Positions 1 to 64,000 of a stretch of 64,000 nucleotides of DNA are shown piece after piece (positions within the stretch are counted from its first letter, which is position 1; the number at the start of each line of letters is the position of its first letter). The translations under genes were made by a program, and so were the position numbers. This DNA is from Strigamia acuminata. Lineage: Eukaryota. Below the pieces are notes generated by a model. That model saw only the letters and a program-made list of their open reading frames with translations, made no database searches and was not told the DNA's origin. The stretch lies in assembly GCA_949358305.1 (NCBI GenBank), contig OX442314.1, positions 9,176,001 to 9,240,000 on the forward strand. The letters are read 5' to 3'.

Positions 1-3000
1 CAGAGTCGATGGGTAAAACTGATTTGCTGGAATAAATAAATAAATTAATAAATACAGTATTGGTTGGAATTACAGGCTTGTCCAAGACCAACTCACCTTG
101 ATTTGGTGTTGATGGCAGAAGGTATAAATACGAAAGAGATGATGCTAAAAATGGGTGACATATTGCAACTGAAGGCGTCAACCTATCACCTGTGAGTAAA
201 AAATATATTTTTATTTATTTTTATACTTTTTTTGGTTCTAAAAATCAATTTTTGGTTCTAGAAATTAATTTTTGGTTCTAAAAGTCAATTTTTGGGTCTA
301 AAAATCAATTTTTGATTCTAAAAATCAATTGTTGGATCTAAAAATCGATTTTCGGTTCTAAAAATCAATTTTTGGTTCTAAAAATCAATTTTTGGTTCTA
401 AAAATCAATTTTTAATTCTAAAAATCAATTTTTCGTTCTAAGAATTAATTTTTGGTTCTAAAAATCAATTTTTGGGTCTAAAAGTCCATTTTTGGGTCTA
501 AAAGTCAATTTTTGGGTCTAAAAGTCAATTTTTGGTTCTCAAAATCAATTTTTGGTTCTAAAAATCAATTTTGTGGTTCTAAAAATCAACTTTGTGGTTC
601 TAAAAATCAACTTTGTGTTTCTAAAAATCAATTTTGTGGTCTAAAAATTAATTTTTGGTTCTGAAAATCAATTTGTGGTTGATCTCATAAATTTATTTTT
701 ATCATTGGATCCACCCTTGTTTTTTAAAACTAATACTATCAAGTTAGGTCTGCTTCAGTAGCCATATTGACCTTAAGGTTTACAATTAACCTACTTATAT
801 AATCCAAAATGATGCTAGGGTGTCAGAATAAGTATCTGTAGATTACTTGACCTAATTAATAATTTCAATCTTTTCAGAAAAAAAAATATATAATTGCATT
901 TTAAGTGATTTTAAGAAGAAATTGCCGATAATTTCTGATAATACCAATAATCTACTGATTCATTACTGATAATCTGGACAAATACAAGTGTCAACTAATG
1001 ATGCAAATGCTGCAAATGACAACATAAAATAACACTTACCAGGTGAAAGTGTCAACAAACAAGATAAAAAATCAACAAATTTCCAATCCCAGCATCTTCC
1101 AAGTGCTTGATTTAAACTTTGCATAATTTCTTAAAAAAAAAAATTAAAATCAAATTAAATTAAAAAAAATCAAACAAATCAAATTACCACTTTTATTCCA
1201 AGGAATCCCTATGAATTGAGTAAACAATGTACTGAATTCTCCTTTGCTAAACTCCTGTGGCAAAGGTCCCAAAATTGAAGTGATCTGTAGGCAATAAAGG
1301 CAGATTACTTCCACTTTCCAATCAATTTAATCATTCCCCACCCCTCCCCCCAAGAAAAAAAATCTTCAATTTACTTTAGTGAGAACTTCATTTTTATTTC
1401 TTCCAAGAAACAAGGGCTGTCCTGAGTAGAGCTCAGCTATGATACAACCCAATGACCAAACATCCACTTGCAATCCAAAAGAGAGTCCCAGCAGAACCTT
1501 TGCAATTGGCAACCGGAAAAAAAAGTGAATTAACAAATTTGCTATTTACACACAAAAGGAGTTTGTTTTTCCTGTTTCATTCTATTTATGAACCACTTAA
1601 TCCAATCAATGTTCAAAATCAGTAAATGGGGGTCTGAAAAAAAGCTTTTTCGACACCCGAGGATTGGAAATTTCTCTCTCGGGTTCTCTCAAGTGTGAGA
1701 TCTTATGTAAACATTTCAATCCACACTTGAAACTTTTCTCTTAGCAAATTAAAAATATGAGGGCAAAATGTGTTTTTCTGCTCATAATGCAGAAATTACA
1801 TCAAATTTGAATGTTGAGTGGGGAAAATTAAAATTGTTTTTGCTTTAGTTTGTTATCTTTTTGTGTAGGGTTGATAGTCACCTCTGGAGCTCTGTAGATG
1901 AGGGTTTGCAGTTCATAATCACAGTAGTATAAAGACAGTTCTTCGTGGACACAACGGATTGCATTTCCGAAATCGACAACCCGGAGTGAGGATGAATCTT
2001 TCTCTATGCAGGTATGAAACAATATTAGGTGCATTCAATCTTCAAAAGACGAATTGTTTTCTCCTTAAATTACTTAAAGAAGCGAATTCTCGATTGGACA
2101 CATTAAAAACTGAACTAAAAAGATGGCTACATGTGGTGACGATAGCCAATGGCAGGTGCCGAAGAGATAAGTCACTTTTATTAGTCAAAGAAGTGATTTC
2201 AATTTCATTTAATCTTAATCCTCTTATTTGAATTCTTTCAAGATGACTTCTTGGAGATATGATATATAAAAAAGCTCAGACCCTGTTTAGAGAAGTCATT
2301 TCAGACAATTTCTTTAACATTTAAGTCACTTTTTGGCTTTTCGGTAACATTTAAGTCACTTTTCGGCTTTTCGGTAACATTTAAGTCACTTTTTGGCTTT
2401 TCGGTAACATTTAACCCTTGGAGACATAAGGCTATACGGATTTATGGACAAGCTCTTTCTTGAATAGGAAAATTTTTTTTTCTATCGTTTTTTTTTGCTG
2501 AAAATTTGTGATTTTGTTTATATTATACTGAACCTTAACTCGGATGAAATTTTAAGTCATTGGTCATTTATTTAATTAATTATGCTAAATGCAAATTTTC
2601 TGCCCCTTAAAACTCCAGCAAAACCAACCACTAGTTGGTAAAAAAAAAATATTTTTTACTGTTCATAACTAGCGCCCTCTATAAAATTAGTTGCGAACTT
2701 TCAAAGATCAAAACGGCGCTTTAACTAATTGACCTGGAAATTGTCCATAAATCCGTAATGCCTTATACCAGAACGGCACATTTTACCCTTAAGCCTCCGA
2801 GGGTTAAGTTACTTTTCGGCTTTTCGGTAACAGGGAGGAGGAGGGAGAGGAAAACCGATACTTAGTGCCTTCTTTTTTATTTTTACTTTTATTTTTTTGT
2901 GTTTCATTTCGGCGAGTATGAAAAATTGTTTCTCAAAACAATTTAGCATGACAGCCGATTTGCAAGAATAATATTTAAAAACCAATCATTTTGGGGGATC

Positions 3001-6000
3001 ACTTCAGCGACCTCCACTTCAGCGATAGATATACCTTAGCGACGCCTTTAGACGCTAAAGTGTATCTGTCGCTAAAGTGGCGGTCGCTAAAGTCACTTTT
3101 CGGCTTTTCAATCATGTTTCGGTAAACATTTAAGTCACTTTTCGGCTTTTCAATCATGTTTCGGTCATATGAACAAAACAAGCAATTTTCATTGACCCGT
3201 CTTTAAGCCTATCTAATGCTGGACATTCTCACAGCAGAAAAGGCTTTTGTCAGGACCACAACAGTCCACATTTCCTGGATACGCAAAGTTATCATTTAAT
3301 TTTTTTTACAGTTAAAATTTGCCAGAAATGGCATTATAATTCATTGTTATAAGTAAAGTATGAATTACTGTCAATGCCACACTCCACTTGAGATAAACTA
3401 GTGCCTGCAAAATGCCATACTATGATTAATATGGCATTAAACTTGATCATGTTTATATCTCATGCTAATTAATCCAATTTATAACTCCCACTTTTGAAAT
3501 ATTGATTTAGACAATTCCCATACACTAAAAAAAAATGAAAATATCAGCTGGAAATTCTCACCATTTTGCAGTAATATATTTTCTGGTTTTAAATCCGCAT
3601 GGATTATATTAACTCTACTTAGAAATCCCAAAACAGACAACAATTTAATGGTCACATCTCTTATAGGAACCAATAACTACAATAAAAAATCCAAAAAAAT
3701 CAATTAATCCAATAATTTTCTAATTTTATTTATAAAAAAACAAGAAAATAATATTTACCTCTTCATTAACCAAACCAATCATTCTCACATGACCTGTGAT
3801 GGGCTCAGGATGCAGCAGGTCAAAGGTCAGACAATAATGGTCATCAAAACTGAACACATTCTAAGTATTAAAAAAATAAAAATAAAAAAAATATATGAAA
3901 ATAAAAAATGAAGAAAAAAAAAAACATTAGTCAATTCACAAATTGCAGCCATTTTTTATTTCCCTCTCAACCCAGCCATTTTTTTCCCTCTTTTATTCGC
4001 CAACATAATTTTCTTATATGAAATGAAAAAAAAAATGGAGGGAAAGAAAATCAGCATTAAATCTTGGTATCTGTCTAACTGACAAAAGAGGGTGTGTGAG
4101 TGGGTTGGGGGGTTATTTGAATACTGAGGTAATAACCATATATCAATGATGCAAACTCATCATAAACTGGGCATCAAACTGAGCATGCGCAGTCGAGTTA
4201 GTTGCCTCAGCATGGTTGCTTGCACAACATGAGATGTCACATGAATTTGTTGGATAAATCACTCACTTATTTAGCATTTGTGCCTTGTGAAACAAAAAGA
4301 ATTCAATATTTGCACTCAGAATGGTGGCATAAACTATTGCTATCTAATGTGATGTTTGATTGCACAATATTGTTCCATGTAAAGGGTTTGAATGATAACA
4401 ATTTGATAGGTTTTGATTGATTGGAAGAGCTGATCACAACATGTATTTTGCACCATTTTAATCCAACTGGTTGTGATTCCAAAGGGAAAATTGTTTTCTA
4501 ATAAGACTTTTAATGGTTTTCCCTGGTCATTATGTTGGATTTTTATTTATATGGCTGTCTGCCATCGTCTTTGTGTGCCAGTATTGGCTATCAGCTTTTT
4601 ATGAGAGTTTGCGGCAGGTATTTTTCCTTTATAAAAACTATCGTTATGCTCATGAATGAGGCCCGGATAAATGCATAAATGCATAGGAATTATTTTTATT
4701 CAATCAAAAGCCGAAATTGACTATAAATGAAAATCAGAAATAAATGCATAAATCGCCATTTTTCCGGAAAAAAAACCGCGATTTGATTTCACCCGAATAA
4801 ATTTTTTTATTTTGCCTATTTTTATTTTTATTTTGCATAAAATGGAATTTTTGGTGCATATTTTATTTTGCATAAATATCCGGTTCTACCCATGAATGTG
4901 GTGGGAGGCGCAAAGTCTAACATAGCTTCCACGATAAGGGCATGCCGATTTAAAGTGAAACATGCCGATATAAGAGAAAAGGTTGGTTTTTTTGTTTTTT
5001 TAATTAAAAATACCTGGGTGAATAAATATGTTTGAATTTGGGCCAGAAATTTGAGTTTTATACATATTCTCAAAAATGTTATTAAAATTTGTGTAAATTT
5101 ATAGAAATTTACTGTAAGCCAATTTCCTCTATTCTGGACATCTAAAAACGCTTTTTAGGTTTGTTTTGGTTCATTTCTCACTGAAAAAAATTCATACTCA
5201 TATACAACGACATGCCGGTAAAAACGAGATTTACCGGCAGTTTGGTCAAACCCGCGCTAATAGGCTTAGTGGAGCAATGTTAGGTTACCGATCTATATCA
5301 CATTGGGATGAAATAGAAAACTGGTCCGTAACACATTGGGACAAAATATGATACTGGTCTACAATTCGAGGGCGACTCTTAAAATACGGTATTACCGTAC
5401 TGCCTTGAACAATGGCCCGGGCGTTTAATTTTTTTTTCGACTCGCCCGCCAGGCGCTTATTCAAAACCAGGCGATTATTTAAGCCAGGCCTCTATCCAAA
5501 AAAAAAGTTGCTGACTCCGAACGTTTCGTTTGTTGAGGTTTCGTCCGTCAAAGTTTCCTCCAAAAGGCTACTAAAAACAGTTTTTAATAACCGTTTTTAA
5601 AGTATTTTCCGGTTAACCCGGCGTTTAAATGCGCCCGGCGTTTATTTGAGGCAGGTGCTTATTGGTTTTTCGGCTGGCGGTTGCCAGGCGCTTAATTGCG
5701 CCCGGCCATTGTTCAAGGCAGTACGGTAGTTAAATTGTAAGCACGGGTCCAGATCTTTCCTGTTGGCAAAGGCGAACGGATCCGAGGACGCGACACTTCG
5801 TAAAAGCTACAAAAATCTGTAAACTTCCCATCTAAGCACAGTAATAGAGGCTAAAGTCACTTATAGCAAATATTTATTAGAAAATACGGGAGAAAATCAA
5901 GTTTTAATTCCCCAAACATTTTAATGGAACCATTACTAATAATTAAACAGCTGCATTTAGAAGGTATTTTGTCATCTCAATCATCAAATTCAAATAAGCG

Positions 6001-9000
6001 CGTGCAAACATGAGTCGGTTATATTTTTGAGAACGGCTTGCTATCTAACTCAAACAAAGTGACAAGGACTTGTCGGCAATGCTAGGGAAGAGTACACAAA
6101 ATGTCATTAAATAAATCCGACACGTTGATTACCCAGCCATTTATTAATGAAAGATAAACATTCACAGCCTCCCAGGTGTATAGAAACCATATCTGGCTGA
6201 CAACTCACCAGTAACCTCACTATAGGCACATAACTCCATGGATCAACGGCGTTCATCTCCAACATGATGTCAGCTTCCTGGCTCCCTATCAGGAAGTTAG
6301 ACGCGTGCAAAACTTTGATGGAAACCAATTGCTCGCCACGAAAGTAATCCTACAAATATACACATTATTGAAATTAACCAAATTTCCACCGTTTATTCAA
6401 AATAGACATATCGTATTTTAACAATTTTAGTTTAATTGTATTTTAAGTTTTTATTTTGAGCGTGAGAATTTTAACTCTATTTTATAAAACTGACAATGTG
6501 TGATAACTTTTACATGACATCATCGATCGTCTGATATGTAATCAATTCCAAAATGTAGCGTATAATACTCTCCAAGTGATTAGAAGGATGCATTGTTGGA
6601 ATGTTATTATTTTTAGTGGGATTTGAAATTTTTACGCATTGCTGGTAGAAGAAAGGAGGAAATTTTAAAAGAGTATGACCAACTGGCACCAGAGGTCAAT
6701 CCAAGATGGCGCCAAAATAGTTGGTTTGCACGCCAATGTTCGTGTAAAGAAAATTAAAATGTGGCGTGCAGATCTTTTCCGTTTAACCAATTTGCACGAC
6801 ATTTACGTGAATTAATTTGTGTAAATGTGTTTACACTCGTTTTAATGACTTTTCAAATGCACCTAATGTTAACTTGCAGAAAGATTACACGCGCGTTATA
6901 GAATACAAGTAATCAGTTCCCATAGTAACAACGAATTCCTCCATACCTGAGCTTTTATAATGACTGACGATTGGCCCTTTCCAATGATTTGGAGAAATTT
7001 ATACCTTTTGGCAAGAAGTGGCATGTTTAATTGAGGGTCAAAGCATCCATTTTGGTCAGTGTACAACCCAGCTTCTAAAATAGACAACAAATAAAAAAAG
7101 CATCAATTAATTGTTGACAAATTTCATAAGAATACAAAAAAAAAACTTTTCAACTATATTAAAATATTTTCCCATTCTTTCCACTCCAAATTCCCAGGAG
7201 TCATCAACATGGAACAAGTTCCCTGTCATCAGGTCCACACTTAGGCTAATTAGCTAGTGCCATTTCAATTTCATGCTTGGTCAATTTGATAGTGGACAAC
7301 ATTCAACTGGACAACACCAATTTCACTTCCTCTTCTCTCCCCATCTGTCTCAACCCCCCCTCAAAGCACAAAGTCATCCCTTGTCTGAGATGAAATGACC
7401 AATCAACAGTGGACAATCAAGAGTGAAACACCATCTTGTTTGCTGATGACTTGCAGCCACATGTTGTCACAGTGTTGCAACTTCAATTTGTTAAATTGCA
7501 CAATTCAATATTGGCATTGCAAACTTGGGTTGTTTACAGCAATATTTCTTTTTCCTCCATTTTTATGATGAAAAATGGCTGCAGTTCACATATCCACTAA
7601 TCATTGTAAAATATCTTTGCAAGGCAAAGTGGATTCAGTAAATCAGTGGTGTGAAGTTGAGAGCTGTCAAGAGAGCCAGAGTTTTCCACTGGATTGTGGG
7701 TGTAAATCAAGCAAAATGTAATGTGTGCACAGTGAATTACTCCATAGAGGGATTAAGTGACCAGCTCAACTTTTATTGCTTTTGCTACAGGCAGCAGAAT
7801 GTCTTGCTTCTGTATAAGATACACATTTCTTGATGTATGGATAGAAATGAGCTTGATTTTCTCTCTCTTTGGATATTTTGTGGCAAATGACTGCTATTTG
7901 TAATGTGTCAACCACTTGAATTCATTTGGACTTGTTTCTAACCTCACCATCATTAATGGGCCACAGCTGTCACTGATATCTGCAACTTCCTCACTTGCCA
8001 TCACCAAAACAACACATATTTTTATTTTTATTTTTTTATTTTTTGGGGGGTTGTCAAATTAAGGTTGAGTCATTTGAGTCATTTAAGTTGATCTTTGTGT
8101 GTTGGGGTTGTTGGAACATCAAGAAATTGACTTGGGGTAAATTCATTATTCGAGGTTTACGTTTTAAAGTTTTCGATGTCGGATGCCGTATGTTGATGAA
8201 TGCAATTAAACATGTAGAATTGGTTGCAAGGAAACTTGAGTGTGTTGAAAAATGTATGGAAAAGTTTTGGGAATTTGCTCGTGCGTGGTTGTACATAATG
8301 GATGATTTTTAGTTCTCATTTATAACAGGAGGATAAATAATGGAGTAAATGAGGTTGTCTCTTAATTTTGTTCGGAGCGGCTTTGGGAAAATATTGGTAT
8401 TGCTGATGCAATTATAAACCAGATGTTAGTGTTTAGTTTTGCAATTTGTTGATGTTGGAAATTTGTATTTTCAAGCATTGTTGGGAGAGAAAAAATCATT
8501 TCATAGCATTGTTGGGAAGGAAAAAATCATTTTGAAGCATTGTTGGGAAGGGAAAAATCATTTTGAAGCATTGTTGGGAAAGTAAAAATCATTTTATAGC
8601 ATTGTTGGGAAAGTAAAAATCATTTTATAGCATTGTTGGGAAAGTAAAAATCATTTTATAGCATTGTTGGGCAAGAAAAATCATTTTGAAGCATTGTTGG
8701 AAAGGAAAAAAATCATTTTGAAGTATTGTTGGGAAGGGAAAAATCATTTTGAAGCATTGTTGGAAAGGGAAAAATCATTGGGAAGGGAAAAAAATAATTT
8801 TGAAGCATTGTTGGGAAGGAAGAAATAATTTTGAAGCATTGTTGGGAAGGAAAAAATAATTTTCAAGCATTGTTAAAAGAAGAAATATAGTTTTTGCAAT
8901 TTTTCTAATTTTCCTTCAAATAAAATAGGAAATTTATCATTCAATTTTTTACCATCTTGTGCAAATTGTAATAATCATGCTTCATCAGTGAGGTTGATGA

Positions 9001-12000
9001 TATTGGAATTTTGTCACGTGCAACACAACAGCTGGAAACAAATTGCACTTTATGAATTCGAGCAATTTGAATTTCTGCATTACATCCAAAAAGGAAGCGA
9101 AAAAAAATGTTTTCTTCCATTCATTGTTAGTGTTGCACTGTGCCACTTATTTCTACTTCCATTCCCAATCATTTTTTATCCTTTGTATACACAACCACAC
9201 ACAATCATTAATAATTTCAAGTTTTTCGAGCTATTGGATGCAAACTCAACTTCCATCCATCGCACAAAACAACCAGACAACCAACAAATTAATTCTCTCT
9301 AACCAAATAAATAAGAGACTGACTGTTTGTGGTGAAAGCTTAGTGCAGACTGAATATGCTTTATTGCAAGGGGACTTATATACCAAGTGGGAGAGAAAAG
9401 GGGGTTTGGGTCACAAGACAAGACAGGATATTACAATTTCCACCCCTGAACACCTGTTCTTAACTTCCCTCTTCTTCTAAAGATGGCAAGTGTTTCGTCA
9501 TTCCGATAGTTTTGCACGGTTTTGCCCGGTATCTCGATACCAAATTCCAACTCCGACAAATCTTAAATGGATTTTGCTGATTTTCTTGATTTCGGGCTAC
9601 CGGAAGTGACGGTTTTTACGTCATAGAAACAAAATCCGATTTCAGAAAATCCGATTTTGGGAAATCCACGTGTAGGGTCACTTTCCTCGATTTCTAAGCT
9701 GATTTTCAGCCATCTTGAATTGCACACAGAGCGATCAGAGCAGTTATTTTTGTTTGAAATTTTATAATTGCAATTGGGAAAATCGTGATATTTCGGCCGC
9801 ATTTGAGCTCTCGAACCCGGCCGACCATGTTTAAATGTTTCGCCATATTGTGGCATTGGAAAATTGCAATATTTCAGCCACATTTGTAAACAGGAAGTTT
9901 ACCGACGGTTCTACTGCGCATGTGCAACAGTCGGAATTTTGGAAATTTTAAGGTCGTTCAAAATTAAAATCCAACTTACTTGATTTCCAAAAATCAAGAA
10001 AATCACGATTTCGGAAATCCATTTAAGATTGAATTTTGTCCAATTCAGAATTCCACTCTCTTCCCGATTGATACAATCCGTATACTCCTCCGTCCAACTT
10101 CCCACTTCCAGTCCTTACAAACGATTAAGTTCGCCACCGAAGGCCTTTCGATCTTTCGATCATCGGCTTATTCCCATCACATCCTCCCAAAATGTCGTCA
10201 ACACCCGGCTCAAAATTCTAAAGCATTTTTGACGAAAGGCAAATAATCCCATATAGAATTTCCGTGAACTTATCAACTCATTAAGCCTCCAAGGTTATAG
10301 GGGCAGTTAAGATCCTTGTGCATTTGATTTATGACATAAAATTATGTCCAACCATTTTTTCTCCTCTTCTTCAACAGGATTAAAGCCCATTTGAAACTCG
10401 CATCAAAATCTCAATTAATTTGTAGAATAGAACATTAGAACTAGTTAAGGGCTTAAAGGCTTGACCCAGGGTCAGCAATATATCAAAGTTATGAAAGAAA
10501 CACCTCCCCACCCCCACCCCACTTGCCAAATGCATATACTTTACCTAAGGGATCAATATTTGCATAAAAGTTGGGCCGGGCAATCAATATTTACATAAAG
10601 TGAGTAAACTCCATTTAGTTGTGCACTGGTAATGCAGTGAAGCGATTTTGGTCAATAAAAATGTCCCTTTGAATGGTTGGTGGTTAAATAATTCAAAACG
10701 AGGCTCGCAGCAAAATTGGCTCCTCAAAGGGTTAATCGCTCAGACGCTTGTAATTAATACCTTTTGCAAATGAGTTTTAGTGTTATTTTGCATGGGAAAT
10801 TTGATTTAGGCCTATTTTGGATTTGGACCGGCTTTGGGGCCCCCTCTTGTTAATTTGATCAAAGTTTGGATGGATTTTTCGTCGGGGAAAACGAGTTTGT
10901 TTGTGTTGATGTTGTTGTTGTTGTTTGGTTGTGGCGTGAGGCGGCGCCACTGACTTGGAAGATTGCAGTGGTTTCTGATTCGATTTGTTTTGGGCTCCAT
11001 CTTTGATTGATGGGGGTTTTGGTGTGTTTTGAGGACCTTGCTTAATCTTGGGTTGGTTGTTATTGTTTCTGTTTTGTAATTTGATCTTATCACTGGAAAA
11101 TTGGGATTTTTTTTGTTTGAAAATGTTTTAAATTGTGTAAACAAAGTGAAGTGATTAACTGATGTAAATACATGGAATAAAGAGGGAAATGAAGTGATGA
11201 TGGTCATAAATAATGACTATGCTTGAAGTTAATGAAAGAAAAAATGGATTAATGATAAGATTAAATTGTTTGGGATTGGAGAAAAAAGTTGGAAAGGAGT
11301 GGGTGGATTTGTGTTGGGAATTATTGTGGTGTATATAGTGTAAATGATGTAAATTTGATTGGTTTTATTAATGGTGGGAGTTTAAATTGTTTTGTAAATA
11401 ATTTTTTTTGGAGAAAAGTGTGTATAAAATTATAAGTTTTAAAATTCATTTTTACATTAAATTTGCTGTAAGTGTAAATTTGTTTATTTTGCCATTAAAT
11501 TTATTATAAAAGTGTACATTTGTGTAAATTTGTTTATTTTGGCATTAAACTTACCATTATAAAATTGTTATTTTGTGTAAATTTGTTTATTTTGGCATTA
11601 AATTTATTATAAAATTGTAAATTTGTTTATTTTTGCATTAAATTTATTATAAAAGTGTAAATTTGTTTATTTTTGTATTAAATTTATTATAAAAATGTAA
11701 ATTTGTTTATTTTTGCATTAAATTTATTGCAAAATTGTAAATTTAATTCTTTCTGCATTAAATTTATTAAAAAAGTGTTAATTTGTGTAATTTGTTTATT
11801 TTGGCATTAAATTTATTATAAAAGTGTAAATTTGTTTATTTTGGCATTAAATATATTATGAAAGTGTAAATTTAAATCTTTCTGCATTAAATTTATTATA
11901 AAAGTGTAAATTTGTGTAAATGTGTTTATTACTGCATTAATTTGCAAACAAAAGTGTAAATTTATGTATATTTGTTTATTTCTGCATCAATTTGCAATTT

Positions 12001-14128
12001 TTTTTGAAAAATTGAAAGAAATACTGTAAAAAAAATCCTGTATAACTGTAAAAAACAGTTTAACTTTTCCAGTTCACACTATAATTTATAGATCTCAACA
12101 ACTTGATCCCAGAAAAAACTATTTAATATCTTTGAGCTATATAATTTCTACGCTACTGAGGGTGTGGACAAATCTTGGCAAACATGTTCACAAAACTATA
12201 ATTATCTCCTCTTTTTTATCTCTCTAAACTGCAACTAATTCTCCACATGTAATAAATTAACCAATCAGATTCATTTCCAAGAAAAAAAAACCCAAAAAAA
12301 AAATTAAAATTGGGTCAATGAATTTTTTTTGTTTATATAAAATTTCTAATTTGTCCAAAATCAATAAAATTTTGTTTTGTGCTGGTCACTTGAAAGTGGA
12401 CATTGAAAATGGACATTGAAATGTCAGATGTGATTTTTCCTCCATTTGATGAAATACAATCTGAGATTGGTTCTTTCATTTCCAGTAATCTCTTCTAATG
12501 CATCATTTTTTATGTTTTAAGATGAATGTTTTGTTGTCTGCCTCGTGTCATCTCAACTGACCTCTCAAGGATCAAAGTGGAAGGGTCAACAAAACCATTT
12601 CTTTGGATTACACAAAAAAAAGGTAAAAAAAAAATAATTTCATAAGAAAAATTAATTTGACAATTTTTATCAATTATTTTAAATTATATTTATCCACAAC
12701 CGAATTTTTTAATCCAATTAATTATGCAAATCCCCACAACTTAATCAAAATGCTGATGAGTCAAAACCCGCTTACACAATCTGATTACACAAACAAAAAA
12801 ATTTAAAAAAAAATTAAATAAAAATGGATGTCCATCATTCGGTTAAGTGCTCATACAACTTAAATTAGGATTTCTGTGCATCCAAAATAAAAAGATTTAT
12901 CAAAAAAACAACATTAGGTACATTTGGATTTCTCGACGCAGATTCGGCCGACTCTCTGCCGCAGCAAGTCGACCGTAGACGGCATGAAACTTCGCCGGCC
13001 GCGGCGAAAATTTTCAAGCAAAAAATCGTTGAAAAATTGTTCAATTTTTATACATTTACTATTCTATTTTCATTACCATCGATTTTCCGTCTGCAATTGC
13101 GTACCTTGAAATGATAATGACCATTTAGGTTGAAAACTAATCGAATTTGCAACGTTTTAAAGCCAAACTGTTGTTTCGACTCAAACTCTAACAATTTCTG
13201 TCCAAATTAACCAAATAATTGGTCATTTCTAGGGCTAAATATCTGCATAACGAATACCAACACCCTGAGATACAATTATGACGCAATAGACACTCAAAAA
13301 ACCACCGAAAACAAACGAAACTCGGGGGATCACTCGGCTAATGTCGTCAACGTTTCATTTCTGTTACTTCGCATGTTTCATGCTTTTCCGTAAATAAATA
13401 ACAACATTTATTTGTTGATGTTATACAATTATATTTTTCGCCTCAATCAGTCTTTATGTTACCAGAAATCATCGAATGTCGGTAACCGTTGTTTCAATAT
13501 ATTCCAGGTAGACGCTGACAACGGCTTTTTAGTATTTGAAACATGCTCTGTAACAGAATTAGACAATTATACATAACAGAGGTTTTGCCATCAATTTATT
13601 CATGTTTCCATAGCAAATAATTTTTATTTTCAAATAATTTTCTCTTACTATACTCAGGTTGAGTTGTTTTGCATCTTGAATACAATTCCTTCAACCCTCC
13701 ACTAATATAAGCAACCAGATGAACTGTTGGAGGCACCAATAACAAATCCCTGCACCTAAAAAAAAAATAATAATAATAAAATAAAGAAAAACTCATTAGA
13801 TTTTTATTAAGCACAAAAAATGTCATTTTATCACTCTAGAACTAAATTAATTTATGTCTTTTCATTCAAAGAAGGGAAAGTGTAAGTTATATGTGAGATG
13901 ATTATGGGGGGAGGAAAATTGATCTAAAAAATTAAATAGAGGAAAATTAAAAGGTGTTGGGGGATTTTTGTGATTGAAAGAAAAATTAAATTGAATTTTT
14001 TTGATTTTTCGGTGTAAATATTTTATTTTTTAAAATTTTTTTTTAAAAAATATTCATTTTATTTGCTGTTTGTGCTGCACATACCTTTTGTTCTGTTCAT
14101 CCCTAGGGGGCCGCTCAAACGCATTCAT
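1..14128 (-). CDS. Multi-exon divergent CMGC Ser/Thr protein kinase (DYRK/YAK1/HIPK-like), 3' end outside the window
   Basis: Exons 14128-14085, 13755-13649, 7074-6947, 6349-6209, 3860-3759, 3676-3562, 2003-1882, 1497-1375, 1284-1188, 1129-1040, 189-97 and 26-1 all have GT-AG boundaries with matching phases, giving 396 open codons. Motifs in order: G-loop IIGKGQSSV, VSIK, HADLKPENILL, DFGNA, QTLIYRAPE, DVWSLGCIIAEL, DRLTP..HPFL. The first two exons (MNAFERPP...LVAYISGGLKELYSRC) are less certain but join in frame and resemble the N-terminal helix of YAK1/DYRK1 kinases. Confidence 0.88.
230..680. repeat. ~20-bp minisatellite (ttctaaaaatcaatttttgg) in a kinase intron
   Basis: About 22 tandem, slightly degenerate copies are visible. 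Confidence 0.95.
2415..2803. mobile_element. piggyBac-like non-autonomous element (MITE)
   Basis: TTAA|CCCTTGGAG...CTCCGAGGG|TTAA, with TTAA at 2411-2414 and 2804-2807. Subterminal inverted repeat ataaggc..tacggatttatggacaa / ttgtccataaatccgta..gccttat. Inserted into a 30-bp tandem repeat that resumes after the element. Confidence 0.8.
4651..4895. repeat. Dispersed repeat or degenerate MITE; related inverted copy at ~39502-39633
   Basis: 4785-4895 matches the reverse complement of 39502-39633 (gcataaaatggaatttttggtgcatatttta core). Imperfect catg...ccggata termini; no clear TSD. Confidence 0.55.
5395..5726. mobile_element. Tc1/mariner-type MITE with TA target-site duplication
   Basis: TA|ccgtactgccttgaacaatggcccgggcg ... 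cgcccggccattgttcaaggcagtacgg|TA; near-perfect TIR of about 28 bp. Confidence 0.85.
8475..8875. repeat. ~29-30-bp minisatellite (agcattgttgggaaggaaaaaatcattttga)
   Basis: About 13 tandem copies. Confidence 0.95.
11450..11990. repeat. ~37-bp AT-rich minisatellite
   Basis: Repeating taaatttattataaaagtgtaaatttgtttattttggcat. Confidence 0.9.
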
Positions 14129-14129
14129 T

Positions 14130-14720
14130 TTGCCCCAAAAATCACTCCATCGCCATTTAAAAATGTGTAAAAAATTTAAAAATATGCTATTTGTTATTTA
14201 TGTTTAGTATAAAAACCGCCTGCGATGGCCGGTTGCTGTTCCCAGCGAGAAAGTGTTCGCTGGGAACGACCGCACCGCCATTAGACACCGCTTCCCGACG
14301 ACATCTAAAGCGATATTCTCGCCGATTCACGCCCTTCGCGAGAAGTGACGAGATTCAACGAGGAGAGCTGCGAGGACGCACATCGCGCTGCTCGGGTGGT
14401 CGCGAAAAGGTGCGAATTTTGCAAATTAAACCTGCGACAGTGTTCGTGCAAGCTTGATCGACATTAATCAAGGTCCCGTCGAGTGTTTTCGAGGATTTCG
14501 GGAGCTGAAACGGGAAAATTTAGTGCAAGAGAAGTCGCAAAGCGAGCAACAAGTTGGGACTTGCTTCGTTAATGCCCGCCAAAGGTGCAGCCTCTTCGTG
14601 ATTGGTCCGCGCGCCGAGCCTGATATGGAAGTTGAGAGTGTGACATCATAGCAAAAACAAACAACACGCGAACCAGGTTAGCCAACTTTTCTCCTCGCAA
14701 TTGTTTTCACGTTGAGGTGA
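14130..14720. promoter_or_regulatory. CpG-rich divergent promoter and 5' UTR region shared by the kinase and BH3-only genes
   Basis: CpG-dense island between the kinase ATG (14128, minus) and a plus-strand donor GAG|GTGAGT at 14716/14717. Contains TATAAAA at 14208 and an inverted CCAAT (ATTGG) at 14601. The exact TSSs cannot be placed. Confidence 0.65.
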
Positions 14721-15155
14721 GTGGATGATGGTGTTTGGGCGCCTTTTAGTGGTCCATAGCTTATTCTAGAATTATTTTTACTTATATTTTATCTCCCACT
14801 TGCTTATTCACGCCCGAAAATGTGATTCGATAGCGGTTGAAGGCGATATTTATCGGTTTAAACACGTTGACCTGAATTGTGTACACAAGTGTCAGTGGCC
14901 CGGGTCAAGGTCGTTTTTCGTAAACGACAAAAAAAAAAAACTTTTTTAGAAAATAGAAAAATATCCATTTAATCGAATAATAAGTCGATTGAAACATCCA
15001 ATTTTCAAACTTTTTTTCGAAAAAAAATTACAAAGGATGTGCGAAAACCTGTTGCGCGCAAAAACGAAACGTAAATAAACAACGTGGAAAGAAGTCGCGC
15101 AGATTTTAATTTTTTGTTGAAACTTGTAAAAAATTTCTCAAAAATTTATTTTAGA

Positions 15156-15552
15156 ATGCAAGAAATAGAAGACGACGAAGTTTTCGAGGCCGAATCGTCC
15201 AGTCATGGGCTCTTCAACCCGTTTCCACGACCATTTGCCCACCTGCACAGCGTCGACTCCGGTTACGAAGCAATGAGGGACTACTCGCCGTACGACTCCG
15301 CCGGCCGCTCCCGGAGTCGAAGCTTTGCCGAGCGGAGCCGAGAGGCGCTCGCCGCTCGCCCGCAACAACCGACATCGGCATCGCCCGTCGAAGTCGAGGG
15401 CCGTGCACTGAGTCGGCGTGCAACCTGGCCCGAGCTGCCGGTCGACCAATCCGATGCGGAGGCCGAGCGACACCGAATTCGAACCGAATCGATGCGCTCT
15501 GTCGGCACTCAAACATCGTCCCTCGAGGGACTGAGCCTGGACGATGATGCGG
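15156..15552 (+). CDS. BH3-only (Bmf/Bim/Bad-like) protein, coding exon 1
   Basis: Acceptor tttag| at 15154, ATG at 15156, phase-1 donor G|GTAAAT at 15552/15553. GC-rich coding composition. Encodes EDDEVF, DSGYE, RSRSRSF, RRATWP and RSVGTQT. Confidence 0.82.
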
Positions 15553-16780
15553 GTAAATCAATAAATTAATCATTTTTATCAACAACTTAACTTGAAATTT
15601 TGGTTTTTTTAAGTTAATTTAAAGTAAAATTTGTATTTTTAACGTTAATTTTTGCCTAAATCAACGATTTGAACGTATCAGGTTATTTTATAATTCCGAC
15701 AATAGATGGCGCTAATAGTGCAATGGCGGATAATCCTACAAGTGTTTAGCCGCGATTTAACCTCTTTGTTCTCTGAAATTAAATGTTTCTACATCAGTTT
15801 AATCTCGTCTACACATTTTAAAATAAAGACAAGATGTTTATTTATATAATCCTTGCAAACAATTTTTAATTATTTTAATTTTAAACCGAAATTTTACAAA
15901 AATTCATTCTCAATGGGAGAATAACATGGGGTATTTTTTAGCATGTCAAAAATTGTGATATTTTGGATGTTGTAGACATGAGGTGGGTAATGGGTCCATG
16001 AAACCCCCCACCACCTTTCCACCAGCTGAGTTTCCAGCTGTTTTATTGTGAGACAGGTTCTGGACTGACTGGTTAAGGGACCCCCCTCTTCCAACCCCCA
16101 TTTTATAGTCTTAAAATAATTTTCTGTTTCCATCTGAATTAGGTGCAATAGCAATTCTTTGGTTGCACTGTTTTTATTTGCATTTTAGGGTTAAAAGAGC
16201 GTAAACAAATGCAATTTTTTGTGGTGTAAGAGTTGGTTTGAGGCTAAGGTTTTGGTTGGTCTTTTTTCCAGGGGCCTGGAGCCCCCCCTGCCCTCTCTGG
16301 TGGCTTGCAACACTGGTTTTGCTTTGCAGCAGCAGCCACCTCAGTCTCAGCTTGCCTCAGCTGACTTGTTGGGGTCATCAGCTGATCTGGGGTTGGCCCT
16401 GGGGTGGAGGGGTGGGGGTGGAAGCCAATGGATCAGGCAAAGAATAAATTTGTGACCCCCAGGCTACTACTGTGTCCCTGAGTTGTGGAAACATGTTTAC
16501 AATTGTGTTTTTGTATTAGATTTGATATTGGTGGCGGCCATCTTGAAGGGTTTTTGGTTACTGTGTGATATTTTTTTGTTTTTAGATTTATTTTGGGTTT
16601 GGAGATTGATTAAATTTGGGGAAAGTTGATCTTTTTTGGTTTTTTGTTTGGATTTTAGTAGGATTTTTGGATTTTATGGGGGAAAAGACTTGGATTTAGG
16701 TGTTTTTTTAGTGGATGCTAATTCTAGTGTAGTTGTGAATATATTAGTATGATTTTTTTAATTGGGAAATGGTATTTATA

Positions 16781-17205
16781 AACTGAACTGGAATATGGGT
16801 TCGTTTTTAAAAATCTTCATTTTTGTTTAAATATTTTACGAAAATATTAGGGAAAGATGGTTTCTAGTGTAGATTTTAACGTAGATCATGAATATCGTAT
16901 CGAAATTCGTGGGGAAAACGTTAAAATTGCTGAAAAATGAACAAAATTGAGAAGCACGGGAAACCCACGGTAACCATTAGCGAATACTAATTCCAGCGTA
17001 ATTGTGAATAGATTACTATGGTTTTACCCACACACAACTGAACTGGAAACCGGGATAATTTATAAAAATCTCTATTTTTCCTTAAATATTTCAAGAAAAT
17101 ACCCGAAAAAGACTCTTTCTAGTGGAGATTTTAACGTAGATCACGAATATCGTATCGAAATTCGGCGGAAAAACGTCCAAATCGCCGAAAAATGACCAAA
17201 ACCGA
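16781..17205. repeat. Direct duplication with ~255-bp period
   Basis: aactgaactgga...gattttaacgtagatca(t/c)gaatatcgtatcgaaattcg occurs starting at ~16781 and ~17036. Confidence 0.75.
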
Positions 17206-17899
17206 CACCTATTGGTTAATAAGTTCATAATTCTGCCACCGGGATTGATTTTTCTTTTATGGGACTTGTTCCAGTCGCTAAGAGATCAATCACGGTAGCC
17301 ATATTGAAAGTTTATCTATTTTTCTTTTTTCTTTTCGTTTTGTTTATACATAAAACTTGACGAACAAGTACGTTTTAAATAATTCATTTAATAGACGACA
17401 GCGCCACCGTGCGGATATAAAATTTCACTTTTATCTTTGTTTTTATAACCCACTAGTAATTTTGCATGTTTATGAAGCTAATTCCGTTTTTCCCCGCCGT
17501 AAAACCACGTATAAAGCGAAAACGGATGAATTTATTTTTGGATGTTATGTGTGTCGTATGGCGGGATGACCGGAGCGGGAGAAAAGTTGGGGCTAACAAT
17601 GTTTCAAAGAGAGACCAATGGTCAGATAAGTTGCGAGTCGAGAGCGGCATTTCTGCCACTTGGATGGGTTTGAATACCGCGACCCAAACATGCGTTAGGG
17701 CTATTAAAATGGGATTTATTGTTTGTATAAACAATAAATTGTGGAGTTTGGATTTTTTGGGGAATGGAGAAGAGTTTTTTATTTTTTTTATTATTATTTT
17801 TTTTTAATTTGAGGGATTTTTTGGGTTGATTTTTGTTTTAGGGATTTGGGGGATGATGTTTGGGTGATTTTTTTGGGGATTTTATGGTGGTTTTGGAGG

Positions 17900-18530
17900 G
17901 ATTTTAGACATTATTGGAGCTTTTTATTAAATTTGAAGGAATTTTAGACTTTTTTTGGTATTTTTATGAAAGTTTGGAGGAATTTTAGACTTTTTTTGGT
18001 ATTTTTATGAAAGTTTGGAGGAATTTTAGACTTTTTTTGGTATTTTTATAAAAGTTTGGAGAAATTTTAGACTCTTTTTGGTATTTTTTATGAAAGTTTG
18101 GAGGAATTTTAGACATTTTATGAAAGTTTGGAGGAATTTTAGACATTTTATGAAAGTTTGGAGGAATTTTAGACATTTTATGAAAGTTTGGAGGAATTTT
18201 AGACATCTTATGAAAATTTGGACAGATTTTAGAAATTTTATGAAAGTTTTGAGGAATTTTAGACATTTTAGACATTTTATGAAAATTTGGACATATTTTA
18301 AACATTTTATGAAAGTTTGGAGGAATTTTAGACATTTTATGAAAGTTTGGAGGAACTTTAGACATCTTATGAAAATTTGGACAGATTTTAGAAATTTTAT
18401 GAAAGTTTTGAGGAATTTTAGACATTTTAGACATTTTATGAAAATTTGGACATATTTTAAACATTTTATGAAAGTTTGGAGGAATTTTAGACATTTTATG
18501 AAAGTTTCGACAATTTAAAACAATTTTAGT
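17900..18530. repeat. 30-41-bp minisatellite (ttttatgaaagtttggaggaattttagaca)
   Basis: Tandem copies; the source of the repetitive 186-aa and 146-aa ORFs. Confidence 0.95.
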
Positions 18531-19269
18531 CATTCTTACGAACATATTTTAGACAATTTTCGGCAAATCTTTAAAAAAAATAATAACAATTCTTCAACCC
18601 CTTTGATCACTCCAAACGATAGAAAAAAGCGAATAATAACAATAATAATAAAAAAAAAGAAGTAAAAAGTGTGAGCGGAAAAGTTTGTACCTTCTTCCCC
18701 TCGTCGACTTCCGTACGTTGGCGAAATTCGACGTAAATCGAGTCGTCGCGCGGCAAACATCGCAATGGAGCCAAAAGGGTAACGAAGCGCAGCCCCACGT
18801 GCTAAAAACGACTCCGACAAGAAGTTGAGTGTAAAACTACGGAAGCCGAGAAGCCATAAAAAAGCGCCGTGGTATGATAATTATTACGCGCGTTCATTTT
18901 CCCGCATGCGGACGCCATTAAAGTATGTTTTTCATTTTTTAAAGACGACGGGGAGATGAGATTCAATTGTAGATGAATCTAATGAATACAAAGTGATTTT
19001 GAGTGCGCTGCGCTGCACTGCACTTGGTTGGGCTGCGCTGCATTGCTCGGCGCGTTTTTGATGGTTGTTTAAGTCGCTGTTGGTTCATTGGAGTGAAAAA
19101 GTTGGTGTGAGAAATTTGTTTGTGTTTTGCATAATGTTGTGTGGGTTGTAGTTAGGGTTGTTTCTCGGTGTTGGGTTTTTTTTGGATGTTGTCCAGATTG
19201 GTTTTTTTTTTGGTTTTGTTTTGTTTTGGATGGTTTGGTTGGAGGTTGAGTTGGGGAGTGATTGGATTT

Positions 19270-20270
19270 ATTGGGAAATTGATGGAAATTGAAGGAAATT
19301 GGAGGAATTTGATGGAATTTGAAGGAATTGAGGGAAATTGAAGGAATTTGATGGAATTTGAAGGAATTTGAGGGAAATTAAAGAAATTTAAAGAAAGTTA
19401 AGGAACATTTTGGAAAAATTGAAGGAATTTGAGGAAAGTGTTTGGAAAATTTGAAAAAAAATTTGGAAAATTTGGAAAAAAAAATTGGAAAATTTGAAGA
19501 AAAAAAATTTGAAAATTTGAAAAAGAAAATTTGGAAAATTTGAAAAAAAATTTGAAAATTTGAAATTAAAAATTTGGAAAATTTGAAATTAAAAATTTTG
19601 AAAATTTGAAATTAAAAATTTGGAAAATTTGAAATTAAAAATTTGGAAAATTTGAAATTAAAAATTTGGAAAATTTGAAATTAAAAATTTGGAAAATTTG
19701 AAATTAAAAATTTGGAAAATTTGAAATTAAAAATTTGGAAAATTTGAAAAAAAATTAGAAAATTTGAAAAACATTTTGGATAATTTAAGAAAAATATGGA
19801 AAACTGAAGGAAAATGTGGAAAAGTGAAAAAAAATTAGTAGAAAAATTTGACAACTCAAGAACAATTTGATAAAATTATGAAAAATTTGATAAAATCAAG
19901 AAAATTTGATAAAATCAAGAAAAATTTGATAAAACCAAGAAAAATTTGATAAAATCAAGAAAAATTTGATAAAATCTAGAAAAATTAGATAAAATCAAGA
20001 AAATTTGATAAAATCAAGAAAAATTTGATAAAACCAAGAAAAATTTGATAAAATTAAGAAAAATTTGATAAAATCAAGAAAAATGTGATAAAATTAAGAA
20101 AAATTTGATAAAATCAAGAAAAATTTGATAAAATCAAGAAAAATTTGATAAAATTAAGAAAAATTTGATAAAATCAAGAAAAATTTGATAAAACCAAGAA
20201 AAATTTGATAAATTCAAGAAAAATTTGATAAACTCAGGAAAAATGCAAAAAACTCAAGAAAAATTATCAA
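19270..20270. repeat. Compound 10-22-bp minisatellites (gaaggaaatt / aaaatttgaaattaaaaatttgg / aagaaaaatttgataaaatc)
   Basis: Successive tandem arrays are directly visible. Confidence 0.92.
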
Positions 20271-20899
20271 AATTGAAAAAAAATCAAATTTTATTGAGAA
20301 ACCTCAAAGAACCATCAAAAAATCTAAATATTTTCATTTTAAAAAAAATTGAAATTTGAAGAAACGGAAAAACAATTGTAATTGAATGTGAATTTGCGTT
20401 TGCAAGTTGTTGCTGCAAGAAGTGAGGGCAAGAAACTGAAAGGATTATTATTTTTGACACTTGAGTACATTTTACTAGGCATTTTGGGCAGCCATGCAGA
20501 AAATGATGTTAAAAATATCGCTCTATCAATCTGTTTAAACAAACTAGGTCGTAAACATTTTTTCAATTACATTTAGTTACACGGGTAACTTGAGGAATTT
20601 CGTGTGTCACTGCAGAGTTTGCTCGGTGATTCATCGTGCTTGACTCACAAGACAACGAGCCAAAGCACCTAACCCTATTTTCACAGAATTTATCTGCGTT
20701 TTGAATCTTATATTCTGCAAGATGATTTCTGCAAATGGCCACGCGAACAGAAAAAAATTAATTTTTTACATTGAAGAAATATATTTTTGCACAAAATGTT
20801 TTATTTCTAATTTTTTTTTTTTTTTTTTTACAATATTTTTTATTTTTGCATAAAAAAATTTATTTTTTTTCAAAATATTTTATTTTTTACATAGAAGTT

Positions 20900-21450
20900 A
20901 ATTTTTTAACTTGAAAATCTCTAAAAAATTTAATTTTTATCTTAAAAAATCTCTAAAAAATTTAATTTTTATTTTAAAAAATCTCTAAAATCTTAAATTG
21001 TATTTTGAAAATTTACAAAAATCTCAAAATCTTAATTTTTGCCTTGAAAATTAACAAAAATCTCTAAAAATCTCAATTTTACCTTGAAAATCTCTAAAAA
21101 TCTCAATTTTTACCTTGAAAATCTCTAAAAATCTCAATTTTTACCTTGAAAATCTTTAAAAATCTCAATTTTTACCTTGAAAATCTCTAAAAATCTCAAT
21201 TTTACCTTGAAAATCTCTAAAAATTTCAATTTTTATCTTGAAAATCTCTAAAAATCTCAATTTTTACCTTGGAAATCTATAAAAATCTTAATTTGTGCCT
21301 TGAAAATTTACAAAAATCTCCAAAAATCTAAATTTTTAATTTGAAAATTTCTAAAAATCTCAATTTTTACCTTGAAAATCTCTAAAAATCTTAATTTGTG
21401 CCTTGAAAATTTACAAAAATCTCTAAAAATCTCAATTTTACCTTTAAAAA
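20900..21450. repeat. ~30-bp minisatellite (aaaatctctaaaaatctcaatttttaccttg)
   Basis: Tandem copies. Confidence 0.92.
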
Positions 21451-22529
21451 CCTCCAATTTCCCTTCAACTTACACACGACAAGCAGCTTAAAAAGCACTT
21501 TCCAGTGTTTAAAACACTCTTCAATCCAAACGACTTTAATAAACTCCACCTAGCAAGACACACACAACTCGATCACTAATTCCAATCATCATTTTTTCAT
21601 CAAAATCCAACCCGACGGCTGCAAATTTTCATTTCAGAACCAATTTATCTCCCATAAACCCAAGCAGAAAATAGAATACCAACGAAAAAATCGTCCCTCA
21701 CGTTCCACCCAGCTCATTTGTTACTCCCCGCATCCAGCCCGTGTGTCAACTCACTCCCGTTCCATGTACAGCGGATGTCCCACTCGTGTTCGCAGATGAA
21801 GACAAACGACGGAGTGATGGGCGCATAATACACTCTCCCCGCCATGATTAATGACGTCACAGAGGCATTTCTCAAATGAGAATTTGTCGGCCCGATTGGA
21901 TTCGCCCGCCATCGGACGTGGGTTGCCTAGCAACCGGATGCTGAGCACGAGAAGAAGAGGATATGCAGTCGCATCGTCGGGCTTAAATCAAAGGAAGAAG
22001 CGCAAATCCTTTCGCGGGCATGTGCGAGGCGATAAGAGGTTGCTTGAAATTGGCCGCTGCAAAGCCCGGGCTCGATGCTTCGCGCCGTTCGCCGCTTACC
22101 CCTTTAATCCTCTTCCGAGTCGATGACCACTGGGCAGTTGAATCGGAGCCACCTGTGTGCGCGCAGAATTTGATCCTTAAAGTGATAAATGCTTCCCATT
22201 TGTTCATCCTGTTCCACTCTAGTTCATCCTTGGACTTGACACAATTTGCCCGTGTTAATGTGATGAATCGGTGGAGAGGAGAGCGGGATTGAATGATTTG
22301 CAAATTCCATTTACAAGTTTAGAGTCCCTGGTCAAAAGAGGATTTGCTTCGGAACGGTGATTCAACTACGGGTGTAACTTTTGTTTAGTTTGTGCCCGAT
22401 ATCTTGATGGTAAATTCATACGGTGCATTCCATTTTGGGGGGCTGATTTCCTAATTGCACAATAATGCTAGAATAAAGTAAATAAACAGCAAAGAAATAC
22501 AGAAACAAAGTATTGCTCCGTAAGTCAAG

Positions 22530-23240
22530 CTGAAGGTGTATGGAGTAAAGCCGAAGGGGTACGGAGTAAAGCCGAAGGGGTATGGAGTTAAGCCGAAGGG
22601 GTACGGAGTTAAGCCGAAGGGGTACAGAGTAAAGCCAAAGGTATATTGAGAAAAGCCGAAGGGGTACGGAGTAAAGCCAAAGGTATACTGAGTAAAGCCG
22701 AAGGGGTACGGAGTAAAGCCAAAGGTATATTGAGTAAAGCCAAAGGTATATTGAGTATATTAGTAAAGCCAAAGGGAAATTGAGTAAAGCCGAAGGTCTA
22801 CAGAGTAAAGCCGAAGGGGTACGGAGTAAAGCCGAAGGAGTATGGAGTAAAGCCGAAGGAGTATGGAGTAAAGCCGAAGGAGTATGGAGTAAAGCCGAAA
22901 GGGTACAGCATAAAGCCGAAGGAGTAGGGAGGAAAGCCGAAAGGGTACGGAGTTAAGCCGAAGGGGTATGGCATAAAGCCAAAGGGGTACGGAGTAGAGC
23001 CGAAGGATATGGAGTAAAGCCGAGAGGGTACGGAGTTAAGCCGAAGGGGTACGGAGTAAAGCCGAAGGGGTACGGAGTTAAGCCGAAGGGGTACGGAGTA
23101 AAGCCGAAGGGGTACGGAGTAAAGCCGAAGGGGTACGGCGTAAAGCCGAAGGGGTACGGCGTAAAGCCGAAGCGGTACGGCATAAAGCCAAAGGTGTACG
23201 GAGTAAAGCCGAATTGGTACGGAATAAAGCCGAAGTCATA
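22530..23240. repeat. 21-bp GC-rich minisatellite (ggagtaaagccgaaggggtac)
   Basis: More than 30 tandem copies; produces the spurious (TPYPFGF)n ORFs. Confidence 0.96.
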
Positions 23241-24872
23241 TGGTATTCACACATTTGACTGGACGAAAAAGCAAAATTGTAATTGCTGACAAAAATGGCA
23301 GTTTTGAATAAGAGTCGCGGCTCTTAATCGATAATATACGGTATTTTAAATCGGAAGAATGTGATAAACGGTTGGGTTTCCCAGGAGATCACCCTTCCGA
23401 CTACTGATCGGCTTGGTGAGCCCGAGTCATTTTGTTTCTAATAAAACAATGAAAAGAGAGAACGATCAAGCCAGCGTGTAGTATGTTCATATGGGAATGT
23501 TCATCCAGATAAATGATTTCGTCAATCTATCTCAGTGTATCTCTCAACCAATCACGGTGTGTCATGAAAATAATACGTTTACGTCAGACATGACTGTAGC
23601 CAGGTAGGGGGCCTGCCTATGATCTTGGCTTAGGGGCCCGCTATGGAAGACTTGCCTGGTGTTGATGTCTGAACAATAACTGCATGATGTCTGATTTCTA
23701 AGCATTTTCTATGCGCCATCTGGTGTTAAATTAATTAATCATTTGTTATAATGGCGAAAAAAAGGGTCGAATTGAGGTTAAATGATATCAATGAAAGGAT
23801 GAGGGTACAGACGTCAATTTGTTAGGATTGCCCGGGATTCTAACTGCCAATTGGTCTCATTGCCTGGGATTAAATTGTTCAGCATGCAACGCATCATGGC
23901 CGGGGCGAGATAGGTTTCAATTTTGCCACCAGGTGCGTGTAGATAAAACACATTTAAAAAATTGGAAAGGAAAAAAAATACGATGATTGCTCATGTTTTG
24001 TAACATGCAGTTAATGATGGCATCAGGGGTCACGGAATCGTGTCATCGTGCATGGAAAAGACAAAATGGATGTGCAGAACAACACAGACAAATGAAGGCG
24101 TTGAGAAAAAAATTCACTTGTGTCTGTGGGTGTCTAATTTTGAATTATTAATCAAGATTCATCATCCGGGACACACTCACTCGATTAAACCGAGTGGATT
24201 TATCTTGATAATTTTTTTTTTTTTTTTTTTTTGGTAAAAACATGTCCCATTTGCTGTAATTTGCTAATAAGGTGCTCTAAGATTGTATCATTTGTCATTA
24301 TAATGTTGTTTTTTTGTGTGTGGGTGTCGGCCATTTTGGTAATGAAGTTTTGACGTGAGTGCGGAGTTAATATGAAACGTGAAGGGAAAGGATTCTTTAT
24401 TTTTTAAAATGAGTCAGTCATTAGGTTGGTAATGGCGGCGAGCGTAGTGTCGGGCTGCGGTGCGCATGCGCAATGGTTGTTATTAGACGTGAATGAGGAA
24501 GCTGGTGTTTGATGAACGAGAGTTTATCGTTGTTTTTTATTTAGAATTTAATATTAAATTAATTATGGTGAAATTTGATTATTTATTTTGTGTAAAATGT
24601 TAAAAGATGTTGTGGGTAATGATGACGATGCGGCGGTTGGGAAAATGGCCGCCATTGTTGTTCGTTTGCCGGTGCGGGAAATCTTTTCGCTTTTTCGACG
24701 GTTTGGACGATTGGATGTGGAAAATTGTGTAGACCTGAGGTTATATAAATGTAGAATCTCGAATTTTATTACATAAAAATGGAATTTAAAGTTCGAAAAT
24801 AAATTTCGCGAGCCGAAATTGAACAATTGTCAAATTTTTTCTTTTAATTTATTTAATTTTTATTGTTTCTAG

Positions 24873-25096
24873 ACGACGACGACGACGACGATAATGTGTT
24901 CAGCCCGTCTTCTACCGTGGGTTCCACGGGGCCTTTACCGGACGTGATCCAGCCTATGAACGAGCGAAGGCATTCGCTGGACGGCTCGGCCCTTCAAAAC
25001 CTCGGCCGCAATTTAAGGGACCTGGCGGACAGCTTCCGAGCTAGAAGCGAGGAGCAAAGGGCTTCTATTGGTCGCAGACGTACGTGGAGTCTACAG
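24873..25096 (+). CDS. BH3-only protein, coding exon 2 (contains the BH3 motif LGRNLRDLADSF)
   Basis: The acceptor ttgtttctag| matches the phase-1 donor of exon 1 (G+AC=Asp). Donor CAG|GTTAGA is phase 0. The BH3 motif is at 25001-25036; RRHSL and RRRTWSL kinase sites are also present. Confidence 0.85.
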
Positions 25097-26477
25097 GTTA
25101 GACCTCGGTTTTTTTCAATGCTGGTTCATACTTTTGTCTAATGAAGAAAATTTAAAAAAAAAAATTTATATATTTTTTTTCCCTCCTCCATTTTGTTTTT
25201 TCCCCATTTTGTTACAATGAAAAAAAAAATCAACGAATTGAATAAATATTTACATATTTATTTACAATTTTTCTTGAAACATTAATTAGTGCAAAGTCAA
25301 AGTCAAGCCAAGTGTAACCAGCGTGACTCACCTGTTGAAAGGAAAAGAGAACTTCCTCCACTCCACTCCAACTTGATATACAATGACTAATGGAGGCAAA
25401 GATCAGTTTAAATGACCCTCAATATCCCCCCATATAACTCCATTGTTCAATGGAGTGTGCAAATTCACACCTGGTGCAACAGCAAATTGTCAACACTTGT
25501 CTCTCCCCATCACAAATTACTAATTTGAATCCAACTGGGTGTTTACCTGCACCCACTAATCTCTTGCAGAGTGTCACATGGTGTGGGTGGGGGTGGGGGT
25601 GGGGGGGATTGGATATTCATTACTTTAGCATTAAAAGTCGTCCCTTTTGCAATCACTTTTTTAAGCTTTCGGTCAATAATTGTGGGGTTAATGGAGCTTT
25701 ATTTAATTCTGGGGAAATCAGCTGGGAAAGTATGGGTAATTTGATAGATGGAGTGACTTCCGGTTGGGTTTAAAGTTGGATGGTCAGTGGAGATGGGCTG
25801 GGATGGAGTAATAAAGTTGTTTAGTTTCATTTTAATAGAAATTGAATGTTGGAGAGGTTTTTAAGCTTTTGGGATGGTTTTTTGATGGGATTTCTTTCTC
25901 GGCTTTGCATTTGCATCGGATTTTTCGGGTTTCTTGCGATTCGTTATAACGAGGTTCGACTGTATTGGAAATGCAAAAAAATTGGGGTGGAAAAGTGCGG
26001 TGTATTTGCATCACAAGGAATTGTGCAGGTTTAAGGACTTGGAAAGTTACATTGTATGTCAGAGAGCGGCCCTTTGTCCATAGATGGGTCGCCGTTACAA
26101 ATAAATACATACATGTATGTCAGAGAGGCTGTTTTGCAGGTGCAGGCAAAAGATGGCGCCATTTGGTTAGGGAAACAAGATGGTGGCCTGATTGCCCATC
26201 CATCTCACCCACTTGCTCGTGCAAATACCGGTTTGATTTAATAACAGTATATATACAGGATTTATCTTAAAATTTCCTTTCCATATCTCCACCTGTCTTT
26301 TATTTATTTATTTGTTTATTTTTTTTTTCTTTTTCCGTTGAAAAATTTAATGGATTCATATCTAAAGTAGAAAGCTGAAATTATAGGTTGACTTTTTTAG
26401 GGGGTAATTTTTGTTATCAAGTCCTTGACTCTTTACTTGATGATACATAAAATTTAAAAAGTTTTTTTTTTTTTCTT

Positions 26478-26509
<32 letters not shown>

Positions 26510-27311
26510 TGTGCAATAAAAAAAAAAATTGGTAATTGCACCTGCACCTGTGTTTTATTTTCTCTGCGTATATTTTTCTTTTTACAATGCATGCAGAAAA
26601 ACAAGGGAGTTGTAATAAATAAAAAAAAAGCGGAGAAATTGGACACAGGTGATTTTTTCTTTCGGCTTCTGACATTAATGTTTGATGAATTAGTTGAAAC
26701 TATTGTGCACTGGATTCATTATTGATGAGTTTGTAGTAGTGCATTTGCTCACTAGACGACGCCCTCTTCGATTTGCACTGCAGGGGAGCCACCTGGAACG
26801 ATTAGAGCAGGGGTAGCGAGGCACAAGGGGTGGGTGTTGGTTTCCTGAGTTCCATTCTGTGAGTTTGAATGGACATGATTGCAAAGCGGAGGGCGGATGT
26901 TCACAAGACGCAACACAAGTTTGGCCAATTAGCCATTTTTGATGTCAATCATAAGTTTGGAATGTGAGGCGAGATGGAAATTCCGCTTGAGTTTCGACTT
27001 GATTGCCGAAGGAAGGAGGGTGGGGGGATTGGAGATGCAGGAAGTGTGATGGAAAAGGCAGAGGGGGTAATGCAAGTGGTCTAAAAAGTTGGGGTTTGGG
27101 TTTTTTGTTGTTTAATATGAGGAAATGTTTGCGAAAATGGTGGTGGGTAATTAGGAGAAACTGGGGAGGGAATACGCGGGGTGTTCTGTTCTGGAGTTGT
27201 CGGCGGAGACCGGTAGCTGGAGAGCATTTGCTTCTTTGGGGATGGATGCAGGGCCCGGGGACCATGTATGTTAGATCTAATGTTATGCCTTGTTTACACT
27301 TGAACCACTTA

Positions 27312-27532
27312 CCGTATATTTGTAAATAGCGCACCCGTGCGCAATTAGAAAAAAAATATTTTGACCCGCGCGCTATTTAAACCTAGCATCGGTAATTTTC
27401 TGCTGAAACGTATGCAAAACGTGTCATTTGTCATCCTTTTTTTGGCACATTTCGGGCCTCCAATTGTGTACCCGCGCGCAATTCGAGGTCTGCGGGCTAT
27501 TAGTGGCCCGCGTAGTAATCGATAATATACGA
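27312..27532. mobile_element. Degenerate TA-flanked CCGTA-type MITE
   Basis: ta|ccgtatatt ... aatatacga|ta. A related right end is at ~23320-23343 and a related segment at ~29480-29519. Confidence 0.55.
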
Positions 27533-27572
27533 TATGTAGAAGTTGTGACGCTTTTGGTATGAGCATTCAGTA

Positions 27573-27801
27573 GGTGTGTTCAATTTGAAATCGATAAACT
27601 GATTCTCTCGATTGCCTCGCAAAACGCATTTTTTAGAATTGGATTATTGCAAAATTAGGGGCGGGATTTGCAGAACTTGATTTCAGAACACGTAAGTCAT
27701 AACTGCGCGTGCGCAAGATTTACTCGAGTCGACTCGTTCAAAGTCGAAAAGTGAATCAAGTTTTTCTAATCGGTTTTTCACAATTTGAAATTGAACGCAC
27801 C
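27573..27801. mobile_element. Short MITE, superfamily uncertain (possibly PIF/Harbinger-like)
   Basis: TIR ggtgtgttcaattt / aaattgaacgcacc with one mismatch, flanked by TA on both sides. Confidence 0.6.
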
Positions 27802-30800
27802 TATAATGTCAGTCGCTTTAGCGCTTTCCTTGTTTTGTCAGTTTTCAAGGCAGGAAATGACGTTGTTTTGATGGAAAGTCTAGTCTAGACGAGCCATGAA
27901 AAGTGGCTAAGCAAGGAAGTCTGGTGTATAGTGAAATATTGAACGCATCTATTGTATTGCAGTCTGGACACCATCGAGTCTAAAGGAAACCGTCTGTTTT
28001 AGGCGGTGTTTAGTTGGGTCTAGCTAGCTTAGCTTCTCCCTATAGCTTGCACAATGGTTTGGGGGAAGATAAATGGGCAAATGTTTTGCATATGTTAAGG
28101 TTGTGGGATGATGTATTGACACCACGCAGAAACTGATGCAATCATAAATGTTACAACAGAGCTTCCATATTTTCCCCTATGGAAATGGTTGGCCAGAAGA
28201 TGGTTTTTGGTCACTTTCTTTTTGTTTGTTTGTTGGTTTGTGGGCACATGTGGGAAATGTGCACTTTCTCTATTATCACGCTTTTAATAATCTCGGATTT
28301 AAACTGCAACAATCTGTGTGTCAGTTTGGCTCGGTTTTGATATCAGATATCAGTTTAGTGTTTACAGTTATTACAGCAAACTCGAAACGAATAAATCTTA
28401 TCTCTATCACAACAAACACAGAAATGCTTTAAAAGTTATTAAAGTTTCATACAGGAGCACATGAAAGTTTGAACAAATTGAATCCACTCGAAGATGACAA
28501 ACATGGACAAAGTGGAAAGTTGGAGAATAAAAAAAATAAAAATAAAAATTATTTAGACAATAATAACTCATTACATGGGTCAATAAAAGAGAGTAATAAC
28601 AGTAATTCATTGGATAAGAATTTGCAAAGAGAGGTAGTAGAGGAGAAAAGTCATAAAAGTTGACATGTTGGCAAGTATAACAACAGATGCCCTTTTGTTA
28701 TTAGTGGCCTTTTAATGTATTTATTTATAAAAGAAGAGTCTCCATAAAAGCATTTCAAGTACTTAATTCTTGTGTAATGAGCTGTTAAGACTATAGCAGC
28801 TCATTTTTTCTTCTCTGCCTCTCATTTTTATGATTGCCACCTGGTGGAAAGCTCAACACTGCTGGATTGTGAAGCAACATAATAGCAGGAATTATTAGTC
28901 ACACTCTGATAAGATCAAAATGCATGGGCTGGGGTCAGCTGATAAAGTGAGCAGCACCCATCATGCACTGAGGTGTTTATTCTCATTAAACTGTATAGGG
29001 CCCAGTGATTCTCCAGGCATGGAGCCACCACTCAGGACCTGCTAATTGATGGCTAAGGTGCATTACATTAATCTAATCAACTTTTATGAGCCCACTTTTC
29101 TTGTTTCATTTACACTGAAAGTGTTTTCTTGTCCACTGCTAGAGAAGGGTCATTTTAACTTGATCAGGTGAAATTAGTTTGATATTTTAACTTGTTTGGC
29201 TTCGGTCCAACTCCGCTCGAGCGAATCTCCTAAAGTTGTCGAACGGAACGTCGGAAGTTTGCCGGGCCAAAAGTATAAGTAGCCGGAACAAGCGACATCT
29301 GTATTGGGTGACCACCTGTCTAAAAGCACGGTTTATCCAATTTGTAGCCGGTGGCCGATATTCGGTTGCCGATTATCGGTATCGGCGATACTGCAAAATA
29401 TCGATATCGGTCAAAGTCTAGTCTTACCCTGGTTTTTTTTTTACTGTATTTCTACGGAAGTCCCATTGGACTATGTATATTTTTTGCAAATATAGCACAC
29501 GGGTGCGCAATTAACGGTACAGTTGGCACTTGAATTCTCATGCTGAGGTGGTGCTGAGAAAGGCCAGACATTTGTATTGGCGGGAAATTCACTTAGGATG
29601 ATAAAAGGTTGGAGTTAATTGGAAATTGGATCACGTGGATGCGTGCAACTGTGGATGTGGGTCAGTGACATGAGAAAGTTGTCTTGACTCGTGGCTTGTT
29701 GAAGACGTGCTGAGTTCCATTAAATGTTATTGTGCAATAAAGAAAACACTGCAATATTAAAATGTAACCTGAAACTTTGACCTAGAAGCACTGACTGTGC
29801 TGGAGACTGCAGATTTGAATAAAGTGTGTGTGTTTTGCAATTATTTGATTTCTTCAACATTGTTTTGCATTGGTGTTTTGGAATTAGGATTCTAAATATA
29901 GGCAGTTTGTAAGTGCACAGTTTTAATGGGTGCAAGGGTCTTCTGATACAGGCAGAATTCCCAGGGAAGTTCCAAAGTTCTTCACCTCGGGTCAACTTTT
30001 GTTTACAAGATGAAGTTTCAATTCAAAACTTGTTGCCATACATGGAAAAAGCAACAATTTGAATCAATTTTTATTATCCCAAGAAACTAAACTATATATC
30101 AACTATACCTGGTAAACAGCTGCACGCACACTTTGGAGTATCAACGATGAATCAGCAACAATAAATAGAAATTCTCTGGTATAGAAAAAAATTAGTTAAA
30201 CGCATCACAGAGTCTGTTTACACTGTAGGGCATGTGTGAACAGAGCTGAAACAATTGATGTTGCGTCTGGTCAATCAGATGGTTTCAATTAAACCTGGAA
30301 TTGGATCTAGTTCTAGAAATAGTTCCAGAATCCGTAAATGGCGGCCTGTTTGCATGTGGCAAAGTCTCGCCAACCAAACGTGAATCGACGAGAGTTGGAG
30401 TCGATCTAGATTGAAGGCCGCAAGACCTTGCGTTGCGTCGCGTACCTCAACTTGGAGTCGAAGCAGGAATTGGCGTCAACGTCAAGAATTTTTGGACGCA
30501 AGCAGCTTGCGTTGCGTCAGTTTTCTTGCGTTGCGTCTAGTGTGGGCGCAAGTGTGAACCTATAGCTTTAAGACGAGCAAGTGTTCACGCTTGAACGACT
30601 TTTCTACAAACCCCACCCACTTTTAGAAAGTCTTGTGTTCACACTTGTTCCAGTTTTCTACAACTCAGAACGTTAAGCGAGATCTTGTACAACGAGGGAT
30701 ACATTCTGCAAGGTATAGACGGTGATAAAACGACAAAGTGCAAGATGACCTCTAGTGGACTGTAGGTGCTCGTACGTAGACGAGATTGGCGCAAAAGAGC

Positions 30801-31339
30801 TGTGACGAATTTGGCGCGAGGTCGGGAGAAATCGAAGAGAGTTATCGGTAGTTTTAGCTGGAACGATTCCCTCATTTACTGTACTTGGTTATAGCGTTGT
30901 AGGAGCTGACAGCTGGCGTGGAATCAAAGTGAGCTATAAATGCCAGCGTGCAATGGCTTTCCGATAATAGTTTGTCGTCTATGTTTGAGCTGGGGGCCGC
31001 CATTGCTCCGCCTATTGTCACCGCCGCCGAGTGGTGGTTGGTGGCATTTGCAGTCAGTGATCGGAGCGTCTTTTATAGTTCATAAAGCGCAGTGGCCAGT
31101 TTCGTTCATGAAATTTGCTCATAAAACATGGCACTAAATTTTCTTTTACGACTCGCTGTGGCTCCGAACATGTGTAAAAATAATTGTTTATACAAAGTGA
31201 CCTCTGGAGTCAAAAGACGAAAAACTGAGTATTAAATGATAGCTCACTTCCTATTATTAGGAGTTTTTCAACAAATTGCAATGTAATAATAAGAATAAAC
31301 AGAGAAAATTTATTACTTCCAAATATTGCCAAGAGGGGA

Positions 31340-31765
31340 TGTAAATGTTGGAATTTAATACCTGATTTGGCCACTAGGATGAAAATATTGGAATTTAATA
31401 CCTCTTTTGGCCACTAGGATGTAAATATTGTTATTAAATACTTGATTTGGCAACTAGGGAATTATCTATTGGTATTTAATACCTGATTTGGCCACTAGGT
31501 TGTCAATATTAGTGTTTAATACCTGCTTTAGCCACTAGGTTGAAAATATTGGAATTTAATACCTGATTTGGCCACTAGGAATCAACTTTATTGAATTTTT
31601 GACATTTTTGGATCCATCTGGTGACAAAATATTCCAAAATTTTATTATTTTGTATAAAATGGCTGATTTTGATTTCATTTGGATCCATCTGGTGAGAAAA
31701 TATCCCAAAATTTTATTATTTTGTATAAAATGGCTGATTTTGATTAAATTGGAGTCGCCTGGTGG
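31340..31765. repeat. ~40-bp minisatellite followed by a ~71-bp direct duplication
   Basis: taatacctgatttggccactagg occurs about 6 times; ggatccatctggtga..aaaatat occurs twice. Confidence 0.85.
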
Positions 31766-33239
31766 CAATTTTTTTTTTTTTTTTGGAAAGTTTTTTTTTA
31801 TTTTACTTTGATTTTATTTTGTTGACCGTTAGGTTTTGGGAGAAGCGTGACCAAAGGTCAACCCATAGGGGGCGGTGGAGGGAGAGGGTGGTCGATGTCG
31901 CCATGGCACTTGTAAACACTCGAGCAATTTCCGGTAGGACGTTTTATTAGCTCAACTAATAAAACATTTTATTGGAATCTTGATCTAACCCTTTTGATGA
32001 ATATGCAAATAAGATCGACAAGAACAATTACAAAAGCGAATCGGGGCCTTCGAGGAAATTTGACGAGTCGACATACTTGAACCTTAATTTGATGCCCGAT
32101 TCCTGGAACTCGAGTCACCATAAATCCACCAAATCTCCCCCACCACCCACCCTTCCACCCCTCGTGACGAAATTCAGTGACCAAACACGATTTGCAAATT
32201 TTTTCAAAACAGACGGTAATTGCATTTTTCCAGGCGGAGCACGCTCCACTTGGTGCGGCATGCGCGCCGCATTATTCCCGTGAAACGTCGAATTTTTATA
32301 TTTTCTAAAAACCGACGGTAAATTGAATTTTCCCAGGCGGCGCACGGTCGCTGTGGTGCGGCATCCGAGCGGACGAATCCCCGTCGACTCGAAATTTATG
32401 AAAATAGAATTAAATTAGATTTTTCTTTTTATTTATTTTTTAAACAACACAAACCTCAGGCGTCTGTGGGTCCAGTCAGGCTCATTTACTGCACTTAGAC
32501 CTGTAATTGGTGGTTGGGTCCACGAGTGAGTGGTGGCCTGTGGGGATCTCTCCAATGACGTAATTAAAATATTACCAACCCATAGGAAACCACCAGCCGA
32601 CACACCCCTTAAACTCTTAGTCCAAGGCCAACGACGCTTTTACAAACCACTTTTCCGAGTTTAGAAAAAAAAATGGCGGATCCGCCATTTTTTTTTTTTT
32701 TAATAAAAAATAATTTTTTATCTTTTTTTTTTTTTGGTTAAAGTTTGATGAAATTTGTGGTTTTTTTTTTAGTGGGTTCGTTATAACGAGGTTTTTGTGA
32801 TTTTCGTGCAACAAAATGTCGTTTTATTTTTTTTCCGCAGTTGATCCATCATGGAGGTGAAAGAAGGGTGTTTTGGGGCAAGTTGAGGTGTCTTGCCTGG
32901 GGCAGGGGTGGAGCTGAGTGCCCAGATGCCTCGCAGCTGTGGCTGGACCAAAGTTTATTGCTATGAAAACAAAAGAAATTGATAAATGAAGGTGATGGGG
33001 TCAGTGAGTCGTGACGTCATTTGAACTGATATATTTCGTCTTGATTGTGTGGTGGGTAAAGGTGGTGTGTAAAGAGGTCGACGATTTATGGAAGATATTG
33101 TAAATGAATTTAAAACGGAGGTTTTTGGGGTGCGTTTTTTTTTGTGTGGTTTTTTTGTGGGTTTGCTGTGGTTTGTGGAGAGATAAAAATAGGCTGCAGT
33201 CGAAGTAATCGTTTTAATGGTGTTTTGGGTTTTTTAAAT

Positions 33240-34330
33240 TATTATTTTTTGTGTTTTAAGAGTGTTTTGGGTTGTTTTAAGAGTGTTTTTGGATGTTTAG
33301 AGGATTTTTGTGGTTGTTTTAAGAGTTTTGTTAGTTGTTTTAAGAGTTTTGTTGGCTGTTTTAAGAGTTTTTTGGTTGTTTTAAGTGTTTTAAGAGTGTT
33401 TCTGGTTGTTTTAAGGATTTTAAAGGTCATGGGAAGAGAAAAATAAAAATTGAGGAGAAGATTGTTTGTGTCATTATTAGACCAAATCCATTGTTGAAAC
33501 GTGTTCAATTGTTTCGAGAGTGTTATATCGTTTGTTTAAACGTTTGAAAATTCTCAAATGTCCTCCATTTTTAGTTTTCGAAAGTTTCCAAAAGTTGCCG
33601 TTGGTGGCGCTATTTATGACGTCATCGGCGACAAACAAGCAGCTTTTTAGCATGGGCTTGGCTTCATTTAAGAGCTACGAAATTTTTTTTCTAAATTTGA
33701 CAACACTGTTAGGTTATTGGGATTTTAATATTCAGTAAATATTCCAATTTGCTATTTGTTGCAAGTGTATAGGTTCAAAAGAACTAATACTAAATTTTCG
33801 TAGCTCTTAAATGAAGCCAAGCCCATGCTAAAAAGCTGCTTGTTTGTCGCCGATGACGTCATAAATAGCGCCACCAACGGCAACTTTTGGAAACTTTCGA
33901 AAACTAAAAATGGAGGACATTTGAGAATTTTCAAACGTTTAAACGAACGATATAACACTCTCGAAACAATTGAACACGTTTCAACAATGGATTTGGTCTA
34001 ATAATGACACAAACAATCTTCTCCTCAATTTTTATTTTTCTCTTCCCATGACCTTTAAGGTTACTTTTTGGTCGTTTTAAGGGTTTTAAGGTTACTTTTT
34101 GGTTGTTTTAAGGATTTTAGGATTAGTTTGTGGTTGTTTTAAGAGTGTTGTTGATTGTTTTAAGAGTGTTTGAAGAGTATTTTTGGTTGTTTTAAGAGTG
34201 TTTTTGGTTGTTTTAAGAGTGTTTTTGGTTGTTTTGAGTGTTTTAAGAGTGTTTCTGGTTGTTTTAAGGGTTTTAGGATTAGTTTGTGGTTGTTTTATGT
34301 GTTTTAAGAGTGTTGTTTTAACTGTCATAG
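33240..34330. repeat. ~21-bp minisatellite (ggttgttttaagagtgttttt) interrupted by a foldback element
   Basis: The same array lies on both sides of 33424-34054. Confidence 0.85.
33424..34054. mobile_element. Foldback MITE with ~260-bp TIRs and TTAA TSD (Kolobok-like)
   Basis: Arms 33420-33682 and 33796-34058 (including TTAA) are reverse complements with one mismatch that I could see; 113-bp spacer; TTAA|AGG...CCT|TTAA termini. Confidence 0.85.
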
Positions 34331-35154
34331 TGTTTTTGTTAGTTTTAAAAGACTATCTAATACAGTTGTGTTTGTTTTCTTAGGTACTTCATTGTTTGTG
34401 TTTTGCTGTGTTTCAAATACAAACACAAGCAGAAATAACAAAAACAAAAAACAATCTTCAGAAACACTTAAAACACAAGACTTTGTCAATTTATCCCACC
34501 TCGTTTTAACCAAAAAAAAACAAAAACACAACAAAAAAAAACAGAAAACATCAATCCAAACAACGAAAACATATTTTTTTGGTTTATTTCCGTTTTAACC
34601 ACAACAGAGACCGCATCCTCCGCCTCCCCATCCCCAAGTGTGCAATTAAAACGGGTTTCCTTGAAAATAAGCCTAAATGTGCCAGTTGGGCTCAATTGGT
34701 GCATTACACGAGCAGAAGCTGAGTTTGGACATGCCCACACTTGGCTCGCCTCCCTCAAATCTTCCACCTGCATCCCACTGGTCCCTCCCCACCCCCAAAC
34801 TCGTGAGTCACCCACACACAACAATGAGGGGGGGTTCATGGGAAATTGGGAACAGCCTAACTGGTCTATTATGAAGAGACTAAGAAAGAGGGTGGGGTGG
34901 CGAGTCGTGGGGGTTGACACTCGAAATGTAGTGCTACCCCCACCTTTTTGGTTTTTACCCCCTACTCACTTTTCCCAGGCTCCTTCAGTTTGCAGGTGCC
35001 ATCTGTTTGGTTTATCAGTTGTTTGACGTGTTTATGAGGGTATAAACAGGGGAGGGTTGTGACGTCATATATTGTCGTCATTTTGTGGGGGTTTAGGTTG
35101 TTTGGGTTTGGGATTTTGGGTTGACGTGTGATTGCCGGTTTAATACCCGGAGAT

Positions 35155-35960
35155 TTAATTAAAACGGAACGGAAAGTTAAAACGAAACGGAAAAATGATT
35201 AAAATGGAACGGAAAAATAATTAAAATGGAACAGAAAATTGATTAAAACGGAACGGAAAATTAATTAAAATGGAACGGAAAAATAATTAAAGTGGAACAG
35301 AAAATTGATTAAAACGGAACGGAAAATTAATTAAAACGGACGGAACATTAAAACGAAACGGAAAATTAATTAAATTGGAGAAGCAAATTAATTAAAACTG
35401 AACGGAAAATTAAAAAAAACGGAAATTTAATTTCAACGGAACGGAAAATTAAAACGAAACGGAAAAATAATTAAAATGGAACGGAAAATAAATTAAAATG
35501 GAACAGAAAATTGATTAAAACGAAACGGAAAATTAATTAAATTGGAGAGGAAAATTAATTAAAACGGAACGGAAAATTAAAAAAACGGAAAATTAATTTA
35601 AACGCAACGGAAAGTAAAACAAAACGGAAAATTAAAAAAAAAAACGGAAAATTAATTTAAACGGAACGGAAAAATAAAACGAAACGGAAAGTAAAACAAA
35701 ACGGAAAATTAAAATAAAACGGAAAATTAAAATTAGACGGAAAATTAAAATTTAACGGAAAATTAAAATAAAACGGAAAATTAAAATAAAACGGAAAATT
35801 AAAACGAACGGAAAATTAAAACGAACGGAACAGAAAGATTAAAACGAAACGGAAAATTAAAACGAAATGGAGAATTAAAACGAAATTCAAACGGAATTTA
35901 AAACAAAATCAACTTAAAACGAAATCAACTTAAAAACAAATTTAAAACGAAACAAACTCA
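35155..35960. repeat. ~16-21-bp minisatellite (aattaaaacggaacggaaa)
   Basis: Tandem degenerate copies. Confidence 0.92.
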
Positions 35961-37179
35961 AAACGTGTTTCCAAATTTTAATACGGAGTAATTTTTTTAA
36001 ACAGATTTCAAAAAAAAAAATAAACCAAAGAAAAAATTAAAGATTATTATTTGCTTAATAACCGTCATTTAAAACAAAACTGCCATCACTCATTAGCCAA
36101 AAACCATTTAATAAACATCAGCGCTGTAAACCGAACCCGTTCACGACGTCACCGGCTCACCGCCCGCGTGCAGCGATGCGCGAATTGATAAACCGACGAT
36201 AAAAATCGCGAGACGAATGACCGCAGGTGAGACGAGCGAGACAACAGGTGCAAGAAGACATTTTTCACAGTAAAACATGTAATTGCTTCACCCCTTTACG
36301 GCCATTAGTCTAATTAATAAAATTGCCCGTCAATTCGTTTGCTTTCTTTGCACAACTTTTGCCACTTTCCGCCGCTTGGAAATTGTTTTGCACACGCGAC
36401 TGGACTCGACAACTCTAATAAAAGGATTAGCAAGTGGAATATGTACAATTTGAAGGCTGTCGAGCGGTGATAAATGGCTGCGCGTTGCCATTTCGGGCGT
36501 TCCAAATCTCTTTTGTGATTTGGAAGATTTGCCGATTTGGAAAATTTGCAATTAATTTTTAATTTTTTTTTTGGATTTTGCCACCAGTTGGAGCTGTTTT
36601 GAGTGTTTTGAGTGATTGTTGGGGTTTTTGTTTTGGTTTGTTGAGTTTTTTGGAATTTTTGAGTGATGTTGTTATAGCGAGGGTTTTGTTTGTTTGGGGT
36701 TTGCGTGGATGGAGAATGGATTGTTTGAGGGAGGTACGAGTTGAGTGTTGGATGTGCGATGACGTAATTTGTTGTGGTGCTTTGAAAGGAGGAAATCCGC
36801 AGGGAAACGGAAGCATCGGATGTTGAAAATGAGTTTTGTAGCGTTTTAACACCTGTGGGTTGGTTGTTTGCATGGATTTGTCATTTTTTTAACTTTTTTT
36901 AATTTTTTTTTATTATTTAAATTTTTTTTAAACTTTTTTTTTTTTTTTAAATTTTTTAAAAATTTTTTTTTTATTTAAATTTTTTTTTTTTTGTTTTGGA
37001 TTGGTGTTTGTTGGAATAAATTAGTGTCAATCATTGTCATTTTAAAGGAAGAAAAAAGAAAAAGTTAGATGGTTTAATTGATTAATTGGATGATTTGCAA
37101 TTAGTAAATCTTGATTTTATAAAAATAGTGCAATTTGATGCAAATGAGATTTTTCTGGAGGGTAATATATTTTTTATAT

Positions 37180-37740
37180 GTAAAAATTGTACATTTTCAT
37201 GTAAAAAATGTACATTTTCATGTAAAAAATGTACATTTCCATGCAAAAAATGTATATTTCCATGCAAAAATAATAAATTTCCATGCAAAAATAATAAATT
37301 TCCATGCAAAAATAATAAATTTCCATGCAAAATAATAAATTTTAATGCCAAATGATAAATTTCCATGCAAATTAATCAATTTCCATGCAAAAATGATAAA
37401 TTTATTTGCAAAACTAATACGTTTCAATGTAAAAATATAAATTTCCATGTAAAATGGTCAATTCCCATGCAAAAATAATGAATCTTCCATGCAAAATAAT
37501 AAATTTTCTTGCAAAATAATAAATTTTTATGCAAAATAATAAATTTCCATGCAAAAATGATAAATTTATTTGCAAAACTAATACGTTTCAATGTAAAAAT
37601 ATAAATTTTCATGCAAAATAATAAATTTCCATGTAAAATGATAAATTCTCATGCACAAATGATAAATTCCCATGCAAAAATTAAAATTCCCCATGCAAAA
37701 TTCATAATTCTCCATGCAAAACTCACAATCTTCCACGCAA
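37180..37740. repeat. ~21-bp minisatellite (ttccatgcaaaaataataaat)
   Basis: Tandem copies. Confidence 0.92.
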
Positions 37741-38639
37741 TGATGATTTGCAATTCCCAACCAAAACACTCAACTCCCAACGAATCCACAAACCCGTAAA
37801 AACACAACCTCGTTACAACGAACCCCAAAAACAAAAAACTCCCAAACAAACCACCCAACAAAAATCCCTAATAAACCCCAAACCCACCCCTCCATCTCCA
37901 CTTTCCACCCCCTCCCCTCGTCCCCAGGTGACCATCGCCTTCTACCAGAACGGGCAAACAGTTTAAACCACCAGGGGGCGTTCCACCACCCAAAACCCCT
38001 CACCCCCAAACCCCCTCCAACTCTCACCACCTGCAAACCAGACAAACCAGACCCAAGGTTAAAACAACACCGAATTTTAATTTCCCCCTCCTCCTTGCCC
38101 CCCTTGCCCCCCCCCCCCCCCACTCCGTCCCTCGAAAAAAAAATTCATTTGTTTTGATTCAATTTCGTGGCAACGACCTTATTATTATTAACAACCTTCT
38201 CCTTCCCCTTTTGCCGTCTCGTGGACCCAGGTGGCGCTTGCCCAGGGGCCTCGAGCTGACCCCTTCCATCTCTCGGACAATCGCTGCATTGTTTTTGCAG
38301 GTGGATCACGTGCTGTGACGTCAGCAACGTGCAAGAGGGGAGTAAGTGAACTTGTATTTCTTATTTTTATTTATTTTGTTTATTTTGTTTTTTTTTCTTC
38401 TACTGGAACGCTTGCAACGCTTGCAACGCTCCACTACTACTCGTAAACAGCTGACTGCGTTCAAGGTCGTGACAAGTATAAATCAGGGGCGTCTGGGTCG
38501 GCGAGGTGCGCGCGCGCGCCACCGGGGCCACGAGTTTGTTGGCAGAGTGCCAGTTTTGAGGAGGATCCCGTTGGTTGGAGAAGTTTTGCAACTTGTAATT
38601 GGGTGGTGGTTGGTGTTGCCATGGCGACGGAGTGGCGAA

Positions 38640-38683
<44 letters not shown>

Positions 38684-40916
38684 TTTTGTTGTTTTGGTTC
38701 CATGACAACTTATTGGTTTGATGGGTTTTTGGAAGGTGAAAATGAGTTTGGTTGCTTGGGTTGTTGTTGTTGTTGTTGTTGCTATGGTTTTTTGGGGGTT
38801 TTTGGGAATAAAAGTTTGGGTTTGGTTTGGTTTGTTTGGGTTTTGGATTTATGGGGAATTAATCAGGTGTTGTGAGATTAGGATTTGTTTGTGTTTGTGC
38901 TTGGTCATGTTGTAGTTGTGTTTCCCACAACTTTGAACCTAAAACTCTTAAACTGATCGATTTAACTGTGAAATTTGTTTTTTTTTTGTGTGAAAGTGGA
39001 GCATGACTTGTGGGTTTTGGTCGGACCTCGTTATAACGAATTGGTGAAAGTCTAGAAAAAGTTATTTTGTTGTAATGAGGTTTTGGTGCAAGTTTGAAAT
39101 TTAGCATCTGGGACCAAGAGATTGGGAAGGATTTTGGACTAAAAAGGGTGTTTGTTATAACGAGGTTTTGTGCTGATGAAGGAGCATTTGGGGTCTGGTC
39201 AGTATACTTGGATGGACGACCTGCTGGGAATCTCAGCTGTTATTCATCCTTGTCTGGTTAAGGTACTGTGTCTAGGGCAAGAAAAGAACATCTGCCACTC
39301 CCGTCTCCAACTTGGTTTTTGATGGTTTTCGGTGCAAATGCAAGATTGAGTCTTTAAGAAAGTGAAGATATTCAAGAAGTTGATCCAGAACCAGAAACAG
39401 TTTGACATAGAAATGGGTCAAGCTTTGATTGATGAAGTCTGTGCCACCCTTTAGGTGGACCCAGACACAATCACTACTGCTGATGTTTTGCATGAAGCAG
39501 TCATGATTAAGACCCCGGATTTTTATGCAAAATAAAATTCGTTTTATGCGCATAAAATATGCACCAAAAATTCCATTTTATGCAAAATAAAAATAAAAAT
39601 ATGCAAAACAAAAAATTTATTCGAGCGAAATCAGGTGTTAAATAACAACTTGATGCCATTTCAAAGTGTTCTTGATGTAAATGAATACAATTAGTGTCCA
39701 ACCCCTCTATAACGAATCACTAAAATATTTTTCAAAAAAATTCTTTGCTCTAACTTTTTTTTAGCTGTGGGATCCAGCCGTTGAGGAACAGAAGTTGGCA
39801 GTTGGTTTTCGGTTTAAGCGAGTTCGCTATAACGAGGTTGGACCGTAAAATGACTATGAAAAAGTCTGTAAAGTTCTGTTTGCATCTATACGGTCAACAA
39901 CACTTGTGAGAAATAAAATTTCCTTGTTAGGGAAAGTTGCCAGGAAGGTGATGAAGGGCTTCCCCTCCTTGACACCTGTCGGGGAAATAGGCAGATGTGG
40001 AAAACTAACCTATTGTAGCTGTTGTGGAGCAGCGACTGCTGAATAGAGGGAAATCCATTACTATAAGCTTGTATATCTATTCCCAGATCTAGTTTTCAGG
40101 GTGGAAACAAAGTGGTGGCCATAAAAATGAGTCATGACAGATTTAAAGTGAAGAAATGCATTGTTTAAACTGTTTATTTCTATGTCCAACCATTGGCAAA
40201 CCCAAGTGCTGCACTGTGGTTACAAATGACTAGTTATTGCTGCTGAGCAAACAAGCAGTTTATAACCGGTTATGGAGCTATGAGTGGGCCTTTACTTATG
40301 AGTGAAGCATTCAACCACGTGCTGTGAGTCTGTAATAAGTTGATGGGAGTGGGGGGGGGGGGTTGGGGGAGGGGATTTGGAGTTAAGTCTTCAGGTGTGC
40401 TGCTATTTCTGTTGGATTTAGGTTTGGTTTGCTGGCCTAATAATTCATTTAGAGGGGGTAAACTGCTCTTGGTGTGTGTCAAGCTGGACAGGTTTTGTTT
40501 TTAATGAATAGGGAGTCAGGCAGTCATTAGGCAGTTTTTATATGTGGACAGTTTGGATTGCTGGTTTGAGGGGTTTTGAAAATGTTGTGGAGGAATAGAG
40601 GAATATGTATTGTTATGCGGTTAAGCCACACCGAGCAATATTGAGAGTAAATAGGATTTGTTGGCACAGGTCTGGCTGTAACTGGTGTTTGAAAAAGCCA
40701 CGACGAATGGGGAATAAACGGACTTTTCGTTTCGAAGAAGTTCGCTAAATTTCAGGCAATTCCGAGGTATAGATTTTGAGAAATTTTAACATTGGGTATC
40801 GGTCTGTCCGTAGACTTCGTCGGAAGCAGTGTTGCATCAACTTAGGCCTGGTTGCATTTCTTTGGACTCCGGGTGCAATGCAGAACCGATGGTCCTATCG
40901 TGTGCATTGCCCAATA

Positions 40917-41022
40917 CGGTCTAACCTCGTTATAACGAAGTTGCTTGTAGGAGAAGCCCTACTTGCCGAAAGCAAAGTGTTCTTTCGATTTTTAGGGATT
41001 TCGTTATAACGGGGTCGGACTG
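40917..41022. mobile_element. Miniature pogo/Tigger-like (Tc1/mariner) MITE
   Basis: TA|cggtctaacctcgttataacgaa ... ttcgttataacggggtcggactg|TA. Confidence 0.7.
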
Positions 41023-41498
41023 TATATTTTTTGCAACCTTGAAGAGAAATCAAAATTGACTGTTTTGTTTTGGAAGCCATTGACCCAATCCCGAGCCAAA
41101 AGTTACGCGTCTAATAATTGCTGTCTCGAGTACAACTTACGCATCCATAATTTGCGAGTAGGCGCAAAGGCGTGGCTTCTTCTCCATCTTTGAAGGGAAA
41201 AGAAATCTGTTTGGGTTTTTTTTTTACCCCCAACAACCTGTCCGTTAACGAGAGGAGAGAGCACACACCTGCAGCCAGGATGAGTAAAAACTGAACTCAG
41301 CCTTGAACCTGATGACGTTGACAAGTTGGAGAGCGCATTAACCCTTTCAACCCAACCTGCGAGCAATCGAGTTAAGTGAAGGCGAAAAAAAATGAATGGG
41401 ACAAATCAAATATCCAAGGACATCCATCGGGGTGCTCTTAATCAATTTGCACTAGCTGCTTGTAGATCGGTGTCAGAGGTTGGATTTTCCACGTCGTG

Positions 41499-41926
41499 CA
41501 GTCAAACCTCGTTATAACGAACTCGTTTAAAGCGTAAATATCCATCCTGGTGCTGGAATTGGACAGTTTTAGCGGAAACCTCGTTATAGCGAACTGGCTT
41601 AAAGCAGAAACATCAACTGTATTGCTAGAATTAGCTAGATATAGCAAAAACCTCGTTATAACGAACTCGTTTAAAGCGTAAATATCCATCCTGGTGCTGG
41701 AATTGGACAATTTTAGCGGAAACCTCGTTATAGCGAACTTGCTTAAAGCATAAATATCCATCCTGGTGCTGCAATTGGATAGTTTTAGTGGAAACCTCGT
41801 TATAGCAAACTTGCTTAAAGCAGAAACATCAACTGTATTGCTAGAATTAGCCAGTTATAGCGAAAACCTCGTTATAAGGAACTGTTATTTTGATTTTTGG
41901 TGATTTGTTATAACGAGGTTTGACAG
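41499..41926. mobile_element. pogo/Tigger-like MITE derivative with a tandemly amplified 72-bp TIR-containing unit
   Basis: Begins cagtcaaacctcgttataacg and ends gttataacgaggtttgacag. Six aaacctcgttata copies are spaced 72 bp apart. Confidence 0.7.
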
Positions 41927-44264
41927 GAAAGTGAGGTTGCATTTTTTTGGAAGGGGGGAGGGGTGGGGAGAGGGTGATTGTTGTAATGTGAGTTTGGGAT
42001 CCTGCGTACCATATTTGGTTTTATTAAAAATATAATAAATTTTTTTTGGTGTTTTATTTCAAAGGACTTTTTTTTTGCTTATCATTTCAGTTTCTGGTTA
42101 CAATTTATTTCGTTTGGTGTCGTGTTGAGCTTGGACATATGAAACGTGTGTTGGAATGTTATAGAAATAGAAATTTTTAGAAAAAATAATAATTGAAAAA
42201 ATTGTTTTTATGACGATTTGGAAATGTATTGGTTTTCTCCGGAGATCTGTCTCACTCTTTGCAGAGTGTGATTAGCCTCGCCCGGCCTGGGCACAAACAA
42301 ATCTCCGTACAAAAAAATTTACGGAGATCGACCTTAACCTTGGCCGACTCGAGTCGACTTTCCTCCGCCTAACAACCAGCGATTTACCGTCGATTCACTA
42401 ACACGTAGTTTTCAATTGAAAATTGAAACTTCTAATGATTTCATCTCCTCGTGTCAACATCGAGTGAACTAATCAGCTTAAATTTAATCCCCATGGAAGA
42501 TTGAATTAATTATTAAATGAAATTATTTTTTATTTTAAATCCAAAATGGCGGCTGGCAAGGCCTAATTAATCATTCATCATGAAATATAAATAATTTTTT
42601 TTTTTTTTTTTTTTTTTTGCAAAAAAAAAATTGTTGAGCAACTTATTTTAACTTGGATCACGTGACTAGAAAAAAAAGATGGAGAAATGAGTTTTTCGAG
42701 ATAAGAAGCGTCATGACTAATGAAACCGAAACTATTTTTAGTGCGAAAATCACACGGACCACTTAAACTCACACACTGCCCCTATTTTCCTCGCTGCCAT
42801 GAGGAATTTCTTTTTTTCCCGCCCCCGCGTTCGCCTCGCGTTCGTCTCGCCCCGTTGATGACCCTCGCGTGTGGTCAGTAATTTAACTCATTCTCGCCAG
42901 ATGCCGGCGCTCTGAAACTGAAACTCGACACGAGTCAACACGTGCACGCCGAGTTTGTGTTTATTTCTGGAGTTTGATGGGAAAAAAATTGTTTTGCCTT
43001 CGGGGCGATTGTCCTGGCCGCCATCTTTAAAAAAATTGGAAAAAATAATTTTTTTGGATTTTTTTTTTGATTTAATCTAAAAAAAAAATTTTGGACGGGA
43101 AATGCTCATCCGCCTGACGGGAACAGGCGCGCCTGTTCCCGTCTGAAACCTCCCAGATTCCCGTCGAAAAAAGTTAATGTTAATCTATGGAAAATAGGCT
43201 TAGTTTGTGATTACTGTGGTTTTATAGCTCGGCGGTCCTTTTGTCTTTGAAGATTTGATTATTTCTTTAATTTTTTTTTATCTCCGGGGGTGTAGGGGGG
43301 TCCTTGAACGCAGATTGGTGGCGTTTTATCACTTTGCATGGAGTTTTGGTGCCTAAAACGAATTTTAATCATCGAATCCATTAAATCCACATTGGAAATT
43401 GTTAAAACTTTTACGATATTTTCCTCCTTTATTGTTGCTGCAATAATTTATGCAAATGAGTAAGTGGAATGAAAAGGCAGATAATGAGATTAGGCCTATA
43501 TATTTTTGACGAATTTGCATAATGGCACTTGAAATTGAATTGTTGCATCTGACAAACACAACATTGAGGCTTAGAAAACGAGTCGCCATTTTTTTTTTTT
43601 AAATTTATTTCTAAGTAATAAAATTTTTGGAGGAAAAAAAAACGCGCGTCCGACGTCGAGACGCGCGCCAACAGGTCCGCAGACTTAAAGTTTCACGTTT
43701 CGACGCCAGATGGAGGATAAGAGAGCGAGGTAATTGATGGAGGGGACGGAACCTCGTTATAGCGAATTTTGGCTGGGGCTTGGGCCGGGTTTGTGGTTCG
43801 TTGTAGCGGGGTCGGTGTACCTGGTCGAGGGGTGTCGACAGTGTGGGGAGACTTGAGAAACCTCGGATTAAGGAACAATGATGGAGGTGAATGGGTTTAA
43901 TGGTTTGTTATAATGAGGGTGTCTACCTTGATTTGGCGCGGGTTGAAAAAAAGGGACGAGACACGTCGAGGGAAGTTGTCTGGGGGTGGGTGAGGGGGGT
44001 GGTGGTGTCGTTTTGTTTTGGTTGGGGAGAAAATGAGGGGGGGGGATGAGGTTTATTAAATTTGGGAAAGGGAAATGGGGTTTAACCTCGTTATAGCGAA
44101 TTTTTTTATAGTGGAGAAATTGAGTGTGATTATTATGTAAAGAAATGTTTGGGGAAAAGTTTATAAGGAAAAAAATGTGTTTTGCAAAATGTTTTTTTAG
44201 GGGAAAACTGTTTTAAGGGTGTTTTTGCAGGGAAAAAGTGTTTTATACCAAATTTTATTTGGGA

Positions 44265-44600
44265 AAAACTGTTTTGCACACAAATTTAGTGGTAAAACCC
44301 CGTTTTGCACAAAAATTTAGTGAAAAAACCCCGTTTTGCACAAAAATTTAGTGAAAAAACCCCGTTTTGCACAACAATTTAGTGGTAAAACCCCGTTTTG
44401 CACAAAAATTTAGTGAAAAAACCCCGTTTTGCACAAAAATTTAGTGAAAAAACCCCGTTTTGCACAACAATTTAGTGGTAAAACCCCGTTTTGCACAAAA
44501 ATTTAGTGAAAAAACCCCGTTTTGCACCAAAATTTAGTGAAAAAACCCCGTTTTGCAAAACAATTTAGTGGGAAAATCCCATTTTGCACAAAAATTTTGT
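44265..44600. repeat. ~31-32-bp minisatellite (ccccgttttgcacaaaaatttagtgaaaaaa)
   Basis: Tandem copies. Confidence 0.93.
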
Positions 44601-45704
44601 TGGAAAAAAACAGTTTTGCGCAATATTTGCAGGGAAAAATTGCCTTATTGAATATTTTTGCAGGAAAAAACCGTTTTGCTCAAATTTCAGCAGGAAAAAC
44701 CGTTTTATACAAAAATGTAGTGCAAAAAAAAATCGTTTTACAGTTGGAAAAACCGTTTTACGCAAAACCAACTATACCAACAAAAAAAAAATGGCCGAGG
44801 ACCCACTTCCCCCAAAATTGTACTAGTCCAAAAAATAACTTAATCACATTTGCATTTCTAATTCAAAGCAAACGTTTACACGCTTCACGATAAACGTCAT
44901 CCATTTGAAAAGATGCAGGCGCCATTTTTCAAACCCTCACGTCAAAATGGCTGACGGTTAATGGGTGGCGATGGCGGGCCTACAAATCAACAAGAGGCGC
45001 ACTTAACCCTCTCCTAGTTGATTTACAACTCCGTCTAAATTTGGAACGCGTTAAAAATGATGAGACGAAGTGTGGGGGGGCAAAAAAAACACAACATCCC
45101 CCCCCACCCCCACCCACCCCCTTATCATCATCTCGTGTTGTTTTAAAAGTTATTTAGTTTCATTTGGAGCGAAACACGAGCAAATTTGATTATGATCCGT
45201 GATCAATCATGGCGTCGACATGTTGATCCCGAACGCGGGCGTTTTGATCGCAGATTAGTCGCGTTCCGCAAGCACGAGCGAGCGTTTTGCTGCTGTCGCC
45301 ATGACAGCGCAGTTTGGTTTTTGTGGTCGATTCAAATTATACAAAGAAAAAAGAAGGGAAGTTTAATTAAAAGGCGAGTCGAGACTGTGTTCATCCATCA
45401 TTGGCACTTCCGGTTCGGCCTTAAAACTCATTTTTCTCGTCGCCGTCACTCGCGACCCAATTATTGCTCTTTTAACTCGACACTTGGCAAACACTTGACA
45501 ATTTGTTTACATTGGACGAGGCGGGGAAAAAATTGCTTTGCAAATTAGGCCTAATAAGTTTGTTTAATGCTATTAGAGGACCGCTAGACCATCCATTTTG
45601 CTGGCTTTCACTCTGTTCTTTTAAAGGTCTGGCCCCAGAGGGCCCCAGGTGTTGTGGGGCCACCTAGGCCACCTTGGACTCAAGAAAATTTCAACATTTA
45701 AAAC

Positions 45705-46255
45705 AGGGGGCCCCAAAAACCCAACAGTGTTTTGGGGGCCCTAGATCCACAAAAGTGTTTTGGGCCCCGAGATACACAACTGTGTTTTGGGGCCCAAAAA
45801 ACCCAACAGTGTTTTGGGGGCCCCAGATCCGCAACAGTGTTTTGGGGTCCCAGATCCACAACAGTGTTTTGGGCTCCTAGATACCCAACAGTGTTTGGGG
45901 CCCCAAAAATCCAATAGTGTTGTGGGGGCCCCAGATCCACAACAGTGTTTTGGGCCCCTAGATACCCAACAGGGCCCCAAAAATTTAATAGTGTTTTGGA
46001 GCCCCAAAAACCCAACAGTGTTTTGGGGCCCAAAAAATCCAACAGTATTTTTTGGGGGCCCAGATCCACAATAGTGTTTTGGACCCCCAGATACACAACA
46101 GTGTTTTGGGCCCCTGGATACACAAATATTTTGGGCCCCCAGATATACAACAGTGTTTTGGGGCCCCAAAAATCCAATAGTGTTTTGGGGTCTGAAAAAT
46201 TCTACAGTGTTTTAGGCCCCCAGACACACAACATTGTCTTTGGGCCCCCAAAGCT
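45705..46255. repeat. ~30-bp minisatellite (caacagtgttttgggccccagatcca)
   Basis: Tandem copies; explains the six overlapping ORFs here. Confidence 0.93.
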
Positions 46256-46902
46256 GAGGGGTTTGGGACCCTTAACATTTTTTGGGGTTTCTGTCTCAAA
46301 ATGAGTGGGGAAAATGAGAAAAAATTCAAGAATAAACTGGGGCCCTCTTTAGTTGTGGGTTTTGGGGCCTCTTATTGTCTCAAAATGAAGAGGTTTAGAA
46401 AAATTTGCTTTTGGGGCTTTAGTTTTTTGCGGATATCTGGAAAAGTGGCAAACTTGGAGTGGAAGTCTGTGGCTAGACAGAAAGACCTGTGCAAGATGGT
46501 TCTTGGGGACCCCCCACTTGCCCCCTGCAGACCCGGGGTCCGCGAGAATTTGCGTGTTAAAGTTTTGTCTTTTGTCGTAAGTTTATTGTATTGTGTGCTC
46601 CCATCTGAGTTTGCATATGTACGTGGGGTTTTACTTAATTCCGGGACAAGTCAAGTGAAAAATAGCTTTTTGCTGGGATTAGGCTTAAGTAAGCTCGTAA
46701 AAAGTTTGAGGACGCGTTCCTCGACGATTTTTATGGGCGTTCATAAAGGAATGACAAGATGAAATACATCACCAGTGTCACTATACAATGTCATTAAATT
46801 CTGGAATTTTTTTTTTTTTTTTTTTTTTGGGAAATTAAATTTTTTTTTTTTAAAAAAAACAAAATGGTGGATATAATATTTTTTTTTGTTTATTTTTCTT
46901 AG

Positions 46903-47007
46903 GAGTCGTTCCGTTTGAGCAGCCATATTGAAATTCGGGCTCGCCGTTGGAGCCTTCTCGATTGGACTTCATCCGAACATTCTTCCTCTTCAGCCAATCA
47001 GCAATGA
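46903..47007 (+). CDS. Probable terminal coding exon of the BH3-only gene (ESFRLSSHIEIRARRWSLLDWTSSEHSSSSANQQ*)
   Basis: Strong acceptor tttgtttatttttcttag|. The phase-0 frame is the only one of three open for more than 10 codons from this acceptor and matches the exon-2 donor. It repeats the RxRxWSL motif of exon 2. A long AU-rich region with AATAAA signals follows (e.g. ~48242, ~49784). Confidence 0.55.
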   Translation, partial: ESFRLSSHIEIRARRWSLLDWTSSEHSSSSANQQ

Positions 47008-47790
47008 GATTGCGTCATTATAGGCAGAGTCGGCCATTTTGTGCCTAAATATCATCACCAAAGAAATACCAAATAAGATAAATTTGTTGCAAATTTTTTT
47101 TTTTAATTTGATACCGGAAACACTAAAACGTGAAACAAAATGTCGGACAAATTTCGATTTTTTTTTTTTTTTTTTTTATATAAAAAAATGAATTAAATTT
47201 TTCCATTTCCATAAATAAATCCAAGATGGCGGATTTGCTGTCCCAAGAAACATTTTATTTTTGACTATTTTTAAGCCAAAGAGTTTGAAAATTTCAACAT
47301 GGCGGATTTTTAAACCCAAAAAAAAGTTTATTCAAAAAATTTAATATGGCGGATTTTTAATTTTTATAAATCGTGAAAAAATTCAAAATGGCGGTTTTAA
47401 AATTCCATCGTTTGGAATTATTTATATTTTTAAAAAAAAAAACCAAAATAAAGTCAATTATGTTCAATAATAATTTGTGATTTCACATTTCCGGTTTCCA
47501 TTTCGATTTTTTTTTTTTTTACTCAATTTTCAAAACAAAAAAACCAAAAACCAATCATATGTTGTGATAGTCACGTGATAACCAACAAACTACTGCCCCA
47601 ACATGGCGCTTTTTGTGCCTAAATCAAAACAATGGTATTTTTTAAGGTCAGTATAAAACAAAGTGATGTTATTGTTGTCCACTGCCCGATTTTTAAAGAA
47701 AAAATAACAGTAATGATAATTTTTAATTTTATTTTTACGCAAATTAAAAACTTAACCCTAACCACTGACTGATGATGCAATTTCTCGTCT

Positions 47791-47808
47791 TGGTAGCAGA
47801 GGATGGTT
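47791..47808 (+). other. 18-nt perfect complement of the initiator tRNA-Met 3' end (orphan PBS-like site)
   Basis: TGGTAGCAGAGGATGGTT is the reverse complement of AACCATCCTCTGCTACCA, the conserved 3' end of animal tRNA-iMet including CCA (recalled sequence). Confidence 0.75.
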
Positions 47809-48959
47809 AACAAAATTCCCTTCGAATTTGCTTATTAATTATTATATATATAATTTAACTACGAAAAATGGTATTTCACTATAACGAGGGTTTGGGATTA
47901 AATCATGAATTTTAACTAAACTCAAAATAAAAAAATTCTTTCCAGTGATCTCAAATATCATGTGATATGCCCTCAAAAAAATTCAATCCGAGAGCGGCCA
48001 TTTTGTTTTTATATAAATATTTTTTTTTTTTTAGTAAAAAAAAAAAATTTTTTTTAATTAGAATTATGTAAATAGCAATAAGTGGAACAATAAAAGGGAT
48101 TTTTTTCTTCTAACTAGAAATAGGTATATTATAATTATATAATTAATTGAAATTAACCCTAAAAATTGTGACAAAAGGGTTAAAAACTTCTCTCTATACC
48201 CTACCATGTCTTTCATGAAATATTTTAAGGGTTCATAAGAATAAATAAATAAATAAAAAATATAAAAAAAAAAATATTTTTATGGGCCCCAGTAAACAAG
48301 TCACAAATCTATTTTTATTGGACTTGGAATTAAAAAGAGAAAGAAAAAAAGGAATTCCATAATTCAGCGTTCGTAAAATCTCCATAGGTGTTTGTGATGA
48401 GGCAGTGAATCACTTTGGTTGGGTGATTCAGATCACTGTGATACCCTCTCATGCCTGAATTTAGCAACAAACTCGTCGCAAATCAGTTTTCGCCTTTTTG
48501 GCTTTGGTTTTTGAGAGTTTGGGTGAGCGCCATTAGAGGGCGTTAAGTATATTTTTATGGCCGCTTCCATTTGGTAAAGTTGTCTCGTAAATTTTCCTCT
48601 TTTTTGTCACTTTGTTTCTTTGTGTATAAGAAACCGTCCCATATTGGTTTTTTTTTTTCTTTTTTTTTTTTTCATTGCTGATTTTGGAATCAGTTTTGGT
48701 GTATTGTCAATTCGATTTTTCTGATTTTTGATTTTGATTTTTGATTTTGTTTTTTGATTTTGTTTTTTTTGGATTTGTTTAGCCACTGTTCGGGTTCCTG
48801 TTTTGTGCTGTGGCGGAAAGCTTGTTTCCTAGTGTAAATTGATTTTTGAGTGTTTTTTTTTGTTGTTTTACAGTTGGAAATAGTATTAATTTGATTTTTT
48901 TTACACATGTAAATGCATTTACAATGATTTTAATTGGAAATTTGGATATTTTTTTAGAG

Positions 48960-49390
48960 GCAAATGCATTTTTACAGGTATTAATGCATTTTTACAGGTA
49001 TTAATGCATTTTTACAGGTATTAATGCATTTTTATAGGTATTAATGCATTTTTACAGGTGTTAATGCATTTTTACAGGTATTAATGCACTTTTACAGTTA
49101 TTAATGCATTTTTATAAGTATTGAAGCATTGTTATAGATATTAATGCATTGTTTTAGATTTTAATGCCTTTTTACAAATGACAATGCCTTTTTACAAATG
49201 ACAATGCATTTTTACACATTTTGATGCATTCTCACAGATTTTGACGCATTTTTATAGATGAAAATAAAATTTTACACATGAAAATGCATTTTTACAGAAG
49301 ACAATGCATTTTTACAGATGACAATGCATTTTTAGAGATGACAATGCATTTTTACAGATATTAATGCATTATTCCAACATGAATGCATTT
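48960..49390. repeat. 20-bp minisatellite (atgcatttttacaggtatta)
   Basis: Tandem copies. Confidence 0.92.
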
Positions 49391-51222
49391 TTATTCATTA
49401 TTAACTTCCAAGTGTGAATATATTTCCTATTGATTTTAATTCGATATTTGGGCATTGTGACATATGTAAATGAATGTAAAATTTTACAACGATTTATACA
49501 TTACTAATTTCGTGGCATTCGTACACATTGAAATGCATTTACAAATTAGCATAGATTTAATTAAAAATTTTGTGCATTTTTTTTCCTTACTTAACTTTTC
49601 AATTGTGCTCATTTCAAATACATTAAATTGTTGTTTGTTTTGCATTCTCTTTTATTTCTATTACACATTTCTTTGATTCATTTTTAAGTGTCAAATTCAC
49701 AAAATGTTAGAAGAAGAAAAAAGTTTGTACTTTAATACGAAAAGAAGAAGAAAAAAAAATGTTTTTGAAGACTTTTTTCTTGAAATAAAGTGCTTTGTGT
49801 TTTCTTTTTTCCAACTTCGGTGTTTGTCGTCATTTCATCAAAATTTTTGTTGCTTTAAATTCATGGCCGCGCAGTAAATTACGGTGGTCGGGAGGAGACA
49901 TTTTTCTTGTGCTGCTCCTTACACGACAGTGCAGTCAAGCGGAATTTCGGGCAGAGTTTTTCATTAATTTGAACCGTTCGACTCAATCTTGCGGCTTCTG
50001 ATAATTTACTGGTTCGCTATTAGAATTTATGGCCAAAGTGTAACGGAAACATGCAAAGCCGAGCGGAAGATGAAAAAGACAAACGCTCTGTGTTTAGTTT
50101 TCATCATTTTTTTTTTTGGTGGAAAAATAATAATAAACGGAAGGAAATGTCAACAATGTGAAATTAAATTTTGATAATAAAAAAAAAATTTGCTTAAAAT
50201 ATTTGTCTCTTATGTAAAAAATAATTACTTTAAACGATTAATGCAGGATTCATAAGCAGTTTCCTACGTAGGAAACCAGTCTGCACACAGAAATTTTGCC
50301 TACAGAAAAAACCGGTACTCACAAATTTCATTCCAGTCTTGGAATGTCTGCGAGATATGTTCTGTGGCGTAAAAAAAATTAACTTTCTGGCATGTCGATG
50401 CAACGGAAAGCTGATCTTCGTTTCCAGGCACAGATCTGTGACACCGAAAGTGGAGATCGGTCTTGACAATTTGTGACCGGTCGTAATTTTTTTTAACCGG
50501 TTTCAAATATGGCAGCTGGCAGCAATCAGTTCTGTCAACAAATACAAACAACTGTATATTCTATTTATAAAAATAGATTATTAGTTTATAAATAAAATTA
50601 CAAATTAAAAACAAACTAGCAATCTTACTCCAAAAGTAGCTTTAAAAATTTTTATTGGCATCCATCTTGTTTCTTTTTCATGGCCATTCACTATTTCTTT
50701 TCTGTTGCATAGAACTGTGAGTACCACAAAAAGTCTGGCTTGACAGACTAGCACATGTTCTGCTACCAGATGATTCTGATAGGATTTTCTGTCATGTCTA
50801 TACATACAGAAAAGTCTGTGGGCATTAGCGGTTAGCGGATGATCTTATGAGTACTAATCTTTACGGCAAAAAGAGATATAAATATTAAATACGGGGTTGG
50901 TTCTATCGATTGTACTTCAACACTTAATTAGAATATCATTGTCTGAATTAGATGAAACAAAAAGGTGATACAAATTCGTAGTTTAACATTTTAATTTGAT
51001 TTTAGAATTTGTAACACCACGACATCAATGCAAGTTATGGTACTTGTTAAAATGTACTCTGTACAATCTTTGTAAACGTTACTTTACAAAGCTGAAAGTT
51101 CAAATTTACATTAACGTTTCAGCAATTAAAAGACGTTTAAAGCCAGTCACATCCGGCCAAGTTCGCATTACCGTACACAAGCCGGTCAACTTGCTTCTCT
51201 TAACCTGTATGATCCGTCGAAA

Positions 51223-51436
51223 ATGAAATATCTAATTATTTTGGTCTTAGTTATTCTGTCGTTTATGGGTAAGTTATATTTTTTACAAAAATAATTCATT
51301 CATTACTGAGCATGTTTCATTCTGATTAGCAATCACGGTTCGTTCGCAATACTGTTGGGTTGATGGTGGTTGTTCAATATCCTGCCGTAGTGGTAGTGGT
51401 CGATGTGTCAATGGTGGCTGCATTTGCGCTGGATAA
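51223..51436 (+). CDS. Two-exon secreted CS-alpha/beta defensin or scorpion short-toxin-like peptide precursor (50 aa)
   Basis: join(51223..51268,51330..51436) with a 61-nt phase-1 intron G|GTAAGT...TTAG|. Protein MKYLIILVLVILSFMAITVRSQYCWVDGGCSISCRSGSGRCVNGGCICAG*. Hydrophobic signal peptide, C-x5-C-x3-C-x6-C-x4-C-x-C framework with GxC, and AATAAA at 51474 and 51502. Confidence 0.88.
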
Positions 51437-52594
51437 ACTTGAGGAAAAGGCCAAAATTGTCCAAACCCGTAAAAATAAAAATGTAAACAATTTGAAATAT
51501 CAATAAAAATTAAAGAATAAAATTATACCGAATTTTGTCGCTTAAATTGATCCATTTAATTAAAATTAATTAAACAACTGCAACTGCCTTGTTGGGCCAG
51601 ATTGTCCGAGAAGTGTTGGCGGTGTGTTGTAGGTGCTCAGAAACCTAGGAAACACTTATTTGTTAATAATAGCAGTAGGAAGGTTGTTGCTATGGGTTTC
51701 TAAGTTGCTATACTAGTTATTGTTGATATGTTTTATTGTCGTTGTGTTTGGTTGCTTGGCAATTGTAGTTTGTAGCTTTACAAGAGTTTACTGGGTTTGA
51801 AACAAAACACTTTTTTTGGGTTTATGAGTTGTCTGTGAGACTGTTTCTTCCAACTTTGTGGGATTTTTGTAAATAGCGACAAATGGATGACCTGATTGCA
51901 GTGTTCAAAAGATTCTCACTTATGGTTTTGTTGCTATCTATTGGTGGTATTAAAACGTTGCTTTGAGTGGTTTAGTGAAGCTCTAGATAGCACGTATAGT
52001 ATTCTGTGGATTCCTCTTGAAGCCGTAGTCGTGATGAATGTCAAAATGTCAATCGCATTACGTTGGAAAAGCAAATTAAAGGGATACTGCAATGAAATTC
52101 TAAAATCTCTGAAAAATCTGTTTAAAATGTAGAAAATGGTGAAACAATAGGTTTAATACACAGGAATACTTAGGTTTGAAGTGGATTTAATCGGTTTTCA
52201 TTTTATAAAAAATTATTTTGAAATTTGAAATTTGGCCACGTGATATTTGTAATTATTGAGTCAAAAATATTTTTTTAAATTTTTAAATTTTTAATTTATA
52301 TGTATATGTTCTGAGCTTATTTCACTGGGAAAAAAATGTAAATTGCCAAATATTTCCAAGTTGGAAATTTATATTGAATAATTTGAATTTACTATTTTGA
52401 GAAAATTTGATGTAAATATGTTGGAAATATTTGGATATTACCAATGTTTCATAAATGTGTTGTAAATAGCTGAAATGAAAACTGTCATTTTACATTGATT
52501 GTAAAACAAATGTAAAGCAAGAAAATACATGAAATTTAAATGTAACATTTAAATATCTGAATCGTAACAAGAACATCGTAAAATACGGTCAGGA

Positions 52595-52725
52595 ACAAGA
52601 AAATTGCATTAAATTTGAACTCAAAAAAGAAAATTGCATCGAATTTGAACTCAGAAAAGAAAATTGCATCAAATTTGAACTCAGAAAAGAAAATTGCATC
52701 AAATTTGAACTCAGAAAAGAAAATA
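52595..52725. repeat. 30-bp tandem repeat (aagaaaattgcatcaaatttgaactcagaa)
   Basis: About 4 copies. Confidence 0.9.
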
Positions 52726-52889
52726 ATGTTTAAAACCGATGGGGACAATATGAAATAATATTTCCAAATGGTCTTTTTCCTAGACTGTAAAAATGTTGAG
52801 AAAAAACTTATTTTCAATTGATCGTAAATCTAATTTCCAAATTTGTAAAATCCATCTGCTTTTATATTTACAATTCTTTACAAGTGAGT

Positions 52890-53406
52890 TAGGGATGAGA
52901 ACGGGACCGGGACCGGGACCGGGACCGGTCCCGGTCCCGTCCCGGTCCCGCAGCGGGATTCGGGACGGGACGGGACTGGATAAATCTATTTCACGGGATT
53001 CGGGACGGGACGGGACTGATAATTTTTGCCTTATGCGGGATTCGGGACGGGACGGGACTTGGTGAAGTTTCATTTTATCATATTTATTGATCATATTTGA
53101 TCATATTTGATTAAATTTGATCATATTTGATCATATTTGATCACATTTGATCATATTTTAACGTTATACGCGCGTATTACGTTGACGTTATACGCGCATA
53201 TTACGTTCTGGACTCGAAAAATCGGCACATTTCGGGACACGGGACGGGACGGGACGGGAAAAATTTGGACATTCGGGACACGGGACGGGACGGGACTGAA
53301 AAAATTTGGACATTCGGGACACGGGACGGGACGGGACGGAAAAAATTTGGACATTCGGGACACGGGACGGGACGGGACCCCAAAATTGGTCAAGTTCTCA
53401 TCCCTA
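52890..53406. mobile_element. hAT (Ac/Ds-like) non-autonomous element
   Basis: Perfect 13-bp TIR TAGGGATGAGAAC / GTTCTCATCCCTA. Perfect 8-bp TSD AAGTGAGT at 52882-52889 and 53407-53414. Many subterminal CGGGA repeats. Confidence 0.92.
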
Positions 53407-54534
53407 AAGTGAGTAAATCTGCTTTTTTTCTCCATCCCATGTTAGGTCATGTAATGACAACCTTCAATAACAGTAAATATAATTACTTCACGCAAGCAGG
53501 TGGAGGTTCAGTGATGACATAATATGGATTACCAAATCATGTAATAACTTCCCTTAAACGTTTATAAACCATTAGAAAACAACCACACTGATGTAATTTA
53601 ATGCACAGATCACGAATATCACATTTAAATCATCATCAAATAATCACATCACACTCAAAATCAATTTTTAATCGATTTTTCTCCATTTTTCTTCAATTAA
53701 TCGTATCCAAACTCCAAACAAATATCAATTTTAATAATTTTATTAACCACACTTTGCTATTACACGACAATAATAAAATTCCACAAAATTAAATACAAAT
53801 TCCACTCAAAACGTCAAACTTGCAGATATTTAACACATTTAAAACTCCAATTTAAAACTTTTAATCCCACATTTTCATCTTGCAAGCAATTTTTTTCTTC
53901 CTTTTTTCTATTTCCACTTCCATCACATGTGCAGGGCCTGCAGGTCATTTTTTACACTTCACTTGAAATATCCTTTCCTTTTATTTCATCCGATCACTTA
54001 TTGCTTCCTCTTAACCCCATTTCAGTCCCTTTTGCAAGCGTTCATTGTCTTGAATTTGAAATGGAACGAGAGAACAATCGAGAAAACACACTCGAAAAAA
54101 GAATCGCATTTTAAAATGCATTGAACAAGTTCAATTGGCCAAAGAGTTGCATTGTGGGCGATGACTCTTTGGGATTAGTGTTGAACTTCCGGCGAGGACT
54201 CCGGGGATTATGGTAGGGTAGGTAATTGCTTCTAGTGCTTGGACCGACCGACAGATGGTGTCCTCCATCTCGAATCAAACATCCGGTTTAATCCGAGGGA
54301 TTGAATGAAAGTTTGGAAAAAATGTCCTCGTGAGTGAGTGCGAGTGCTCGTGCTCGGATGTGGCCATATTGTGTTGTTGACATGTCAGATCTGGGCTAAT
54401 TTTCTCTTTATCCGTTGAATTGAATCAGGGGGCGAAGATTGTTATTAATGGAAATTCGTCTTTTGTTGCTCTTAATGGAATTTTAAATTTTAATTTATAA
54501 ATTTTAATAAAAATTTATTGTTTTTTTCAATTTT

Positions 54535-54770
54535 AAAATTCATTTTCTGGAACCGAATATTCATTTTATGGAGAGAAAATTCATTTTTTGTGACCAAAAA
54601 TTCATTTTTTGTGACCAAAAATTCATTTTATAGACAGAAAATTTATTTCTTGGTTGGAAAATTTATTTTTTGGATGAAAAAATCATTTTATGGACAGAAA
54701 ATTAATTTTTTGTATCAAAAATTCATTTTTTGGACCAAAAATTCATTTTTAGACCGAAAATTCATTTTTT
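54535..54770. repeat. ~21-bp minisatellite (aaaattcatttttt...)
   Basis: Degenerate tandem copies. Confidence 0.8.
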
Positions 54771-56159
54771 GAAACCACGAACATTCAATTTTTCTACAAA
54801 AAACATTAAGTGCATTGAACATTTTTATTTTTACTATTTTGGGATTTTTTAAACCAGAATGGACACCAAAAACATCCATAAACAGTCATTAAAAACCTCA
54901 AAACCAAACGAAAATAAACAAAAACACGGTGGTTTTTTAAGCGGGATTATATCGGGTTTTAGTTTTTACAATCAAATTCAAAAATGGCTGCGACGGCAGT
55001 GTTAGAACAAGAGCAAGGGATCGAAGTTTCAACCGTCAAAATGGGCTTTCAGGCGAAGCATCCACCACCTAAAACGTGAGTAAATGCATAATTATACATC
55101 CAAATAACTCGACCGCAACCACAATCCTTTAGTTCTCTGAAAATAAAAGCATTTTTAATCGCCATTATAACACAAGGCAAGGCCGAGGCACAAAAATGTC
55201 CATTTCTGTCCATCAAACCATGAAAAACAGCAAAAACAGAAATTTTAATTGCACTAAGCAATTTTAAAATATAAAAAAAAAATAAACGTTGACAAATGTT
55301 GAAAATTTATATTAATTAATTTATAAAATAAAAAAAATTTTCCATTTTACTCACGAGTCGTATTTATATTCATATTCAGTTGCGCAAATCAAGTTATTAT
55401 CATTAAAAGAGAAAGAAAAACGCATAGCCTTCAGGAAGGCATGCAAAATGCTTGAAAATGATGAGTTTTTAATTTTTGAAATATTACACTTTACCCAAAC
55501 TCATTTTTCTCTCCGTTTTTTCCTAAATCGTCGCCCGGAGATGGCGGCGACACGCGCGCCAAAGAAAAGCCAAAACGACGTGTCTAATGACTCTTTCCCA
55601 CACGTGTGATTGAATTTCTATCCATTTTTGATTGAATCCGCTCGACAGATGAATTTTTACACCTTTTTGCGCAATTTTAAATGGTTGGTCGTTGTGTAGA
55701 ATAACAGTTGTAATTGGATTTGAATGGACAGCGAATATAAGTGAATTAGAAGTTGAAATGAAAGTTTGGATCGATGCAATTTGTGATTAAAGGCGAAGAA
55801 AGTTAAGTCGTTAGGCGTTGAGTGTGGTGACAAAGGGGTTTAGCATAGGTATGAGTGCAATTTATTATACTGGAAACAGATAAAATGAAAATCTGGGCGT
55901 GATTCACATTGAGGCATGAGGGAATTAAAATGGGATCACGACGTCCGAATGATTAATTTCATTTCGCCACTTCAGTTTGAAGGGCGAACATGTCAATTTG
56001 TTTAATTAGTGCGTTTTAATTCCGTCGAGTTTTCTTTGTTTTGGGGTTTTTTTTGGATTTTTAATTAGGGAAAAAGATTGTGGGGATGGATTGTGTAAAT
56101 TAATTTTTAGATATTGACGTGGTTTGATGGAGTGAGTGTAAAACGAGAGGTTTTGAGAA

Positions 56160-56822
56160 TAATGTGCAGTTTTACGTGGAAAAATGAAGAATAATATGCA
56201 GTTTTGCGTGCAGAAATGGCTTGTTTTGAGTTAATTATATAGTTTTACGTGGAAAAATGAACCCGTTCTGGGTTAATTGTGCAGTTTTACATGCAAAAAT
56301 CCTCTGTTTTAAGAAAAATATGTATTTTTACGTGAAAAAATACCCCGTTTTGAGTTTATTATGCAGTTTTACGTGGAAAAATACCCTGTTGTGGGTTTAT
56401 TTGTGCAATTTTACTTGCAAAAATGTCCTATTTTGAGTTATTTATGCAGTTTTACCTGCAAAAATTTCCTATTTTGAGTTATTTATGCAGTTTTACCTGC
56501 AAAAATGTTTTATTTTGAGTTATTTTTTCAGTTTTACACGCAAAAATGCTCTGTTTTAAGAAAATGTGCATTTTCAGGTGAAAAAATACCCCGTTTTCAG
56601 TTTATTATGCAGTTTTACGTGGAGAAATACCCCGTTGTGGGTTTATTTGTGCAATTTTACTTGCAAAAATGCTCCGTTTTGAGGAAAATATGCTGTTTTA
56701 CGTGCAAAAATGTCTTATTTTGAGTTATTTATGCAGTTTTACCTGCAAAAATGTTTTATTATAAGTTATTTTTTCAATTTTACACGCAAAAATGCTCTGT
56801 TTTAAGAAAAATATGTATTTTT
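56160..56822. repeat. ~42-bp minisatellite, resuming at 61434-61540 after the retrotransposon
   Basis: Units of gcagttttacgtg(c/g)aaaaat...gttttgagt. The reconstructed empty site matches the unit at 56311-56354. Confidence 0.88.
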
Positions 56823-56983
56823 TGTGAGTGTACGTGTGTGTGCAGAAAATGTAGGAAGAAGAAAGCTTTTTCAACAAGAAACTGATGAGATGTATATTCA
56901 ATACAAGTAACACAATAATACAGAACATGCGCGCAGTGCGCGTTACCAAGCAACTTAAACTATGATAACATATATATCTCACA
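56823..56983 (-). repeat. 3' LTR of the copia element
   Basis: Identical to 61273-61433 and adjacent to the PPT. Confidence 0.97.
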
Positions 56984-57087
56984 AATCCCCCTCATAGGTT
57001 ATCATTTGTTTAAACTTAAAAAGAAAACTAACTCTAACAACAAACATGAATGAAAGAGAAAAACGAATAAAATATTAACAACAAAAA

Positions 57088-60000
57088 TTATTGTTCTTCT
57101 TCTTTCATCTTGGCATCATCTTGAAGACCCACACGATCACGGCCTTCTTCAAACTTGTCCTTTGCCAGCGGTTTAGTCAAGAAATCCGCAACCATTTCTG
57201 CTGAAGGAAGGTGGACCAGCTTGATATTTCCCAATTTTAGATCGTCCTTAATAAACATCATATGTCGATTCATATGCTTGGTCCGCCCAAACTGGTTTGA
57301 ACCACAAAGAACTTGAATGCCGGGTGTGCAGTCAGTGTAGATTGGTACGCATCTTGGCACGCAATCCCCCTCACCGACCTCGCTTAGGAAATCTCTTGCC
57401 CATTTGATTATTTTGAGCAGTTCACAAATCGCAAGTATCTCGCTCTCGGTGGTGGACATCGCCACCAAACGTTGTCTTTTCGTTTTCCATCCGATAGTTG
57501 CGTCGCCGATCTTTAAAATCAAGCCCGTGTGTGACTTAGCATCTTGGGTTACACACCAACTTGCGTCCGCGAATCCTTGTAAGCTTCCTTCTTTGCTTGA
57601 GAAGAACAAACGCAAATCTTTTGTACCGTTGACATAACGCAAAACGCGTTTCGCTGCTCGAAAGTGCAGTTGGCGAGGATCTTTGGAGAAAGCTGAGAGA
57701 GCGCTCACAGCATATGACAAATCCGGACGAGAAACAATCATCAGGTGCATCAAAGAACCGATGATCTGCTGGTATAAATTCTGATCAACCTTCTTTGATT
57801 TGTCGAAGTCCTCCAAATCCTGTCCTGTTGCCATCGGCGTTTTCGCAGTGATCCCATTGAGTAAGTCAAATTTTGTCAAAATGTCGTTTACATATTTTTG
57901 TTGTCCCACGTATACTCCGTCCTTAGTGACCGAAATTTCCATTCCGAGAAGGAAGTGAACTTCCCCCATGTCGACTATTTCGAAAACCTTCTTTAGTCGT
58001 TTTAGTATCCGATCAAGAATTCTTTGTCTCGTGAAAGCAGCCAAAATATCGTCCACGTACACGCCCAAAATTATGTAGTCATTTTTATGTCTATAAATAT
58101 AGACACACCGGTCGTTTATGAGCGGTTTCAAGCCAATCTTGATCAGTTCCTGGTCAAGTCGCTCGTTCCAGCATCGCCCCGACTGGCGCAACCCGTACAG
58201 GCTGCGTTCCAGTCGGCAAACGAGATCGTCTTGCTCGTAACCTTCCGGTTGTTCCATAAAGATGACTTCGTCCAACAATCCGTAAAGGTACGCGGTCTTA
58301 ATGTCGAACTGTCGCGTCAACAGTCCGTGTCTGGCTATCATCGAAAGTATGATCCGGAGCGACTCCATCCTCACTACGGGCGAAAAAGTCTCCGTGAAAT
58401 CCACACCAGGTCGTTGGGAATACCCCACCGCCACCAGGCGTGCCTTATACTTATTGACGCTTCTGTCGGCATTAAGTTTAATGCGGAAAATCCATTTGCT
58501 TTTCACCGTCACTGTCTGTCTTTCCCTCTTTACAAGTGTCCATACTTTATTGATGTGTAGAGAATTAATCTCGCTGTCCATCGCTTCTTGCCATTTCTTT
58601 CTGTCATTGCAGTTTACCGCCTCTACGTAAGTTTCAGGAGTGAACAGCTCTTCCACACACTCTATTGCAGCATTGACCGCCTCTTGTTGCGCTGCTATGC
58701 GCTCCGAGCGTCGCACTCCCTCTTGTTGCAATCGCTCTTCGCGCTGCGCAAGCTGTTCCGCCAGTCTCTGCTCAAGCGCCGCTTTCGTCGCGCCCCTGGG
58801 TCGCCCCACCTGCACCGGCTGAAGTGGCTGCGGTGCGGCGTCGTCAACAGCGATAACCGGGTGTTCGACCTCGTCTTGAGCGTCCTGCAACTCGTTCACC
58901 GGTTCAACAGGAAAAATGGCGTCTTCCTCTTCTTGGCAAAAACGTTGCTTTGCCCCCTCATCGTTTAAACCAAAAACGTCTGCACCTCGCACCTCCTCAT
59001 TGAATCCTACCGTCCTGCCCTCTTCTACTTTACCGTCTTTCGGAACGTAAATTCGATAGGCTTTCCTGTCGACTGAATAACCGACAAATATGCCGTGTTT
59101 GGCTTTCGGATCCAATTTCCGTCGCTTTTCCTCCGGTATGTGCAAAAAGGCTTCGCAACCAAAAATCCGCAAGAATGCAACTGTCGTCTTGTGTTTCGAC
59201 CATAACTCCTCGGGTGTAAAATCCCCATTCGGCTTGGTAAACGATCTATTTTTGACATAGACCGATGTGGCGATCGCTTCGGCCCAAAACTTCAAAGGAA
59301 GGCCCGATTTGATTAGCAGTGTCCGAGCCGCCTCTACCAGCGTACGATTCGCTCTCTCAGAAATTCCATTACTAGAAGGATTAAAGGGAACCGTAAGCTC
59401 GTGCAGAATGCCCTCAGATTCGAAAAAACGCTTGAAATTTGCATTGACAAATTCCCCACCGTTGTCACTTCTAAACCTTTTGAGTTTGTAGCCAGTTTGC
59501 TTCTCTGCCATGTTCTTGAATATTTCAAAATGTTCAAAGCATTGAGATTTCTCCCGCAAGAAAAACGCGAATTTTTTGCGTGTAAAATCATCAGTTAGAA
59601 TCAAAGCATACTTGCTGCCTCCCAGCGATGCAGTCTGAAACGGTCCAACCATATCCCCATGAATAAGTTGCAAAACTTCAGATGACTGCTTCCCCTTGAC
59701 TCTTTTGTACGGGCTTCTCGTCATTTTTCCCAACGTGCATGCAGTGCATTTTTCCAAATGCACGTCCGCATATTCCAGCCCGTGCACAATCTGTTTGTCT
59801 CGCATTTTATCTATTGCACGCTCATTTAAATGACACAGTCGCTCATGCCACAATTCCTTGCTGGCTGGGCGAGGTTGCACAGAAACTGCGTTGGCTTCCT
59901 CTCCAACCCATTGGTGCAGTAAATACATGCTGCCATTTAATGTTCCTGTTGCAATCGTCATTCCTCTTGGGTCCTTAATTTCCGCGACTTTATTGTTGAA

Positions 60001-61152
60001 TGAAATCGCATAATTATTAGCGGTAAGACGTGGAATTGACAACAGATTGCCTTTCAACTCTGGCACAAATAAGACGTCGAGGAGCAAAATCTTCATGAAT
60101 TCCGTTTCTGAAAGCTTGCATCTCAAAATGATATTCCCTTTCCCCGTAGCCAACAATTTTGCGCCCTTTTTGGCTGTGGTGACCACTGCTTCGATTTCCT
60201 TGAAAGTCCCAAACAATTCCCGTTTTCCAGACATATGCGCCGACGCGCCGGAATCGAGAATCCACTCGTCTTGACAATCGTCGCCGCCCAAATCGACGAC
60301 AAAAGCATGCTGGATAACCGCTTCCTGTTGTGCTATTTTTGCCGTGGCTGCCTCTCTTGGTCGTTGTGACGCTGGACTCGGCCTCTTTTCGGGGTAGCGC
60401 TGCCAACAATTCTTGGCAATGTGGCCACTTTTACCACATTCATAACAGGCTGATTTTGAAACGTTTTTCAACTTCTTGCCGCCCGAATTACGTCCCACCT
60501 GCGCCTTGAACGCAACCGTCACGTTGTCCACGGTCTGTCCCTTTGAGTGGAATGTCGCCCACTGATCTTCCATTTTCAGTGACCGTCGCAAATCTTCAAA
60601 TTTCGCGTCTGCCGCGTCACGATAATTTCGTGCAATATTGCCATATTTTGGCAAAAGTCCTCGTGTCGTGTAATGAAGAATCTCGCGGTCCGAAACAACC
60701 TTTCCTACCGCTTTGGCTTTTGCCTGAATCGACTTGGCCCTGTTCAAGTAACCATCCGTCGACTCGTCGTGTCTCATGCGCAGCTCCGCAAGTTCCGAAC
60801 CAGCGTCAATTTGTCGCTCTTCCGTGGTACCTGCGTACTGCGCTTTCAACGCCTCCCAAAGCGCCTTGGCCTCGGTAAAAGCCATACAGTTTGTGGCTTC
60901 TTCGTCCGACATCGTTAAAACTATAATCCCTAAAGCCTCGTCATTATTTTTGGCCCACGCTTCGTGCTTCTTCAGCGCGTCTGCATACGTTGCATCCGTC
61001 GCGTCGGGCACTATCGGCTCCGGTTTCGTGATGACGCCTTTCAAACCTTTTGCAGCTAGAAGTGTCCCCACTTTGAATTGCCAAGTAAAATAGTTTTGAG
61101 GTTTTAGAAGTTCAATTCGATTCAAAGATGTACTTGCAATCGCATCCGCCAT
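57088..61152 (-). CDS. Copia Gag-Pol polyprotein (1354 aa)
   Basis: CCHC knuckle CYECGKSGHIAKNC, protease WILDSGA, integrase WHERLCH..CTAC..RSDNGGEF, RT YVDD and RNase H FADASW. The PR-IN-RT-RH order is diagnostic of Ty1/copia. Confidence 0.97.
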   Translation of the reverse strand: MADAIASTSLNRIELLKPQNYFTWQFKVGTLLAAKGLKGVITKPEPIVPDATDATYADALKKHEAWAKNNDEALGIIVLTMSDEEATNCMAFTEAKALWEALKAQYAGTTEERQIDAGSELAELRMRHDESTDGYLNRAKSIQAKAKAVGKVVSDREILHYTTRGLLPKYGNIARNYRDAADAKFEDLRRSLKMEDQWATFHSKGQTVDNVTVAFKAQVGRNSGGKKLKNVSKSACYECGKSGHIAKNCWQRYPEKRPSPASQRPREAATAKIAQQEAVIQHAFVVDLGGDDCQDEWILDSGASAHMSGKRELFGTFKEIEAVVTTAKKGAKLLATGKGNIILRCKLSETEFMKILLLDVLFVPELKGNLLSIPRLTANNYAISFNNKVAEIKDPRGMTIATGTLNGSMYLLHQWVGEEANAVSVQPRPASKELWHERLCHLNERAIDKMRDKQIVHGLEYADVHLEKCTACTLGKMTRSPYKRVKGKQSSEVLQLIHGDMVGPFQTASLGGSKYALILTDDFTRKKFAFFLREKSQCFEHFEIFKNMAEKQTGYKLKRFRSDNGGEFVNANFKRFFESEGILHELTVPFNPSSNGISERANRTLVEAARTLLIKSGLPLKFWAEAIATSVYVKNRSFTKPNGDFTPEELWSKHKTTVAFLRIFGCEAFLHIPEEKRRKLDPKAKHGIFVGYSVDRKAYRIYVPKDGKVEEGRTVGFNEEVRGADVFGLNDEGAKQRFCQEEEDAIFPVEPVNELQDAQDEVEHPVIAVDDAAPQPLQPVQVGRPRGATKAALEQRLAEQLAQREERLQQEGVRRSERIAAQQEAVNAAIECVEELFTPETYVEAVNCNDRKKWQEAMDSEINSLHINKVWTLVKRERQTVTVKSKWIFRIKLNADRSVNKYKARLVAVGYSQRPGVDFTETFSPVVRMESLRIILSMIARHGLLTRQFDIKTAYLYGLLDEVIFMEQPEGYEQDDLVCRLERSLYGLRQSGRCWNERLDQELIKIGLKPLINDRCVYIYRHKNDYIILGVYVDDILAAFTRQRILDRILKRLKKVFEIVDMGEVHFLLGMEISVTKDGVYVGQQKYVNDILTKFDLLNGITAKTPMATGQDLEDFDKSKKVDQNLYQQIIGSLMHLMIVSRPDLSYAVSALSAFSKDPRQLHFRAAKRVLRYVNGTKDLRLFFSSKEGSLQGFADASWCVTQDAKSHTGLILKIGDATIGWKTKRQRLVAMSTTESEILAICELLKIIKWARDFLSEVGEGDCVPRCVPIYTDCTPGIQVLCGSNQFGRTKHMNRHMMFIKDDLKLGNIKLVHLPSAEMVADFLTKPLAKDKFEEGRDRVGLQDDAKMKEEEQ

Positions 61153-61272
61153 CTTCCTTGTTCGATCGTTACGCCTTGTTTTTCAATTCTTCTTTCACCG
61201 CAAATTCTCCACAAATCGTCGCCAAAATGGAACGTTTCTATCTTGCAAAGAAACCAGACTCCTGCTACCACT

Positions 61273-61433
61273 TGTGAGTGTACGTGTGTGTGCAGAAAAT
61301 GTAGGAAGAAGAAAGCTTTTTCAACAAGAAACTGATGAGATGTATATTCAATACAAGTAACACAATAATACAGAACATGCGCGCAGTGCGCGTTACCAAG
61401 CAACTTAAACTATGATAACATATATATCTCACA
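61273..61433 (-). repeat. 5' LTR of the copia element
   Basis: Identical to 56823-56983 and followed on the minus strand by AG and then the PBS. Confidence 0.97.
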
Positions 61434-63348
61434 TTTTTACGTGAAAAAATACCCCGTTTTGAGTTAATAAACCAGTTTTACGTGCAAAAACCCAGTTTTA
61501 AATTAATTAAGCAGCTTTACGTGCAAAAAAATTCGTTTTAATGCAAGCAAAATGCCATTTTAGCGAAAAAAAGTACATTTTTTAGACCACAAAACTGCAA
61601 ACCTGCCATTTATAAATTAATAAAAACATATATATACACCCTACATAAACAATCAGTGGAATTAACCAATCAGTGACCAAACAATCCCAACCCCAAATCC
61701 ATTATCCCCCATTTCATAACCCCCAAAAATCCATTTTTTCCCATCAAAAACAAAAAAAAATTTCTCCGGAATTTCAATTAGTGTTTCAATAAACACACGC
61801 CACTTGACAACACTAAATCTGCTCCCCGATCCTCCCTTCATCATCCCCATCACAAGAGGATCAAGACAAGAGGCTAAGCAAATAATTGCTGACATGAAAC
61901 CGAGTCACTGAACGCCTGTCTCGCAGCCATGCAAAGTTGTCAACATTCCCCCCCCACACCCCCCCTTCACCACTACCCCTATCCCATCCAAACCCATCCC
62001 CATTAAATCGCGCTCCACACCTGTCCGCCATCATTCTGTCATTACAGACCCCTCTTGTTCACTCCATTAGGGCCTTTGAATCCCACTCCATCTAATTATT
62101 CTTTTAATCCTTTTTTTTCTTGGTTTTAGGCGGCCATTTTTGTGAATAATTAATTTTGGTGCACTTTGTTTGATCTTTTTGCTCGCTCAGGTGTAATTTT
62201 TTAAGTGGATGTTAATTTGAGAGATGGAAGTTGAAATTAATAAGTTTTTAGTTGAGTGTGTTTGAATTTTGAAGGGAATGTGGGTTGAGATGGAAGAAAT
62301 GGTTTTTTGGGTTTGTTGAGTGATGGTTTCCATGTGTTGGTCGTTTTTCTTTTATTTGATACTCTGTCTCTGTCGTCGGTTAATGAGAATTTTTTATTTT
62401 TTATTTTTTTTTTGTTTTTATTTTGTGGGTTTTTATTTAAATCTTTTGGGTGGAATTAGTTTGGGAGTTTTGGACAAGAAAAGCCGACAAATTGGTGAGG
62501 ATTTAGTGGAAAGTGCATTGCAATTTGGGTTGATTAAGCGGAGGATTGAAGTTTTTGTGCATTTTGTTTGTGTTTTTGTATTTTGTGTGTCAAAGTTTTA
62601 AATATTGGGTGTTGAAAGTGTAAGATTACATTTTTGGGTTAAATTACACGATTGGAGGTGTAATGAACGTGAGGTGTAAATATTACAGTTTTATGTGTGT
62701 TGTGTGACCGGAGCGGTAAAAGGAGCCATGGTGTAAATTTACTTCATTATGGTGTAAATGTACTCCATTATGGTGTAAATGGTGTAAATCTATACTGATT
62801 TAAATAAACAGGTGTTGAAAAATAAAAATAATGTTTGAAGAGGAACATTTTAATTTTGATTTATTTAAAACCACCATTTTCTTTTGTTGATGAAATCTTT
62901 TTGAAATTTATTTTTAATTTCTACCCCATACTCGGATTCAAAAGCAGGTCCATCCATTTCATAGGCCGGTATCCGATCCACTGGTCTATTTTTGGCAGAT
63001 AGTAAATACGAGCACAAAGTATCTCTTACATTTTTATTTATTTAATGTCGAAACTCTTTATAACGAATCGCGATATAAAAAATTATCGATGTAACGAATA
63101 CCTAAAAATGGCTGGTTTGGTTGGCTGGTCATAGAAGACCATGTTAAAAAATTCCCTCCTAGAATATAGTGCACTAAAATTATTTTTTGCAAACTTATAT
63201 AAAATTTTATGTAAAATTTTCTGCAAAAATTTTTTTTTTCTCTTTTCTTTTTAGTAGTTAATTTTTGAAAAATTTAATTCACTGATAGATGAAGTGGGGT
63301 GCGGAAGATCGCCTTGTTTAAAAATGGATCGCGATGCTAAAAAGTTTG

Positions 63349-63368
63349 GAAACCATCCTCTGCTACCA
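63349..63368 (+). other. 20-nt copy of the initiator tRNA-Met 3' end including CCA (PBS relic or retroposed tRNA fragment)
   Basis: GAAACCATCCTCTGCTACCA matches the recalled animal tRNA-iMet 3' terminus. No intact cloverleaf upstream. Confidence 0.72.
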
Positions 63369-64000
63369 TTGATGATGCTGTATGTTGCGTGGAAACATGG
63401 TCATCAAAAATCCATCGCTAAACACTTAAACCTCCAATAATTTCCAACAATTCCCAACTTATTGGACACAACTCACAAGCAATGCCAAACCCACACGCAT
63501 GTCCCCCAGTAATATCACATACAAATCTTAATAACCGGTATATACCCCAAACAAAAAAAAATTCATACAAAATCAATAAAAGCCACAACTTGCATAATAA
63601 AAAGCAATCTGTCGGCCAAACCCATTCTCCTGACTCACTTTATTGACCAAAAACAGGTGAAACAAACCCCACATAACCTCCATCTATGCGGGTCATTTTC
63701 AATTCGGACACGGACCACTAATTGCTCCTTATTTTTTACTACCTCAATACACACACCCCTAAATTTCTTTGATTACATTTCAATCCAAATCCACCCACCA
63801 TTTTTTTCTTCTTCTAATTTCCATTAGCAATTCCTCCTAATAAGACTAAAAAGACAAATGGCTTCCTTGATTGTTCCTTCAACTAGACAAAAACAACCTC
63901 CCCCCCATCACTTTTTTTCCTTCTTTTTAACCCTCCCACATCAAGTGTCTCGAGTTTGATCAATTCCCTTGTTTAATGGGTTCCACGACACAAAGCCGGC

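What the first reader, a model, noticed from the sequence alone, without database searches (positions are those of the whole stretch)
15156..47007. Invertebrate BH3-only protein combining Bmf, Bim and Bad regulatory modules in one chain
Seen: three phase-compatible exons encode a ~241-aa acidic, low-complexity protein with a complete 12-residue BH3 pattern L-G-x-x-L-x-x-L-A-D-x-F (25001-25036) and no BH1/BH2. It also has an LC8-type TQT motif (RSVGTQT, 15495-15515), an N-terminal EIEDDEVF, DSGYE (15255) and several basophilic sites (RSRSRSF, RRATWP, RIRTES, RRHSL, RRRTWSL, RARRWSL). Established: Bim and Bmf bind dynein light chain via KxTQT; Bmf starts with EELEDDVF and has an A-D-x-F BH3; BimEL has an SSGYFS beta-TrCP degron; Bad is sequestered by 14-3-3 after Akt/RSK/PKA phosphorylation. 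Inference: this is a pro-apoptotic sensor that integrates controls split among vertebrate paralogues. Its short motifs mean it would probably be annotated as uncharacterised.
Basis: partly seen in the sequence, partly recalled or inferred. Interest (0 to 1): 0.9.

Follow-up and report, generated by a model that had tools for sequence, protein, structure and literature searches.

The report
Invertebrate Bmf-like cell-death trigger gene
Three exons spread over 32 kb join in frame into a predicted 241-residue disordered protein whose docking motifs come in the same order as in the human cell-death trigger Bmf, so it is likely an invertebrate apoptosis sensor kept off by growth-signal kinases, though no transcript, relative or binding was shown.

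Summary
Exons 15156-15552, 24873-25096 and 46903-47007 splice in phase to a 241-codon frame, with every motif at the stated place. Support: splice-site scores within the range of a neighbouring 11-exon kinase gene, a shared head-to-head CpG-rich promoter region and a likely non-coding first exon. [quoted passage not shown] New here: the N-terminal D-E-V-F matches the RSK-docking motif that human BMF carries at residues 12-15 and that was shown to bind RSK2. Acidic-VF, TQT, BH3 in this order arose in 0 of 300,000 shuffles with strict patterns and 163 with loose ones. Weaker than claimed: DSGYE is not a canonical degron, the protein has no lysine, and basophilic sites are not Bad-specific. No homologue was found, no RNA or complex prediction was available, and the taxon is unknown. 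Verdict: likely a Bmf-type BH3-only protein; common descent with Bmf/Bim is plausible but untested.

The parts
14130..14450 (.). Likely bidirectional CpG-rich promoter region shared with a head-to-head kinase gene whose ATG is at 14128 on the minus strand
   Evidence: CpG observed/expected 1.6; kinase gene model; inferred, no transcript start data
14250..14716 (+). Predicted non-coding exon 0 (start approximate), with a short upstream ORF and an in-frame stop before the main ATG
   Evidence: Donor GAG|GTGAGT at 14717 ranks first of 3569 GT sites; frames
15156..15552 (+). Coding exon 1 (residues 1-132; the exon itself would begin at 15155)
   Evidence: GC 0.62 and CpG o/e 1.37 against AT-rich flanks
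15174..15185 (+). D-E-V-F (residues 7-10) in an acidic run: predicted RSK-docking 'DDVF/VF' motif, same end of the protein as in BMF
   Evidence: 232 of 300,000 shuffles have it in the first 20 residues; motif definition and BMF data
15255..15269 (+). DSGYE (residues 34-38): degron-like but non-canonical; function doubtful
   Evidence: no DSGxx[ST]; loose pattern P=0.12; no lysine in the protein
15306..15491 (+). Basophilic kinase sites RSRSRS (51-56), RRATWP (87-92), and RHRIRT/RIRTES (105-112) just before the TQT motif
15495..15515 (+). RSVGTQT (114-120): predicted LC8/dynein-light-chain binding motif
   Evidence: 5 of 8 positions equal the phage-selected consensus VSRGTQTE of PMC3078936; Val instead of Lys/Arg at -3
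24873..25096 (+). Coding exon 2 (second-to-last), with a second acidic-VF (D-N-V-F, 24890-24901), RRHSL, the BH3 and RRRTWS
25001..25039 (+). BH3 motif, residues 176-188 (Leu180, Asp185), predicted amphipathic helix
   Evidence: 7 of 9 defined positions of the 13-residue motif in PMC2871139; helix with pLDDT 88-95; peak hydrophobic moment 0.71; Atlas neighbours Bak/Bmf/PXT1/Bim
46903..47007 (+). Coding exon 3 with RARRWSL, a repeat of the RRRTWSL that ends exon 2; no transmembrane tail; stop codon
   Evidence: Acceptor ranks 5th of 1721 AG sites after exon 2; highest 19-residue hydropathy in the whole protein 0.34
47008..47220 (+). Start of the 3' UTR up to the first AATAAA (47214); true end unknown

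Best explanation
This is likely a single invertebrate gene for a disordered BH3-only protein of the Bmf/Bim type, predicted to trigger apoptosis by laying its BH3 helix in the groove of pro-survival Bcl-2 proteins and predicted to be held off by growth-signal kinases and dynein light chain. Shown in the sequence: the in-phase exons, the motifs and their order (acidic-VF, basophilic sites, TQT, BH3), no other BH motif, no membrane tail. Inferred from human BMF, BIM and BAD: RSK docks on D-E-V-F (a second copy lies at 139-142) and phosphorylates the RxRxx[ST] sites; 14-3-3 binds the phospho-sites, two groups of which flank the BH3 and would mask it; LC8 binds the TQT and would tether or dimerise the protein, with Thr110/Ser112 just upstream as a possible switch. 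Loss of ERK-RSK/Akt/PKA signalling or cytoskeletal stress would free the BH3. With no lysine, control is more likely by sequestration and transcription than by lysine ubiquitination.
For: Gene model. Control: 10 donors and 10 acceptors of the neighbouring kinase score 0.2-7.9 and -4.3-7.7; this gene's score 3.05-7.86 and 1.33-8.48. G-over-C skew on the sense strand in 27 of 31 one-kb bins between 16001 and 47000 against 5 of 14 upstream, in line with one long plus-strand unit. BH3; second-to-last exon, the rule for BH3-only genes except Bid (PMC7022251); Atlas feature search of exon 2 gave BH3-bearing clusters (Bak fragment 0.87, Bmf 0.82, PXT1 0.80, Bim 0.78), 9 of the 10 best family-bearing hits in one family or clan. 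Disorder: charge-hydropathy on the disordered side; exon 1 model pTM 0.20. RSK docking: BMF motif binds the RSK2 N-terminal kinase domain and BMF phosphorylation falls when that site is competed (PMC8789800); both VF dipeptides of the protein follow acidic runs. Ordered motif set: 0, 37 and 163 of 300,000 shuffles for strict, middle and loose patterns.
Against: No relative by sequence: 0 of 77 and 0 of 63 candidates, 0 at E<=0.001 among 1.84 billion representatives for exon 1, 0 of 595 and 0 of 597 metagenome stretches, no BH3 family in Pfam or PDB; these used single exons only. So conservation of Leu180/Asp185 is unknown. All Atlas scores are under 0.9, a lead only, and exon 1 drew nothing. 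The BH3 departs at two positions (Ser where an acid is usual, Arg where a hydrogen-bond acceptor is usual). BH3 motifs arise easily by convergence and need experimental proof (PMC10107002). Shuffle tests ignore that the locus was picked because it had these motifs. At 241 residues it is longer than human BH3-only proteins (54-198), though shorter than echinoderm candidates (350, 373). Whether this genome has Bcl-2-family partners is unknown (no genome held).
Confidence: 0.68

Rival explanations
1. A disordered RSK/14-3-3/LC8 adaptor of MAP-kinase signalling whose helix only resembles a BH3 and does not drive cell death.
For: The strongest statistical signals are the kinase sites and acidic-VF motifs; DDVF motifs occur in RAS-ERK adaptors such as SPRED2, GAB3 and CNKSR2 and in 222 human proteins; no BH3 family matched in Pfam or PDB.
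Against: [quoted passage not shown]
Confidence: 0.17
2. Exons 1 and 2 are not mainly on one transcript: the BH3 is made as a short product from an internal promoter in intron 1 (for example from Met162 in exon 2), and the regulatory half belongs to another or a minor isoform.
For: Promoter-like clusters in intron 1: CRE plus a palindromic X-box at 21852-21934, YY1-like and NRF1-like sites at 24432-24471; an in-frame ATG at residue 162 precedes the BH3; no RNA evidence for the 15552^24873 joint.
Against: Exon 1 ends in phase 1 and exon 2 is open only from phase 1 on the plus strand; the acidic run continues across the joint; both exons share composition and motif types; no other phase-keeping partner exon was found in intron 1. 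A short isoform could exist beside the long one, as with BimS.
Confidence: 0.1
3. A Hid-like IAP antagonist with a BH3-like helix, as earlier scan notes proposed for other arthropod loci, or a chance chain of GC-rich segments.
For: Three earlier notes describe three-exon Hid-like genes with BH3; the protein is an orphan.
Against: It starts M-Q-E-I, not with the Ala-led IAP-binding motif (consensus recalled), and lacks the Gly-Trp near the C-terminus described in PMC8620624; chance is unlikely given the splice phases, motif enrichment and promoter context.
Confidence: 0.05

Closest known systems
Vertebrate BMF (Bcl-2-modifying factor, Pfam PF15185)
   Same: N-terminal acidic VF motif (eleDDVFqpe at 12-15; here DEVF at 7-10), RxxS/T sites, dynein-light-chain TQT (EDKATQTL), then BH3, in this order (PMC8789800 Fig. 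7 legend); disordered; BH3 in second-to-last exon; Atlas neighbour at 0.82.
   Different: No detectable sequence homology (Pfam); longer; five RxRxx[ST] sites and a second acidic-VF; Val at -3 of the LC8 motif; no lysine.
Vertebrate BIM (BCL2L11)
   Same: TQT-type LC8 motif (DKSTQT) upstream of the BH3; RSK/Akt phosphorylation; very few lysines (two in rat BimEL).
   Different: No canonical beta-TrCP degron and no lysine to ubiquitinate; no hydrophobic C-terminal tail; only three Ser-Pro sites; no Bim_N or Bclx_interact match.
Vertebrate BAD
   Same: Several RxRxxS sites, the 14-3-3 type motif described for BAD Ser112/Ser136 (PMC6193418), near the BH3.
   Different: No PKA site inside the BH3 like Ser155; carries TQT and acidic-VF motifs (BAD is not among the DDVF hits shown); no Bcl-2_BAD match.
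Candidate BH3-only proteins of echinoderms, lophotrochozoans, amphioxus and cnidarians (PMC8998228, section 2.4 and Fig. 5)
   Same: Invertebrate, predicted disordered, BH3 on one exon, found with Bim/Bad/Bmf seeds, untested.
   Different: The text read does not describe VF, TQT or 14-3-3 motifs in them ('dynein' 0 occurrences); their sequences were not readable, so no direct comparison was made.
Drosophila Sayonara and C. elegans EGL-1
   Same: Invertebrate BH3-only proteins.
   Different: Sayonara is a coiled-coil protein with a convergent BH3; neither is described with the VF-TQT-BH3 layout in the sections read.

Membership tests
BH3-only proteins | 13-residue motif Phi1-s-x-x-Phi2(Leu)-x-x-Phi3-s-D-z-Phi4-B | tested here: met
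   Phi1-4, both small residues, Leu and Asp match; z (Ser, normally acidic) and B (Arg) depart: 7 of 9
BH3-only proteins | No other BH motif or Bcl-2 fold; intrinsically disordered | tested here: met
   No Pfam or PDB Bcl-2 match in any exon; charge-hydropathy and single-sequence models
BH3-only proteins | BH3 on one exon, the second-to-last | tested here: met
   On the predicted gene model; rule from PMC7022251
BH3-only proteins | Binds the groove of pro-survival Bcl-2 proteins | not testable with these tools
BH3-only proteins | BH3-dependent killing | not testable with these tools
   Needs cell assay
BH3-only proteins | Leu and Asp conserved in orthologues | tested here: inconclusive
   No orthologue found
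BMF/BIM orthology group | Sequence homology to PF15185, PF06773 or PF08945 | tested here: not met
   No match in Pfam scans of single exons and parts; Atlas feature scores 0.78-0.82 only
BMF/BIM orthology group | Ordered layout acidic-VF, RxxS/T, LC8 TQT, BH3 | tested here: met
BMF/BIM orthology group | Shared gene neighbourhood (BUB1/BUB1B, PAK, PLCB; neighbours recalled) | tested here: inconclusive
   The one neighbour in the window is a DYRK-like kinase; the downstream neighbour is outside the window
RSK-docking DDVF/VF motif | D/E-D/E-V-F in a disordered, acidic context | tested here: met
   Residues 7-10; second D-x-V-F at 139-142; binding untested
LC8/DYNLL ligands | TQT anchor with compatible -5 to +2 residues in a disordered region | tested here: met
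   5 of 8 positions equal the selected consensus, Arg tolerated at -5, Val at -3 departs; binding untested
beta-TrCP phosphodegron (BimEL type) | DSG-x-x-S core (consensus recalled) and lysine acceptors | tested here: not met
   No second Ser/Thr; zero lysines; BimEL uses Ser93/94/98 and two lysines
Hid-like RHG proteins | N-terminal IAP-binding motif; C-terminal Gly-Trp | tested here: not met

The most novel reading that the evidence does not exclude
The gene is a living invertebrate descendant of the single ancestral BH3-only gene from which vertebrate Bmf, Bim and Bad arose, and it shows that the RSK-docking motif, LC8 tether and 14-3-3 sites were wired to the BH3 before the vertebrate duplications. 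Growth-factor (ERK-RSK) control of mitochondrial apoptosis would then be a bilaterian-wide circuit hidden from homology searches, possibly also in arthropods, where no such protein is described in the papers read.
Probability: 0.4. Interest if true: 0.8.

Novelty: new variant of a known kind. Interest (0 to 1): 0.6.

Why it matters
Reviews treat most BH3-only proteins as unrelated and easily convergent, and invertebrate candidates are known only by their BH3. A protein that also carries BMF's RSK-docking motif at the same end and the LC8 motif in the same order gives a second and third character for testing common descent, and a concrete motif triple (acidic-VF, TQT, BH3) to mine invertebrate genomes that BLAST and Pfam miss. 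It predicts which kinase switches the protein off, which is testable with single point mutants.

Tried and rejected
No genome was held. The sequencing-run search gave no answer, so there is no RNA evidence. Complex prediction of the BH3 peptide with human Bcl-xL was not available: no verdict. Homologue searches with single exons were all empty; exon 2 was not searched in the 1.84-billion library nor among proteins under 131 residues, and exon 1 not above 287 residues in the word-indexed search. Pfam, PDB sequence (malic enzyme, a designed coiled coil, a reductoisomerase, taken as chance) and Foldseek gave nothing relevant. Atlas on exon 1 gave nothing. Taxon: the copia element's best relative is from a pseudoscorpion at 28% identity, too distant to assign a phylum. 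Alternative exons: no phase-keeping cassette in intron 1 and none at my thresholds in intron 2; four acceptors score above exon 3's (38684, 63255, 48874, 32841) but open low-complexity, empty or motif-less frames; candidates at 16272 and 31791 were rejected for phase or composition. No hydrophobic tail-encoding last exon stood out. No full p53 site was found; FOXO sites (9 against 4.75 expected) are not convincing. Rfam and tRNA scans were empty. Pfam scan of 204 of 458 six-frame ORFs of 50+ residues outside the copia (the rest dropped for low complexity or low GC) found only the kinase exon as a credible hit. The alignment files of PMC8998228 could not be read; they may hold the invertebrate BH3-only sequences that bear on novelty.
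Full report
Observation. All listed motifs are present. The start codon directly follows an acceptor-like AG, and the top-scoring donor of 3569 GT sites in the window is at 14717, so the gene probably has a non-coding first exon; an in-frame stop there makes Met 15156 the first start. Splicing is predicted only: no genome was held and the sequencing-run search gave no answer.

Is the gene model sound? A Pfam scan of 204 of 458 six-frame ORFs found a kinase exon on the minus strand. It belongs to a gene of at least 11 in-phase exons from an ATG at 14128 down to 97, 387 codons without a stop, closest in PDB to DYRK1A (E 8e-11 for one exon). It lies head-to-head with the candidate across a CpG-rich region (o/e 1.6). 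With the same simple scoring, its 10 donors score 0.2-7.9 and its 10 acceptors -4.3 to 7.7; the candidate's three donors (7.86, 3.44, 3.05) and acceptors (1.33, 5.72, 8.48) are inside or above those ranges. Exon 3's acceptor ranks 5th of 1721 AG sites after exon 2; 4 of the 1721 open a frame with a basophilic-plus-hydrophobic site, two of them this exon, which repeats the R-R-x-W-S-L type motif that ends exon 2. Sense-strand G skew is positive in 27 of 31 one-kb bins across the introns against 5 of 14 upstream. CpG depletion is confined to patches such as the kinase exons (o/e 0.38) while the candidate's exons and the copia are not depleted (1.1-1.4); this mosaic pattern fits an invertebrate animal (inference from general knowledge). 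The phylum is unknown; the copia's best relative is a pseudoscorpion protein at only 28% identity.

The BH3. Against the 13-residue motif in PMC2871139 (passages) it meets the four hydrophobic positions, both small residues and the Asp, and departs at z and B. The 12-position core appears in 0.4% of 20,000 shuffles and three times in six frames of the window; the minimal core appears 45 times, so the minimal core alone means little. A single-sequence model of exon 2 gives one helix (37-70), pLDDT 88-95 over the BH3, low elsewhere; the hydrophobic moment peaks there. The ESM Atlas put exon 2 next to Bak-fragment (0.87), Bmf (0.82), PXT1 (0.80) and Bim (0.78) clusters, all under its 0.9 lead threshold; exon 1 drew nothing. 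[quoted passage not shown] There is no membrane tail. Binding could not be modelled.

The regulatory motifs. The main new result is that the N-terminal D-E-V-F fits the D/E-D/E-V-F motif that docks on RSK kinases (PMC11984722, passages). Human BMF is listed with eleDDVFqpe at 12-15 in that paper's S1 Table, and PMC8789800 (passages and section 12 part 1) reports that the BMF motif binds the RSK2 N-terminal domain but not MSK1, that RSK2 phosphorylation of BMF drops when the site is competed, and suggests the target site may affect dynein-light-chain binding. Here both VF dipeptides follow acidic runs, and two overlapping RxRxx[ST] sites (Thr110, Ser112) lie just before the TQT. The TQT region equals the phage-selected LC8 consensus at 5 of 8 positions (PMC3078936, passages). 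Five RxRxx[ST] sites against 0.67 expected (P=0.0003) and four RRx[ST]-hydrophobic sites (0 of 20,000) are real enrichment. The ordered set acidic-VF, TQT, BH3 arose in 0, 37 and 163 of 300,000 shuffles from strict to loose patterns; these figures do not correct for the locus having been picked for its motifs. The 14-3-3-type sites are not Bad-specific: BimEL has one (PMC2871139) and BAD's are RxRxxS (PMC6193418, passages).

Mechanism. Most likely (0.68) a Bmf-type BH3-only sensor: RSK docks at the N-terminus and, with Akt or PKA, phosphorylates basophilic sites; 14-3-3 and LC8 hold the protein away from pro-survival Bcl-2 proteins; loss of survival signalling frees the BH3. The motifs and their order are shown; every interaction is inferred. 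Rivals are a non-apoptotic RSK/LC8 adaptor (0.17), a short BH3 product from an internal promoter with the regulatory half on another transcript (0.10), and a Hid-like gene or chance (0.05; PMC8620624 abstract and section 2.3).

Relatives. None was found: all with single exons or parts, which lowers sensitivity. So orthology to BMF is not shown and the protein is not filed as a BMF member; it is laid out like one.

Novelty. Candidate BH3-only proteins found with Bim, Bad and Bmf seeds are already reported for echinoderms, amphioxus, hemichordates and lophotrochozoans, untested, and none for insects apart from the later Sayonara (PMC8998228 sections 2.4, figure legends and passages; PMC10107002 sections on discovery and discussion). 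My ten literature searches showed no paper describing an invertebrate protein with the VF-TQT-BH3 layout or a shared origin of Bim, Bmf and Bad; most hits were seen only as listings, the library lacks most subscription papers, and the alignment files of PMC8998228 were unreadable. I recall that human BAD, BMF, BCL2L11 and BBC3 lie in paralogous chromosome regions, which would make a single invertebrate pro-orthologue the expected state; this is recalled and untested, and the one neighbour seen here does not support microsynteny. They lower uniqueness but hint at a widespread hidden family. Verdict: new variant of a known kind, interest 0.6.

Noticed in passing
window 97-14128, minus strand: Intact multi-exon gene for an atypical DYRK/HIPK/PRP4-like kinase (11 exons in the window, 387 codons, runs off the left end), head-to-head with the BH3 gene; unusual glycine loop GKGQSS and activation segment ending YELQTLIYRAPE; exons CpG-depleted. 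A good marker for finding the species and the syntenic BH3 gene in relatives.
   Followed up: partly
window 56823-61433, minus strand: Very young, intact Ty1/copia retrotransposon: single gag-pol ORF 57088-61152, identical LTRs of about 161 bp, TTTTT target-site duplication; best relative only 28% identical.
   Followed up: partly
window 21852-21934 and 24432-24471: Promoter-like clusters inside intron 1: palindromic CRE plus a perfect RFX X-box, and YY1-like plus NRF1-like sites about 400 bp before exon 2; could drive a short BH3 isoform from Met162 that lacks the VF and TQT motifs.
   Followed up: partly
window 21852, 33012, 33617, 33854, 35060, 38316: Six palindromic CRE sites (0.65 expected), all inside the gene's introns; two are the arms of one inverted repeat at about 33560-33900 that looks like a MITE.
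   Followed up: partly
window 38301-38341: Possible 41-nt cassette exon (TTTTTGCAG ... GTAAGT) in intron 2 that would add five residues and a stop after exon 2, giving a shorter C-terminus; it overlaps a CRE.
   Followed up: no
window 47223-47608: Five YY1-like ATGGCG motifs clustered in the presumed 3' UTR; 15 in the window against about 1.6 expected.
   Followed up: no
window 15156-47007 (predicted protein): No lysine and no cysteine in 241 residues, against 29 arginines; the neighbouring kinase has 17 lysines in 387. May reflect avoidance of ubiquitination.
   Followed up: partly
window 14625-14651: Eight-codon upstream ORF in the predicted non-coding exon, a possible translational control.
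   Followed up: no

What the first reader, a model, noticed from the sequence alone, without database searches (positions are those of the whole stretch)
51223..51436. Hidden two-exon gene for a minimal CS-alpha/beta peptide with a scorpion K+-channel-toxin-like signature
Seen: below the ORF-track size cutoff, a signal-peptide exon and a six-Cys exon are joined by a 61-nt phase-1 intron, with poly(A) signals downstream. The predicted mature peptide after VRS| is QYCWVDGGCSISCRSGSGRCVNGGCICA(G). Established: C..CxxxC..GxC..CxC defines the CS-alpha/beta fold, and a phase-1 intron near the end of the signal peptide is typical of arachnid defensin and scorpion toxin genes. Alpha-KTx toxins carry a short C-x5-C loop and G-K-C-x-N-x-x-C-x-C. 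Here the short loop and G-R-C-V-N-G-G-C-I-C are present, with Arg at the pore-blocking Lys position. Inference: a very compact (28-29 aa), weakly charged defensin/toxin intermediate, possibly N-pyroglutamylated (Gln1) and C-amidated (terminal Gly).
Basis: partly seen in the sequence, partly recalled or inferred. Interest (0 to 1): 0.85.

Follow-up and report, generated by a model that had tools for sequence, protein, structure and literature searches.

The report
Centipede minimal defensin-like peptide family
A tiny two-exon gene in a soil centipede codes for a predicted secreted six-cysteine peptide and shares its signal exon with many otherwise divergent copies in the same genome; it is likely a family of defence peptides rather than scorpion-type nerve toxins, in a lineage where no antimicrobial peptide genes had been found.

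Summary
The gene model holds: ATG 51223, 46-nt exon, 61-nt phase-1 GT-AG intron, 107-nt exon, stop 51434-36 (50 aa; predicted mature peptide 28-29 aa, Cys spacing 5-3-6-4-1). The host is not an arachnid: a kinase gene in the window matches Strigamia maritima closely but not fully, so this is a geophilomorph centipede. New here: two DNA runs hold many other contigs sharing the signal exon, intron start and a 3'-UTR block, while the mature-peptide part is covered only by this gene's own contig. That is a family with a conserved signal and a hypervariable mature exon. The toxin reading is weak: Pfam Toxin_2 11.5-13.2 bits against a cut-off of 25.1, PDB E 0.5-4, Arg where the signature has Lys, net charge about +1, and no defensin-like family in the published S. 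maritima venom proteome. AlphaFold (single sequence) gives the C-terminal hairpin but no helix; the one solved peptide with identical spacing is also helix-less. Best reading: a minimal CS-alpha/beta-type host-defence peptide family (0.45); venom peptide 0.25. Expression, disulfides and activity are untested.

The parts
51223..51268 (+). Coding exon 1: first 15 codons plus one base of the predicted signal peptide
   Evidence: shared at 80-95% identity with at least 8 other contigs in run X1
51269..51329 (+). 61-nt phase-1 GT-AG intron
   Evidence: donor region shared by 12-15 other contigs, and loose ends of paralogues run on to similar TTAG acceptors; no RNA proof
51330..51346 (+). Start of exon 2: end of the predicted signal peptide (Val at -3, Ser at -1 of the predicted cleavage site)
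   Evidence: sequence; similarity to the closest paralogous contig stops at 51345 (record 10); cleavage site inferred, no SignalP run
51347..51433 (+). Predicted mature peptide, 29 aa, six Cys spaced 5-3-6-4-1, N-terminal Gln, C-terminal Gly
   Evidence: covered only by the gene's own contig in both runs at 80% likeness
51434..51436 (+). Stop codon TAA
51466..51521 (+). 3'-UTR block shared with paralogues, with AATAAA at 51474, 51502, 51516
50400..51145 (.). Adjacent upstream high-copy repeats ending 77 nt before the ATG (context, not part of the gene)
   Evidence: summed contig depth in the thousands to tens of thousands against about 90 over exon 2; loose ends at 51145

Best explanation
This two-exon gene of a geophilomorph centipede encodes a predicted secreted 28-29-residue six-cysteine peptide, shares its signal exon with many divergent copies in the genome, and is likely one member of a fast-diversifying family of defensin-type host-defence peptides. 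Shown: the gene anatomy, the host lineage and the sharing of signal exon, intron start and 3'-UTR block with other contigs whose exon 2 differs. Inferred: the signal peptide routes the precursor for secretion and is cut after residue 21; Gln1 would cyclise and the terminal Gly would be turned into an amide; three disulfides would pair as in CS-alpha/beta peptides (C1-C4, C2-C5, C3-C6), pinning a short, probably non-helical C-x3-C segment onto a C-terminal Gly-x-Cys beta-hairpin. Duplication under a fixed secretion cassette lets the mature exon diversify against changing targets. With a net charge near +1 it would more likely bind a specific microbial or fungal surface target than lyse membranes by charge. 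The Arg-Cys-x-Asn likeness to scorpion toxins is best read as convergence on the small sequence space of a minimal hairpin.
For: Gene model and chance test. Family: of 28 contigs laid in X1 and 31 in X2, one each is 99%+ alike and the rest 80-95%; 8 X1 contigs differ at 51240, 12 at 51264, 14 at 51283; 51346-51465 is covered by the self contig alone. The 25 substitution rows inside exon-1 codons fall 12 on third, 9 on first and 4 on second positions (hand count; P=0.046 for 4 or fewer); none gives a stop; 6 of 7 listed non-self records per run have gap totals of 0, 3 or 6. Host. Frame: C-x3-C, G-x-C, C-x-C all present; identical spacing, without gaps, in PDB 2LIX, which has the classical disulfides but no regular helix or sheet (PMC3325286, passages), as our models lack a helix. 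Role: the centipede six-Cys defensin-like family SLPTX02 (PMC4379518 Table 1) is seen mostly in trunk and whole-body transcriptomes and in the venom of 2 of the sampled species (PMC6878950 supplement); the S. maritima venom proteome lists 12 families, SLPTX02 not among them. The S. maritima genome paper found immune signalling genes but no antimicrobial peptide genes and blamed their shortness and divergence (PMC4244043, passages).
Against: No expression or activity data. No defensin family hit: Pfam returns only Toxin_2, and the Atlas top rows are scorpion short-toxin clusters at 0.85-0.86 (lead only). Net charge +0.7 at pH 7 is low for an antimicrobial defensin. No kappa-B-like site in the 1 kb upstream (0 found, 1.27 per kb expected for the loose motif; motifs recalled). 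A conserved signal with a hypervariable mature exon is just as typical of venom peptides (own knowledge), and the host is venomous. Tarr (PMC5116183, section 4 part 1) states that six-Cys spacing cannot tell toxin from antimicrobial peptide. SLPTX02 has 0 contigs in S. maritima, so kinship to it is not shown. The exon 2 sequences of the paralogues were not retrieved, so it is not shown that they are six-Cys peptides, except that one X2 contig aligns from 51402 to 51559 (record 15). Fold searches of the models found nothing.
Confidence: 0.45

Rival explanations
1. A venom peptide family of the forcipular gland that acts on ion channels of arthropod prey, having converged on the scorpion alpha-KTx design (about half of this probability is for K+ channels specifically).
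For: Venomous host. 9 of 12 PDB rows at E up to 10 are K+-channel toxins or an engineered mimic, best 2LIX and 1JLZ; Pfam's only row is Toxin_2. The Asn of K-C-x-N is present, and PMC5004176 (passages) allows Arg as the basic dyad residue and reports block with half signatures. A PAM-like amidating enzyme is in S. maritima venom. GEOTX01, the top single contig of that venom (19.6% of peptides), could not be compared. SLPTX02 was recruited to venom twice in other centipedes.
Against: All matches non-significant (E 0.12-4.3). Lys absent, charge about +1, no aromatic residue at the two usual dyad partner positions (positions recalled). None of the S. maritima venom peptide families whose framework I saw has this frame: CHILOTX01 has adjacent CC, GEOTX02 8-10 Cys, SLPTX16/17 mostly 8 Cys, SLPTX21/22 linear. 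GEOTX01 is one contig and was described as unlike any known fold. That proteome is from a sister species.
Confidence: 0.25
2. The cysteines pair differently: the peptide is a remodelled, circularly shifted EGF-like or other hairpin knot (for example C2-C4, C3-C5, C1-C6), acting as a signalling ligand, protease inhibitor or reproductive peptide.
For: No helix in two AlphaFold runs; the C-x3-C segment is rich in Gly, Ser and Ile. The order C-x3-C-x6-C-x4-C-x-C with Gly-Arg-Cys-x-Asn-Gly resembles tenascin-type EGF repeats (recalled, not from a call). Foldseek's only rows are an EGF-domain protein, at E 8-9 and probability 0.04. An earlier AI note on a sea-squirt six-Cys family reached an EGF reading.
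Against: No EGF family in Pfam at E up to 10 (filters drop weak rows). The Foldseek rows are noise-level. A solved peptide with the same spacing has CS-alpha/beta disulfides without a helix.
Confidence: 0.13
3. A component of the defensive sternal or epidermal gland secretion of geophilomorphs, or of egg-brooding secretions, aimed at predators or moulds rather than circulating in haemolymph.
For: Geophilomorphs have defensive sternal glands built like venom glands (PMC11170834, passages); a lineage-specific gland would fit a family with no detectable relatives elsewhere and absent from the venom list.
Against: No data tie the gene to any tissue; brood-care secretion is recalled, not from a call.
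Confidence: 0.1
4. This copy is a silent or decaying duplicate carried next to repeats; the family is real but this member makes no peptide.
For: High-copy repeats end 77 nt upstream of the ATG; no TATA box in the 320 nt upstream; the copy is alone in the window.
Against: Open frame, six intact Cys, consensus splice sites, poly(A) signals, and identity with contigs of two runs.
Confidence: 0.07

Closest known systems
Centipede SLPTX02 (scoloptoxin family 2; defensin-like, six Cys, C-C-C-C-CxC; PMC4379518 Table 1, PMC6878950 Fig. S41)
   Same: Same class of animal and same cysteine order; secreted; mostly non-venom tissues.
   Different: No member reported from S. maritima (0 contigs); many members are multi-domain; sequences could not be compared because the held supplement is cut before that alignment.
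ImKTx104, alpha-KTx28.1 (PDB 2LIX; PMC3325286)
   Same: Identical spacing 5-3-6-4-1 and length class (27 aa); gap-free alignment; no regular helix; lacks the classical pore Lys.
   Different: Scorpion venom peptide, acidic (pI 4.66), weak KCNQ1 blocker (Kd 11.69 uM); match not significant (E 0.54-0.7) and mostly the cysteines.
Short alpha-KTx toxins (Pfam PF00451 Toxin_2; PDB 1JLZ, 2MLA, 1BKT)
   Same: C-x3-C / G-x-C-x-N-G-x-C-x-C C-terminal half.
   Different: They carry Lys before the fourth Cys and several basic residues; this peptide has Arg there, no Lys, charge about +1; 11.5-13.2 bits against a cut-off of 25.1; different subphylum.
Centipede SLPTX15 two-disulfide CS-alpha/beta toxins (SsTx, Sm2a; PMC7232367 passages)
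   Same: Centipede peptides of the CS-alpha/beta type, some of them Kv blockers.
   Different: Four Cys, about 53 aa, scolopendromorph venom; not this frame.
Strigamia venom peptides CHILOTX01, GEOTX01, GEOTX02 (PMC6878950)
   Same: Small secreted Cys-rich peptides of the same genus; GEOTX02 is also an expanded intron-bearing family.
   Different: CHILOTX01 has adjacent CC; GEOTX02 has 8-10 Cys and a different signal peptide; GEOTX01 sequence not seen.

Membership tests
CS-alpha/beta superfamily | Cysteine-stabilised helix motif C-x3-C ... C-x-C plus third Cys pair, with G-x-C (definition in PMC5116183) | tested here: met
   Cys at 3, 9, 13, 20, 25, 27; Gly two residues before Cys20
CS-alpha/beta superfamily | Alpha-helix over C-x3-C packed on a beta-hairpin | tested here: inconclusive
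   Two single-sequence AlphaFold models (pLDDT 74 and 86, pTM 0.36-0.37) give the hairpin but no helix; no alignment was available; 2LIX with the same spacing is helix-less
CS-alpha/beta superfamily | Disulfides C1-C4, C2-C5, C3-C6 | not testable with these tools
   Model coordinates are not returned; needs NMR or chemical mapping
Invertebrate defensin (Pfam Defensin_2 and kin) | Profile match above cut-off | tested here: not met
   No defensin family listed at E up to 10 for four versions of the query
Invertebrate defensin (Pfam Defensin_2 and kin) | Antimicrobial activity, immune tissue expression | not testable with these tools
   No assay; no RNA run available
alpha-KTx | Signature K-C4-x-N (PMC5004176) | tested here: not met
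   Asn present, Lys absent (Arg at mature position 19)
alpha-KTx | Pfam Toxin_2 score above gathering cut-off | tested here: not met
   11.5-13.2 bits against 25.1
alpha-KTx | Functional dyad: basic residue with an aromatic or hydrophobic partner about 6.6 A away | tested here: inconclusive
   Arg could serve; Tyr2 and Trp4 lie at the N-terminus, not at the usual partner positions (recalled); distances not measurable
alpha-KTx | Scorpion venom origin | tested here: not met
   Host is a Strigamia-like centipede
alpha-KTx | K+-channel block | not testable with these tools
   Needs electrophysiology
SLPTX02 | Six Cys, C-C-C-C-CxC | tested here: met
SLPTX02 | Sequence homology or clade membership | not testable with these tools
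   Alignment lies beyond the cut of the held supplement
CHILOTX01 / GEOTX02 | Cysteine framework (adjacent CC; 8-10 Cys) | tested here: not met
GEOTX01 | Sequence similarity | not testable with these tools
   No sequence in the part of the supplement held
EGF-like repeat | Profile match to an EGF family | tested here: not met
   None at E up to 10; Foldseek rows at E 8-9 only

The most novel reading that the evidence does not exclude
Geophilomorph centipedes have an unannotated, expanded library of ultra-short three-disulfide peptides on one conserved signal exon, and it has independently reached the scorpion alpha-KTx design (short n-loop, basic-Cys-x-Asn hairpin) as a venom or gland K+-channel ligand: a natural second origin of defensin-to-toxin conversion outside scorpions.
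Probability: 0.12. Interest if true: 0.8.

Novelty: new variant of a known kind. Interest (0 to 1): 0.5.

Why it matters
Two published surveys found no antimicrobial peptide or defensin-domain genes in the Strigamia genome (PMC4244043; PMC4833078), and the venom study listed no defensin-like family for it (PMC6878950). A hidden family of 50-residue precursors with a conserved signal exon gives a simple bait to pull out the whole repertoire and test whether it is the missing immune effector set, a gland secretion or venom. The peptide is also among the smallest natural three-disulfide scaffolds of this frame, so it tests whether the helix of CS-alpha/beta is dispensable and whether toxin-like hairpins arise repeatedly.

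Tried and rejected
No whole genome is held for this window, so paralogous exon 2 sequences could not be extracted. Sequencing-run search: no RNA holder listed; two runs of one study hold the stretch and may be its source; this says nothing on expression. phmmer of exon 2 against 1.84 billion representatives: 0 hits at E up to 0.001 (a 34-aa query has little power). Atlas: best rows 0.86 and, with toxin, cyclotide and nodulin families left out, 0.87 for an unnamed 30-aa cluster; all under 0.9. NCBIfam: none. Foldseek against PDB: none for model 1, three noise rows for model 2; VIA-align of model 2 against 48,161 chains: none at Z 2 or more, uninformative at 30 residues; a pdb_via second look never ran. 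The large protein search needs 40 residues and the related-loci search a longer query than exon 2 offers, so neither could be run for this peptide. A pattern scan of metagenome contigs for the exon-1/donor anatomy: 0. No second copy of either exon in the window. Four short motifs of the peptide in the held part of the PMC6878950 supplement: one unrelated millipede lysozyme-type row only. Search with the BH3-like exon 15156-15545 to place the host: none. Pfam scan of 26 and then 117 other frames (of 900 frames of 35 aa or more): only the copia polyprotein passed cut-offs. Rejected: arachnid host; exon 1 as mere repeat DNA (its variants keep frame, ATG, donor and hydrophobicity); tandem arrangement of paralogues from the 51512-to-51220 joint (same contig depth as the 51262-to-51467 joint, order unclear). 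Earlier-findings look-ups by place and sequence were empty. Not-in-print statement rests on searches of an open-access library only.

Full report
1. Observation. Exon 1 runs 51223-51268 (15 codons plus one base; Met-Lys then a hydrophobic run, GRAVY 2.51). A 61-nt phase-1 intron follows (51269-51329; donor G|GTAAGT, acceptor TTAG). Exon 2 runs 51330-51436 with TAA at 51434-36. The frame adds up to 153 nt, 50 residues. The predicted mature peptide (51347-51433) has 29 residues, cysteines at 3, 9, 13, 20, 25 and 27, two Arg, one Asp, no Lys, seven Gly, and a net charge of +0.7 at pH 7. AATAAA lies at 51474, 51502 and 51516, in AT-rich DNA. A loose CS-alpha/beta cysteine pattern occurs once in the window, 0 times in 60 order-2 and 6 times in 300 order-3 Markov windows. 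The cleavage site is inferred from the -3/-1 rule (own knowledge); SignalP was not available.

2. Host. No genome is held. A 47-residue kinase exon at 6209-6349 (-) is 100% identical to UniRef T1IP64 of Strigamia maritima (2 hits among 3 candidates). Across seven cleanly aligned exons the identities are 47/47, 31/31, 31/32, 42/45, 24/27, 30/35 and 37/46 (two further rows span introns and are left out). The window therefore comes from a close relative of S. maritima, probably the same genus: a venomous soil centipede, not an arachnid. The species was not determined.

3. It is a family. Two runs of one study hold the stretch and may be its source. Laid on 51190-51530 at 80% likeness, 28 contigs of X1 and 31 of X2 fit; one per run is 99%+ alike and the others 80-95%. 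The others pile on exon 1 and the start of the intron (8 X1 contigs differ at 51240, 12 at 51264, 14 at 51283; summed depth about 1040 over exon 1 against 90 over exon 2) and again on a 3'-UTR block at 51466-51513. From 51346 to 51465 only the gene's own contig is laid, in both runs. The closest paralogous contig (X2 record 10) stops aligning at 51345, at the predicted signal/mature boundary. Depth is no copy number and alleles may count twice, so I put the family at roughly 6 to 20 loci. The exon-1 variants behave like coding DNA: of 25 substitution rows within its codons, 12 are at third, 9 at first and 4 at second positions (hand count; P=0.046 for 4 or fewer); the ATG is unchanged; no stop arises; replacements stay among hydrophobic or small uncharged residues (read site by site, unphased; one row is uncharged only if paired with its neighbour of equal depth); 6 of 7 listed non-self records per run have gap totals of 0, 3 or 6, and the exceptions span the intron (49 records and 12 gap rows were not shown). 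Two loose-end consensuses run on to TTAG acceptors. One X2 contig aligns from 51402 to 51559 with 13 other letters and 21 gap letters while its first 63 letters do not align (record 15), so at least one relative seems to share the C-terminal half. The exon 2 sequences of the others were not retrievable. No second copy lies in this window.

4. Fold. [quoted passage not shown] PDB 2LIX aligns without gaps and with the same spacing (E 0.54-0.7). Its paper reports classical disulfides but no regular helix or sheet (PMC3325286, passages). My two single-sequence AlphaFold models also lack the helix: three strands at pLDDT 74 for 34 residues, a C-terminal hairpin at pLDDT 86 for 30 residues; pTM is 0.36-0.37. 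Fold searches gave nothing usable. So the hairpin is predicted, the helix is not, and the disulfide pairing is untested. I put CS-alpha/beta pairing at about 0.7. An EGF-like pairing is the main structural rival: the likeness is recalled, Pfam lists no EGF family, and Foldseek's EGF rows are at noise level.

5. Toxin or defence peptide. For toxin: the host is venomous; 9 of 12 PDB rows are K+-channel toxins or an engineered mimic; Pfam's only row is Toxin_2; the Atlas ranks scorpion short-toxin clusters first at 0.85-0.86, which its own calibration calls a lead only; Arg can serve in a dyad and half signatures can give block (PMC5004176, passages); S. maritima venom contains a PAM-like enzyme. 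Against: 11.5-13.2 bits against a cut-off of 25.1; the Lys of K-C-x-N is absent; charge is low; and the S. maritima venom proteome has 12 families, whose peptide members are GEOTX01, GEOTX02, CHILOTX01 and SLPTX16, 17, 21, 22 (PMC6878950: passages, section 5 part 1, supplement parts 1, 20, 49 and searches). Those whose framework I saw differ from this one. GEOTX01 could not be seen, and the supplement is cut before the SLPTX alignments; both may bear on the verdict. Centipedes do have a six-Cys defensin-like family, SLPTX02 (PMC4379518, passages and section 7). Its tree is dominated by trunk and whole-body contigs, includes one geophilomorph (Himantarium) and no Strigamia row, and it entered venom only in Lithobius and Ethmostigmus. 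The S. maritima genome paper failed to find any antimicrobial peptide and suspected shortness and divergence (PMC4244043, passages); a second survey found the Defensin2 domain only in a tick and a scorpion (PMC4833078, passages). A 50-residue two-exon family with a hypervariable mature exon is the kind of gene such surveys miss. Against the immune reading: no defensin profile hit, low charge, no kappa-B-like site within 1 kb. Tarr's point stands that spacing alone cannot decide. The phase-1 intron is no discriminator either, being enriched near signal cleavage sites of secreted proteins generally (PMC5308243, passages). Geophilomorph sternal glands are a third possible source (PMC11170834, passages). 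PMC7232367, PMC9325314 and PMC7864903 were read as passages; Dash et al. 2019 was seen only as a reference-list entry.

6. Mechanism. Most likely (0.45): a secreted, three-disulfide, probably helix-poor CS-alpha/beta-type host-defence peptide, made from a fixed signal-exon cassette whose mature exon diversifies after duplication, likely pyroglutamylated and amidated, and binding a specific microbial target rather than lysing by charge. Gene anatomy, host and family are shown; processing, pairing, tissue and target are inferred. Rivals: venom peptide 0.25 (K+ channel about 0.12), other pairing or role 0.13, sternal or brood secretion 0.10, silent copy 0.07.

7. Novelty. No relative was found among 1.84 billion representatives (low power for 34 residues), and the paper searches (listings only unless cited above; open-access library) showed no report of such a family in Strigamia. 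It is a new variant of a known kind: known frame, unusually small, an unreported expansion in a lineage with no annotated antimicrobial peptides. It is not a member of alpha-KTx, and membership of SLPTX02 is open.

Noticed in passing
window 56823-61433 (-): Intact copia-type LTR retrotransposon: 1364-aa gag-pol frame 57088-61182 (Pfam gag, integrase, RVT_2) between two 100% identical LTRs of about 161 nt, so a very recent insertion.
   Followed up: partly
window 15156-15545 (+) and about 24873-25098 (+): Two exons of a likely BAD-like BH3-only gene: several Arg-rich phospho-site-like motifs and a BH3-like stretch (resemblance recalled). No Pfam hit, no homologue found for the first exon. BH3-only genes are little known in arthropods (own knowledge).
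   Followed up: partly
window 95-13757 (-): Multi-exon protein kinase gene, orthologue of S. maritima T1IP64: exons at 47/47, 31/31, 31/32, 42/45, 24/27, 30/35 and 37/46 identities. Used to place the host.
   Followed up: yes
window 15000-56500: Steady positive GC skew on the + strand (0.11-0.19, against 0.02 in 1-14000); the peptide gene may lie inside a long + strand transcription unit.
   Followed up: no
window 33420-34058: Inverted repeat with 267-nt arms, 99% complementary, 105 nt apart; possibly a young MITE.
   Followed up: no
window, many places (e.g. 149-652, 17996-18592, 22431-23339, 48869-49453): Dense minisatellite arrays with units of 20-41 nt in introns and intergenic DNA.
   Followed up: no
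paralogous contig laid at window 51270: One paralogue has a GC instead of GT donor at the same intron.
   Followed up: no
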